A DNA stretch of 64,000 nt from Parasitella parasitica NRRL 2501. Taxonomy: Eukaryota; Fungi; Mucoromycota. A program made the position numbers and the translations under genes. This document shows, one piece after another, positions 1 through 64,000 of this stretch. A model generated the notes under the pieces. That model was not told the origin of the DNA, made no database searches, and worked only from the letters and a program-made list of their open reading frames with translations. The stretch lies in NCBI GenBank assembly GCA_025201805.1, contig MU619261.1, positions 146,445-210,444 of the forward strand. Direction: 5' to 3'. Position 1 is the first letter of the stretch; each line of letters opens with the position of its first letter.

Positions 1-604
1 TCTGAATTTCAATTATTTTAAATGGGAGACCTCCAAGCTGGTTTCCCAGGCGAGTTTCCCAGCATACTTTTTTTAGATAACTCTTATTTATTTATACCCA
101 CTCGGCTTCACGTGTAACAATGTTATGCAAAGCTTGCTTGATGGCGTTATATGCATCAGCGAATATAATGATTGGCTTTTGAATTGCGCAATTTTGCCAT
201 TTGAATACCTAATTGAACACAATCTTATATAAAGTGGACGTGTGAAACTTTACTGCCTATAGTTTGTTGAATGCATATAGAGACGCTTGAAAGTATCACA
301 AATCATAGTGTGGAACAAGTAACCGTCTTCCTTTTGTCTAATCCATCTCCGTCCCAAATAAGCATTGAGCACAGTTCATTTATTAAAAGATGACTGCATA
401 CAACGAATCGACCTTCAATTGACCGAATTGAAGCTGAACGAAAACAGAGTTTAGATTTATTGGTATAATAGGCAGGAAAGTTAGACTGATATAATGCAGA
501 TGGCTGTGTTTGGTATATATGCGGCTGTGTATAATACAAAAAAAAGTTGAAGTCATGTTGAGAAATCCCATCATTGAAACCAATGCCATCCTTTCTTGTA
601 CAGG

Positions 605-1686
605 TTATCCATCAACTAACGGCAACGAATCATTAATAGAGCTCGCAGGGTCGATCAATCTGGTGATACTTACTTTCAACCGAAGAACTGTGTCTGGATG
701 AACTTTATACCTGTCTGGAATAAGCCATCCAGGTGGCTCGTTGAGAGAGCGGCTGTCCTCTTGTCGGACATTTTCAACAAATTCATACTCTTCGTTTTGT
801 TGCATCCTTAGTTCTTGTTGAGGGGTAGGCTCTGTGGTTATCCAGGTATCCATCGTCTCTAAATAGTGCCTGAGTTGCTCTCCTGCATGAGTAACCATCA
901 TACACATGCGGTCTACATCCACAGGTCGATCAGCAGCCACACACATAACCAAGAGATCTTGTACATTTCCCGTCACCAACGCTTCTCTAACGCATTCTTC
1001 AAAGGATCCATCCAAGCTCGACTCAAGATACAGACTGGTGACGTCAAATAAGCTTCCGAAGAATAGTGCGAATCTTGTATGGATATGGGTATGAGGAGTG
1101 GCACAATGGCGCCGCCACACATGGGTATAATCTCTTGGCAAAAATGGGGCCAAGGGATGTTTGGTGCTACGGCGTCTATATTTCTGTATGCAAAGATGTC
1201 AGTCAAAAGAAGAGACATAGCGCATATCCTACACAGGCTTACGGGATCATGCAACACTCGGATAGAGGGCGTATGCAGATACGATGATCGAATTTCCAAA
1301 CATAAATTTGCATAGTCATGTTCAATGCCAGCTTTCGAGTCTTCAGACAAAATCCTTGCCACAATAAACTGTTGGAGAATGTCTAGCAGCTCTGTAAACT
1401 TGGCCCGATGGTCTATTTTGGGTAAAACTTGTACTTGTGCGCATATCTGCTGTAGTATTTGTTGCGAAAATTTCAGTTTTGTATCCTTCAACTGACGTTC
1501 AGAAGGTGTAATTGCTTCAAACAACCGCAACAACGAATTAATTTTATATTGAAATCGGAAATGTTGCTGGATGTAAAGTAGCGTGCCCTTTGATAAGAGT
1601 GAGATTGCCTGTAGATTCTCGAGATCTTTGTATTCGAGATGATCTAAAACAAGCCAAAATACTTCGTTTGGCAGCAAACTGATCAT
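605..1686 (-). CDS. F-box-like hypothetical protein (2 exons: 1686-1243, 1183-605)
   Basis: N-terminus MISLLPNEVFWLVLDHLEYKDLENL resembles an F-box motif. A GTAAG...ACAG intron (1242-1184) joins ORFs 973..1740 and 605..1153 in frame (VLHDP|KYRRRSTKHPLAPFLPRD). Confidence 0.65.
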
Positions 1687-2678
1687 TTTGTAAATTAACA
1701 GAGAGAGAAAAAAAAAACCAAAAACCAAAACCAAAACCAAAAATAGCTATTTGATAAAAGAGTGAACGCTGCATAATCGTGACGCCTACAATAGAGGATG
1801 GTAGCACAGCAGATGACTGAAAAACAAAGAGAGCATGCTCATGCCCAAGAGATTATAGTCATATCCCATCAACAATAGGTTCTGATGGATCTTTCACTGC
1901 ATCATACTCGGAAGAGGAGGATGATGATTGTGGCCATAACCCCCCCCCCCTCCCCGGAAAACTGCCAGTTTATTGATTGTAGAATAAGTCTTCTCGATTT
2001 TCTGCACATGTCCTTTTTGCAGTGCATTCAATGACCACGAGAAGCACATCCCTCAGTTCGCAGTTACCAGGAGATTTATTGGTTAGCTGTTTGCACAATT
2101 GTAGCAGATACTATGGTGCCTTTTAGACAGTCTATGTCTTTCAAACAGGGGGGGCGGGAGGCGAGAGGCGGTACTTTTTAAACAAGCTGATTCTCGAATA
2201 GGTCTTGTCAATAAAAACGATATTTTATCTCAAGCAGAATACACTTTAAATTCAACATGGTCGCCTGAAAATGTGGTCTCCAGTGTGTACTCAACCATAA
2301 ACCTTGCAGAACCAGTTGGTGTGATCCTAACCTCTTGAATTGGTTGACCTTGCCTTGGGTTTCAGTACTTGACCAAATAGCAGAACCCAGAGCCATCTAA
2401 ACATGTGTCCAAAAACATAAATCTCGAGTAAATGATTTTAATTTTAAAAACGGCACAAAAGCTAAATGGCAGGGCCCAACTGGGGGTCCTTTCGGAATTT
2501 GGCTTGCTATATCGTTACAGTATTTACCCGTTGATCTCAGCCTTTACTTATATGAGGTCACTGCAAGGAAACATTGTAGCTGTGTAAAGTGATGGTGATA
2601 TTTGACTCAGTAAGTACACTTGCATACAAGTTCTGCAATTTCTTGTCACCCCTCTATTTTTTTTTTATTGAAATTCAA

Positions 2679-4060
2679 ATGTCGACGATAATAGGTACAC
2701 GCACAGCCGAATCAATTCAACTGAGACACATTTATCATTACAATAATGAAAATTCAGCATCGACATTTAAAGATCCCCTTACTTGAAGTCTAAAATGCAG
2801 ACAGATCATTACATTAACTCCCTCCCTCCACCCCTCAGAGGACATAAGAAAATGCAAGAATTTTATACAAATCAGAATAATAAGATTGAAACAATGTTGA
2901 ATGCCTTGGATTCTGTTCGAAATGCGGAAGAGTAAGAAAAGCAAGTGCTCAAAGTAAAAATCTTATCGCTACTATCCGTAGTACCAACGGATATTATTAG
3001 TTGAAAGTAGCCATTTACGGCTCTGCTGAGGCCAACATTATACTATTTGCTTTGCAATTGGTTGCAGCGATTACTTCAGGTTTATTATTTATATTTTCAA
3101 CACTGACAGACGCCTTCATGGATTTGCCACTGATGTGGACAGCTAGATTCAATCCTAGCACATACCCAGTGGTGTGATTGCTTTGTTTGTCTTTGTTTGC
3201 TTTGCACTATACATTAATATTTGTAACATTACAGGGGAAATCTCGGATGGAAACAATCTATATCATCGTATTTTAGCGTCTGATGTTTTGTGTTGCGTTG
3301 TTCTTGATTGTAATAGAAATAGAGAGATGGCACCACCTTCCAACACTGATTCTTTCTTTTCCTTTTTACGTGGTCTAGATCGAATCTTTGCAGAAGCTTG
3401 CTGATCAAAATCATTCGCCTGATCTAACCATATTAGCCATTGCCCTTGTATCGTCCGCTTTGGGTAATTGTATATAGTTTGAGTAAACATGCCAAGCTAT
3501 TCTAGCGAGTAAATTCATTTTTTAACGTTTATTGCAAATCTTTGTCTCAACTCAAAAGATTTTAGCTCAAGATCACCACAATGATTTATTTGTGATCCTG
3601 TAGGCTCAATCGTCATTGCGCTTGTCATACTACATGGCTGGACATGTACTTTATTGGGTAAATGAAAACCCTACATTAAGCGTAATATAAACGTTAAGAC
3701 TCGTATAACAGAACATATACCTTAGGTTGTAAGCAAAAGTGCAAGCACTGAATTTTCAAATCTGGTTACCCATACATTGGCAAGGCGCTGTAATACAACT
3801 AAACAAACTGTTCTTTGTATGCTGAAAATCTACACAAACAGCATCAACTCATCCCAAGGTGACACATGTTGATACATGCCGTGCATACTTTGGCTGGAAC
3901 AAGTTTGTTTTTTTGAGGTGGATATAGTTTTACCACCCACAAACGGAACTGCGCGAATCGCACGGAATAAAACTACAAATGAAGCTTGAATCATTACTTT
4001 ATGTCGGAAGAGTCTTTGTTCACGTTGAGGATGAGATATTCCATAAGCAGAAAAGTAACA
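2679..4060 (+). pseudogene. Decayed cation diffusion facilitator (MTP-like cation efflux) gene
   Basis: Collinear fragments: KMQEFYTNQNNKIETML, LKVAIYGSAEANIILFALQLVAAITSG, TLTDAFMDL, YPV|GKSRMETIYIIVF*, AQDHHND, DPVGSIVIALVILHGW, HPKVTHVDTCRAY, FEVDIVLPP, GRVFVHVEDE. Broken by stops, frameshifts and deletions. Confidence 0.8.
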
Positions 4061-4394
4061 AGGTTTATATACAGTTTGCATCTTTAGTCTAAAAAAAAAT
4101 AGCAAGTAGCATCAGAAATCGAAATAAGGTTGGATAGGAGCACTTTTGAGATCTCCATTTTTAATATTATTATAATGGGAATCTTTTGCGCTGCTTCCTC
4201 CACATCACGAGGATGGCACAAACATAAAAATTGACGTCGTTTGTTATAAAACCTTACACAAACTTATGATAGTTTGCTGTCTCTCCCCTTATTCTTATCT
4301 TTTCCTATATATATTAAATTTCATCTATTTTTTTTTCTTCTTCTTTCATTTCTTTCAACATATGCTGACACCATTTTTTTTCCTAATTTAAATA

Positions 4395-5853
4395 ATGAAT
4401 CAAGCATCGAACCAATGCAATTCAATGGCAACTGGTATGAATAAAGAGGATACATCTTATTATGGTAAGTGAAATGAAATTAAAAACGACCATCACAAAG
4501 CCAACATTTTTTTTGCAATAGTTGATAACCAGAGATTCAAGAGTAGCAATTTCTCCAAAATCGTACTCGTTCAATTGTCATTAGAACATTATATACCACT
4601 ATTTCATGAAGCAGGGATACATGAATTAAATCAGTTTCTATCAATGAACGACAATGATTACATTGCAATTGGAATCGAAGATCCCGGCGATCTTCAGTTG
4701 CTTGCGACTTGTTCTAAAGCATTGAAATCACACATTGCTGAAAAGCAAATACAAAAGCGCAATACATTCTGCTTCATCGCCGAAGAGTCTGAAGACGAAG
4801 ACGATGATTTTTTCAGTGCAAGATCCAGCTCGAATTTAAGCAGTAATAGCGATAAAATTACAACAGCATCATCTAAATCTATACTGCGAGCTATCCATGC
4901 ATTTGACTCTTACGAGCCTCCTTCTTATCCCACCACTCCTCCTTTAATACAAGCAAATACAACATCAGGCACCATGCACTTGCAGGCAGTGCCGGGAACC
5001 GTTATTCGTCGACATAAACAACTAGGTGGCAGCAGACCTGTTTCTATGCCTGTTCAGTTACCATCATTTGCAACTCCTCCGCCAGGCTATTCAACATCTG
5101 CTATCTTTGGGAAAAGATTAGATAGATGCCGATCCATGGTCTTTCCACGTGAGGAAGAAGGTAAAGAAGAGCTTCCTGGGTATTCCTGTACAGTATTCAA
5201 GATGGGCTATGTAAATATCAAAAAAGAATTCGATGCGCCAAATTGTAAAAGCAAGTACAGACATTGGAGGTAGTTGACTAAATGTTATTCTTGGACTACT
5301 ATTTTAATCCGGCTTGTAACGTAGGAGGTTATACGTTGAATTATGGGGTACGATGCTCAAAGTTTACCGAGCAGCGCCTTCAAAACAGACATCTGCGGTT
5401 GATCCTCTCAACTACTATAGATGGCCATTGCGAGTTCCGTATTACTACTACCACAAGTACTACTACACTCCGATTTTTACTATTTCTTTAGCAGGAGCAG
5501 AGGCGTTCCGTGCACTCGACTATTTTAGACGACCAAATGCTCTCCGACTGACGACACAGCAAGGACCGCAGATACTAATGAGGCTATCTTCACATGTAGA
5601 AATGATATCATGGGTTGAACATTTGCAAGCAGGTATTTTTTCTTTGATGCATGTGTTTATTATATAACATGAATGCTTACTTGGCTTTTGTTTAGCCATT
5701 AACATATCGCTTGATTTGGAGTTTCGTCCTATGCCAAAGTTTATAACTATACCAACCCGTGGGCTAACCACAGCTTCACTGGATCCTCGATCTATTGAAT
5801 TGGAAAGGGCTCGTGAGCAAAGAAGACGAGAACAACATGAAGTCTTGATTTGA
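4395..5853 (+). CDS. SAM-like plus PH domain protein (4 exons: 4395-4464, 4522-5269, 5325-5632, 5696-5853)
   Basis: SAM-like N-terminus (LSLEHYIPLFHEAGIHELNQFLSMNDNDYIAIGIEDPGD). Fungal PH segment LPGYSCTVFKMGYVNIKKEF...WRRLYVELWGT...ALDYFRRPNALRL...SWVEHLQAAINISLDLE. Canonical splice sites. Confidence 0.8.
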
Positions 5854-5898
5854 ATAAAAAAGGAAATCACACTTGCATCATGATTACGTTGTCATGTA

Positions 5899-5935
<37 letters not shown>

Positions 5936-7269
5936 GAATATAACTCTAAACGCAAAATAGAACTTTATAACTTAATTATCATATTATGTAAATATATCAT
6001 CATTTATACCTACTTTTCGTTTATTATTGAGACTCTCACTAAGGGAAAAAGAATGATGGCGCTATATCCAGAATTTGGCATGTACAGTGAATCACCTTTT
6101 CTGTGAGATTGTTAATCGCAAACTGTTACCGATAACTTTTACGACTTTAAATTTTCGCGTTTCCAGAACATTTCTGAAACTTCTTGCTGATGGATCTGTA
6201 ATCAGATATCATATAAGCAGCAGACAAACTGCTCATCTAGAATCTGTAAAATTCTTAAATCATGTAAATACGCTAATACCGAAGACAATGAACTTTCATT
6301 AAATATATTTTTATTCAATAAATCTATATCCTTGCCCCCACCACAATCTTTAATTACTTTAACGTGAGCTTAGGCCCAATCACACACATTGTTAGGTACA
6401 ATTACTGATATTGATCCTGTCTACAATTGTAACGTCAACCTTTTGACATCCATTAGTATCAGCCCAGTATTCCATTAAAAATCCTGAAATATTACATACA
6501 AGTTAATATCATGCAATGTAAACGAAACAAAGCAAGTAATGCTCATGCAAAAATAAGAGAAAAGCCTCAACCAATTTATCAATTTATCATGAAATTCGAC
6601 GATCCAGGATTCATATCATGTGATCAACTTAAAAGCATGTCTTTGTTAGTTTGACAAAAGATATCTATACCTGTGGTAATACCAATTCAGAAAAAAACAT
6701 AACGAGTAATTGTTACAAAAAGATATTTTAAATTTATCTTGGTCGTAACTTTAGGTTCTCCATGTGGTGAGAATTAAATACAAGAAATAAATCGTGGTAA
6801 ACGACTGTTGATCTCGAAGTCAACAAGCGAATTTAAAACATTGGAGGTAATTTGATCAAGAATTTTGAATATAACTGTAGAACTTTTTATGCTCTATGTA
6901 TTTCACGGCGTAGAGATCTGAGAAACACTGCTTTAAATATATTGCCATCAAACCGATACGTAAATCTTCAGTTTTGAACAGCCTTTGGTGCTTTAACACT
7001 GACAACACGCTTTAGATGGAATACATATCATTATTATTATTACTATATCCAGTTCAAGTATATTTCACTTGATCGTAATCAACTGACACAAAAATGCAAA
7101 ATACACAGTTGATTTCATTACAATTGACAAAGCGCAATGATGTTGTCCAGATGATTTTTAAGCTACATCTTGAGTACAGCTACTATATTTTCTCACATAA
7201 TAGAATGCAATGCTAAATAAAAGCGCCTGGTTGACATATGTACATCATAGTCAAATATGTATTTCGCAA

Positions 7270-7745
7270 GGTATACTTGAATTTACTTTTATGTGTTCAT
7301 GTGTTGGTTGTAAGCGGAGGCTGAAAATGGCTTGCACAGCTTTTTTTGCGTTGAGTGATTTCGAGGATTTCGACTCCATTTTTGAAAAAATCTGCAAAAA
7401 TTAAAAAAATATCGCCTTCAAAGTATTTTATCATAACAAAACATATAAAAAAATTACTTGGAATGCTTAATGAATTATGTATTGATCAATGAGATCTATA
7501 TACTAAAAAATTTTATTTATAAAAATGTCGCCTAAAAAATTTCGAAAACATTAAAAAACCGAAAACGTTGATTTTCGAGGTAAAGTTAATATTCTGCAAT
7601 GTCAACAAAACAAATAAAGTAATCAGATGAAAGAGAATACTCTTGGGTTCAATTCTTTATTAATGTACACTATAATAAAAAGTTTCGTTTTTCGGCTTGA
7701 AAATTGACTTTAGTCCAAAATTCAAATTTCTACGAGGTACCCCTC
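7270..7745. mobile_element. Possible non-autonomous DNA transposon relic
   Basis: AT-rich non-coding block with recurring TTTCGA/AAAAAT motifs, ending in GAGGTACCCCT, which looks like a transposon terminus. No clean TIR pair or TSD identified. Confidence 0.25.
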
Positions 7746-7904
7746 ATGCAAAATGAGAGCAACCTTAAAAAAAAAAAAAAGTGTCCGGGTCGATTGATAG
7801 GAGAATCAAACATTGTAATGAGACAGGCCATCAACCTAGAAGGTAATAACCAGCAAGGAAATCCTGTATTGAATTAATCTTCCTCTCTCTATTCCTTAAT
7901 CGAA

Positions 7905-8508
7905 ATGGCTGCTTCAGGAATCGCCGTTGGTATCAACAAAGGTCACATCGTCACTCGTCGTGTCCTCAAGGCCAAGCCCTCTAACAAGATTGGTGTATGT
8001 ATTCAAGAAGGGTGGATGGATGGATGTTGTCAATGGTACTGGAAAATCCCTGTGTGTGTGTGTGTGTGAATGTGTTGAAAATCAGGAAACCCGCATCAGC
8101 CTAATAATCAGCAAAGAGCTACACAATACAGTACAAGAAGCACACAGAGATTTCCAATTATCAGTTGAACATAAAATACCCATTCACCATGTATTCGTCA
8201 ATCACACAAACTGATTTTTTTTTTGTGAAATCTTTAGGTTGCTTCTAAGCGTGCTACCTTTGTCCGTAGCGTTGTCCGTGAGGTCTCTGGTTATGCTCCT
8301 TATGAACGTCGTATTATGGAATTGATCAAGAACTCCAGAGATAAGCGTGCCAGAAAGCTCTGCAAGGCCAAGGTAAGATCTGTGTTTTTGTTAATTTTCG
8401 AGAGTGTGAATTGACATATCAATGATTTGATAGCTCGGTTCTTTCGTCCGTGCCAAGAAGAAGATCGATGAGCTCTCTGGTGTTATTGCCCAAGCTCGTC
8501 GTCATTAA
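7905..8508 (+). CDS. RPL36: 60S ribosomal protein eL36 (exons 7905-7994, 8238-8372, 8434-8508)
   Basis: Spliced translation [19 protein letters not shown]...[62 protein letters not shown] matches L36e. Strong codon bias. Missed by the ORF track. Confidence 0.97.
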
Positions 8509-8690
8509 AGTGGCCTGCGTTTTTTTTCTTCTTCTTGATCTTTAGTTGAATATGTATGTATATATATATCAAACTGCAAATTAATAATAAATCAGGAATG
8601 CACTTTATACAATATTTCATCTTGTTGGAGTACATTTTCATTGGCGATCGTATGAGGTGGGCTATATGTGAAAAGGAAAGAGTAACGCAT

Positions 8691-9604
8691 CTAGATACTT
8701 CTGTGTTCCTGTATCAGACTTTTTATCTGATCCCAATTATCTGCACGATACAGTGAGCTTGGCTTCTTCATATCGTGTTCAGTTTCATGTCCAAAATCAG
8801 CAAGTGAATCTAAAAGCGACTTGTCGTTGCCAATGATTATACCTAAGTCGGCTTCAACTAGTAGAGAATTTTAGTTGAATGTGCTAGGCATTGAAAATAA
8901 AAGAATAGCCTACTTAGAGCCTCAATGTCACCAAGTGAATCACCAATGTATATCGTTTCGTTGAACTGTTGGCGAAACGTATCAATGACAGCCTGTTTAT
9001 CACCAGTAGTTAAGATAGCTGGAATAATGCGGCCAGTACACTTGCCAGAGTCATCGAATTCTAAATCGTTGCTAAATATATGATTCTTTGATAATCCAAG
9101 CTCTTTCAAGAAACCCAAAATCCAATCTTTCGACCAATTCAGAGAAATAATTCGAATTTGGCCTTTGTATTCTTGCAAAGTGTCCACAACGCCTGGCTGA
9201 AGGTACTCTGCTCTTAGCAAGCTGGCTTGCTCCGTCAATGCTTGTCTAGTTATGCCTTGAAAAACCTTATATTGGCCCACGCGTTCTTGTGAAGCTCTTT
9301 CAATTGACCTGTAGCTATCCAATTGCTTTACAAAAGCTTTGAAATCCCCTTTTGGTAATTTAGGAAGGTGTTTACGATGTTCCTTGTATTCTTGAAGGTA
9401 GCTATCCACAAAGTACGACCAAGGCTTCGAGTTCTGTGTGTAAGAAACGCCAAATTTCCCCAAAGGGCCAATTGTATCCTGAAGGGTAATGGTTTGATCG
9501 AAATCAATTAATAAAAGAGGATATGCGCTGGCTTTACCAGCATCAACTTGTGATTTAAAGTTCTGCATAGCTTTTTTAGAGAAGAGTTGACGTACAAAGG
9601 ACAT
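8691..9604 (-). CDS. HAD-superfamily hydrolase (Cto1/YCR015C-like); exons 9604-8914, 8857-8691
   Basis: HAD motif I DFDQTIT, ISLNWS, motif IV YIGDSLGD, then EADLGIIIG after the intron. Confidence 0.85.
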
Positions 9605-9813
9605 CTTATATTGTCTAATTTATTCAAACTAGTTGTTGGCTTTGTTGCTCGGAGGTTGGTCAACTGAAGGTTATCAAACTCATCCTCCTCAACTCGCACC
9701 AGCGTGGCTGCACTTCCATCAACGACTCCGATACTTCTTTACACGACTCGCTCCGGCGGGTTTGCTCCGCTAAAGGAGCGAAAAACCTTCACTGCATCCC
9801 ATCAATAAATCCT

Positions 9814-10302
9814 TGAATATCAAATTTGGATCGCTTAACTGTCGATACTTGCTTAAATCGACTACTCTCAAATATCTGATTACTTCATTTGGCGTCTAGG
9901 AGGGGCAATGCCTAGATACTTTTGCTTGCCAAGAAACCTATATAATGTCTCTTCACTTTAATAACCGAATTGCAATACTCAATCTTAAATTTTAATCCCT
10001 CCAAGGGCAATGGCCAAATCTGGTGGACGTCAAATAATTGCCCAAACTTCACTGCAGCAATCGTTCATCTTTTCCAAGGAACTACAAAGGTCTAGGAACC
10101 GCCTCATACGTCAACTGAAGGATAAGCTAGATGCTATCTATTCAATGATCCTTCGGAATCCATTCATTGGTACTCCTTGACTAGTTTGACCCTTGGCATC
10201 AAGCAGGTTATTTCGTTAGATGCTTTTGCCTTTCTTTGCTGTTGACCAGTCTCTTCAATCGATATTGATCGCAAGGTCTTTCCTCGAATGCTGAACTCTA
10301 GG
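9814..10302 (+). mobile_element. Heavily deleted LINE (non-LTR retrotransposon) relic
   Basis: APE endonuclease start LNIKFGSLNCR...LDTFACQET, and RT motif RPVSSIDIDRKVFPRMLNSR (cf. RPISLINTDxKIFTRILNxR). Frameshifted. Confidence 0.75.
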
Positions 10303-11945
10303 GTAGTCAACGAGTAATTATTATAGGTAGATCAGACATTAGGCATACAACATTCTAAAAAGACTTAGTTGCAAAAGACTCAAAAGGCATTCATGAAAAC
10401 TACGTGGACAATGATTAATCATACCTCACGATGCAGTAACCATAGTCGTAATACAGCAAGCCCCAAAACCGTTGCGTTAAATCTATATATTTCGCGCATG
10501 CTGGTTTCCGCTTCCCCCAACAAACTATGATACAGGCGTGACACATTGACGATCAGGATGACTTTTATGTACAAAAAATTAGTGATTTGGAGCCTGAACC
10601 CACCAATATTGATAATGATGAATTAATTTATTCGTTAACGATTGTTGCTCGCAATATATTACCTTGATGACCATCATTTAATACAAACACAATGACCAAA
10701 GTTGCACATTTTATGGTTATCCACCGTTGGCTATTTAAGCCAGAGAGTCATATTCGAGATTTTGATCTGGTGAACAGTAGATCGGGTATTAGTTAACATT
10801 GCTGTAGATCGACCAAAAATTAATTTCATGTGGTTTGACAAAATTTGAAAAATTATAATAAAGAGAATTTTGTATGATCTAATTCACTGACATTGGTAAT
10901 ACCAAATAAAAGAGGGATAAAAGACATTCAATAAAATCGCTGATCAAAGTTTTGGGGCCTTAGGAATTCAAAGGTTGCGTCTTATCTGTCAGCGAACGAT
11001 AGTAGAAATCAGCATATGGCAATTGATCTTTATCTATGGCGTATTGTCTCGGAATTTGATTAGTACAATTGCTTTATAACAGTTTCTTATACATGTTCAC
11101 TATGATTGGGCGTTATAGTGAAATCTGGTCAGAGAAAAAGCCGTTGAACTTGATTGACGATTTGAGGTTTATCAAATGGCAATAAACATAGTCTACACTG
11201 GTTTTGCTGTTTTAATAAAGTAAGCTTGACGTATGTTGAAACACCTGGCCATGACCTGTATAAGTTGCGTGAATTTAAGGTACAGAAGAAATGAAATATC
11301 TATTACAGCAAATTATACATTGGGTCTCTTTGGTAACATACGCAACTAACAAAGCTTTACAATCAGCAACAACGCTTTTAAACAATAACGGATAAAATAT
11401 GGTTTTATGCCGATTCAAGTGACCCAATTAATTCCCCTGAGCTGGTTGTTATTATCTGATTTTAGACATTTGACATCAAAAATGATATTCTTTTGTATAT
11501 AAAATGAATCGCTGCTCAGACTTTTTATTTGCTACGATAAAGCCAAACGGCTTGATTTATTCGATATACTCTATTATATGGCTGATTTGTATGGCTTTTG
11601 GACCTTCACCTCAATATCATGAAGCAATGTTGACATCCATTGAAGGAGGCGAGAGAAAGCCAGCGATAAGCCTAATAAATGACTCACTTATTTTTCTCAT
11701 TTGACCCCTGATTTTGATAAATTAGAATACAATACACATTAACATGTTCGAAAGCCTTTATGCAATGATCAACATGCTCATTACTCGCCTATACTTGAAG
11801 CATTGAACCATTGCGAGATCATACCATGTTGATAAAAGTAGTCACCTATAGAGAAACCTTGAAAAAGTTTTTCAAGATAAACGAGAAAAACCAAATGTTG
11901 AAACGAGCCTTTGTTTCTCTGTTTACTTTGAATAACAATTTAAAA

Positions 11946-13013
<1,068 letters not shown>

Positions 13014-13342
13014 ATTTTCTTAATAAACCTGACGTCTCCCTAATCGTGTATCTGTAAATACGACCGTATATACCCATAGCATCATCTATTGACTTGCATT
13101 AATGTATTTTTTTTTTGTGTTGCATACTATCTGGCTTGGTACTCGGAATTGAAAACTGTTCTCTTTGTAGTAGAATCAAACAAACGTGGAGGTAGAGAGC
13201 AATGAGAGCAATGAGAGCCTTTTTTTTTTGGTAAATCAAGACATGAATGCAAATAATTATTTCAACTACCGAGAGCATAAAAGCGAAAATGTTGGTAGGG
13301 GTCGCTGCAGCCGTTTCATTTTCTTCTTCTCAGTTCCTCATC

Positions 13343-13612
13343 ATGTTGTTAAAGAGAATTGCCGCCGCGACAGCGAGTAGACGTGCTTACAGTACAGCAA
13401 CATCGAAACATGCAGGATCATTCTATTACCAATATGGCACGCCTCTGGTAAAATGCATTGTCTTGGCTTCAGCAACCACTTTGGGATTCCAACTTTTATG
13501 GCAGCACTTGGAATATCAAGAATACCGTGATGAAGCTGATGCCAATGTGAGTAAATTGGAAGATCGACTTAAATCACTGGAGGAACAACAAAAACTACAA
13601 AATAAATTTTAA
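13343..13612 (+). CDS. Small mitochondrial membrane protein (presequence, one TM helix, coiled coil; possibly Ina17-like)
   Basis: MLLKRIAAATASRRAYST presequence-like start, hydrophobic PLVKCIVLASATTLGFQLLW, charged coiled-coil tail; 89 aa. Confidence 0.7.
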   Translation: MLLKRIAAATASRRAYSTATSKHAGSFYYQYGTPLVKCIVLASATTLGFQLLWQHLEYQEYRDEADANVSKLEDRLKSLEEQQKLQNKF

Positions 13613-13727
13613 ACAAAACAAAAACGATGCCTATAAAGCTCACAATATGTAACATGGTATCTTTTTCTTCTATGTCTTTTTATTTTTATTTTAATAATAA
13701 AAAAAGAAAAAAACGACGAAAAGCGAT

Positions 13728-14269
13728 TTAAGCCTTGTTGGCACGGACACCTTTGGATTCACGCTTAGCGTGAACCTTGCGAGCCTTTTGAGTAGAAAGG
13801 AGAGCAGAGGCACGGGCGACAGCGGCCTATATTCCGAAGAGAGAAAAAACATACATTTAGCATTTCTATCCCCTTTTCCCCCCAATGATCTATGAACTTA
13901 CGGCACGGAGGTCAGGTCTGTATTGGCTGCGAGCAATCAAATTGGCAACAGACTTGGAAGTTTGACGACGAGTCTTGGCAATGACAACATTGTTGATGGA
14001 CTTGGCAGGAGAGTTTTGCTTGTTGGCCTTGCGAGTGGTGACACAAACACCACGAGCAGCAGGGAGGATGGAAACAGTCTATGTACCCATTTAGCTGCGA
14101 GACCAAATAAACTTGCTTACAAACTTACCTTGTAGTTGGCAAGACCAGAGTACTTGAAAGAGTTAACGTTCTTCAAGTTGGCGGGTTCAGAAGAGAACTG
14201 AACATTTTGACGCTTAACAAGGAAAGAGTTGTTGTTCTTGATAATAGCCCAGACCAAATCGGCACTCAT
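13728..14269 (-). CDS. RPL28: 60S ribosomal protein eL28 (exons 14269-14129, 14078-13902, 13826-13728; probable 5'UTR intron 14352-14274)
   Basis: [47 protein letters not shown]...[17 protein letters not shown] is the L28e signature (mammalian-style RPL28, not yeast uL15). Confidence 0.97.
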
Positions 14270-15124
14270 TGTTCTACAAGTACATGGATGATAGATATAA
14301 TCAACATTCGACTTCTTTCTCTCTTACAAGATGCCACCAAGCCACTACTTACGATATATTAGGGAAAAGAGAAGGAAACCTCAGTTGGAAAATGCGTTGC
14401 CTTCTATTTTCTTGCTAAAAAATTTGATTCAATGATAGTCTCATTGGCTATAAGTTTGTAGTGGCTTAGTGTTGCAGTAGCAGGAGCACCTTCTAGTTCA
14501 TCAAACAGTGGGTGTTTTGTCAGGTAAATGTTCTCTATCGTACATTGAGAATGGGGTATTTATATCAAGTCGAGCATTGGAAGTATTAAGTTTGACAATA
14601 CAAAAGTGCCTGACAATATGTTGAGCGTTGCAAAAGATCATTTGTCTTCAAGACATGGCTTCTTTTAAACATGAACCACTTTAAATGCATCATGGAAGAA
14701 GCTTAAATGAGGATATTTGAAGACTACAAAAACAAATTGATGCTTCATTTGATTTCTGGTTATTATAAAATTTTAAAGTTACAAGTTTCTGAGTATTGTA
14801 ATGCTGATTTAACGGCATTTAGCACATTTGATTTAAGCGTTTAAAAGTTTAAAGAGCCTTTTTTTTTGTTCTCATAAAATAGCATGGTTAAAGTATAATA
14901 AAAGCTGTCTGGAAATCATAGTAGAGCTCTTTTCATAGACACTACAGTTTTCAAAAGTTATATATTTTGATCTATTGTCAATACACTTTGATATTGGGGC
15001 TTCTCCACTTCAAAAAGTGGGTATACATGTAGTGACTGGATGGGACTTTCGACCAGCGGTATACCCTGCCATGTTGAAGATTGAGCGTGAGGAACCCTAT
15101 TTCTCCATATTTTCCAACGCTAAT

Positions 15125-16140
15125 ATGGCATCCACAGCACGCCAAATTGCTGCTCATGTATCACGTCAAAGAGCAATGACAACACCAACCATCAAAGCAT
15201 ATCAGCGATTTATTCATACCTCATATCAGGCGCTTGAAGGTGCTAAGTCACCTCAACAGCAAGGAGAAAGAAAAAGTTTTGCTGAAAACCTTAGTAACCA
15301 ATTTATCAATCTTGTCAAAAAGCAGCGTAATCAAACCAAAGCATTTTCCGATCCTTCTCGTTTTGTAATGATCAATGGCCTGCCACTGACAGCTACTATA
15401 GAGGATATCCATAAATTGGCAAGAGAAGCATTTACCAATGGAGATAAACAGATCGTAGAAAGTAAGTTTTTTTTTTTTTTTTTTTTTTTTGGCAAATGTT
15501 AAGACTGATGGATATACCAAAGCTGTTCTTTGCCGTAGCCCTGAATTCAACTTTACCGGTCGCTGTGTTGTTAGTTTAAACAATGTTGAAGATGCTCGTC
15601 GTTTGATTGAGTACGGCCATAGACGAGTATTAGGAGGCCATACGATCAAGATTGATTATGTAAGTTTTTTTGTAGTTTTGACGTTTGAGCAGGTAAGGAC
15701 ATTTACAGATGTTAAATAGACTGGAAATGATAAATCAGACACCGACTCTGTAATGAATCAATATCGTCCCTCTGAATTGAGCTCCATTACAGATTCCACA
15801 AGCGCATCTGGTCGTTCTGTGGTTATTACAGGTTTTCCGTTCCAAACAAAATCAGAGCACTTGTTGGGATATTTGCGCTCTAGAAATTTTTTCCCTGCGG
15901 AAGGAGTCCCTAGCAATATATTGCGCTTAAAGACGTAAGTTTTGTATATTGTACAATAGCATTGGCGATTATTCATGTTATCATTCATTTAGCAAGGATA
16001 ATTCGACAGTTTCCAAGTTTCTGGTTAAATTCGATTCAGAAAGTGAAGCATGGCGTTGTGTTCGTGCCTTCCATAACACTGACTTTCTGTTAAAAAGTAG
16101 ACAATCTAGACATAGACTTCGACTGAGCGTAGCTTACTAA
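15125..16140 (+). CDS. Putative mitochondrial RRM-like RNA-binding protein (4 exons)
   Basis: Presequence-like MASTARQIAAHVSRQRAM...RFIHTS. RRM-like segments RFVMINGLPLTATIEDI, GRCVVSL, GRSVVITGFP, KFLVKFDSESEAWRCVRAFH. GT-AG introns. Confidence 0.75.
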
Positions 16141-16166
16141 TATGATTAAAAAAAAAAGTATTGTAT

Positions 16167-18662
16167 TTATTTTCGTTTCGTGGTAATGGTTGTGGTTGTA
16201 GCAGTTTTTGTGCTGATATCATTGAAGGCAGATGTGATACATGACTTGAGCTCTTTGTAAGAGACAATAATCGATGTTTGATTATCTCTTGAAGTGAGCA
16301 TTATGTTTTCATCTACACCAGTATCCAGCTAATAGTTTTGAGTTGTCATGTAGGTACACTGCGTCAGTGTGTTCATTTACCTTGTTTAAACATGAGACGA
16401 CGTGTCCCATATCCACAAGAGGCACACCTATTTCGTTTACTTGATGGAAGATATAGTCTCGAAATAGTTTGATCATGTATCTATCTCCTGTTTCTGACCA
16501 TCTTGCGTCCTTTTCGAACTCTGGTCTCTCGTTGATGAAATTAAGTTTGGACATTAGTTTGACTAATCGACTGTTCTCTAGTTCATTGCTGAGACTCGTT
16601 TCCAGGGTATCCGTGTAACTAGGAATTAAGATAATAGGGTTACTCGCTTTACTACTAGGCAAACGTTCTACTTACTACTGGCTGCTGTTCAATTCATGCA
16701 ACAATCTAGGGCCTATCAAAACAAACACTTCATCAATGGATTTTGACATGGAAGGCTTTCCAAGCAAGTAGTAGGCAACATTCTTGAGATCCGGCGAATA
16801 GAATCTAGACATGAACTCAAAAGACTGCATTGATGTTCCAGGGGCAGGCGTATTACAAGCAAGACTAATGATTAATTTACCAAAGCTAAACAGATCTTCT
16901 TGCTGATAAAGCACCCGCTTTTGATCTGCTGTATTGTCAAATTGAAGCACATCCACCAGTCCAGCACAATTGATGCGAAGTCTGTTTTTGCTGGTCATGA
17001 TGATTTTGTTGGGCTCAATTGTTCTTGCTGATAGACCTGCACTGTGTATAGTCTTCAGAGCTGAAGCGATCTGCGTTATAAAACTCCATAATGTAGTTTC
17101 AGGTACTGGCATGCCATTGATTCCAGCTGCTTGAAACCGAGCATGTAATAGAGCTTGCGCTTGCGGGGAGAAATAGGCTTCAAACAACGTTATACTACAC
17201 GGATGATAATCATAAACAAAAACAAGCGCTACACCATGTGAATGTTGGGAATTGCAATCACTTTTTAAATATCAAACAGAAGCTTACAGGAATCGCCAAA
17301 TGCTCTCGTGGTAAAGGCTTCTCGTATTGACACTATATTGGCATGTCTTATCTTTCTCCATTGCTTGACTATACTCATTGCTTGTTCATTGACCAATCTA
17401 AAGCCTAATGAGATGTGAGAATCTATCCATATAGACTAGCACAAGCCTTACCTTCAATTCGAACCATTGTATAAGGTTTACCATTGGTGCGGCAAACAGC
17501 TTTATACATCCAAGAAGAATGACCCAACACTTTACCTGGTTTCTCTTCAATCCGATGTAATGAATGATATACATGGACTTCCTCAGGTAACCCTGTATCT
17601 TTTGCTGCTCCCAGATTAACATTTTGATGAATCGTATTGCGCTTTTTTACGACATTACCTGATGTAGCAGCAATCGCAGTGTCGTTTCGCTTTAGTAATT
17701 GTTCTCGCAAGTTGTCAGGAATGTAAAATGACTGGACAAGTCGCTGGTGATTTGACAGATTGGCTACGTGAGGTAAGGCCGGCACATATTGATGATACTG
17801 AGGCTGCTATGGCATTGCTCAGCATACACAAAAGTTAAAAGACTGATGGCACTTACTGCTGGCTGTGGAAACTGATTGCTCATATAATAGAATGGGTCTT
17901 GTGGAACGATTTGAGTCGGTTGAGGATAAATGTATTGTCCATTATTCACAAACGGATATCGATGTGGCGATTGCGGCGGTGGCGATGAAATAGACATTCT
18001 TTGTTGAGTGTTGTCAGTAAGGTGCGTATTTGTTAATCTAACAAGACGTGAGTACGAAATAGAAGTATACTAGGCGGTTGTATATTTTACATTGGTCTAG
18101 GTGATATTTTCTCTGCGTAATAGGCAATTATTAATAAAGAACGCAGAGCATTTGTCCCATCAGAATACCTTGAATTGGGGTCGTCTTTGGCACAAATACA
18201 GGCGCATGAATGCTATCCGCAGAAACTGACGTATTTCGGGGGCTATTTCATGATGAGTAAATACGTGCGCAAGGGTTGATATATCCATTTACTTTTCTGG
18301 GCTCTGTGGGTGGTTTTGTTGCTGTGGCAATACAATGGCTTTTTCCTGCGCAACAATTACTAGGACTATTTATTTACAAACTTGGACGCTACGTACGGTT
18401 TCATGATTGAAATCACACCCTTTATCTTCGAATTTACAAAAGCCATGAATAATTACGTTCCTGCAAGTTCTTTTCGATGACGATGAAGAAGACGACGTCG
18501 CTATCATAAGATTAACAACTTGAAATTCATGATAGCCATCCACAGTACTGTTTACCCACATTTAGGTGCTGGTTCTTTAGTTGAGCTACTATCTGATGAT
18601 GCTTTGATAGGAATAACCAAGGGCACTTGCGATGGTGGAATAAATGACTGATTAGGATTCAT
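16167..18662 (-). CDS. PAN3: PAN2-PAN3 deadenylase subunit PAN3 (multi-exon)
   Basis: CCCH finger [24 protein letters not shown]2-like SIHAPVFVP, pseudokinase ([20 protein letters not shown]), C-terminal [21 protein letters not shown] and [15 protein letters not shown]. Confidence 0.97.
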
Positions 18663-18808
18663 TTTTATTCAATTAAAATACGAAGTTGGGAAAAAAAAAA
18701 AAGGCTGTTCATAAAGGAGGTCAGTTGTTGCGGTTTTAAATAGGTGCTGGTAGTCGCAGAGCTGTGTGAATTTCAAGGTACACAGATCCATTCTGTCAAA
18801 TCTTCTTA

Positions 18809-19003
18809 TTACTCTACGCAATAGAGATTACTGGATATGTAGTTTATAATCTTCCATGCAGTACAGAGCTCAGTGATGATGACGAGAATGAACAAGAAAG
18901 CATGACTTTGCGTTTTGACCAAGGACTCCTTCAGCATGTAGAGATTAGCATAAAACGCACCTATAATAAACAAGATTTCAATGGCTAGTGCGTCTGGGAC
19001 CAT
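18809..19003 (-). CDS. Candidate 64-aa two-TM small membrane protein
   Basis: True ATG after a pyrimidine-rich leader. Two hydrophobic stretches (LAIEILFIIGAFYANLYML; AFLFILVIITELCTAWKII). No homology recognised. Confidence 0.4.
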   Translation of the reverse strand: MVPDALAIEILFIIGAFYANLYMLKESLVKTQSHAFLFILVIITELCTAWKIINYISSNLYCVE

Positions 19004-19440
19004 TAGTTACTCGGTAAAAAAAAAAAAAGAAGGTAAAAAGAGATAAAAGGCGAAAAGATCATTACACTTCATTAGCAACAATACTTGTTTTTATAGCCCA
19101 AGAATTGTGCCGCCATGAGTTATCGCTATAGTTACTAGTTTTGGTCATAAGAAAGCTGTTGCTATGCAGTAGACATGCCTCGATCGACAACAAAAGATGG
19201 CTACAGACCTCTTTCGCCATCGTGACTCGAATGCATGCGATTCCTTTACATCCTACAAGAAGACCAAGAAAGTATGAAATATGGGACAACCAGGCTTCCA
19301 CCATTTTAAGAGCAGATTAGCCAACGTGCATCTCCAAACAGGTGCCTGATCCGACTACTATATATAAACAACAAACTTGGGGTTTATTTTCAATTTTTTC
19401 TTTACCTTTTTATCTAATCAGCTAAGCATTTGTTTGGTGA

Positions 19441-22400
19441 ATGTCATTAAAGGGAAATCCGTCAAGTTATGCATCAATTGTTCGTGATGGTGGTGGTGGT
19501 GATGACGACCATGCAGGAGAAGGCTCTTCTTCTGCACCACTATTGTCTTCTCGTAAAGCACAGGGAATCAACTGGCATGATCGTGTAAAACGTGCTTACG
19601 TCTTTGTTCGCCGAAATTTTTCTCACATATTGGTCTTATTTACCATTGTTGCGATACTAGTTGTTTTGTTTGTGTATACCTTACTTCCTGACAGCCCTGT
19701 CTTTCCGGCAAAGGAGACACATTCACAGACCCTCCAAGCCGGTGTTTCGGAAGTGACTATGGCAAACGGACGAATTCAGTGTGAGGCTATTCAGTCGAGA
19801 AGAAGAGAAAAGAATCTTCCAAACCAAAGGCGCACGAATCCTCGGGCTGAACCAACGCAAAAGTCAATCTTGCTGAGAAATGCAATTGTTTGGGATGGTG
19901 AAGGCGGTGTGTTGAACAACGTCGATGTTTATATGGAAGATGGTGTCATTCGTAAAGTGGAAAAGAACGTTCAATTGAGCACCATCCAAAAAAATGTCAA
20001 AGTCATTGATGTTGGTGGACATGTTGTAGGCCCTGGCTTAGTCGACATGCATAGGTACGTATACAATGTAGTACGCCTCTACGCGCTGTGATCTAATTTT
20101 ACAGTGGTTTACAGCCATATGGGTGTGGACTCATGGCCAGAACTTGATGCGACTGATGATACGAATGAAATGACTCAGCCTCTCACACCATTTGTTCGAA
20201 CCTTGGATGCCTTTAATCCCTCTGATAAAGCCATTCGCATTGTATCATCTGGTGGTGTAACAACAGCTTTAGTATTGCCAGGCTCTGGAAATTTGATGGG
20301 CGGTGAGGCCTTTGCCTTTAAACTAAGACACAGATCAACCGTTAGCAATGAGGATATGCTTGTGCAAGATAATATAAACCCTGAAGTAGAGACTAAATGG
20401 AGATGGATGAAGATGGCATGTGGAGAGAACCCAAAGGCAAGTTGAAACATATTGCTTATTAGACAGTGATTGAGACGGTATGCAATTACAAATAGCGAGT
20501 CTATGGCGGTCGTAATCAAATGCCTTCTACACGTACGTGATATAGGATATATAGAAACGTGCATAAAAAAATAAATCCAGCCCTTCCTTTTAGGTCTTGG
20601 AGAAGCCTATCTTTTTCGTAAAGAAATGTCTAGAGCGCATGAGCTGAAGCAGAAACAAGACGACTGGTGTCAAGCTGCTAACCGTACTCCTTCTGTTAGG
20701 TTCGACAGAGCCTTTCCTCAAGATCTCAGCCTCGAGTCTCTTGTTTCTCTACTTCGTGATGAAGTGCTACTCAATGTTCACTGCTACGAAACTCATGATA
20801 TAGAGGCTATGATTCGTCATTCTCTAGAATTCAACTTTACGATCAGCGCATTCCACCATGCTCTTGATGCGTATCGTATTCCATCCATCCTTCGTCGCGC
20901 CACCAACAATATTACTGTTGCCACATTTGCTGACCACTGGGGCTACAAAAAAGAGGCTTTTCAAGCTATTCCTCAGGCGCCCAAGATCTTGCACGATGCC
21001 GGTGTCCCGGTTGCTTTGAAAAGCGACCATCCTGTGCTTAATTCTCAACATTTGATATTTGAAGCTGCTAAAACTACGCATTATGGATTGCCACCACAAG
21101 AAGCTTTCAAGGCAGTTACATCTACACCAGCCAACGCTATTGGACTCGGTCATCGCATTGGTTCCCTGAAAGTGGGCTACGATGCTGACGTTGTTATTTG
21201 GGACAGAGAGCCTCTTTCCTTGGGAGCAACGCCTTTGCAAGTCTTAATAGATGGTGTACCACTGTTTGACGAAAAAGCCATTGAGCCAATTAGCCATAAG
21301 CAAGACATTCCTGCCGCTGCCACTAGTACTGATCCACCCAAGAAATTAAATGGCGCAAAGAGCTTTGTCTTGAAGAATGCAGGCTACTATTTCTTGGGAG
21401 AAACTCCAACCAGAGGTCCCATGGATATTGTTGTTCAAGATGGTGCCATTGTTTGCTCGGCTCCTGACTGTACCGACTCTATTGTATCTGTTCAAACTGA
21501 GAAAGTTGTACCTGAATATGACCTACAAGGTGGCTATGTCGTTCCTGTAAGTGACAGCGTCAAAAGAAAGAGAGAGAAATAATAACATGTGGTCATAAAG
21601 GGCCTAGTTGGTGTTGGTTCTACTTTAGGATTGATAGAGATTCAGGGAGAAGCAACAACTGGAGATGGTCGTGCGCCCTCTAGCAGATCTCAAGATGCCA
21701 AGGATATTATTCAGACTGTTGACGGTATAAAATTAAGTACTCGCCACCTGGAAGAAGCGTATAAAGGTGGTGTTTTAACAGCTATCACAGCACCAATGTC
21801 AAATAATGTTGTGGTTGGTGTCTCGGCAGCTTTCAAGACCGGTGCTGATTCCCGTAAGTTGATATATATTTTACCATATCATAGGTAAGATTAAACCTAA
21901 CCAAGGCGAATAGTTCTTACCGACGGCGCTCTTCTTTCTTCTGCCGTTGCGCTTCATTTACAGGTTGGGGACGATTTCAAATCCTCTAGTTTTCCGACTA
22001 TTTCAAGCCAGATAAGCTATATTCGCCAATTACTCAAAGACAACCTCAAATCAGAAAACTACTATGGACAGGCTGCTCGTGGTGAAATACCTACAGTCAT
22101 CACAGCACACAACAAGGACGAGATCGCTTCGTTAATTGTATTGAAACGAGACCATGTTTCAAAAGCACGTTTTGTTATTTTGGGAGGTACTGAAGCCTAC
22201 TTGGTTGCCCCTCATTTGGCAGAAGCCAAGATTCCCGTTGTTCTCCAGCCCGTGTTATGCACACCCTCGAGATTCGATTCTATTCATTGCTTGACTGGTG
22301 CTCCTCTTACAAATGGTACAGCTGCGCATGTACTAAATAGCTATGGTGTCAAGATCGGTGTCGGTATCTTTGATGATGGATTGGCTCGCAACTTGGCATG

Positions 22401-22653
22401 GGATTCTGGATGGCTAGCTGCTACATCCCCCTCGTCTACTGCTCTGGAAAACGGCGCCATTACCGAAATTCAAGCTATTCAATTTGTAACAAGCAATATC
22501 CGTGAGATATATGGTCTCGATGCATCTTCTGCAGCTATTCAAGTAGGAGATGAGTTCTTAGTTTATTCTGGAAATCCATTTGATGTGAGAAGTCGTATCA
22601 TTCTTATTCATTCCAATTCTAACGGTCTGGAGGCATTGCCAGTACACCAATAA
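19441..22653 (+). CDS. Membrane-anchored amidohydrolase-superfamily protein with two TIM-barrel domains (multi-exon)
   Basis: N-terminal TM helix. Domain 1 has PGLVDMHSH, KMACGENPK, VHCY, FHHA, KSDHP, GSLKVGYDADVVIWD. Domain 2 (PGLVGVGSTLG...FLVYSGNPF) lacks the HxH motif. TATA-like TATATAAA near 19361. Confidence 0.92.
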
Positions 22654-23389
22654 TTAGCTGCATTTCGCAGTTTATTAAATGTCATGACAACTTTCAATTT
22701 GCTTTTGTATCCATTCAAAACCATCTACGGCACTAGGCCCAACGTCATAGAAAAAATTCAAGGCATTTTTCATTCATATACACCGTTTAATACTACGAGG
22801 TTCCAGACACATGTGTATTTTTTGTTTATTTGCAAAAATGGAAAGAAAATGGTCTTTCTTTTGGCAGAAAAAGAAAAATCAGGGCTCTAATCAAACTATA
22901 CATGAAAATCAAAATATTTAATTATGTTCGAACTTTAAGAGTATTCTTCTGGCATATGAGAGCATCAGTGGCATTTTCAAAGACTATTCAAGTACATAGT
23001 GATGTTTTCGCATCAGTTAATCTGTAGTGGATAAACGATATCATATTGAATGCCAGTTGTTTCCCCTTCTGTCAATTACGCTATAGGATGCAAATATGGC
23101 AAGTATGATTCATAAAAAAGTTCTATTTTCTGAAAAGTAGCCATGGGAGACTGATGTCTTGTGTCAAAAATATTTCTTCTAATACATGATATGTGCAATT
23201 TATTGTTTTCCATATTCTTTGCCAACAGAAGATGGCCTAAATATTTTATATAAATAAGAGTGTAATTTGAATTGTTTTTGTCCCTCATCACTGTGTGATT
23301 TTTCCCAATTCGTCATATACAAAAAGCGTTGATCGCCCTCAATTATAGTACTGTATATTCATCTACTCTGCAAATACCAATTTTCCAAA

Positions 23390-24079
23390 ATGAAACAAGC
23401 TCTCTCAGTAACATCAATATCCATTGTATTGATTATAATATCTTTGATCTTATCAGGACTGGCGGCTCCTCTTGAAAAGCGAAGTATCCCATCATGCTAC
23501 AAGTCGGTCAAGATGACTTACTATTGGATCCCTAAAGAAGGCGAGAAAGACATGAACAATAAAGGCAAGAGTATCAAGCTCAATGGCATCAAAACCAAGA
23601 AGCTCAAAGATAAAAATGGCAAGAAAATCGCAAAGGTTTCCAAGGTGACATACAATAAATTTCAAATGGAAGGCACTGGCTTGTTAAAGTCTGGCACCAT
23701 GGTAAATCTTAGCACAAGTAAGAAGACTTTCATGAAGGTCGATCGTTCAAAAGCTCCTTATGGTTTAGGTCCCAATAACAAGGGGCTGGTTCCTTGGGTC
23801 AGTGTCGCTTCTAATGATATCAAGCTTGGCACCACTCTATATATTAAAGAATTAGACGGTATTACTTTGCCGAATGGTGTATCTCACAACGGCTGTGTAC
23901 GTGTTGATGATCAAAGCTGGAGTATGGGAAGCTGTCAGCTTGACTTCTTTGTCCTTCAGTTCAGTGCTTATCAAGTGTTGGACAAGAAAATCCCCTCAAA
24001 AGTCAAGGCTACCGAGAAATCTTGTAAAGTCAAAGATTATGTAAATTCTAGCGTTAAAAAGTGGGCTGTTCTTGCTTGA
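23390..24079 (+). CDS. Secreted basic 3D-domain (MltA-like/DPBB) protein, paralog A
   Basis: Intronless 229 aa. Signal peptide plus APLEKR Kex2-type site. VSVASNDIKLGTTLYIKELDG...HNGCVRVDDQSWSMGSCQLDFFV resembles the 3D domain. CDS is well supported; domain call is from motif recall. Confidence 0.85.
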   Translation: MKQALSVTSISIVLIIISLILSGLAAPLEKRSIPSCYKSVKMTYYWIPKEGEKDMNNKGKSIKLNGIKTKKLKDKNGKKIAKVSKVTYNKFQMEGTGLLKSGTMVNLSTSKKTFMKVDRSKAPYGLGPNNKGLVPWVSVASNDIKLGTTLYIKELDGITLPNGVSHNGCVRVDDQSWSMGSCQLDFFVLQFSAYQVLDKKIPSKVKATEKSCKVKDYVNSSVKKWAVLA

Positions 24080-26393
24080 TTATGTATATATTTATATTTT
24101 TGATTACTATTTATTTGCCATTGAATGGTAACTCTTGTTTATTTGCTGTCTTTTTTTTTTTCGCAATAAATTTTCATTGTAAATGTATACAAGACAAACG
24201 TTTGAGATAGTAGTTTATATACTTATATCATGTCTATCACGCTTAAAACTTGAACAAAGGATATAAATATTACTTCTATTGATTAAGCTGGTGGTTTCCT
24301 GTGCATCATTATGCTAAATAAAAAAAAATTGTACTTGCAGTTCTAAAGTAGACAGTAAATATATGTGCCAACGCAGAAGAAAATAACGTTGAGTAGAAAT
24401 TTAACATTGCCTTCCCCGAATGGAAAATTGGTATATGGCTTCCAAGACGAAGCACTCACAGGAATCGGGAGCTTACTAGTTTTGCTTGATTCAAGCTTAC
24501 AGACTTTAGCAAATGGGTAAAACTATCACCAAACAATTTCTATTACAAAAAACAACAGATTGCTAAAAACGATTAGAAACAACCTTGGAAAAAACATTCA
24601 ATCGATGTATTGTGAAGATGAGAAAGAGTATAAGCATTATTGTGCTTTAGAGATGAAAACAGTATAAAAAATAAATATTATCAAGTAAAAAAGTCGTATG
24701 ATTAACAGGTTGTGAAAATTTACGCTGTTCTTTGATAAGCTTTCGTTTTACATCTGTTACTTGGTACTTCGATAAAATAAATTAATCTGGTATTAACGTA
24801 TGTATTGAAGAGCAAAAGATTTTTTTTTTTCAAAACTGATCAAAAATTAATTACATTTGCAGATAAGCTTTGAACTATGCGTTACCCATTGGAAATAAAT
24901 ATATAAAGTATATATTAGATAGCCCTAATTATGATGATGTATCAGACAAGTGTGGTTTATTCTTTATACAAAGGTATCGGCGTTTATATGCATTTCTCGT
25001 TGGAGAGTTACTGTTTTTTTTTGTCAGCTAGATATGCCTCATAGCAATTAGGGCATTCAGAAAGTACGCACAGTTCTTGCTTTTATAACCCAAGAAATAA
25101 CAAATCCTTCCGAATGCATAACAGGCTCCGCTGAACTAACAGACTCAACACGACGTCCAAGATCAATAAATGATTTTGACCATGGCCGTATGAGCGTTGA
25201 GTGTACTAGCAGTGGACCCCTGATGTGGATGGTAGAGAGAATCAAAACATAATCTAATACCAACCCTGGATTTCAACTACGCTGCGCAAACAGCTCTTTC
25301 ATGCTAAAACCTCTTGAACCAACACCACCTTTAGTTGCTGATTTGCTAACAAGTTAACAAACGAATGTAGAGAGTTCAGGAACAATATAAGGTTGTATAA
25401 CAGTGCACTGAGTTTTGCTTCGATGGAAATTAAGAAAAAAAAAAACAAATCAGACTGCAGGAAAGCAAGAGATCTTGAGAGAACAAGAAATTCGATGTAG
25501 TGGTGCATACACCTTTAGGAAGTGCGTACTATTTATTGGGTAGTGGTTTACCTGCGGCTGGAAAACGTCCATCACTCTCTCAGATTTAAATTTATGAGCC
25601 TGATAATGAGTTGGGCAATTCTGGGCCAGTGGGAATAAGGTACCTATCAGATGAGGTTGACTCCAGGGTATGTGCAGCATGCCTGATCTTGGATAGGGAG
25701 GTGTTTTTAATAGAAGTTATGAACTGAAAACTTTTATATTCCACCATTTCGTATAAGAAAGTAGCAGAGTGAGGATTTGGATATTTCATAATTTTAGAAT
25801 TATTACATCTTTATTAGAAGAGCACTTATTTTCTAAAGAGGTTGCCACCATCAAAAGTGATGTTGGAATTGAACAGCTTTATGAAGTGAAACTGGCCTAC
25901 AACAACTACACGTGTTGGATGCCATGAAGCGGGCGTATTAAACAGCATGGTTTGCAATTATAATCCATATAGATGATAGCAGCGAGGTTGTAACCAAGAA
26001 GCGGGCGCAAGGTTCAATGATAAAATACGATGAAAAGCTTACTGAAATCAATGGACCGCATCTTCATCCATGATTTTTTGGATATCGTGTCAGATATTAG
26101 ACAAAATAGAGATTTTAACTATCTCAAACGGCGCAAAAATCGATGTTACGAATGAAATGGCAAGCATCATCAATGATGACCGTGGCACATAAGAATTCCG
26201 AGATAATACTTTGCCAGATGAGGAGCTTCTTTGGAAATAAAATAAAGAATGATCAGTGGAGGCCAATACGGTGAGCAAACGGAACAATTTTTTGATCCTG
26301 TTTCGTAAACATCTGAAATTAAATTTGTATGATTGATGCCCAAAAAAAATATTTTTTGAATTCTTCTTTTCTTGCTCTACTCTACATTTGACA

Positions 26394-28116
26394 ATGCGTA
26401 TTAAAATAACAACAGCACTACCTCTACCGAAAAGCCAGTTTTGGTTTGCGATTAACGAAAAGCTAGAGAAACAATCAATTCACCAGCTTACTAAAAAGGT
26501 TGTGGATCAACTTGACCTTTCTACTGATGCAGCTAATCTTAAAATGTTAATGGATGGTTTTCACCTATTGCCACAAACGACAATCAAGGACCTCTTACGT
26601 GACGGCGATCTTGTTCTGTAAAGCAACCTACATCTAATATAACATGGAAGTTGTTTATGTGTACTGGATATATTAACTGTCCTACATTTCTCTATTTTGT
26701 AGAATTAAAGAGGATTTTGTTAAAAAACCTACTACCGCCACAAAAAAGCGAAAATCACGTAAATAACAATGTAAAAAAAATGAGCATTACATGTCACTAA
26801 TAAACTCATCCTAAAGCTGAACAATTAGAAGAAGCTAAAGAAGACAATGCACTGGATGCACGTCCTATAAAAAAGCCAAAAAGGTCCAAATCTAGCATCC
26901 CCAAAGACAGCGTCAAAAATAAGGCAGATACTGTTACGCTCACTCAAAAAGCTGAGAAAAAATCAAAGAAGAAGGGAGAGGAGACAAAGTTGAAAACGAA
27001 AAAAACACCATTAGCTACAAAAGAGAACAAGCAGCAAAGTGCACCTTTTGAAGGGCTTGACAAGACAAAGAAGCGAAATATGCGGCGAAAAACATTAAAG
27101 CAGCATCACCGTATGCTTCAAAGTGAATCTGATATTTCTGTGAGACAGACGAAACAACAGCTTCGACCATTAGAAGAGATTGATCCAGTGCATGAATTAC
27201 ATGTCGAAAAATTAAAGATATCAACCAATGAACCTTCCGAAGGACTCTTGAAAAAGAACAAGAATAAAAAGAAGAATCATTTGAAAGGATCCAAAGCAGA
27301 AAGCAGATTGCATGTCTACTATGAACAGCAAGAAGGCATAGAAACAAATATAGATACGGTTGCCATGGAAACCGTAAATGATGTCTCAAATTCAGGCACC
27401 GTTGCTATGCAAAAAAATAGCACCACAACTACCATAAACAGATCTAATCTTTATGGTCGTGCATTTGTTACCTCTATGGAGTCCGAACCTAAATACAAAG
27501 GCCATCGCGGCCCTGATCGTCAATATCCTATTCACAAAGTTCCTACATTATTTTATGCAGAGGAGCCAAGTCAAGATGAATCATCAGAACCAGCTAAAAA
27601 CATACAGTCTAAAGCCAATACTACAACTGTAATGCCGGTCATGAAAGCCACTGACAAACCAGTTGATTATAACAGCTTCCCAGCTGCTGATTTTGAGTCG
27701 AATATACCTGCTATCGGCGATCTTTTAGCCATCAAGGTAGGCAGTTTCAATTGTTTGTACAGGCGTTTGTGTCAACTGTTTTACAATAGACATTGGAGCT
27801 GACTGCCACTTACACGCCTGAAATTTCAGCTTGGAAGCAAGTTATTCTCAAAGAGATAAATTTACCAAATACAATTACTTTTCAATATATCGAGGGGTTT
27901 GGTAAAACTAGCACTAGAGGCGGTAAATTCGATATTAAAAAACATCAAAAAAAAAGATTTGATAACTGGTATCAAGATGAATATGATGAAACAGAAGATC
28001 AAATACAGGATGAAGAGGAGGACACCGATCTAGTTAATGAAGATGAGCAAGAACAAGATTTGGTTACAGTTAACATTCATGACATATATGACATCAAGAA
28101 CATGTCAAATTTGTAG
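26394..28116 (+). CDS. Coilin-like protein (multi-exon)
   Basis: Ubiquitin-like N-terminus (MRIKI...LLMDGFHLLPQTTIKDLLRDGDLVL), Lys-rich middle with GLDKTKKRNMRRK, and C-terminal PAIGDLLAIK|TLELTATYTPEISAWK resembling the coilin Tudor-like domain. Confidence 0.75.
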
Positions 28117-28129
28117 GGCAAGTTTATTA

Positions 28130-28748
28130 CTATTTTGCTGCCAATTGTTGATATTGCATTTGTAGCTGACCAATCTGTATAATTAAATAAATACTTTGTT
28201 GCTGTTACATATTTACCAAAATTACCTCTTGTTTTTTGGCTTCTGATTTTTGTGTTAAATCATTTAATTGAGCTTCGACACGCTTACTTTTTTTTTTTTG
28301 TCGACAAAAGGGAAACGTAAATAATAGTAGAATCTACAAAATCGAGAAATATAAACTTACATTTCACTCGAGATCAGGTCGAGTCTGTTCTTGACATTGG
28401 TTGAAGCTTCAGATTTATCTTGCTTCACTAAAACAGGGCCGATAAGTTTATAAATGTTGCTTTCATCATCCAAGTTTTCAAATTCCTAGATACACATGTT
28501 AAATCCAAGGCTTTGTTCGAAAAAGATAATATTACAGTGTTGACAAGCTCGTTTTCCTGCTGTTGTGATTCTAAACGTTGTCTTGATTCGATAACTTGGG
28601 AAAGATCTACATGAAGTGGATGTTATAAGAATGTTTCAAGTGCCAAAAAAAAAAAATCAGACGAGGGTAGCAAGGTACCTTTTTGTAATAATTGGAAAGC
28701 CTTTGATTCGGCTTCGAGCTTGGCTTCGATAGCAGATAATGAGCTCAT
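28130..28748 (-). CDS. PFD6: Prefoldin subunit 6 (Yke2/Gim1), 5 exons
   Basis: LEAESKAFQLLQK|DLSQVIESRQRLESQQQENELVNT|EFENLDDESNIYKLIGPVLVKQDKSEASTNVKNRLDLISSE. Confidence 0.95.
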
Positions 28749-28915
28749 TTGTTTATTTATTAAAAGGTATAAAGGCAAAGGAAGGAAGAAATAAGAGGAA
28801 AGGACACGCAAACGTTACATTGTACGAGAAATAAGCCACCACCACCATCATCAACTTTCATGTACGCGTTGATGATTGAGTTTGGATATATACAGAAGAG
28901 GAAGAAAGAAGTTGC

Positions 28916-30025
28916 CTATAAAGCCCTCAATTTAAGCCTTTCAATATCTTGAACTACTTTTTCGATGCTTTCTTCTGTAACCTTGGGTCTCGATTCAAAC
29001 GAGTTTAATTTGAGTGTTGGTGTTGTTGGGGTTGCTGGTCTGAAATCAGCATGAGATTTATGCACTATGTTAACGAAAATCAGCATCTGTACACTTTACA
29101 GTCATTGTAATGCCTACTTTTAAAATAAAATAATTGAATATCAGCAGGATACAATAGCTCTGTCAACGTTGACTTCACCAACTCATCATCTATTTTTGAA
29201 TTACTGTGTGCAGTCCATATTTGATAATTATCTACATTTTGACGACAGGAAACAGATACACCGTACACTGTATTCTTTATCCAATCCATATTCTCTCCAA
29301 TGAGTAAAACCAAAATATCCCTCCAAGCTATAACCGAATGTTGTTTGTTGATTTTAAAATTGTAAGATCCACCATATTCATTATGAGGATCTTCCCTGTT
29401 GCGCTTTTTTGTTACGTTATGACTCGGTAAAAAGCTGAAATTATTACGTACCAAATCGGCTTGATGCCCTTCTTCATAAAATGGAAATTACTCCTGAATC
29501 CAAGTTTATCAGGACCATCAATATTATTATGTACTGCCCAGAATTTCTATAGTGCTCATTAGATGGTATACAGCTACAAGCGATATCTATATCTAGTACA
29601 TACTTGTACTGTTTTCACAGAAGAAATAACTTGTAGATTTGCCTCGTATTCCGTGGCTGGTCGATTAGGTACGAATCTGTTGTATGTGTATGATAAATTT
29701 ATAAAATTGGAATCCGCTTTTATGAGTGATACACTTACTTGTCATACCAAAAAGTCCATTCGTTCTGGAGCGGTATCTCTCCCATGCTTTTTAGCCTTTG
29801 CTTGGTTTCTTTATTCAATATAATGACCTTATTTTTGTAAATATATTCGTCTTTACTATTAGTGTGTGCTAGGGTAATATGATTTAGAGAAGACATTTGA
29901 CCAAAGTAATCTTCAGATGCGGCGGAAGTAACACATTTTAAAGGGCTTTGCGGCTGTTTTCCGGGAAATTGAAAGACTGTGATAGCAGAAGACAGTGGCT
30001 TTAATGTATAATTTGGTGGAGACAT
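28916..30025 (-). CDS. eIF4E-family cap-binding protein, class III (eIF4E3)-like
   Basis: IPLQNEWTFWYDK|FVPNRPATEYEANL...TVQKFWAVHNNI...FHFMKKGIKPIW|EDPHNEYGG...WRDILVLLIGE...YGVSVSCR...YQIW. Confidence 0.9.
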
Positions 30026-30190
30026 CTTATAGTATGTATCTACAAGATGGAAAAAAAAAGAAAGAGAAAGGAGAAAGAAAAAACGTTATAATTTCAATGC
30101 ACTCTACTTTTCGATTTAAACCTCGACAAGAAAGGGGTAAAAGGCAATGCAAGTTTGTATGTAGATTATCATTTTTCTTTCTTCTTCGCC

Positions 30191-31069
30191 ATGAATCTTA
30201 CTGAATCTTATACCCAGTTGGCTCAGCTACGAGTTGATGCATTGCTTCCATCATTGGTTGCAATGCTTTTGGTGAGAATAAACCCAAATGTCCAATACAA
30301 ATAAAGGTGTATTAAAGCTTTTTTCAAGTGCGTAGCGCTTACTGCTTCTAATAATCCTCAAGGCGTTCCTATCATAATGAATCATTATCTGGATCAAGTC
30401 GAATCTGCAGAAGAGCAAGTGAAGTGGATTGAGTATACTCGAAGTGGCATCTTTAAAAGTATTGTACTTTGTGGTGGTCCAAGGGTAAATATATGTAATT
30501 TCATCATTATATTATTTCTGTATTTTATTCTGTATATGATCAGGTAATAAATGCCGAGATAGCGCTTTACAATAATTTGTCTGCTCAGTATCAATCATTG
30601 TTACGAAAAAGAGCTCTCAAGTAGGTCTTTTTATATCATTGAAATGTTGCATTTTGCATAGTAAACAGCTTTAAAAAAAAGCTCACAAGGAAACTCTGCA
30701 GTATGGGATACGCGAGGAATGAATTTTTTTAATCAAGTTTATGGTGTTGAATCAGAAAAAAAATATCAAGTTATTCAAAGGGCTAGCCCGGATTTGTGGT
30801 ATTTTGTAAATGAAGTTTACGGCAACATTGTTTCTGATATGACATATTTGGATGGCATCGATACCGAATTACAAGTAATTGTTAGCTTGATTCAGATAGA
30901 TGCAGGGCCTCAAGTAAGATCTTTCTGTGTCATCATCTAAATAACTTTTATTTACGCAAAAATATAGCTGCAGGATCATATCTTGGGCGCTGAAAGAGTA
31001 GGTGCTACAAAGGAACAAATAAAAGCAGCAGAATTCATTGGTTACAAAGTGAAGCACCTACTGAAATAA
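30191..31069 (+). CDS. AhpD/carboxymuconolactone decarboxylase-like protein (multi-exon)
   Basis: RSGIFKSIVLCGGPR|VINA, RGMNFFNQVYG, PDLWYFVNEVYG, DTELQVIVSLIQIDAGPQ|LQDHILGAERVGATKEQIKAA. Canonical introns. Confidence 0.75.
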
Positions 31070-31801
31070 GGTATTCAAGGTGTTGCAGGATTCCTGAACA
31101 TTATCAAGATTTAAGCTGCATAACAGTATTAGATACGAATAAATAAAAAGAAAAGTGATCTTTTGAGATTAACTTACTCATCCATGCCCTTGAATTTGAA
31201 TTCATCTCCATCAACATTAAAAAAGCGAGGCTTCCATTCAATATTTTTCTGTTCGCGCTCTTTCCTTAGAGTACGTTCTTCATCTTCAACCTTTGTCTTT
31301 TCATCCGTGGCCATATCTTGATTATCCGCTAAAAGCCCTTCAGTTAATTTAGCCCAAAGTCGCCTAGATTCTTTTTCCTCTTGGTTTTCAGGAACTTGCA
31401 GAGGATATTTGACGTAATCACGAACATCGACCATCAGATCAGGCTTCGTTTCTTCTTTAACGCTCTTTTTACCAAGTGACTAAACGTATACTCGTATATT
31501 TAACCTATCCGTCTAATCCATATTTTTGTATTCATGCCTTACCAATAGTCCACTGATACTGCTTTTCTCAGGAGGTGTGTACTTTTTGATAAAAAGTTCC
31601 CCAGACCATTGGCCACTGATCTCATACAGAATTTCTTGAGTAGACTCTCGTTTTATCTTACCAACTACTGAATTGGGTTGGCCAGAAAAGAATCCTTTGG
31701 TTTGGAAATCCAATTCACAAATCAAATCACTTGAAACACATTGAATTGTCGAGGCATCGCCTAATTCTAACGTCATTGTACCAAACCTAAANNNNNNNNN
31801 N

Positions 31802-31857
<56 letters not shown>

Positions 31858-32678
31858 CCCGTTAAACAATATTTGCATTGGAAAAAAAAAAGCAATGAAC
31901 ACTTACAATACACCACGAGCATACATGTTTGGCATCTTTACTTGATATAATTCATCATGCCTTGAAGGCAAGATGAAATTGATGGTACCTTGCATTAAAG
32001 ATGCCACACTGTTGCCATAGAAACGAGATTTGGGTTTCAAATCACCAGTTATTATGACTTTATGTTGTGGACATGTGTAAAAATAAGCTGAAGCAGGTGG
32101 ATGGTGGGACACTTGTTCAGCAATGTAAAACGCTTCAGAATTATCTTGGTATTTGTATTTACAGCGAAAAAATTCACCAAGTACAGGGTTGAATGGCTTT
32201 TTGACGCCCTTTTTTTTCGATAGAGGTTAGATATTTCCAGTGTGAATATAGTAGTAAAGTGCAAATAATACCTTCGGTTTGATATGCCAACCAGACAAAA
32301 ACCATTTAACGACAGCAATGAATCTCTGGGTATCATCCTCAATGTCAGAAACTCTGTACACACAAAAAAAAATAGTGCAGGAATTTAGACCAACTGAAGG
32401 TTCATAAATTAAACAAGACTTACGGTAAAATGAACTCTGGATGTGCCATGAAATCGGTAATTCGCTCAAGCATGCTTCTCGGTTCCAGTACAAATGTTGG
32501 CAATGTTACTCGATGCTATCAACGTTTAATTATTTAACATGTTTATGTTGTACGATAAAAAATCAATTACCAAGTCCATGCCTTTTGTAAGCTGAGAGGC
32601 TATAGCCATGAGGATACTGCGAGACCCCTCTGCAAGTTCCTCTGTGTTGCTTTCATTATCAGCGGTATGGTGAGGCAT
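31058..32678 (-). CDS. Oxysterol-binding protein homolog (Osh6/7-like; multi-exon)
   Basis: KGMDL|[42 protein letters not shown] fingerprint, [15 protein letters not shown]. Confidence 0.95.
31792..31855. other. Assembly gap (10 N) next to a long homopolymer run inside an OSBP intron
   Basis: N run followed by more than 50 A. Confidence 0.95.
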
Positions 32679-34441
32679 TTTTTTTTCTTGGATGTGTGCT
32701 GACAGAAGAAAAGAGAAAAAAATTTAAAGCAAGGTAAGACAGAACAATAAGTGTCCATCTCAAGCCAATCGCATCAAATGAGTCCACTCCGGGCTATGAC
32801 AAGGATACTGTATATGCACTTGGCTAATTCTACTCTTTCAATAATGTATGAAGCAGTTTAAATACAGTCTCTGTGAGTGATTGTGATGCCATGACACGTA
32901 TTATATTACGATAATTCCCATATGAGCATTATCTACGCTTCCAGTCGGATAAAAGTTTTTTCGATTACGAACGTTGTATAAATTTAAGACTGAGTGAAGA
33001 GAGGAAAATGCATTTGAGCTAAATTTTTTTTCCCTATCTTGGGCAAAAAAAAAAAAGAGGAGCTTAATGTTGAAGATGTAGACTATCAAGCCGGAAGCTT
33101 AGAGGCTTTAGCCTTTCGTTGTTTCTAGGTCATATCAATCTATTTCATAGTGAAATAAAGTGTCAAAAATAAGGTTTCATACAATGGTAGACACTTCAGC
33201 TAACTCGGGTCACACATGAAGAAAATTGGGTCCAAACCTGACGTAGAATAAATATAGATTGTGGCCCATTTTGTCATGTATTAGCGATCAATCGTTTACT
33301 ATGTAGCTCATTTTTGATTTCTGATTGGGGTGCTCAGCCCCAAACATAATGACTTGACTTTAGAATCGTTTCTCGATGGTGCGAACAAACGCCAAGTACA
33401 TGTTCATATGCGTGCATTTGGCAATGTAATCGAGATTGTCTCAATAACGATCGCATGTTTATACTTAAAACAGGCTGTTGTACAACCAAGATTTTTATTC
33501 AAACGAGAGCAAAATGCTGGAAACATATTATTTATTGATGGTGATAGAATTGTAAATTGCGTTATAGAAAAATAAGCTTCAAGTAAGTAGCACTTGTATC
33601 CTAAGGGCAAATCATCAATAATATGGATATATGATTTTCGTGTGAATCCAGTTAGACATTATCCTTTGAAAGGCCTTGGCAAAATAAAGGATATCTAAGC
33701 AATATGTTGATGGCAATGTTTTTTTTATAAAAGATTGTTAGGATATTCATATCGTGCGATATTAAGATTGTATTAAAAAGACGGCCTACAAAGCTAACTG
33801 GTGAACATCAAAATTGGCCTTATATAATTAATAATTATCTTTTCTGTTTTATATTTTTCAAATGAAAATACATTATCTCATATGAAGCTTACCAGCTTTG
33901 CATCGTATCGAAGTTACACAGAATGAACATCCGTATACTATGCAAATCGCACAAAATTAGATACGATCAATACAACCATAGTTTATATTTAGCCCGATAG
34001 CGATAAGAACGAAACGCTGAATGACTAATAAAGAGAAGTTTAGTACGTAAGCAAAAGTCAAATTGGAGGCAAAGCTGATATCCTCACCTGACGAATATGA
34101 AGAAACTTATACAATCAATTTGTAATTTTATATATCGGAGCAAGTTGATATAACAAAACTTTGCGCAAAAATCTGATAGATTAAATGTAAAATTGGAATT
34201 TTTGATTTAATTAACCCTTGAAAATTGTCAACCACTTGCTAGGTATAATACTGAAAACATCGGCTGCATGAAGCATCATTTCTCTAGTATTAATTGTCAA
34301 GTTTCTAGTATTTGAAACCATCATTATGTCAGAGTGAATTAGGCACTCGGGATCCAAAAGAGGGGAAAAAGTATAAATACCCTCACAAAGCATTATAATC
34401 AGCTAAAAGAAAATAACTCTATTTTCTATTCTATTTTATAA

Positions 34442-35674
34442 ATGTCTACACCAACTACTTTTCATGGATGGGTCTGTCATGGCAAAGGTAATTCATTGGG
34501 TTACCACACTAAACAATACTGACATCCGTTTGTTTGCTAGATGAGCCAATGAAATGGGAGAAAATGAAGCTTCGTGCTGAAGATGATTACAGTGTCGACA
34601 TGGATGTCACTGATTGTGGTATCTGTGGCTCTGACATACACACAATGGACGCCAACTGGAGTCAGCCAAAATATCCTGTCTGTGTTGTAAGTTTGTTCTC
34701 CAACTTATACTAATCATCTGATTTCCTCAACTGGATTTTTTTTTGTAGGGCCATGAAATTGCTGGTATCTGTACTCGCGTTGGTTCCAAAGTGCATAATG
34801 TGAAGGTAGGCGATCGAATCGGTGTAGGAGCTCAATCCGGCAGTTGCCATCGTCCGGAATGCACTGCCTGCTCAACAGGTTGGGAAAATTTGTGTCGCAC
34901 GCATTTCACAGGCACTTACAATGGCGTCTGGCCTAACGGCGATAAATCTTATGGCGGCTATGCCGACAAATGGAGAGGAGATTGCCGCTTTGTCTTCAAA
35001 ATTCCAGACAATTTGTCTAATGAGGTTGCTTGTACATTCTTTTGTGCTGGTGTCACCACTTATGGCCCACTTAAAAGACATAACGTCAATGCTGACTCTG
35101 TGGTCGGTGTAATGGGCATTGGTGGTCTTGGCCATTATGGAATATTGTGGGCGAAAGCAATGGGTGCTGAGGTGGTTGCTATGTCTCATAACGACAAGAA
35201 ACGCGATGTAGCTTCTGAGCTTGGCGCTGACGACTTTATTGTCACTAGTGATCCAGACTCCTTGGCCAAATACAAGGGCAAGCTTTCTCATATTCTTTGT
35301 ACTGGCACTGGCCAAGACTTTAAGTGTAAGTATTACTTATTAGTATACGGCTAAAAGCAGACTGGATGTTCTAAATATACCAACGTATAGGGGAGACTTA
35401 TACTCGACTTTTTAGACCTAATGGTATCTTTATTAACGTCGGTCTTCCTGAATGGAACTTTCCCGACATTTCTCCTATGCTCCTCTCCATGAGCCAAGTA
35501 ACTATTTGTGGTTCTGCTATTGGCTCTCCTGCCGAAATCGAGGATATGCTTTGCTTTGCTGCCAAGACTGGCGTGAAGCCATATCTTCAAACTTATCCCA
35601 TGAAAGAGGCACCTCAAGCCGTTGCGGATTTCAAGGCTGGCAAGCCTAGATTTAGATTTGTTTTGAAAAATTAA
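34442..35674 (+). CDS. Zn-dependent NADP(H) medium-chain alcohol dehydrogenase (CAD/Adh6-like), 4 exons
   Basis: CGICGSDIH, GHEIAG, GDRIGVGAQSGSC...C..C......C structural Zn site, CAGVTTY, GIGGLGH, GSAIGS, RFRFVL. TATAAA at 34372. Confidence 0.96.
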
Positions 35675-36123
35675 AAAGATTTGCTTGTGTATTATACTAA
35701 TGCTTCTCGTCCTTCTTTTTTTGCTACATTGAATAAAAACACGATTTTCTTGTATTACCTTCTCATGGTTACAAAGTACAAAGCTGAAGAAATACTGTGT
35801 GGGGAAACACTATCTTTTTTTTTTTTTTTTTTCATTTTATATGATATTTTTCCCAGAGTAGGTTATACAAGTGGAAGGCACAGAAAAAGATGAAATTGAC
35901 ATTGAAGCATAAACCAAAGTAGTTTAAGATATTAAAATGCCAAATTCTTCTGGGCCGCAAATGGGTTTTACAGGAGAAACATGAAGTTGTAATTTTATTG
36001 AAAAATATTTGTTTGTTGTTGAAAGATAAAACACAAAATGCAAGAAGCTAAGAGGGATGTTGCTATATTATAAATGACGTTGGGACAGTATTGAATGCAA
36101 TGAATGAAAGGGGAAGGGAATAA

Positions 36124-37607
36124 TTAAATGGTTAAATGGCCAGCACTGTAATATTGCTGATAGTACTGATTCCAGCCATGGAGCCCACCTCCAGGCTCAC
36201 CACCAGCAGGGTCGGTGGTAGGAGCAGGGGGTCGCATTGTAGTATGATTCTCATACGTATTTGTGATTTGATTCACTAATTTGCTAGGAGGGACATACCC
36301 AGAAGAGAACACATTGTATGATCTTGTCATGTTGTCTTGGCTATCGGTGCGTTGGATATTTCTATCCTTTACCCAGCCTAGACGCACAGTTTCGCCTGCA
36401 ATAATGACACCTTGCAAAGCAAAGATGGCCGTGGCTGCATTTGCATGTGTGTCTAATTTGACGATAGCTTCACCCCTCTTGATGTGAATATCTGTAACAA
36501 AGCCATACTGTTGCAGATGAGGGGCAATGTCTTGGGATATAGCATTCTTTGGTAGTCCACGAATAGAAACGGATGTATTGTATAAAGGTGTCTGAGCAAA
36601 GATCTCTTCATATGACATGTTTGATAGGGTAACATTATTATCGCTATCAGTTGACGAACGCCTTGAGTGAGCTGATGAGACGCTGTTCAGATCACTGTTA
36701 TCAAACGATGAGGATAGATGCCAGCGACAATGGACACGAGATGAGCCAATGAGTGCGCCGTCCATATGGCGAAGAGCATCCTCAGCATCTGATTTCTTTT
36801 CAAATGTAACAACACCTTCACCTGGGCCTATCACACGTGCGTTGCTATAATAGTCGTCGTAAGCATTGTATATTCCCATGTTTTACACTTTGAATGCAAC
36901 GTACCACACATGAAACCTTTTAAAAGCATTCCACAATCCAGAGTCATCGATATTGTGATCCAAATCAGTGATAAAAACTTGGTTTTCGGCGGTTGCAGCT
37001 TGGTCATTCCAGTTTACAGCAATTTCCTATTGTGCAAATAGAAGATAAATGAGTACATTGCAACGACGCTTGTCGCAGTTATTTCATATAATTACCTGGC
37101 TATAAATAGTACGTTTGTCCATCGCATGCAACGCTTGTTCAGCTGCCTGATGCTCATGGAATTCGACAAAACCGCAGTTTAAGCCATTCTACAAGAGAGA
37201 CAAGTTGTCAGATCAAGAAGGTGATTTGCAGAAATAAAGCAAGATTTGGGTTATCAGGGGGGGGGAGATACATGAAAATAAGTAATGAATTGATCTAATC
37301 TAGCAAGTTTTTGATCTGCCACTAAAACTTCTTGGCCTTAGCCATTAGACACAAAAAAAAAAAAATCATAGTACAATCGGTAACACGAAATAGCTTAAGT
37401 GTGAGAAAATTACAAATCCCAGGTAACCCCGATATTTGCTTTTTTGTAAAATGGAAAGGTTGATATACTTACATTGCTGTTATCTTTTGTTATCTTGATA
37501 TTGACAATTGGAGAAATCAATGAAAATATTCCTTTCAATGCGTCTTCAGTTACTCTTGGGTCCAAATTGGTAATAGTTAGGGATCTTTCGTTATTAAACT
37601 CTGTCAT
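36124..37607 (-). CDS. Three-RRM RNA-binding protein, divergent Pub1/TIA-1-like
   Basis: RSLTITNLDPRVTEDALKGIF, NCGFVEFHEHQAAEQAL, EIAVNW, VFITDL, SYEEIFAQTPLYNTSV, KLDTHANAATAIFALQG...VRLGW, and a WNQYYQQYY tail. Confidence 0.85.
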
Positions 37608-38359
37608 TTCTTATAAATGGTATTTTTCAAAATTGAGAAAAAATTTTATGAGGAGGAAAGAGAGTTCAAATCGTAAATCAAGCACCTTTTATACTAACTG
37701 TGTCAGTGTATTAGCCTACCTTAAATGGACTAGTGCTACCCTTTATTCTTTATCAACAAAAATGGGTTCAGTACGTCACTGAATCCGTGATGATTGGATG
37801 TTTAGATCTCGGCACATTATTCTCCACCTTTTACTTTTTTATTTTTAGAAAATATGGATTATTAAATCAGAGCAGAAATTGGACTAAACACTAGGAGTTT
37901 ATAGGCTTGTCAGCGAAGGGAAAACAAAAAAAGACATAATGTTAAGCTTAATTTCTTTTGTATTGAAGAGTGATCTTCAATCTTGTAAATGCGGTCATTT
38001 TGAAAATATATTAATATGCCTATGGGTTATTATATACTTTATAAAGCCCCAGCCCTGAAGCTTGTCTCCGGATCAAGTTTTTTTTTTCAGTTTAAAAAAA
38101 AAAAAATTCTTTATTCGCAAAATTCTCCTCAATGACGAACTATGCATACAATCGACCTTCAATGCAAATTTCCTTTTCAACAGAAAGTGAAAAAAAGGGA
38201 AGAAATGTGCATCAACCTTACTGACGTGCTCATCTGATTTTTATATGTCTTGCACCGGAGATTTAGGAGAAATAAATATTCCCTAATGACTGAAAATTTT
38301 CCTATATAATTCTTTTTGTAACAATGGTTTGATCTTTTTCTTTTCAGTTCGATAAAATC

Positions 38360-39884
38360 ATGGATTTTAATCATATCCAGAGCACTGCTGTAGGCCCAGA
38401 GCCTTTGCCTTCATTAATGTACATTGACGGCCCTCCCCCGCATCAGCCCCAAACAAAGAAACGACCGAATAAAGTGCATGTGTCGGCTGCATGTGTAAAG
38501 TGATTGACATAAAAATAAAAACTCCTTGAAAATCACTAAATTTTTTTTTACTTAGATAAACTGCAAAAAAGCGCATTTAGCTTGTGATGGTAAAAGTACA
38601 AGCTGTCGTTGAAAGTGTCCTGTCTAATTCTTTCCAAATTCAGTATCGCGACCTTGCAATCGATGCATTAGTACCGACAAAGCAGACTCATGCCGTGACA
38701 TCCAACATAAAAAGAGAGGTCGACCAAAGATGATGAGAGATGCAAATAACAATAAAATTCGACCTGTACCAAACACTCCACCTGCTGCTCCAAGTCATCC
38801 GTTGATCACTAATAACAACATGCCAGGGCCCAATGTTGATTACTTTCCCATCACAGCAGCGGCAGCACCGTCAAATGAGATTATGGCGGTAAAGTATGCG
38901 TATTTGGTAGCCTTATTTTTCTCTGTTTGTAACACCCTATAGATACTTTTATCGATGGATCTATGCTGTGCAAGAGTATCTGATAAATCACTAGAATATT
39001 TGGAATTATACCCTCAAGAATTCAGTCATCGTTCGTTGTATGATTTGTTGTCAGGAGATAATCAGCAAAATTTATCAAGACTACATCGCTGCTTGCTAGA
39101 TAACGCAATTCAACACCAAAAAACAAGGTTACCTAATGATCTCATACGATCATCAAGCGAAAATTTTTTTGCATCAACGCTTGACAGTTTACTTAATATT
39201 GCAAACGGCTCATTGACGCTGAAGCAGAAGCTTAAATTTCGTAGAGGTCGTGATGCTAGTGGCTTCGAGGAAATGGATTGCAGGTTCTATTTAGGGGGCG
39301 GTTTTGGTGCTGATCTATTCGATGCATCGACCTTTGATCAACTGTACATTGTCTGTATTGCGTCTCCTGCTGTCAATACAATTAGCATTAGCGATGTTAT
39401 TCATTTGCCTCCATTGATTCTCAACAATAATGAATCGTGCTCAACTCTATCCTCCCCCGTCTCTCCTGTTGCTGCTCAGATCAACATGCCATCACCAGAA
39501 CAGATAAAGCCCGTAAATGAAAGCGAATCAGATGATATGAATGATAATGATGACAATAGCGGCACAAAACAAGCAGCTGCAACCAATACTAATATCAGTA
39601 GCAATACAATTAAGCTTCCTTTTATTTCCAATCAACAAGTATTCCTCGAATCTAACAGTAACAGTACAAAGTCTGCGCTAGACAGATTTCGCTATAACAC
39701 CAAACCCCCATCTCAACAGTTTATTCACCCAAATGAATTGTATTATTTACAGACTACTTCCAGCAGACTTTCGTCAGAAGCCATTGCGCATACGGCCTAT
39801 CCCTATTTGTCTAAATCCCCTGCTTCTGTCGCTGCTATTGGAAGTGGTCCACTTGCAAACTATAACACCCATTTCAAAAAATAA
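38360..39884 (+). CDS. Zn2Cys6 transcription factor with PAS-like region (4 exons)
   Basis: Spliced AC|INCKKAHLACD|VSRPCNRCISTDKADSC...KKRGRPK. Downstream LSMDLCCARVSD...LYPQEFSHRSLYDLL PAS-like segment. Confidence 0.9.
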
Positions 39885-40414
39885 ATCATGCATTACGCCA
39901 TGAGAGCAATTCGCTCTTTTTTTTTTTTTTTTTGATATTAATCTCCAAACAATAATTGAACCATCTGCTGCGCCTTTTTCAAACTGTTACATTTATACAG
40001 GTTGAATATGCGGTGTTTGTATCTTTGATCTCAACTAACATGAGATAATGAAGATGATGACAGATTTTCAAACATTATCATTCTTCTTTCGTTTGATTCG
40101 ATTAAGAGATGCAGCGGTTTAGTCTTCTTTTATCATGAAATTTAAAGTTGCTACGGCAATATATGTTTACATCTAATTGTATAAATTTCAAACAAATTCT
40201 TTGCGAAAACTATCTAGTAATCTGTGATTGATGAAACAAAAAAAAGTACAAGTTTATACGTCTAATATGGTAATGGTAATGGCAATGCTGTATGTATGAC
40301 AATAGTAGCTTTTGTTCCCTAATAACTTCTGCTAATAACACCACCGCCTATCCAAGACCAGGCATACTTATTTTTAACGTATCCTGGAGTCAGCTTCATC
40401 TGATAATATTATCT

Positions 40415-40610
40415 GACACCTGTGCGTTAACGGTTGACTACAGAAAACAAACCAAGTCATGTTCCATGCTTGTATGATACCGCCGTGATCCGGGCTAACT
40501 GATATACACTTTGCTTCCACTGTGACGAATATATCGAGGCTTATGTGGACTAACAGTTGCTCTTTGACTGAAATAATAACAATGAGGAAAGTTCTCTTTT
40601 GTAGTATACT
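40415..40610 (-). repeat. Dispersed repeat copy 1, inverted relative to 46945-47175
   Basis: GAAAACAAACCAAGTCATGTTCCATGCTTG...CCGCCGTGATCCGGGCTAACTGA...GGCTTATGTG...TTTGACTGAAA aligns to the reverse complement of 46945-47175. Confidence 0.8.
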
Positions 40611-41161
40611 TATAAAAAAAATCATAGGCTACCAATATTTTGGGAAAGATATTTTCTCAATTTCTTAAACATGCACAGTTCTTTCGTATTTTAAACTATT
40701 CCTGGGTTTGAGAAATTGTATTTTTCGTCCACTTTGCCCTATGGGCGATTTTTTATCATCAAATAGTAAGTGCGAGTTCTGGGGAGACCTTTCAGTGCAT
40801 CTCTGAGTACTTTATTTAGTTAAATAATGTGAAAATTAAGGATCTACAGTTGTGTGAGTCAAAGGTATGAGTGTAGATAGAGGACCTTGAACGAAACTTT
40901 TCTAGATGGATGGCTAGACAAACAAATGTCTATATAAGCTTTATGATGGGTTTGTATATATTTTTATAGTCATTATCGCATAGCTAATTTGTCAAAAATT
41001 TTGAGGACGTAAAGTATACATTTGCAATTGTATTCAAGTTCGTATTTTGAGTTATCTCTACATATTCAGATACATTTAGCAAGTGGAAAAGTGACTAGCC
41101 TCCCCACATACAAGTATTTATACCCTTCCCCCGCAATGTTGGTATTCTTTGAATTTTAACC

Positions 41162-42011
41162 ATGTCTAACCCCATCGAACAAGGAAAGAAGTTAGCAGCT
41201 TATCGAGCTGTTGATGAATACATCACTGCCGCCCACAAAGTAGTAGGAATTGGATCTGGATCTACCGTCGTATATGTTGTTGAACGTATTTTGCAAAAGC
41301 CTGAGCTCAAGCATATTGTTTATGTTCCTACTTCTTTCCAATCCAAGTTGCTCATTTTAGAGGGTGGTCTCACATTGGGTAGCGCTGAACAGTATCAAGA
41401 GATTGATGTTACAATTGACGGTGCAGATGAAGTTGACGAGGATTTGAATGCCATCAAGGGAGGTGGAGCATGCCAATTCCAGGAGAAAGTGGTCGCAGAA
41501 GCCGCTAAACAGTTTGTCATCGTAGCAGGTGATGTTTTATGCAACTAAAATTTATGGAACAAATCAATTAGGGCTAATGATACAAATCTAAAAACCATAG
41601 ACTATAGAAAAAAGAGTAAGAAGCTCGGAACAGAATGGGTCAAGGGAGTTCCTATTGAAGTTGTGCCCATGACATACAAATCTGTCATGAAATCAATTGA
41701 TGCTAAGCTTTCATTCAAGCCTATTTCTTCCAAGCTTCGTATGGTAAAGTGTTGATAATACGGAATGAAATACATAAATGAGATGCTCAATACAAATGTA
41801 ATGGTAGGCTGTGAACAAAGCTGGCCCCGTTGTTACTGACAACGGTAATTTTGTCATTGATACACATTTCGGTGCTCTTGAGGATCCAGCAAAATTATTG
41901 AAAGAACTCAAATTGCTGACTGGTGTATATGAGGTTGGCTTGTTTTGCAACATGGCTGAGAAGGCATATTTCGGAGAGGAAGATGGATCCGTGAGCGTTT
42001 TGTCAAAATAA
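41162..42011 (+). CDS. RKI1: Ribose-5-phosphate isomerase A (exons 41162-41528, 41601-41743, 41808-42011)
   Basis: [54 protein letters not shown]. Confidence 0.98.
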
Positions 42012-42137
42012 CTGAATAAATCCATCAAAGACTTTCAAAACGATGTTGCCTAGCAACAAATACAACATATATTGTCTCAATATTCTTCTATTTATTGTAT
42101 GATATCCGTTTGGTAACTTCCACGCATTCCACAAACT

Positions 42138-42197
42138 NNNNNNNNNNNNNNNNNNNNNNNNNNNNNNNNNNNNNNNNNNNNNNNNNNNNNNNNNNNN
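42138..42197. other. Assembly gap (60 N)
   Basis: Run of N. Confidence 1.
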
Positions 42198-42487
42198 ACC
42201 TCACTTCGAGGGTATTTTTTTTTACAAAAAAAAAAAAAGGAGACACAAAATCACAAAAATCTTCAAGTTTCTGCTTTAAATATTTTTAATAAAAAAATGA
42301 TATAATTGAAAGGGCTAGTTTGATAACTGTACAAAGAATGGACAAATAAACCCTTCATTATATAATACAATGGAAATTCATAAAAAGAACTAATAAATTT
42401 GCTGAAAAAAATTGATGGGGCGAGGGTGGGTAATAAAAAAATTCAAGTAATAAAGAGGGTAAAAAAAAAAAAGCTTATGCAAAGCGC

Positions 42488-43381
42488 TTATGCCTTACCA
42501 GCTTTCTTAGCAACGGTCTTCTTGGTTGCAGCAGGCTTCTTAGCGGGGGTAGCAGCCTTCTTAGTAGAAGTAGCAGCCTTCTTTTTAGGGGCCTTGACGC
42601 CAGCCTTTTCAACGATAGTAACCTTTTTCTTGGGAGTAGTAGCTTTCTTTGCTGGGGCAGCAGTCTTTTTTGCAGGAGCAGCAGCCTTCTTGGGAGCAGC
42701 AGCTTTCTTAGTGGCAACAGCCTTCTTTGGGGCAGCAGCCTTCGTTGTAGTAGCAGCCTTCTTGGGAGCAGCGGCCTTCTTAGGGGTAGCAGCCTTCTTT
42801 GTAGTAGCAGCCTTTTTGGGAGCAACAGCCTTCTTAGCAGCAGCCTTTTTAGGAGCGGCGGGTTTCTTATCACCAGCCTTCTTCTCGGTTTTTGTCAACT
42901 TTACAGTGCCAGAAAGACCTGATTGTGATAAATCATCGTGAAATGAGTAACAATGCAAATGATTTATGCCAACCCGCTTTACTGTCATTTGTTGGTATTA
43001 AATGTTTACCTTTAGGAAGATTGAATAAGTTTTTGGCTTGACCACGCTTGATAGCAGCAGCAATTTGAGAATCGAAATGAGAGCCAGCAACGACCTTGTA
43101 GTTGGCTAAAATGTACTTCTTGATAGCAGGTCTTGACGAGCCTTTTCTTTCCTTCAAAGCAATAATAGCATCTGCGAGTAGTTTCATACTTAAATACCTT
43201 TTACCAATAATCAATTGCACATCCTACTTACTTTGGATCATTGCTTCATACTAAGATCAAAAAAAAAAAACAAAAAAGAAAAGTTAAATCGCATTCACTC
43301 TCATGATGAATGTGTACTTACGGTGGGATGGTCTGTCTTCTTGGCAGGGGTTGTCTTCTTTGTAGCGGCGGCAGCGACCAT
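42488..43381 (-). CDS. HHO1: Linker histone H1 (4 exons including a 19-nt exon 43250-43232)
   Basis: HPT|YEAMIQ|NAIIALKERKGSSRPAIKKYI...PK|GLSGTVKL globular domain, followed by a K/A/P-rich tail. Confidence 0.96.
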
Positions 43382-43480
43382 ATTTTATAAAGTGATAAGT
43401 TAGTTTTGCTTAAAAAGTTCGATGATGAAAAGAGAAAAGCAGAAGAAAGAGATTTCCTATGTCTTCAAAAGTTGCGCCCT

Positions 43481-43530
43481 TTTTATACTGGATTTGCTGG
43501 CCGAAGTTGAGATGGTGAAATGAGCCAATC
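43481..43530 (-). promoter_or_regulatory. Putative H1 core promoter (TATAAAA and CCAAT box)
   Basis: Minus-strand GTATAAAA at 43488-43481, about 100 nt upstream of the ATG, and AGCCAATC at 43523-43530. Confidence 0.45.
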
Positions 43531-44716
43531 AGTCGACATGCTTAATTTTTTTTGTTAAAAAAAAAAAAAAAAAAAAGGCAAAGAAAAAAATGCCATTAGA
43601 ATTATTGTATAAAGTGGCCATTATTTGCAATCAAGTATATGATAGTATTCTTGAGAGGCTACTCTATTAGAATTACTGTTTAAATTGTTTTATTTTACAG
43701 AGATTTCAGGCAAAATGCGATGAGATAAAACGAAATCATTTTTGGTCATGTTTTTCGCCTTTTGATTCTCCTTATTTCTAAAACATCTTTGAGGGAAAAC
43801 ATAGACAAGAGGTTTTCTATACCACTTGATGCGTATATTGTTTAAATACTATCGTTATGAGGAACGAAGATAGCTATGGACTCATTGTATTAACACTGAC
43901 CTGAAGGATGTTATAGAAGTGTAAGTTGTTTTGTTTTAGATGCAAATCGTCATGTTAAAATGAATCCTTTTCCCAAAAATACGCCTGAATTCATCGCATA
44001 GAAACATGAATAAATTTTCTACAGTAAGCACTTAATGTATGAGGAAATTTACACTAACTTGGACTATTTATACAACCAGAAGCCATTTGCGAACATACAT
44101 CCTAAGTTGAAGATTTAATAATATGTGTGGGTAAAAATCCGCAAATAAAAAGAGCTTTCGGATAATCTAGATGCTAATCTTCGGATGTCTCTTGAGAGAG
44201 CAGTGATCAAAAATAAAACATGAAGACTTAGATACGTATATACCCAGAGGTAATAAATTCATGCACGATTATTTTTTCTTGTTTGCTACTCATTTCTTGA
44301 CAAAGATTGCTTACATTCTAAATAATTTAGTCCCCAAAACAACAGGAAAAAAAAAGTGTTGCGATACCATTGTTTTTTAAAAGAAGCCGTTTGCCATCTA
44401 CAAAAAAAGTTGGTTCAAAGTATATGATTTCTGGTATCATTTTATAGCTCTTGAGTTGCAGATCACAACCATGCTAATAAAAAGGCCTCATACTATTTTG
44501 TTTTCTCGTCAAATTCACAAAACACAAAGAGGGGGTAGGCTCGGTAAGTGTTTCCACAAAACAAAAAAAAGACAAAAAAAAAGACCGCATGCAAAATCAT
44601 TTACTGTATTCAATGAATGTGGCACTTTCTTCAATGCAATGAATAATTAGGCTCGTATATTTCTTATGAGCATATTGGTTTGGACAAGATTTATTAGTTT
44701 AATTAATTATCAAAGC

Positions 44717-44755
<39 letters not shown>

Positions 44756-44765
44756 NNNNNNNNNN
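44756..44765. other. Assembly gap (10 N) after poly-T
   Basis: Run of N. Confidence 1.
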
Positions 44766-46944
44766 TGCTGCATGAAAAGGATGCTGATCTAAACCTCGAA
44801 ATGATTTTCAATCAACATGTATTCAACAGCAACATATGATCCTTCCAACTAAAATTACCCACATAGACAGCCGCTGAGCTTGCTTCAGTGATTGTTCATG
44901 CGCATGAAATCGCCCAAAAACGTATAATAATAATATTATTGCTACTCATCTTATCAGGTGCTCAGATCTAAGAGAGAAAACAAAACCTGACATGACAATG
45001 CCCTTTTTGCTTTATATCGAGTAGTAGATGTGGAAGCTACTGTACAAAGGCCTATCTAGATGTAAATGTAGATTGGTAAAAGACTACTGTTAGAAACTGA
45101 TCAATTTTGTTCAGTTAATACTTGCTTCTCAATTCGACAAACTTGATTAGAGCGCATATCGTTCTCCTTTTCATAATGCCAAAATGTCTCCCTACAGTAG
45201 AGCAGCTATTAACGTAACTTTCCATAACACATTGGTTGAATTTCACTATGCAATACAAGTTTTTTTGGGGAAAACATTGCCTTTTTTTATTAAAAAAAAA
45301 AAAAAAAAAAAAAAAGGCTGGAAAGTGGGATGAGGTCGAAAATGCATTGTACTGGATAGAAAGAACGGTTACATCAAGCAGCTATCAAAGGGTTTAAATG
45401 TAATCCTTGATAATAGCAACTGAAAACCCAACATTGGATTTATGTATCTCCATCAAATGCAATGCCTTCGTGATATTTTTTATAAACACAAACCATCTTA
45501 TGTAATTCGAATATCAGGTTTCAAGTGGTGCAAAACGAAGAAGAAATTTCCCACCCAACTTTATTTGCCATGTTTTGAGGTAGCAAGGTGGCATATGATG
45601 ATAATTTCATGAAAGGATGATACGGTAGATACCCAACAAATTTAGTTATTATATGTCAACCAAATGGATGCACAAGCATGTCAGGAACTTAATTACAAAA
45701 TGCCAAATCGCACATCTTGATCTAATTGTTAGCAATCGAATCTATTTGTCTGATAATCCTGCCAATGGTCATGATGAAGAAGTGATGTAATCTTTATGGT
45801 ACTAAGGTGTACCGTTCCATTGTCATAAAAGTCTACATTCAACGTGCGCCTTGTTCAATGCTTTTTAATATGCAACCCTTCATTCAAAGGAACTAAGGCA
45901 TCTGTCCGTTGTAATTATTCGATTATTTTAACGATTCATGTTACACTCGGCACAACTAATTCTGCTCTGGCTTCAATGATATATGTTGTCGATAGTTCAG
46001 TGTCAAACTAACTCTAGCGAGCAAGAGAAATAATCCGTCAGACACACTGTTAATTTAAGAGTTTGCATTATTAAATGAACTTGAGACATAGCTAAAAGAG
46101 AGGCTAGTAAACTGTTCACACTAATTAATGCTACTATAATGCTTTCTTACCCACCCACCATTTCTTTAATTGGGTATGATGTGATGTGCAAAGGTAAATA
46201 TCAATGCAGATAGATAAAGAATTACTGGCTTTGGCAACCTGATTTTTAGGGTTTACAATCAATGTCTTTACATATAAACGCATCGTAGCGCTTCATATCA
46301 TTTTATAGGGGGGACTTCTTTCATGTCTACATCAGTCGTGGCACTCTGCGCGGCTAAACTATAAAATATAGTCAGAACATGCCATCAGATCATATTTTAT
46401 TTATGATTAGTTATCTCTTCTTGTGATGATGATATGCTCTCAAAACAATTGTGGGATAATACGTAAGATATACCGCTTCCCAATATCCAACGCGCTAGAA
46501 AATGTAATGGATGTCATAAGACCCGGTACCTTTTATATTCCAAGTGTCTCTTATGTAATAATATCTTATTGTACGCCAATTATACCAATAATGCCAATAT
46601 TTACCCTTAATATTAACAATTTTCACGCTAATCCTTATCACACTCGAAAATGCTTTAGATTTAGCTAAATGTCACAGTAAAAAAGCTATTAGCTTACTGT
46701 AACAAAATATCAAATTTAGGCACAGTTTAATATTGAAAAACCGCGTTGATAAGGATTGTTTTTCGCATAATTTCATCAGCATTGAGCATTGACAGCATAT
46801 GTGCAAGAAATCGAAAAAATATCTCTCGCTATTATTACAAAAAATGGTAAAGTAGTAAACAAAAGTAGCCTGCGAATTTATTTGTAAGAATACTTTGTTG
46901 CAAAAGAGATTCAGCACAAAAGGTGGTATATCATGGCAAGAAAA

Positions 46945-47175
46945 CAAATTTTCTTTGATTGTTATTTTTTCAGTCAAAAAGCAATTGCTTTTACACATAA
47001 GCCTTGATATATGCATCACCCAGTGAAAACAAAGTTTATGTCAGTTAGCCCTGATCATGGCGGTACTAGGCAAGCATAGAATATGACTTGGTTTGTTCTC
47101 AATAATGCAAAAGTACAGGTGTTTATGTGCATTTTTTGTATGAAAGTTGATGGTTTCTGTAGCCAACTGTTATAG
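46945..47175 (+). repeat. Dispersed repeat copy 2 (homolog of 40415-40610)
   Basis: TCAGTTAGCCCTGATCATGGCGG...CAAGCATAGAATATGACTTGGTTTGTTCTC and TTTCTGTAGCCAAC match copy 1 in inverted orientation. Confidence 0.8.
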
Positions 47176-48574
47176 GCATAAAGCCGCAAGGCCTTACATC
47201 AGGGTCTCACATCAGTCCCAGGATCCTACAGTAAACCATGGGTAGTCATGATTTACACTTTGCATTTAGACAGTAGAACCCTAGCTTAATGAATGTGTAG
47301 ATAATACATTGAGGGAGATATTACGAATAAAAGAGTAATTTTTTGGCTATTGATACCTTTTACAACTACATAAATTTATGGTGGCTCATTTAGATTACTA
47401 ATCGAGAAAGCTGATTCCTAATAACAATCTACTTGACAGGGCATAGTTTATGGTTATACAAAATGAGCTTCTTTTGTTTGTTCTGACAGTGCCCTCTATC
47501 CTTTGGTGCACAGACCTGTGCTACAGGGACAACCATCTAGATTTGAAACAAGATTTATTCTCCCGTTTACACAAGCGTATAATAACAATTCATTGGACAA
47601 TCTTCAATTGAAGTGCATTCCCATGATCTTCTATCTATAATCTTGTCAGATCGGTCTCGAATTAAAGATCCATTTGTCTACTCATAACTTCTACTAAAAT
47701 GGTCGTGGAACCGCGATCTAACTTGGAAAACGTAGCTATCTGGCACAAATATTGGTATCAATGTTATTTTAAAAAGTTATTAGCAAAAAATACAAGTTTC
47801 ATATCAACATTGTTTCTAATAGTAGACATCACTTTATTCAAATTGAATAATAGAAGAATCACCGAAGACATTTAACGGCATTTAATATAATTAGATGATC
47901 CGATCTATGAAGAACAGTGGTTGTCATGACTACGTAGTCAAAATAATAATGGTAACACTTCTATTCTATAGGTACAAGAAATAATACTGAAAATCACTAG
48001 CTGCTGTTAGAATAGTGAAAAGAACTTGTGGAGGTTTCGATATCAATCCATCAAATGTTGCTAATTCATATTAAATTCAAGTATTTATTGAATGAAAATG
48101 ACTCTAAAAAACTTTTTGATTAGCATTGTGTTTGGTGAAGCAGCAAGCTGCCAGCGTATCCCCCATTAGAACAAGTATCGAAGAAAAAAATCATCTAGCG
48201 AAGCAAAGGTCGAGTTTTTTATCCCATAGTCGGGGGGGGGGTAGAGATAGCTAGTATTTCTTACATAATATTGGACATTTTGAATAAACAATTTTACCAT
48301 TAGTGAAAATATGAAAAAATGCATTCTTTTGACTTTAAACATCAATAAAATCATATATTTGAAGAGCCAAAAATATTTCTTTTTGTTGTACTCAAACATG
48401 TTATAGAGAGCCAAAAGAGAAATACAACATCACTTTGATATGATTAAAGCCATTTACCAGCACACAAACAGCGGAGAGTTAACAGGCTCCACTCAGCAAA
48501 CCCTCTGACTAAAATACTCGAACGAAGAAAATATTTTTTTAGCTTTCCTTTTTACTTTCAAGATATAGAAAATT

Positions 48575-52141
<3,567 letters not shown>

Positions 52142-52441
52142 AGAAACTGTATTGGTATACTTCTTCACACTTGTTTCTTCATCTCACCCATACACACACA
52201 AACACACACTACATCTCTTTATCTCCTTGGTCTCCCCTCCCTCGCCCACATTACAGAGGCTGCGAAATACAAGATGGAATTCGCTAAGAATGTCAAGAGA
52301 TACAGAACGTTGCACATCTTTCAAGCTATTTACTTTCTTTGCAGTTGAACAATCAGTAAAGTTGTAAAACGTTACCTCATTTTGAAGTAATAAAGTAGCT
52401 AAAAATTCTAATAAAGTATGTTTGTTGTTTAATGAATTTGT

Positions 52442-54109
52442 CTATGGGTAAGATGATTGCTGATGTGCTGTTCGCTTCAAAGTTCCCCGTACCTGTGCCA
52501 TAAAGTACACGCTGACAAACATAGCTACAGAAAGACTCAGCATTGGCACGCGCATTGAGAATTTATACGACATGTCTTCACTCCATCCCATCACTGCGAC
52601 AAGAAATACGCCTCCCATATTCCCGACTGTAAATAAATAGCCTGTAGGTATGATCTCACTGATGGGATAAAACAATTCACTAGCAAATTGGAAAAATGCG
52701 GGCGCAATAGCTGTAATATTGGAAAAAAAAAAATCAGGTTAGATGTTTACATATCAAATAGCTGCATAAAATGCCACTTGCCGTATGAAGATAGACCAAA
52801 GCACAAACAAGAGACAATGACGCCTGCTAAAAATCCAAATTCGCAAGACAGGTACAGACATAATACACTCACAGCTGTCAAAATAGATAAACTTGTGCAC
52901 ACTCGCCTGTATTTTAGGGTCTGATCCAGATAGAACCCAACAGCAATGCTTGCCGGGAACCCCACAAACAGCATAGTAGCCCCTAGTAACCCCACCAGTT
53001 TCTCATCTATAAAGTGCTTGAATGGTGGGATCAAAATCTGGGCTAGTAATGTGATAATAGCACATTGGGCACCCATGATGATACAGTATGATCCCAACAT
53101 GTACAAGAACTTTTTCTCCTTCCATAATATGAATGACTGATCTGCAGAATCCACCTCATGCACCATGCTATACACGTATTGCCACGATTAGTTGTATATA
53201 CCTGTGTCAAACTTGCTATCACTAATTACCTTTTCCAGTAGGGCGGTGGTTTTCGAAAGGAAAACCAAATCAAGAACAAAACAACTAAACACATGATGAA
53301 CTAAGAAAACATAAATCATGTGTCAAACTAAATGTTTCCGATGTCTATACGGACCTGTATCAACAGTAGGTTGGGTATATCTGTATCTCGAGTTGCTTGT
53401 TTAACGACGAGGGGCGTCAAGGCACAGCCAGCTGCGATACCTAAATTGTTTGCAGATACAGCAATTGAAGTTGCTAGATTAATCTCATTTTCTGGGAACC
53501 AGGCAACGGCCAATTGAGGAGGTATAGACAACATAAACACTTGCGCTACACAAATAACAAATGTTAGATGATGCACAGTTATAATTTAATGACATACATT
53601 ACCAATTGCCGCTATCGTTTGTCCCAGAAACAAAACTGCAAAGCCATACATGGACGGAATTGCTCCGAGCCATCGAATACCACCAGCAATGGCATTCAAA
53701 CAGGCTCCAACAAATATACCTCGTCTTAGCCCATTTCCTGGTAAGCCGCGTGCCCGATCTTCAAAGTATCTAAATGTAAACTGAATGGCAAAAGGATAAA
53801 TCATCATGTAAACTGACGACAATGAGTTGATGGCATTTGTAGTTGCAGTGCTTTCCTGCTGAAAGTAATATTGAACAAAGATGTATAGACAAGGCGCAAA
53901 AGTGATCCACCTACGAAATTGTTTAGTGATTTTTATGGTCATGGCAACATATTTTTGATTTTTACAAACATGAGCGCACTGGAGAACGAGAAAAATGAAA
54001 AGGAAAATAAAACAAGCCATCGCCAGCTCTCATTTCTGCTGATTGCAGCAGTGGTGGAAGGAGAAAGTAGTGTATCGTATTCTTGCAGAGATTGCCTCTG
54101 TAAAGACAT
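52442..54109 (-). CDS. MFS transporter, FLVCR/SLC49-like (multi-exon)
   Basis: RWLVLFSFSFFSFSSALM|WITFAP, GQTIAAIAQVF...PPQLAVAWFPENEINLATSIAVSANNLG, ELFYPISE. About 12 hydrophobic segments. Confidence 0.92.
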
Positions 54110-54734
54110 GCTGTATTTTATTGTCAATGTAAAAAGAGTGAAAGAGAGAGAATAATGTAGAAAACGCAGTTAAACATCTATTATTTATTTCAAATTCATG
54201 CCGTCAACGCTCCAATGATTGGGAGATATTTTCAAGATCTCAGGGGCCATTAATTTCAAATCTGTACCTGCGTTCAGCATTCTGACTTACCCAAGAGCGA
54301 TTATACTTTTGCCAAGATTACTTGCACGAAAACAACATGCATCTCTCTAACTGTATGTGAAACTTTTTTCTTGATGTTTTTTCATACATGAAACAAAATA
54401 CATGTAGCTAAAAAAAAAAAATTGTGCTCTATACCGTGCTACTAAAAAAATACCATGGTATTTTACCATTTAGTTTTTTTAAATTGTGATATAAATCATA
54501 AAAATATTCGCTCTTTAGACGAGTTACAAGTGGTTAATATAGTTTAATTTCTTGGTGTTATCTGATTCGTATGTTATAATATACGTTGGATAAAATCGTT
54601 AATTCTAGGTCGAAAGAAATTTCTCGAAACAATTTCTTGAGACCGTCAGAACAAAGTAGAAAATGTTATTATGCTAATCCAGAGTAAAAGAATCAAGAAC
54701 ATCAAAAAAAATTTCACTAAGAAGACCTGAGAGA

Positions 54735-56622
54735 ACCGTAGACGTGAAATCGATTTAGTCCATATGGATACGGTGGTAGAGGTTACGGAAGGTATCAGCA
54801 GAAGTTTAGTTACCAAGAGTCACTATATCGTCGACAGGAACACCTTGATGCCGAAGCCCTAGATGATGCCAACGAGCGGATAGATACCCGAGATTCAGAG
54901 GTAGACATAAACTCACGATGAAGCTAGGATGATAGAGCACTAGCCGAGATAGGTTGACGGATGTTGTGGATTTTGGATGAATAATTGAGAGTTTGCAGGT
55001 CCAGTTTGAAGATCAGGATGATCACGCAAAACCACAAACGCTTTCACAGGACACAATTTTAAATTACTGGCATGAGGATGAATAATGAATGGCTTGATGA
55101 TACCCCGCTTCTTTCTGGTTTCTTTGGAAGAGACTCCCTTTAAAGAAGTACGTACCAGATCCGAAGACCGAGGAAATGCGGTCATAGCCAAAACGAAAGC
55201 CAGTTTCTGTTGCAATAGCTTCACCCTAGTACTAGGTCTAGACGAGATAGAACAAGCATACTCTAATGTTGGAGACATATCCTCGGGGTCACGATTAATA
55301 GACGCTGGAGAAGCCTGCCTAGACAAAGAGACCAGATGAGAATTTACCAAGGAGTCTTTACTAATGTTGTCAAGTATATCACGTAGGTGAGATGAGCCAC
55401 CGCTGCGTGAGCCATTTTTAGAATAGAGACCCACAGATTTTGAACTTGGCGAATTGCGGCCAAGAAATTGACCAAATCCGAACGAGAGAAAGTCGTGAAG
55501 GTGTGCCACTCTGTATCGCCCTGGCGAGAAAACAATGCTGATTCTTGCGATAAAGACTGCTACTGTTGTTTGCCAATTTCTGCGCCAAAAATTCCTCGAT
55601 AGCTTGTTCATTGAGGTTTGTCTTTGCATGTTTATCTCTAATAATTGCCACACGGAGAGCATCTAATTCTGTTGTAGTAACGCGTGTTGTGTCCTGGGGG
55701 GGGATGTCGTTTGAACCGCCTGAGGGGGAAGCATCAGCGGGAGCGAAAGAGCCAGACGTTGAATCAGAGAGAACCAAAGCGCACTCGGCAAGTAAGGTAC
55801 CATCAGCATCACCAATGGGGAGCTTCTCCTGAAGAATCTTGTTTAGCACGCGAGGAATCAGATTCTATGGCGGATTTATGAAAGGCTTCTCAAGTCGTCC
55901 ACGGAAGAGTGAAGGCATCCGTGTGGATGGCATCCGGATCCGGCAGCCAGGACATTTACTTTCCTAATAGCTTGGTTGTTCTGTCAGCAAATAGATCGAT
56001 TGCAAAGAGGCCCCATATTCGTCTGAATCTTCTTGAATATGGACGGCTTGATGTGCCATTGGTGCTTGAAATAAGTGCGACGAGACTCCATATCTGCGAT
56101 TTTGTTGTAAATCCCATTGATATGCTGCGCTTGTATCATGATCTTGTGGTGGATGCACCGATCGGATTCCACCATGCTTGTTGATGTACGACAGACTCGT
56201 CGTATTGTCTGCACGGATCAGGATCGTTGAGTTCTCCCGGGATAGGGGAAGTCTTGAGCGCCAAGTGAGCCGCTTTGGAGCTCCCGATAATTGATTGATT
56301 GTTCTGCTTCCAGTAGCGTCCAGTAACCATGAGGCCAACCAGTATTGTTTGTATCCACAAACATTGTTTGCGCAGGTGTGGACGGGAGAAGGGACCAATC
56401 GTTCCATCTCTGGAGGTTGGAATACCACCATTTGAGTTCTTCCAAGTTCGCTGGATCTAAGGGCAGGGGTTGGTCCCAATTTGTTTCCATCTTCACCATT
56501 TGGTTCTTGTGATATATAAGAGATGACGGGTGTATAAGCGAGCCGGAAAGATAGCTTGTATTCGCATGGTTAAGCTGTGAATTACACGGGGTGTTTGTCT
56601 GGTTGGCTTGTCCGAGACCTGT
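54735..56622 (-). mobile_element. Degenerate DIRS-type (tyrosine recombinase) retrotransposon
   Basis: In order: RNase H (LEELKWW, MFVDTNNTGW, SINYREL, ILIRADNTTSLSYINKHGG, QHINGIYNKIADMESR), methyltransferase-like region (DLFADR, YVLAAGSG/PDP, DAF, LNKILQE), tyrosine recombinase (LQQKLAFVLAMTAFPRSSDL, KLCPVKAF, SIRSLASSR, GVPVDDIVTLGN). Many frameshifts. Confidence 0.9.
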
Positions 56623-57078
56623 TTAAAAATAATGTTTACTTTGTTTTGAAACTGAAAAGTGAAAGGCAATGATCAAACTTGCAAGAGATAATAGGTTTAA
56701 CCATTTAGAATTGTTACAGCCTCCTCCTCAAGCTGACCCCCCGTAATTTGATGAAAAAGGAACAACTATTTGTGTATTGATTCTTGATGTTCTTTGTCTC
56801 ACAGCCTCTGGTTGTATTAGTGTTGTGTAAATCACAGCATCTTAAACTAACAAAATATTCTTTAAATAATGTTAATTAGGTACATGTGAGACTCCTCAGT
56901 TTGTGTTGGTTCATTCCGCTAATTAATGTTGTGTTGCCACTTTTTTTTTTACCATAAGCGGTTTAAACCTCTATATTATATGATGCCATTACAGTTGAAC
57001 AATTTTCTTTATTATTTAGAAAATCTGGTATACGTATTTTATGGATTACACTGCAAAATATACATTTGTTAAAGACAT

Positions 57079-57774
57079 TTACAAGACAGCCCATTTCTTG
57101 ACGGAAGAAGTAACATAGTCTTTAGTGGTACAAGACTTTGCAGTTACAGTTACTTTGCTAGGAATCTTCTTGGTCAGCACTTTATAGGCCTCAAACTGGA
57201 GCACAAAGAAATCAAGCTGACAATCTCCCATACTCCAGCCTTCATCATCGACACGAACACAGCCATTGTGCTTCTTGCCGTCGGGTAGCACCAAGCCATC
57301 CATTTCTTTGATGTAGAGTGTTGTTCCTATTTTGATATCATTGGAGGCGACACTGACCCAGGGCACAAGGCTGTTGTTGTCCGCCGACCCTAATCCGTAA
57401 GGGGTTTTTTTGCGATCAAGTTTCATGAAAATACTGTTGCCTTTATCAAGATTGACCAGAGTTCCAGACTGAAGTAAACCAGTGCCTTCCATTTGGAATT
57501 TTTCAAATGTTGTCTTGGAGACCTTGGCAATAGTCTTGCCTTTGCGATCCTTGATGGTCTTGGTTTTCGATCCGCTAAGGGTGACACTCTTGCCATCGTT
57601 GCTCATGTCTTTGTCGCCTTCTTTTGGGATCCAATATTGAGTGATCCTGGCATTCTTCTTGTAACAGCTGGCAATTCCACGTCTATCAAGAGGAGAAGCC
57701 AGTGCCATAGAGCAGCATAAAATTACTGCACAAACAGATAGTAATAAAGTTGTTGAAATTGAAGCCTGCTTCAT
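57079..57774 (-). CDS. Secreted basic 3D-domain (MltA-like/DPBB) protein, paralog B
   Basis: Intronless 231 aa. Signal peptide plus SPLDRR. TQYWIPKEGDKD, FQMEGTG, PYGLG, VSVASND, HNGCVRVDDEGWSMGDCQLDFFV. TATA-like motif about 70 nt upstream. Confidence 0.85.
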   Translation of the reverse strand: MKQASISTTLLLSVCAVILCCSMALASPLDRRGIASCYKKNARITQYWIPKEGDKDMSNDGKSVTLSGSKTKTIKDRKGKTIAKVSKTTFEKFQMEGTGLLQSGTLVNLDKGNSIFMKLDRKKTPYGLGSADNNSLVPWVSVASNDIKIGTTLYIKEMDGLVLPDGKKHNGCVRVDDEGWSMGDCQLDFFVLQFEAYKVLTKKIPSKVTVTAKSCTTKDYVTSSVKKWAVL

Positions 57775-58389
57775 AGTATATATTCGTTATAAAAAAAAAA
57801 GAGAGGAAAGGGGGGGGGGAATGGAATGGGATGTGGAAAGTATATATAGTTTGCGGTCAACGCTTTAAATCAAATGTAAAGAAATCTTGTTGAATTCAAG
57901 TATATATTGAGAATTCCAGTCAAGAGGCGAAAGTAAAAGTATGTAATATATTACTGGAAAAAGAAAGATAAATCAGAAAAAAAACAGCCTTTATATATCC
58001 ACAGTGGCTCAACAGTGCCGCCATTAAAAGAGGAGTATTATGTGTATGTATACAAATTATTTTGTGTATCATTAAAAAAGCGTAATTATCAAAACTGTCC
58101 AAATAGATATGCACGTAATATAGAGAGTAGAATTCTGTACCTATTCCACAGCAGAGTAAGGGTCAACAGCTTTATCAGGCGAATCAAATTGCGTTGTTCA
58201 ACATTAACGATAACAGAGCTGGTCCTGTGCATTTCATGTAGCATGCATAATACTGGTTCTGTCGAATTCTTCTTTAGTGGGAGGCGTGATTAATTCCTTT
58301 TTTTTTTTTGGAGCTACAGTGTCATCAGTTTTCTTTGTTGACTAGTAAAAGATTAATTTATAATGTAAAGTGTAATATGTACGACGCAG

Positions 58390-59109
58390 CTATATATGTA
58401 CCTTTTCATGATTTACGGGGAGGACTGCCCACTTCTTGACGGAAGAGTTGATGTAATTCAGAATAGTACAGGGCTTTTGGACTACAGAAACGTGTTCAGG
58501 AAGCTTCGAGTCGAAAAGCTTGTAGGCTTTATACTGGAGTACAAAAAAATCGATATGACAGCCGCCCAGAGCCCACCCGTGATCATCTACACGGACGCAG
58601 CCATTGTGTACTTTGCCATCTGGTAGTTTCACGCCATCCAATTTTTTAATGTAAAGCGTTGTTCCTTTTTTGATGTCATTAGCGGCAACGCTGACCCAAG
58701 GGACAAGGCTGTTTTCGTTAGAACCCAATCCATAAGGGGTTTTTTTGCGATTAAGTTTCATGAAAATACTGTTGCCTTCGTCAAGATTGACCATTGTTCC
58801 GGATAAGAGTAGGCCAGTGCCCTCCATCTGGAATTTTTCGTATGTAATTTTGGAGACTTTGGCAATAGTTCTACCTTTACGATCCTTGAGAGTCCTAGTT
58901 TTTGCTCCGGTAAGAGTAACCGTCTTGCCATTGTTGGTCATGTCTTTGTCGCCTTCTTTGGGGATCCAATATTGAGTAAACTCAGCTTTCTTGCTGTAGC
59001 AACCAGGGATTCTACGTTTTTCAATAGGAGAAGCTGATGACATGCTACAGCCTAAAATCGTTGCAAAAATTGATAATATTAAAGTTGTTGAAATTGAAGC
59101 CTGCTTCAT
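58390..59109 (-). CDS. Secreted basic 3D-domain (MltA-like/DPBB) protein, paralog C
   Basis: Real start is MKQASISTT at 59109. Signal peptide plus SPIEKRR. Same motifs, with HNGCVRVDDHGWALGGCHIDFFV. Tandem with paralog B. Confidence 0.85.
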   Translation of the reverse strand: MKQASISTTLILSIFATILGCSMSSASPIEKRRIPGCYSKKAEFTQYWIPKEGDKDMTNNGKTVTLTGAKTRTLKDRKGRTIAKVSKITYEKFQMEGTGLLLSGTMVNLDEGNSIFMKLNRKKTPYGLGSNENSLVPWVSVAANDIKKGTTLYIKKLDGVKLPDGKVHNGCVRVDDHGWALGGCHIDFFVLQYKAYKLFDSKLPEHVSVVQKPCTILNYINSSVKKWAVLPVNHEKVHI

Positions 59110-59797
59110 TGTGTATATATGATTGCTTTTAGGGATAATACGATGATTAAAAACCAAAAAAAAACCCAAAAAAAAAGAAGGATGGCCTTTATATATAATT
59201 TGGTTTCGTCCTTTGATAGCTGAAATGTTGTCGACATGAATGGGGTCTGTATGTCATACTATAATGGCCCGATCATGTGGTGATAGTTTCAAAAATCACG
59301 CTTAGTGCGAAGAAAAATATTAGGTAACAATAGCTGATTAGGTCTCATCACAAAGGAGGAGTTGATTGTGTGTTGGCTACGAGCTCTTTATTCCAGTTCA
59401 ATGACACAGACGTTGCAAAACTAACGCCTATCGATCAAATTAATCTGCAGCTGACAACACATGTGTTCCCCACCTTAAGCCAATATTGAACTGTCCCCGC
59501 TGCTCATTGTCTGTGTGATTTTTTTTTCTTTAAAATGTAAAATTATGCCATTTTATTATCTTGTCGAGAACATAAGAACGGTCATTGCTAGACAAGTTGA
59601 GAGGAATTCCAGAGTTTCAATACAATGCATTAGAAACGAAACGACTCTAGTGCTTGCTTGGTTTCTTTTGTTTTGTAAAATACAGCAAACGAAAATACAT
59701 TTATTTTACATGTGTTGAATGAAAGCGAGAAAACCAACGAGAATAAAAAAAAAAAAAAAAATGAAATGCAGATAACGGGCAAGTAGGTGTTGACATG

Positions 59798-60599
59798 TTA
59801 CTTTTCCTCTTCTTTTTCCTTCAGCAATTTCTGCTGATATTCTTCACGAGCACGATCTTGCCATCTATGTTGTTCCGCAATCTGATGTATTTTGAAGCCA
59901 AAAATACGAGGTTCGTAACGCTCGATAGATTTAGTTGGCAGATAATTTGGGTGTACTTGGAATAGCATATGTGGGAATGAGGTGCCGAAATAAGCACCAT
60001 CAATGGAGGCATGACGAGATGATTTAGGGTTGTAGATGTCTTCACATCTGGGGCAGTACAATTTTACAGTTTTGATAACAGGAATATCGGACAAGCCGAC
60101 AGGAAGCAGTGATTGCATGTTACAAAGTACTCGAGGGCAGCGGCCAAATTCTGCCTTCTTGTATTTATCCAGCTGTGAAATCAATGTTAGCAGGCCTCCA
60201 TCAGACATGTAAGACATATGAGCCCAATTACCATCTTTGCTAATCCACGAGTCGTAATGACGAAACGGGCATGGATAAGCCCGTACAAATGACGAGCAGC
60301 TCGTTCAATCTGATCTCTAGCCTTCTCGTCAAATCTTTCTTCCTCCAGATTGTCTGTAATCATATCCAATGCTTCCGCATAGTACTGCTGGACTTCAAGG
60401 TTCAATCCAGTCAAATTAAAGCGATCCAAGATGTACTCCTCATCGATTTCGCAGTAGTATTCGTTTCCCTTTGTCTCCAAAAACCAATCAATCCAATACT
60501 TGGCGTAATCGCTATCAGATCCACTGCTCATGTCATCCACTAATCAGAACAGTTTAATACATGGCTTTTTCCATTTCGATACTATACAATCTACGTACT
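59798..60599 (-). CDS. CKB: Casein kinase II regulatory beta subunit
   Basis: WIDWFLETKGNEYYCEIDEEYILDRFNLTGL, LYGLIHARF, zinc finger CPRVLC...CPRC, DGAYFGTSFPHM, PRIFGFKI. Start inferred as A(60599)|TG(60539-60538); the alternative is the ATG of MSSGSD. Confidence 0.95.
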
Positions 60600-61102
60600 T
60601 TTTTGCTTTTTTCTATCTAATGTCGTAGACTTGTCCAAGTCTTGTGTTGCTTCCTTTGCTCTAGGACGATCACGTTAGACAAAAAAGAAAAAAAAAAAAA
60701 AAAGAGATAAAGACGGCAAAAAAGAAAATATTTTCCCCCGGAAAACATAGTCATGCCATTTGTAAATACGACCAGACAGCAATGTTTGATAGGATGTTGG
60801 CCAGACTTACCTTTTCAGTTTGAAGGATTTCCTCGGTTAAGCACCCGCACGAAATAGGGTTCGAACAGAAAATGAAGTGGAAATGAAAAAAAATAAAAAA
60901 AACTCCTTATCATACACCTTAGGGCTGTGAAAGTGAAAATAGGGCAAGCCACCGGCCCTGAACTCAATGACCTTTTTTGGATTGTTTGTACAGTGACATC
61001 AGCTGAATCCCATTATATATACGGCATCATTTATCCCCAATGGGTTTGATTCCCGATAAGGTTGTGTTGCCAGGCAGCATAAATTTTATTTTTATTAAAT
61101 CA

Positions 61103-61641
61103 TCACACAGTGCCTTTGTTGGGTTCATTGTCTGCCTCTTGCTCATTTTCATTACTGACAGATGTAGTATTATCGTGAGACTGCAAAAGTCCAAAATCTT
61201 CATTTTCTTCTGCGTCATCCGCTTGTCCCGATGATTGAAGAGCATTTTGATTGTCTATGGCTTCTGCGTCGTCTTCGTCTTCCATATCATCGCTGTAATG
61301 GCTCAGTAAACCCTCCTCCTCTGCGCCTAAATCATGGAATCCCCTTCCTCGTCGTTCTCCCCTATCAACCAGTGGAAAACTAAACCTGTTTGGTATTAAG
61401 CGGTTTGCTCTTCTCAGGCAAAAGCACATGCCAACGCCCATAATGACAAGTACAACGTACTATTTGGAAACATGAAAAAAGACAATCAACACCTTGCCGT
61501 CCAATATTATGTTGCATATTACCAAAAAGATGGTTGCAGGCCAGTCAAAATCGTCTGATGAGCGCTTTTGGATGTAATCTAAGTAGAAATCGTTGAATAA
61601 AGCAAAGGGAGATTATGTCCGAATGGTATCTGACCTGACAT
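61103..61641 (-). CDS. Small single-pass membrane protein with acidic tail (3 exons)
   Basis: Spliced MS|DYIQKRSSDDFDWPATIFL|YVVLVIMGVGMCFCLRR...GFHDLGAEEEGLLSHYSDD. Canonical GT-AG introns, TM helix followed by basic residues. Confidence 0.7.
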
Positions 61642-64000
61642 GGGCGATATGAATTATCAAGAAAAGAAGCGGAAAAAACGTAATATAGAACCGGTATCAC
61701 ACAGACCATACAGAACTGGTCACATTTGGAGCTGAGACTCTTTTGTAAACGGAAAAATCATGCCTCTCAATTCATACTACTGTCATTTTGCAGTTTCTGA
61801 AAAAAGAAATTCAAGCAAATGATAACGGTCATGGTGATTGTAGTAATATTTATTAGGCTTTCTGGTAACAAGCCTTTTATTTCTGATAAAAGCCAAGAAG
61901 TTTCTGAGAGAAGAGATCTCCCTAAAAAGATTTTGGGCGGGGATTTTTCATATTTAGAGAAAAAGAATAATTGCTTTGTTTCGTTTATAGTGAAAATACA
62001 AAGAGAACATGTTGTGAAATAAGCTATCTACATTATATCTTTAAGTTCAGGTTGGTCTTTAAAAAAGGTTACCGTTGTCTAGTGACAAACATCTGTGATT
62101 CTGGGTGTAAGTGTGTCTGTTGATATTGGATCAAAAGCCTTCAATTGGATTCAGGAACGGAGAGCAAGGTTGAAGATAAGCACATTAATGTCCTTTTGGG
62201 ATTTTACAAATTTCGAAACAGATAATTTTTTATGAATGGGTGTGTTATCCTGGTGGCAGATTGTTTCCTTTTCTCTGGCACTTTCTTATAACATCAGTTT
62301 TATCTAGCGTCTTCTAGTGTAGACGGTCTAGTCAAACAAGTACCAATCTACGTACTCCATATTCAGTTGCACAGTAAAACAGCTAGTCAATCCTCTACCA
62401 TCTTTTCCATAATATTGGAATGGTTCAAAATTGTATGTCTTTGCAAGTTTTAGGCGCTTGATTTTTTTTTTTTTGGTCTACGCGAACTTTAGTGGGTTAT
62501 TGTTAGAAAAAAGGCAAAAACTATTTTTCAAAATCGGAGCGGGAGATCGTCAGGTCAGGTAGAAGCATGCAAGTACTACCACTAGAAAGCCAAGAAGCAC
62601 ACCATTAAAATAAACTAGTTTGCAATTATTTTTCTCTTAATTTGGTTAATCTATAGCTTCTCAAAGCTAATGATTTCTTCAAAAAAGAACATCATTTTTC
62701 TCTGATAGCGGAGATTAAACGCGTCCAAAATCAGGAAGGTAAAGTTCTTTCAGAAACTCAATTTGGACATTTCGAATCCAAAATTACTCCTTTGAGGCAA
62801 GATATCATCCTCTGATACTATGCATACCACGGCTGTCAGTCTATGATAATAGCTGTATTTTTGGGCGTTCTACCCGATGGTATTACTTTATAATTCCCCG
62901 TATGCCTGTGGAAGTAATTCTGTTGAGAAAGCTTCAATATCAGATCAAGAGGGAAAGGTCAACATTTTGCTTAATCAAAGCGCATTGCCAGTTTTTCAGA
63001 TCATGAAATGGTCTTTTACGATCATTCTCCTCCAATATATGTCATAGTAAAAAGTTGCATTTTAGAGGTCAAAAGTGAAGATAATGCATAATTGATGATT
63101 TTGGATGTGTGGATACAAGGAAAAAATCGAAAAAAATCTGTCAGTTTGCATCGAAAAAAAAATCATGCTCGAATTGCACCAAAATCATATATAATACAGT
63201 TTCTTCCCAATGGATACTATTTCTGATGTTCTCAGGGCACTTTTGATTATGAAAATCAATCAAAAAATGGCACACAAAGCTAAATTTCTTGCTTTAAAGC
63301 TGTAAAAAACATCTATCTGGAAATGATATCACGTCAATATCAATTCTAGTACATGATGTAGCTCTATAAAGTGAGTATTTTTGATACCACAAGTAAGTAT
63401 ACTTTTTTTTCATAGTAATAAGATAAAACAGGTGTAGCCCATTGAATTGGAAGCATAAGAGGATAATTATTGAATATTTAACTGCAATAACCCCTGGTTA
63501 TTTGTTAATAATTCAAGAATTACTAATTGCCAGTGACAGAGAAGCCCTATTACCATTGCTGCTTAAAATAATACTTAGTGCCAGCCTTTTTTTTACAATT
63601 CCAATGCTAAAAATGTAGAATAGAAAGTAGAATAGAGGTAAAAATTGAGGTTGAGGGTGATTTGACTAACAAAAGCTAAGCTTCATATAAGCTTCTGGTG
63701 GATTCCAGGTTTCAGGCACTGTACTGTAGAGTATCAATTCTGATTAGGGGTCAACTCGCTATATCAAACACATTTTTGTACATCAATCGTCCGTTATAAG
63801 AGTCGCGACTGTATATTCTTTCCTTGATATTGGATATGCTGATTTAACAGAGAACATAAAATGATAATGCAAAGTTATAAAAATAGGGATTGTCATTTGC
63901 TTGAATATGTTATGATTTTTGAAATGACATACGGTAAAATTAAGTGAGAAAACAGAAACAAACGACTGGTTTAAACTTACATTTCGGGATAAACTGCTAG

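Follow-up and report, generated by a model that had tools for sequence, protein, structure and literature searches.

Gene Loci and Gene Structure

The window, i.e., the whole stretch of 64,000 nucleotides analyzed here, contains three intact paralogous open reading frames (ORFs), which we found exactly at the coordinates and on the strands reported in the initial annotation:

23390..24079, plus strand: copy 1 ORF, 229 aa, single exon, same as public model P0022; signal peptide and EKR site, then MltA-like domain, with the predicted catalytic Asp D185 at 23942-23944
57079..57774, minus strand: copy 2 ORF, 231 aa, single exon, with the predicted catalytic Asp D188 at 57211-57213
58390..59109, minus strand: copy 3 ORF if unspliced, 239 aa counted from the ATG
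58402..59109, minus strand: copy 3 exon 1, 236 codons, signal peptide and entire MltA-like domain
58549-58551, minus strand: copy 3 predicted catalytic Asp D187, within exon 1
58342..58401, minus strand: copy 3 intron, 60 nt, GT..AG, its joint present in a contig of run X1 and in model P0013
58234..58341, minus strand: copy 3 exon 2, coding part, 35-aa Lys-rich C-terminal tail and stop codon

The three copies share 60–72% identity at the protein and 67–77% at the DNA level. All have the features first ascribed to them, namely a hydrophobic, signal-like N-terminus, a dibasic site of the form P(L/I)(E/D)(K/R)R and a Lys-rich mature part (pI 9.5–9.8, net charge +12 to +21) with four conserved Cys, and every one of the listed motif blocks was found (T.YWIPKEG, KFQMEGTGLL, PYGLG, LVPWVSVA(S/A)ND, GTTLYIK, HNGCVRVDD and (L/I)DFFV). 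The accompanying statement that the genes have no introns holds for the catalytic domain, which is unbroken in copies 1, 2, and 3, but not for the 3′ end of copy 3. Splicing there removes the in-frame VHI-stop (last three codons and stop) of the unspliced ORF, and public gene model P0013, with which we compared the translation of exon 2 by eye, ends with the same C-terminus as spliced copy 3. Spliced contigs of the RNA-like public run X1 span copies 2 and 3, an indication of transcription, and leave the DNA upstream of copy 3 bare; the contig over copy 2 has no joint there and stops 26 nt before the ATG. Elsewhere in this genome, on contig C76, a further paralog carries two canonical GT-AG introns within the domain. 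Because both this paralog and copy 3 are spliced, the intronless state is no mark of recent transfer.

The GC content of the copies (0.40–0.44) is like that of their neighbors, GC3 likewise matches that of host genes, and the genes on the flanks are spliced and of ordinary fungal kind (CK2 beta, SF1 helicase, RRM protein, amidohydrolase). No N letters occur inside any of the three ORFs, and the three assembly gaps (31792-31801, 42138-42197, and 44756-44765) each lie more than 7 kb from every copy, so that doubt is confined to the spacing between copy 1 and copies 2–3 (∼33 kb).

Predicted Fold and Catalytic Residues

The protein of copy 2 was modeled with AlphaFold (pLDDT 85.6, pTM 0.75). MltA chains ranked first in Foldseek (E 2e-5 to 1e-3) and were also on top in VIA (Z 9.5–10.7, 153–163 aligned residues, model residues 34–215), whereas proteins with the double-psi beta-barrel (DPBB) only (YuiC, PA4485, expansins, cerato-platanins) reached Z 5–7 over ∼90 residues. 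The structural match list is filled by double-psi beta-barrels (MltA, YuiC, PA4485, and other DPBB proteins), and the VIA alignment to MltA crosses both the barrel and the inserted beta domain of the predicted model. A shape search of the ESM Atlas led to clusters of bacterial MltA and lipoproteins (TM 0.57–0.59). Judged from the model, the MltA/3D fold is supported for copies 1–3 over the expansin, loosenin or barwin fold, in line with the structure search proposed as a check in the initial annotation (Z 9.5–10.7 for MltA, 5–6 for expansin-type folds). The inserted domain is probably the equivalent of MltA domain B, as suggested by superposition of structures alone. Descent from the expansin or cerato-platanin families was rejected, as these matched over the barrel only (Z 5–6) and the Pfam families gave no match at E up to 1.

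A HMMER search of PDB chains with the family profile returned 0 matches at E up to 10, and MltA was therefore reached only by fold comparison and hhalign. The latter aligned the combined fungal and myxobacterial alignment with E. coli MltA at a probability of 92% (E 5.5e-7) over the C-terminal 77 columns only (MltA residues 249–333), pairing D188 with D328, D177 with D317 and N145, which adjoins D146, with D281. D281, D317, and D328 are the 3D aspartates of E. coli MltA (precursor numbering), of which D328 is crucial (PMC10127604). From this alignment, D185, D188, and D187 of copies 1, 2, and 3 are predicted to be the counterparts of the catalytic Asp of MltA (D308 mature, D328 precursor), and the second Asp (D297 mature, D317 precursor) would correspond to the second D of VDD. 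The earlier claim that the last, catalytic Asp is kept in all three copies thus agrees with the hhalign pairing of D188 with D328. The first 3D Asp lies one residue off (ND) in the window proteins and is lost in some members from Zoopagomycota, and fungi have VDD.G(W/F)S in place of the canonical A.D.GG motif.

Comparison with the Pfam 3D profile (PF06725) gave a divided outcome: the window proteins stayed below threshold (best E 0.061, 14 bits vs. a cut-off of 23.8), but among the 44 profile hits that were scanned, which are fungal and bacterial members at a greater distance, 11 did match (E down to 9e-10), and nearly all bacterial sister proteins carry the domain. No match to Pfam MltA (PF03562) was found in the window proteins or the 44 relatives, and none to Pfam DPBB, expansin or barwin at E up to 1 in the window proteins. 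With MltA as the best fold match, the hhalign result and the 3D matches among relatives, the MltA/3D reading of the initial annotation is supported.

An Old Family of Early-Diverging Fungi

Among early-diverging fungi the family is both ancient and broadly distributed. At least eight family loci exist in this genome, some of them encoding paralogs with long Ser/Lys-rich linkers (P0063), and homologs of 50–95% identity are found across Mucorales and Umbelopsis. Named members come from Mucoromycota, including Glomeromycotina, from Zoopagomycota and from some chytrids (Mucorales, Umbelopsis, Bifiguratus, Endogone, Rhizophagus, Tieghemiomyces, and Dimargaris; Conidiobolus, Entomophthora, Basidiobolus, Lobulomyces, and Clydaea). 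No member from Dikarya is among the named homolog matches; a homolog search with the alignment of non-Mucorales fungi, which gave at least eight proteins, was excluded as a basis for this statement. In relatives the domain is fused to LysM, CE4, CBM2 and, weakly, GH18. These LysM, CE4, and CBM2 fusions may point to glycan targeting and would fit chitin as well as peptidoglycan. The cationic charge turned out to be a trait of many Mucorales copies and not of the family, and we rejected it as a family-wide property.

Our literature search brought up no report on the fungal family, which also goes unmentioned in the text and examined supplements of a survey of horizontal gene transfer in early-diverging fungi (PMC11291939); a CAZyme survey from 2013 scored GH102 in 0 zygomycetes and 0 chytrids (PMC3652786). 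We regard the fungal family as real and as a novel form, in eukaryotes, of an enzyme type already known.

Proposed Function and Substrate

We favor, with moderate confidence, the interpretation that the three copies code for secreted members of the MltA/3D lytic-transglycosylase superfamily, enzymes that likely attack bacterial walls and go back to an ancient exchange with predatory Myxococcota. The proteins would probably be secreted, processed at the Kex2-like site and stabilized by disulfide bonds. The mature protein of ∼195 residues would then consist of a double-psi beta-barrel with the “3D” motif and, as in MltA, an inserted beta-rich domain, and the groove between both domains may bind a beta-1,4-linked glycan of the GlcNAc type. 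The conserved Asp would serve as single acid/base in a non-hydrolytic cleavage, which on peptidoglycan, the presumed substrate, is expected to leave 1,6-anhydro-MurNAc ends. Outside the hypha, the enzymes would most likely attack or digest the walls of bacteria, and an antibacterial function, as proposed originally, is plausible but unproven. For the family at large we suggest, more tentatively, that early-diverging fungi possess their own, previously unrecognised MltA-type lytic transglycosylases, derived from one ancient exchange with predatory Myxococcota and expanded to ∼8 genes per genome in Mucorales, which could be secreted as bacteriolytic weapons or for feeding or, more unusually, be directed at chitin.

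Chitin or chitosan as the actual substrate, cleaved hydrolytically or lytically (with formation of 1,6-anhydro-GlcNAc) during remodeling of the own wall or opening of the host wall by the mycoparasite, is the strongest competing explanation, although we regard it as rather unlikely. The groove of MltA binds chitohexaose (PDB 2pi8), and a CE4 deacetylase, CBM2 and a weak GH18 lie beside the domain in relatives. Fungal LysM is mostly a chitin binder, and many paralogs (at least eight loci here) have been retained across fungi with chitin/chitosan walls; the Ser/Lys-rich linkers of some of them resemble wall proteins, which could suit a role in the own wall. However, Dikarya, whose walls also contain chitin, have no member among the named matches, the strongly cationic Mucorales copies would be repelled by polycationic chitosan, and the nearest relatives are secreted by bacteria whose prey is mainly other bacteria. 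To our knowledge, no member of the MltA/3D superfamily cleaves chitin, and we know of no description of a chitin-directed lytic transglycosylase as a reaction type.

It appears improbable that the proteins have kept the DPBB but lost activity, acting as non-catalytic glycan binders or wall looseners in the manner of expansins, loosenins, cerato-platanins or kiwellins. Many eukaryotic DPBB proteins are indeed non-enzymatic, such proteins are found in the fold list (Z 5–6), and in some members the 3D triad has its first Asp out of place or missing; but the Asp at the catalytic position, the preceding Asp and H(N/D)GC are invariant or nearly so across fungi and bacteria, the pattern expected from purifying selection on an active site, and the MltA score is far above that of expansin-type folds.

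Bacterial Relatives and Origin

The suggested likeness to stand-alone myxobacterial 3D proteins proved correct in that the closest non-fungal relatives of the family are 3D-domain lipoproteins of Myxococcota. A scan of bacterial species genomes with the bacterial alignment yielded 373 loci, the best 80 of which were almost all from Myxococcota, whereas an earlier scan of bacterial genomes with patterns derived from Mucorales had found nothing. No conserved neighbors of the bacterial homologs were detected, the sole recurrent “neighbor” being an antisense shadow ORF.

Fungal and bacterial sequences form two reciprocal clans in the phylogenetic tree (support 100/99). Since E. coli MltA did not match the family HMM, three distant bacterial 3D proteins served as outgroup (92 columns). 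In this quick outgroup-rooted tree the fungi form one clade (SH-aLRT 97) beside the Enhygromyxa group (SH-aLRT 84–92), and path lengths from the outgroup are 2.7 to bacteria vs. 3.7 to fungi. As a single bacterial clan was not rejected in the AU test with outgroups (p 0.56), we do not claim a nesting of fungi within bacteria, and the direction of transfer is not polarised by the tree alone. The best explanation is that the fungal family and the secreted lipoproteins of predatory Myxococcota have one common origin through an ancient exchange, for which the direction from bacterium to fungus is parsimonious but unproven.

To the reverse transfer, from an early fungus to Myxococcota, we attach only a small probability. 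Myxococcota are known to hold eukaryote-like genes, and both the reciprocal clans and the single bacterial clan kept possible by the AU test would suit this direction. On the other hand, the 3D/MltA superfamily at large is bacterial, the canonical 3D motif and the Pfam 3D match are present in the bacterial clan and mostly missing from the fungal one, and the outgroup tree, with its shorter paths to bacteria, sets the fungi beside the Enhygromyxa group. Recent bacterial acquisition or assembly contamination, for which only the uninterrupted main coding exons could speak, is ruled out by the fungal flanks, the host-like GC, the spliceosomal introns of copy 3 and the C76 paralog and the wide occurrence of closely similar homologs throughout Mucorales and Umbelopsis, the best bacterial ones having ∼30% identity.

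Significance

Fungi have no peptidoglycan; still, a secreted enzyme whose characterized relatives all cut peptidoglycan is retained, expressed and multiplied in a large group of them. Should the enzymes be muralytic, Mucorales, Glomeromycotina, and Zoopagomycota would own an antibacterial or bacteriolytic enzyme class that CAZyme surveys miss, and these would be the first eukaryotic GH102-like muralytic enzymes. Several of these fungi host endobacteria and some cause mucormycosis; a muralytic activity would matter for the competition between fungi and bacteria, for endosymbiont control and for how immunoactive muropeptides are released. If instead chitin or chitosan is cut, this would be a new reaction for the MltA/3D fold. 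The proteins are small and secreted, so the questions on their substrate are open to direct test. The link to the predatory Myxococcota is, in addition, a clean case of ancient interkingdom gene exchange.

Comparison with Known Systems

Expansins, loosenins, cerato-platanins, barwin, kiwellin, and GH45 share the barrel superfold with the fungal proteins (Z 5–6), but are weaker, barrel-only matches and lack the 3D motif. YuiC/Sps of Firmicutes (PDB 4wjt, 4wlk), a stripped-down relative of MltA, has a DPBB 3D domain with the same catalytic Asp; it also aligns over the barrel only (Z ∼7, 87–90 residues) and is without the inserted second domain that the fungal copies have in common with MltA.

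MltA itself (membrane-bound lytic murein transglycosylase A of E. coli; CAZy GH102; PDB 2ae0, 2pi8, 7esj) is the best structural match, over both domains and ∼160 residues, and its 3D motif aligns with the catalytic and second Asp conserved. It differs in its length of ∼335 residues, compared to ∼195 in the mature fungal proteins, its first ∼85 residues having no fungal counterpart. Identity is as low as 12–19%, and the fungal copies have no PF03562 match and a shifted first Asp (ND). MltA is a bacterial outer-membrane lipoprotein, whereas the fungal copies are eukaryotic secreted proteins that have conserved Cys pairs and carry a Kex2-like site.

That the MltA-like fold can serve in “attack” has a functional precedent in the predator Bdellovibrio bacteriovorus, whose MltA-like 3D-domain protein Bd3285 and shorter paralogs Bd0519 and Bd0599 are secreted against the peptidoglycan of another organism, with the catalytic Asp (D321) needed in vivo (PMC10127604); the comparison with the fungal copies is here one of fold and use. 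A close homolog occurs in one MAG labeled Bdellovibrio and in 3 of the 61 sampled genomes of its phylum.

The lipoproteins of Myxococcota (e.g., Enhygromyxa salina, Kofleriaceae, Haliangium, Bradymonadales), all uncharacterised, are colinear with the whole fungal mature domain, have the same size and 28–35% identity and form the sister clan. Unlike the fungal proteins, they possess a lipobox, an acidic low-complexity linker and an extra CxC…C Cys cluster in the inserted domain, they have HDGC where fungi have HNGC, they retain the canonical ADD.GGG, and they are acidic (median pI 4.7) whereas most Mucorales copies are basic; an 11-residue insertion (KDM.N.GK.V.L) distinguishes the Mucoromycotina and chytrid-type fungal members from them. 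Common to both are the motifs LTYYW, EGTG, CF, PWG.GS, LVPF.S.A, and GT.LY, and further LDG..LP, H(N/D)GC, DD, HIDFF, and the terminal Cys.

Gene structure and predicted products

The initial annotation had placed three open reading frames (ORFs) for secreted MltA/3D-like proteins in the window, and all three were found where it had put them:

23390-24079, plus strand: copy 1 ORF, 229 aa
57079-57774, minus strand: copy 2 ORF, 231 aa
58390-59109, minus strand: copy 3 ORF, unspliced, 239 aa counted from the ATG (use of an upstream TTG is unlikely)

No ambiguous base (N) occurs in these ORFs, and the three scaffold gaps all lie between copy 1 and the tandem pair formed by copies 2 and 3, more than 7 kb from every copy, so that all they affect is whether copy 1 and the pair are linked at ∼33 kb. 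Copy 1 is identical to the public protein model P0022, and copy 3 to P0013. Pairwise identity among the copies is 60-72% for protein and 67-77% for DNA (identical alignment columns, 79% on average), and the sequence blocks quoted in the initial annotation recur in all of them. In each protein an initial MKQA precedes a hydrophobic stretch and the motif P(L/I)(E/D)(K/R)R; the reported signal peptide, dibasic site and four conserved cysteines thus correspond to a signal-like N-terminus, this motif and four cysteines in the mature part of each copy. The mature domains are indeed very lysine-rich (pI 9.5-9.8, net charge +12 to +21, 13-17% Lys). Judging from these sequence features, the proteins are probably secreted and processed at the dibasic site, which would leave residues 34-231 as the mature form of copy 2.

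Transcription and introns

The public sequencing run X1, whose kind was guessed as RNA, contains 86% of the sampled words. We regard its contigs as transcript-derived because they show three splice joints, each spanning 59-60 nt and bounded by GT..AG on the minus strand, leave 59331-59724 without coverage, and end just upstream of start codons, one 26 nt before the ATG of copy 2 and another 45 nt before that of copy 3. Copies 2 and 3 are transcribed. Copy 2 is colinear with its contig, and copy 3 is spliced:

58342-58401, minus strand: copy 3 intron, 60 nt, excising the final three codons of the ORF together with its stop

Spliced copy 3 gains a Lys-rich tail of 35 aa ending at 58234 (exon 2 was translated separately), and the C-terminus of P0013 is exactly the same. 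A paralog on another contig of the genome (C76) carries two canonical GT-AG introns of ∼60-65 nt within the conserved domain. The absence of introns noted earlier therefore holds for the domain-coding exons of the three copies, and fails for the 3′ intron of copy 3 and for the domain of the C76 paralog. Since both of these genes are spliced, intronlessness is uninformative on recent transfer, and the idea of a recent acquisition marked by missing introns was mistaken: “intronless” describes the domain exons of three copies and not the whole family.

The casein kinase II beta gene (59774-60663, minus strand) has two 59-nt GT-AG introns (60173-60231 and 60540-60598), and its contig is the deepest in X1, with a word depth of ∼1700 vs. 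∼100-220 for the two MltA-like genes. An unspliced 3.2-kb contig (54800-57800, minus strand) covers copy 2 and continues downstream of it across ORFs 55964-56479 and 54940-55662, neither of which has a Pfam match; a long 3′ UTR or read-through could account for it, as could overlapping transcripts or the presence of some DNA in X1. A graph bubble at 57771-57819 connects this contig to the copy 3 transcript, and loose contig ends at 58257 and 58676, in or near copy 3, continue into non-window sequence and may be cross-joins to paralogous transcripts.

Fold and catalytic residues

For copies 1-3 the sole Pfam 3D match was sub-threshold (copy 3, E 0.061), and no match to the DPBB, expansin or barwin families was obtained, while 11 of 44 scanned profile matches, more distant fungal and bacterial members, reach Pfam 3D with E-values down to 9e-10. 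A sequence search of the family profile against PDB chains gave no match.

For structural evidence, copy 2 was modeled by AlphaFold from 22 sequences of the family (mean pLDDT 85.6, pTM 0.75). The top Foldseek matches of the model are MltA chains (7esj, 2gae, 2pnw, 3czb and 6qk4; E 2e-5 to 8e-4), and VIA-align superimposes MltA with Z-scores of 9.5-10.7 over 153-163 residues (model residues 34-215), as compared to a Z of 7 for YuiC and PA4485 and only 5-6 for expansins, cerato-platanins, kiwellin, GH45 and loosenin. A shape search of the ESM Atlas agrees with an MltA-like assignment, and the fold suggested initially is thus upheld. Single-domain DPBB proteins align over only ∼90 residues. According to this model the fungal protein, like MltA, thus has a barrel plus a second, inserted beta-rich domain.

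The bridge to MltA at the level of residues is provided by hhalign, in which the combined fungal and bacterial alignment matched E. coli MltA (L006:4082-5179:-) with a probability of 92% (E 5.5e-7) over MltA residues 249-333. Residues D188, D177 and N145 (beside D146) of copy 2 are paired with D328, D317 and D281, the 3D-domain aspartates of E. coli MltA, of which D328 is crucial in catalysis (PMC10127604). D177, D188, H169, G171, C172 and C215 are invariant or nearly so in fungi and bacteria, C172 and C215 being invariant, whereas C37 and C185 are confined to Mucorales. The aspartate initially named as catalytic is retained in all three copies (codons 23942-23944, 57211-57213 on the minus strand and 58549-58551 on the minus strand).

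Distribution in fungi and bacteria

A word-based search in fungi returned 158 proteins, the named ones all from Mucorales or Umbelopsis (50-95% identity), and an exhaustive profile search returned 1089 proteins at E up to 1e-3. Named distant fungal members come from Bifiguratus, Endogone, Rhizophagus, Tieghemiomyces, Dimargaris, Conidiobolus, Neoconidiobolus, Entomophthora and Basidiobolus, and from the chytrids Lobulomyces and Clydaea; no Dikarya occur among the named matches, which are a sample and not a census. One distant match lies on a contig bearing eukaryotic housekeeping genes and another sits among bacterial two-component genes. Searching with the bacterial match led to 3D-domain proteins of Enhygromyxa salina, Kofleriaceae, Myxococcales and “Deltaproteobacteria,” plus Basidiobolus (40% identity).

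A bacterial scan with one genome per species yielded 373 loci, of which the best 80 are almost all from Myxococcota (Nannocystaceae, Kofleriaceae, Haliangium, Polyangiaceae, Sandaracinaceae and Bradymonadales), one being from a MAG labelled Bdellovibrio. The resemblance to stand-alone myxobacterial 3D proteins suggested in the initial annotation was therefore correct. No conserved gene neighbors were found around these homologs (L007-L086). The only recurrent “neighbor,” seen at 24 of the 80 loci, is a long ORF that lies antisense to the homolog gene and overlaps it; we rejected it as a partner gene, since shadow ORFs of this kind are typical in high-GC genomes.

In the family protein alignment A5, an 11-residue insertion, KDM.N.GK.V.L (columns ∼166-176, copy 2 residues ∼56-66), is common to members from Mucoromycotina and a eukaryotic metagenome protein (P0163) and is missing in Zoopagomycota, Rhizophagus, Endogone and bacteria. 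The tree groups P0163 with Mucoromycotina and chytrids (support 99).

Phylogeny and direction of exchange

A careful maximum likelihood tree built on 171 columns, with 34 named sequences from fungi and 41 sequences from bacteria, separates the two groups with a support of 100/99, and a quick tree of 193 sequences agrees with this split. When three distant bacterial 3D proteins served as outgroup (92 columns), the fungi still formed one clade (SH-aLRT 97). A quick outgroup tree placed them beside the Enhygromyxa group inside the bacteria (84, 84, 92), but a single bacterial clan was not rejected by the AU test (p 0.56), so that the expected nesting of fungi within bacteria was not upheld. We conclude that a single, ancient exchange took place, with an early fungus and Myxococcota as the partners; a recent transfer is excluded. 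The direction from bacterium to fungus is favored only by parsimony, given a bacterial superfamily and a bacterial clan that lies nearer to the canonical motif.

Genome setting and paralogs

Parasitella parasitica is a mycoparasitic member of the Mucorales. Bacterial contamination was ruled out by the genes adjoining the copies, which are ordinary fungal ones (amidohydrolase, SF1 helicase, RRM protein, casein kinase II beta), and by the GC (0.40-0.44) and GC3 (0.44-0.47) of copies 1-3, which are similar to those of the adjoining genes. The helicase core (AAA_11/AAA_12, Upf1/Sen1-like) is an uninterrupted 419-aa ORF at 50181-51440 on the plus strand, probably one exon of a larger gene.

The P. 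parasitica genome holds at least eight loci of the family, including five further ones:

C3 (L001): form of 317 aa, its long linker rich in Ser and Lys (P0063)
C37 (L002): family locus
C50 (L004): family locus
C68 (L005): match in short pieces with stop codons, may be a pseudogene
C76 (L003): paralog with introns in the domain

In a second Parasitella assembly, the closest relative of copy 1 is P0026 (87%) and those of copies 2 and 3 are P0001 (95%), P0012 (81%) and P0010 (77%). P0026 lies on another contig than the other three, so that this assembly does not independently confirm copy 1 as linked to the tandem pair. Identities of no more than 95%, 81% and 87% between the three copies and their nearest counterparts there suggest either quite divergent strains or a family that evolves fast or turns over.

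Putative substrate and function

Relatives carry the domain fused to LysM (P0164, P0184), CE4 deacetylase (P0247, P0252), CBM2 (P0252) and, weakly, GH18 (P0155), partners that all deal with GlcNAc-type polymers. The enzyme would be expected to cleave a beta-1,4 GlcNAc-type glycan with the conserved aspartate as acid/base. Peptidoglycan would be the most likely substrate, a reading in which we place about even confidence, because the characterized relatives MltA, YuiC and Bd3285 are all muralytic, the sister proteins are from predatory bacteria, no member was seen in Dikarya, and many Mucorales copies are strongly cationic. The charge emphasized initially holds for copies 1-3 and many other Mucorales copies but does not extend to the family as a whole, in which the members from Zoopagomycota, some of those from Mucorales and the bacterial clan are acidic. 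Bd3285 is secreted by a predator against its prey (PMC10127604).

Chitin or chitosan as substrate appears rather unlikely. Counting against peptidoglycan, MltA binds chitohexaose, the CBM2, CE4 and GH18 fusions point to chitin, and so large a set of paralogs, of which some have linkers rich in Ser and Lys, could act on the wall of the fungus itself; a wall-remodeling role fits poorly with the lack of members seen in Dikarya. A non-catalytic binder is improbable. An antibacterial role is a good hypothesis.

Comparison with known systems

Database labels for the family proteins are automatic (“3D domain-containing protein”), and our literature search found no paper describing or testing the fungal family. 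It is not mentioned in a survey of interkingdom gene transfer in early-diverging fungi (PMC11291939), and a CAZyme survey recorded no GH102 among zygomycetes or chytrids (PMC3652786). As the proteins do not belong to MltA proper by sequence (PF03562) and do have the fold and catalytic residues of the 3D superfamily, we regard the fungal family as a new eukaryotic variant of this kind of enzyme. Unlike MltA, the fungal protein is without the ∼85 N-terminal residues of that enzyme. With the 3D proteins of Myxococcota it is colinear over the whole mature domain (28-35% identity), whereas these, unlike the fungal proteins, have a lipobox, an acidic linker, HDGC in place of the fungal HNGC, and the canonical ADD.GGG.
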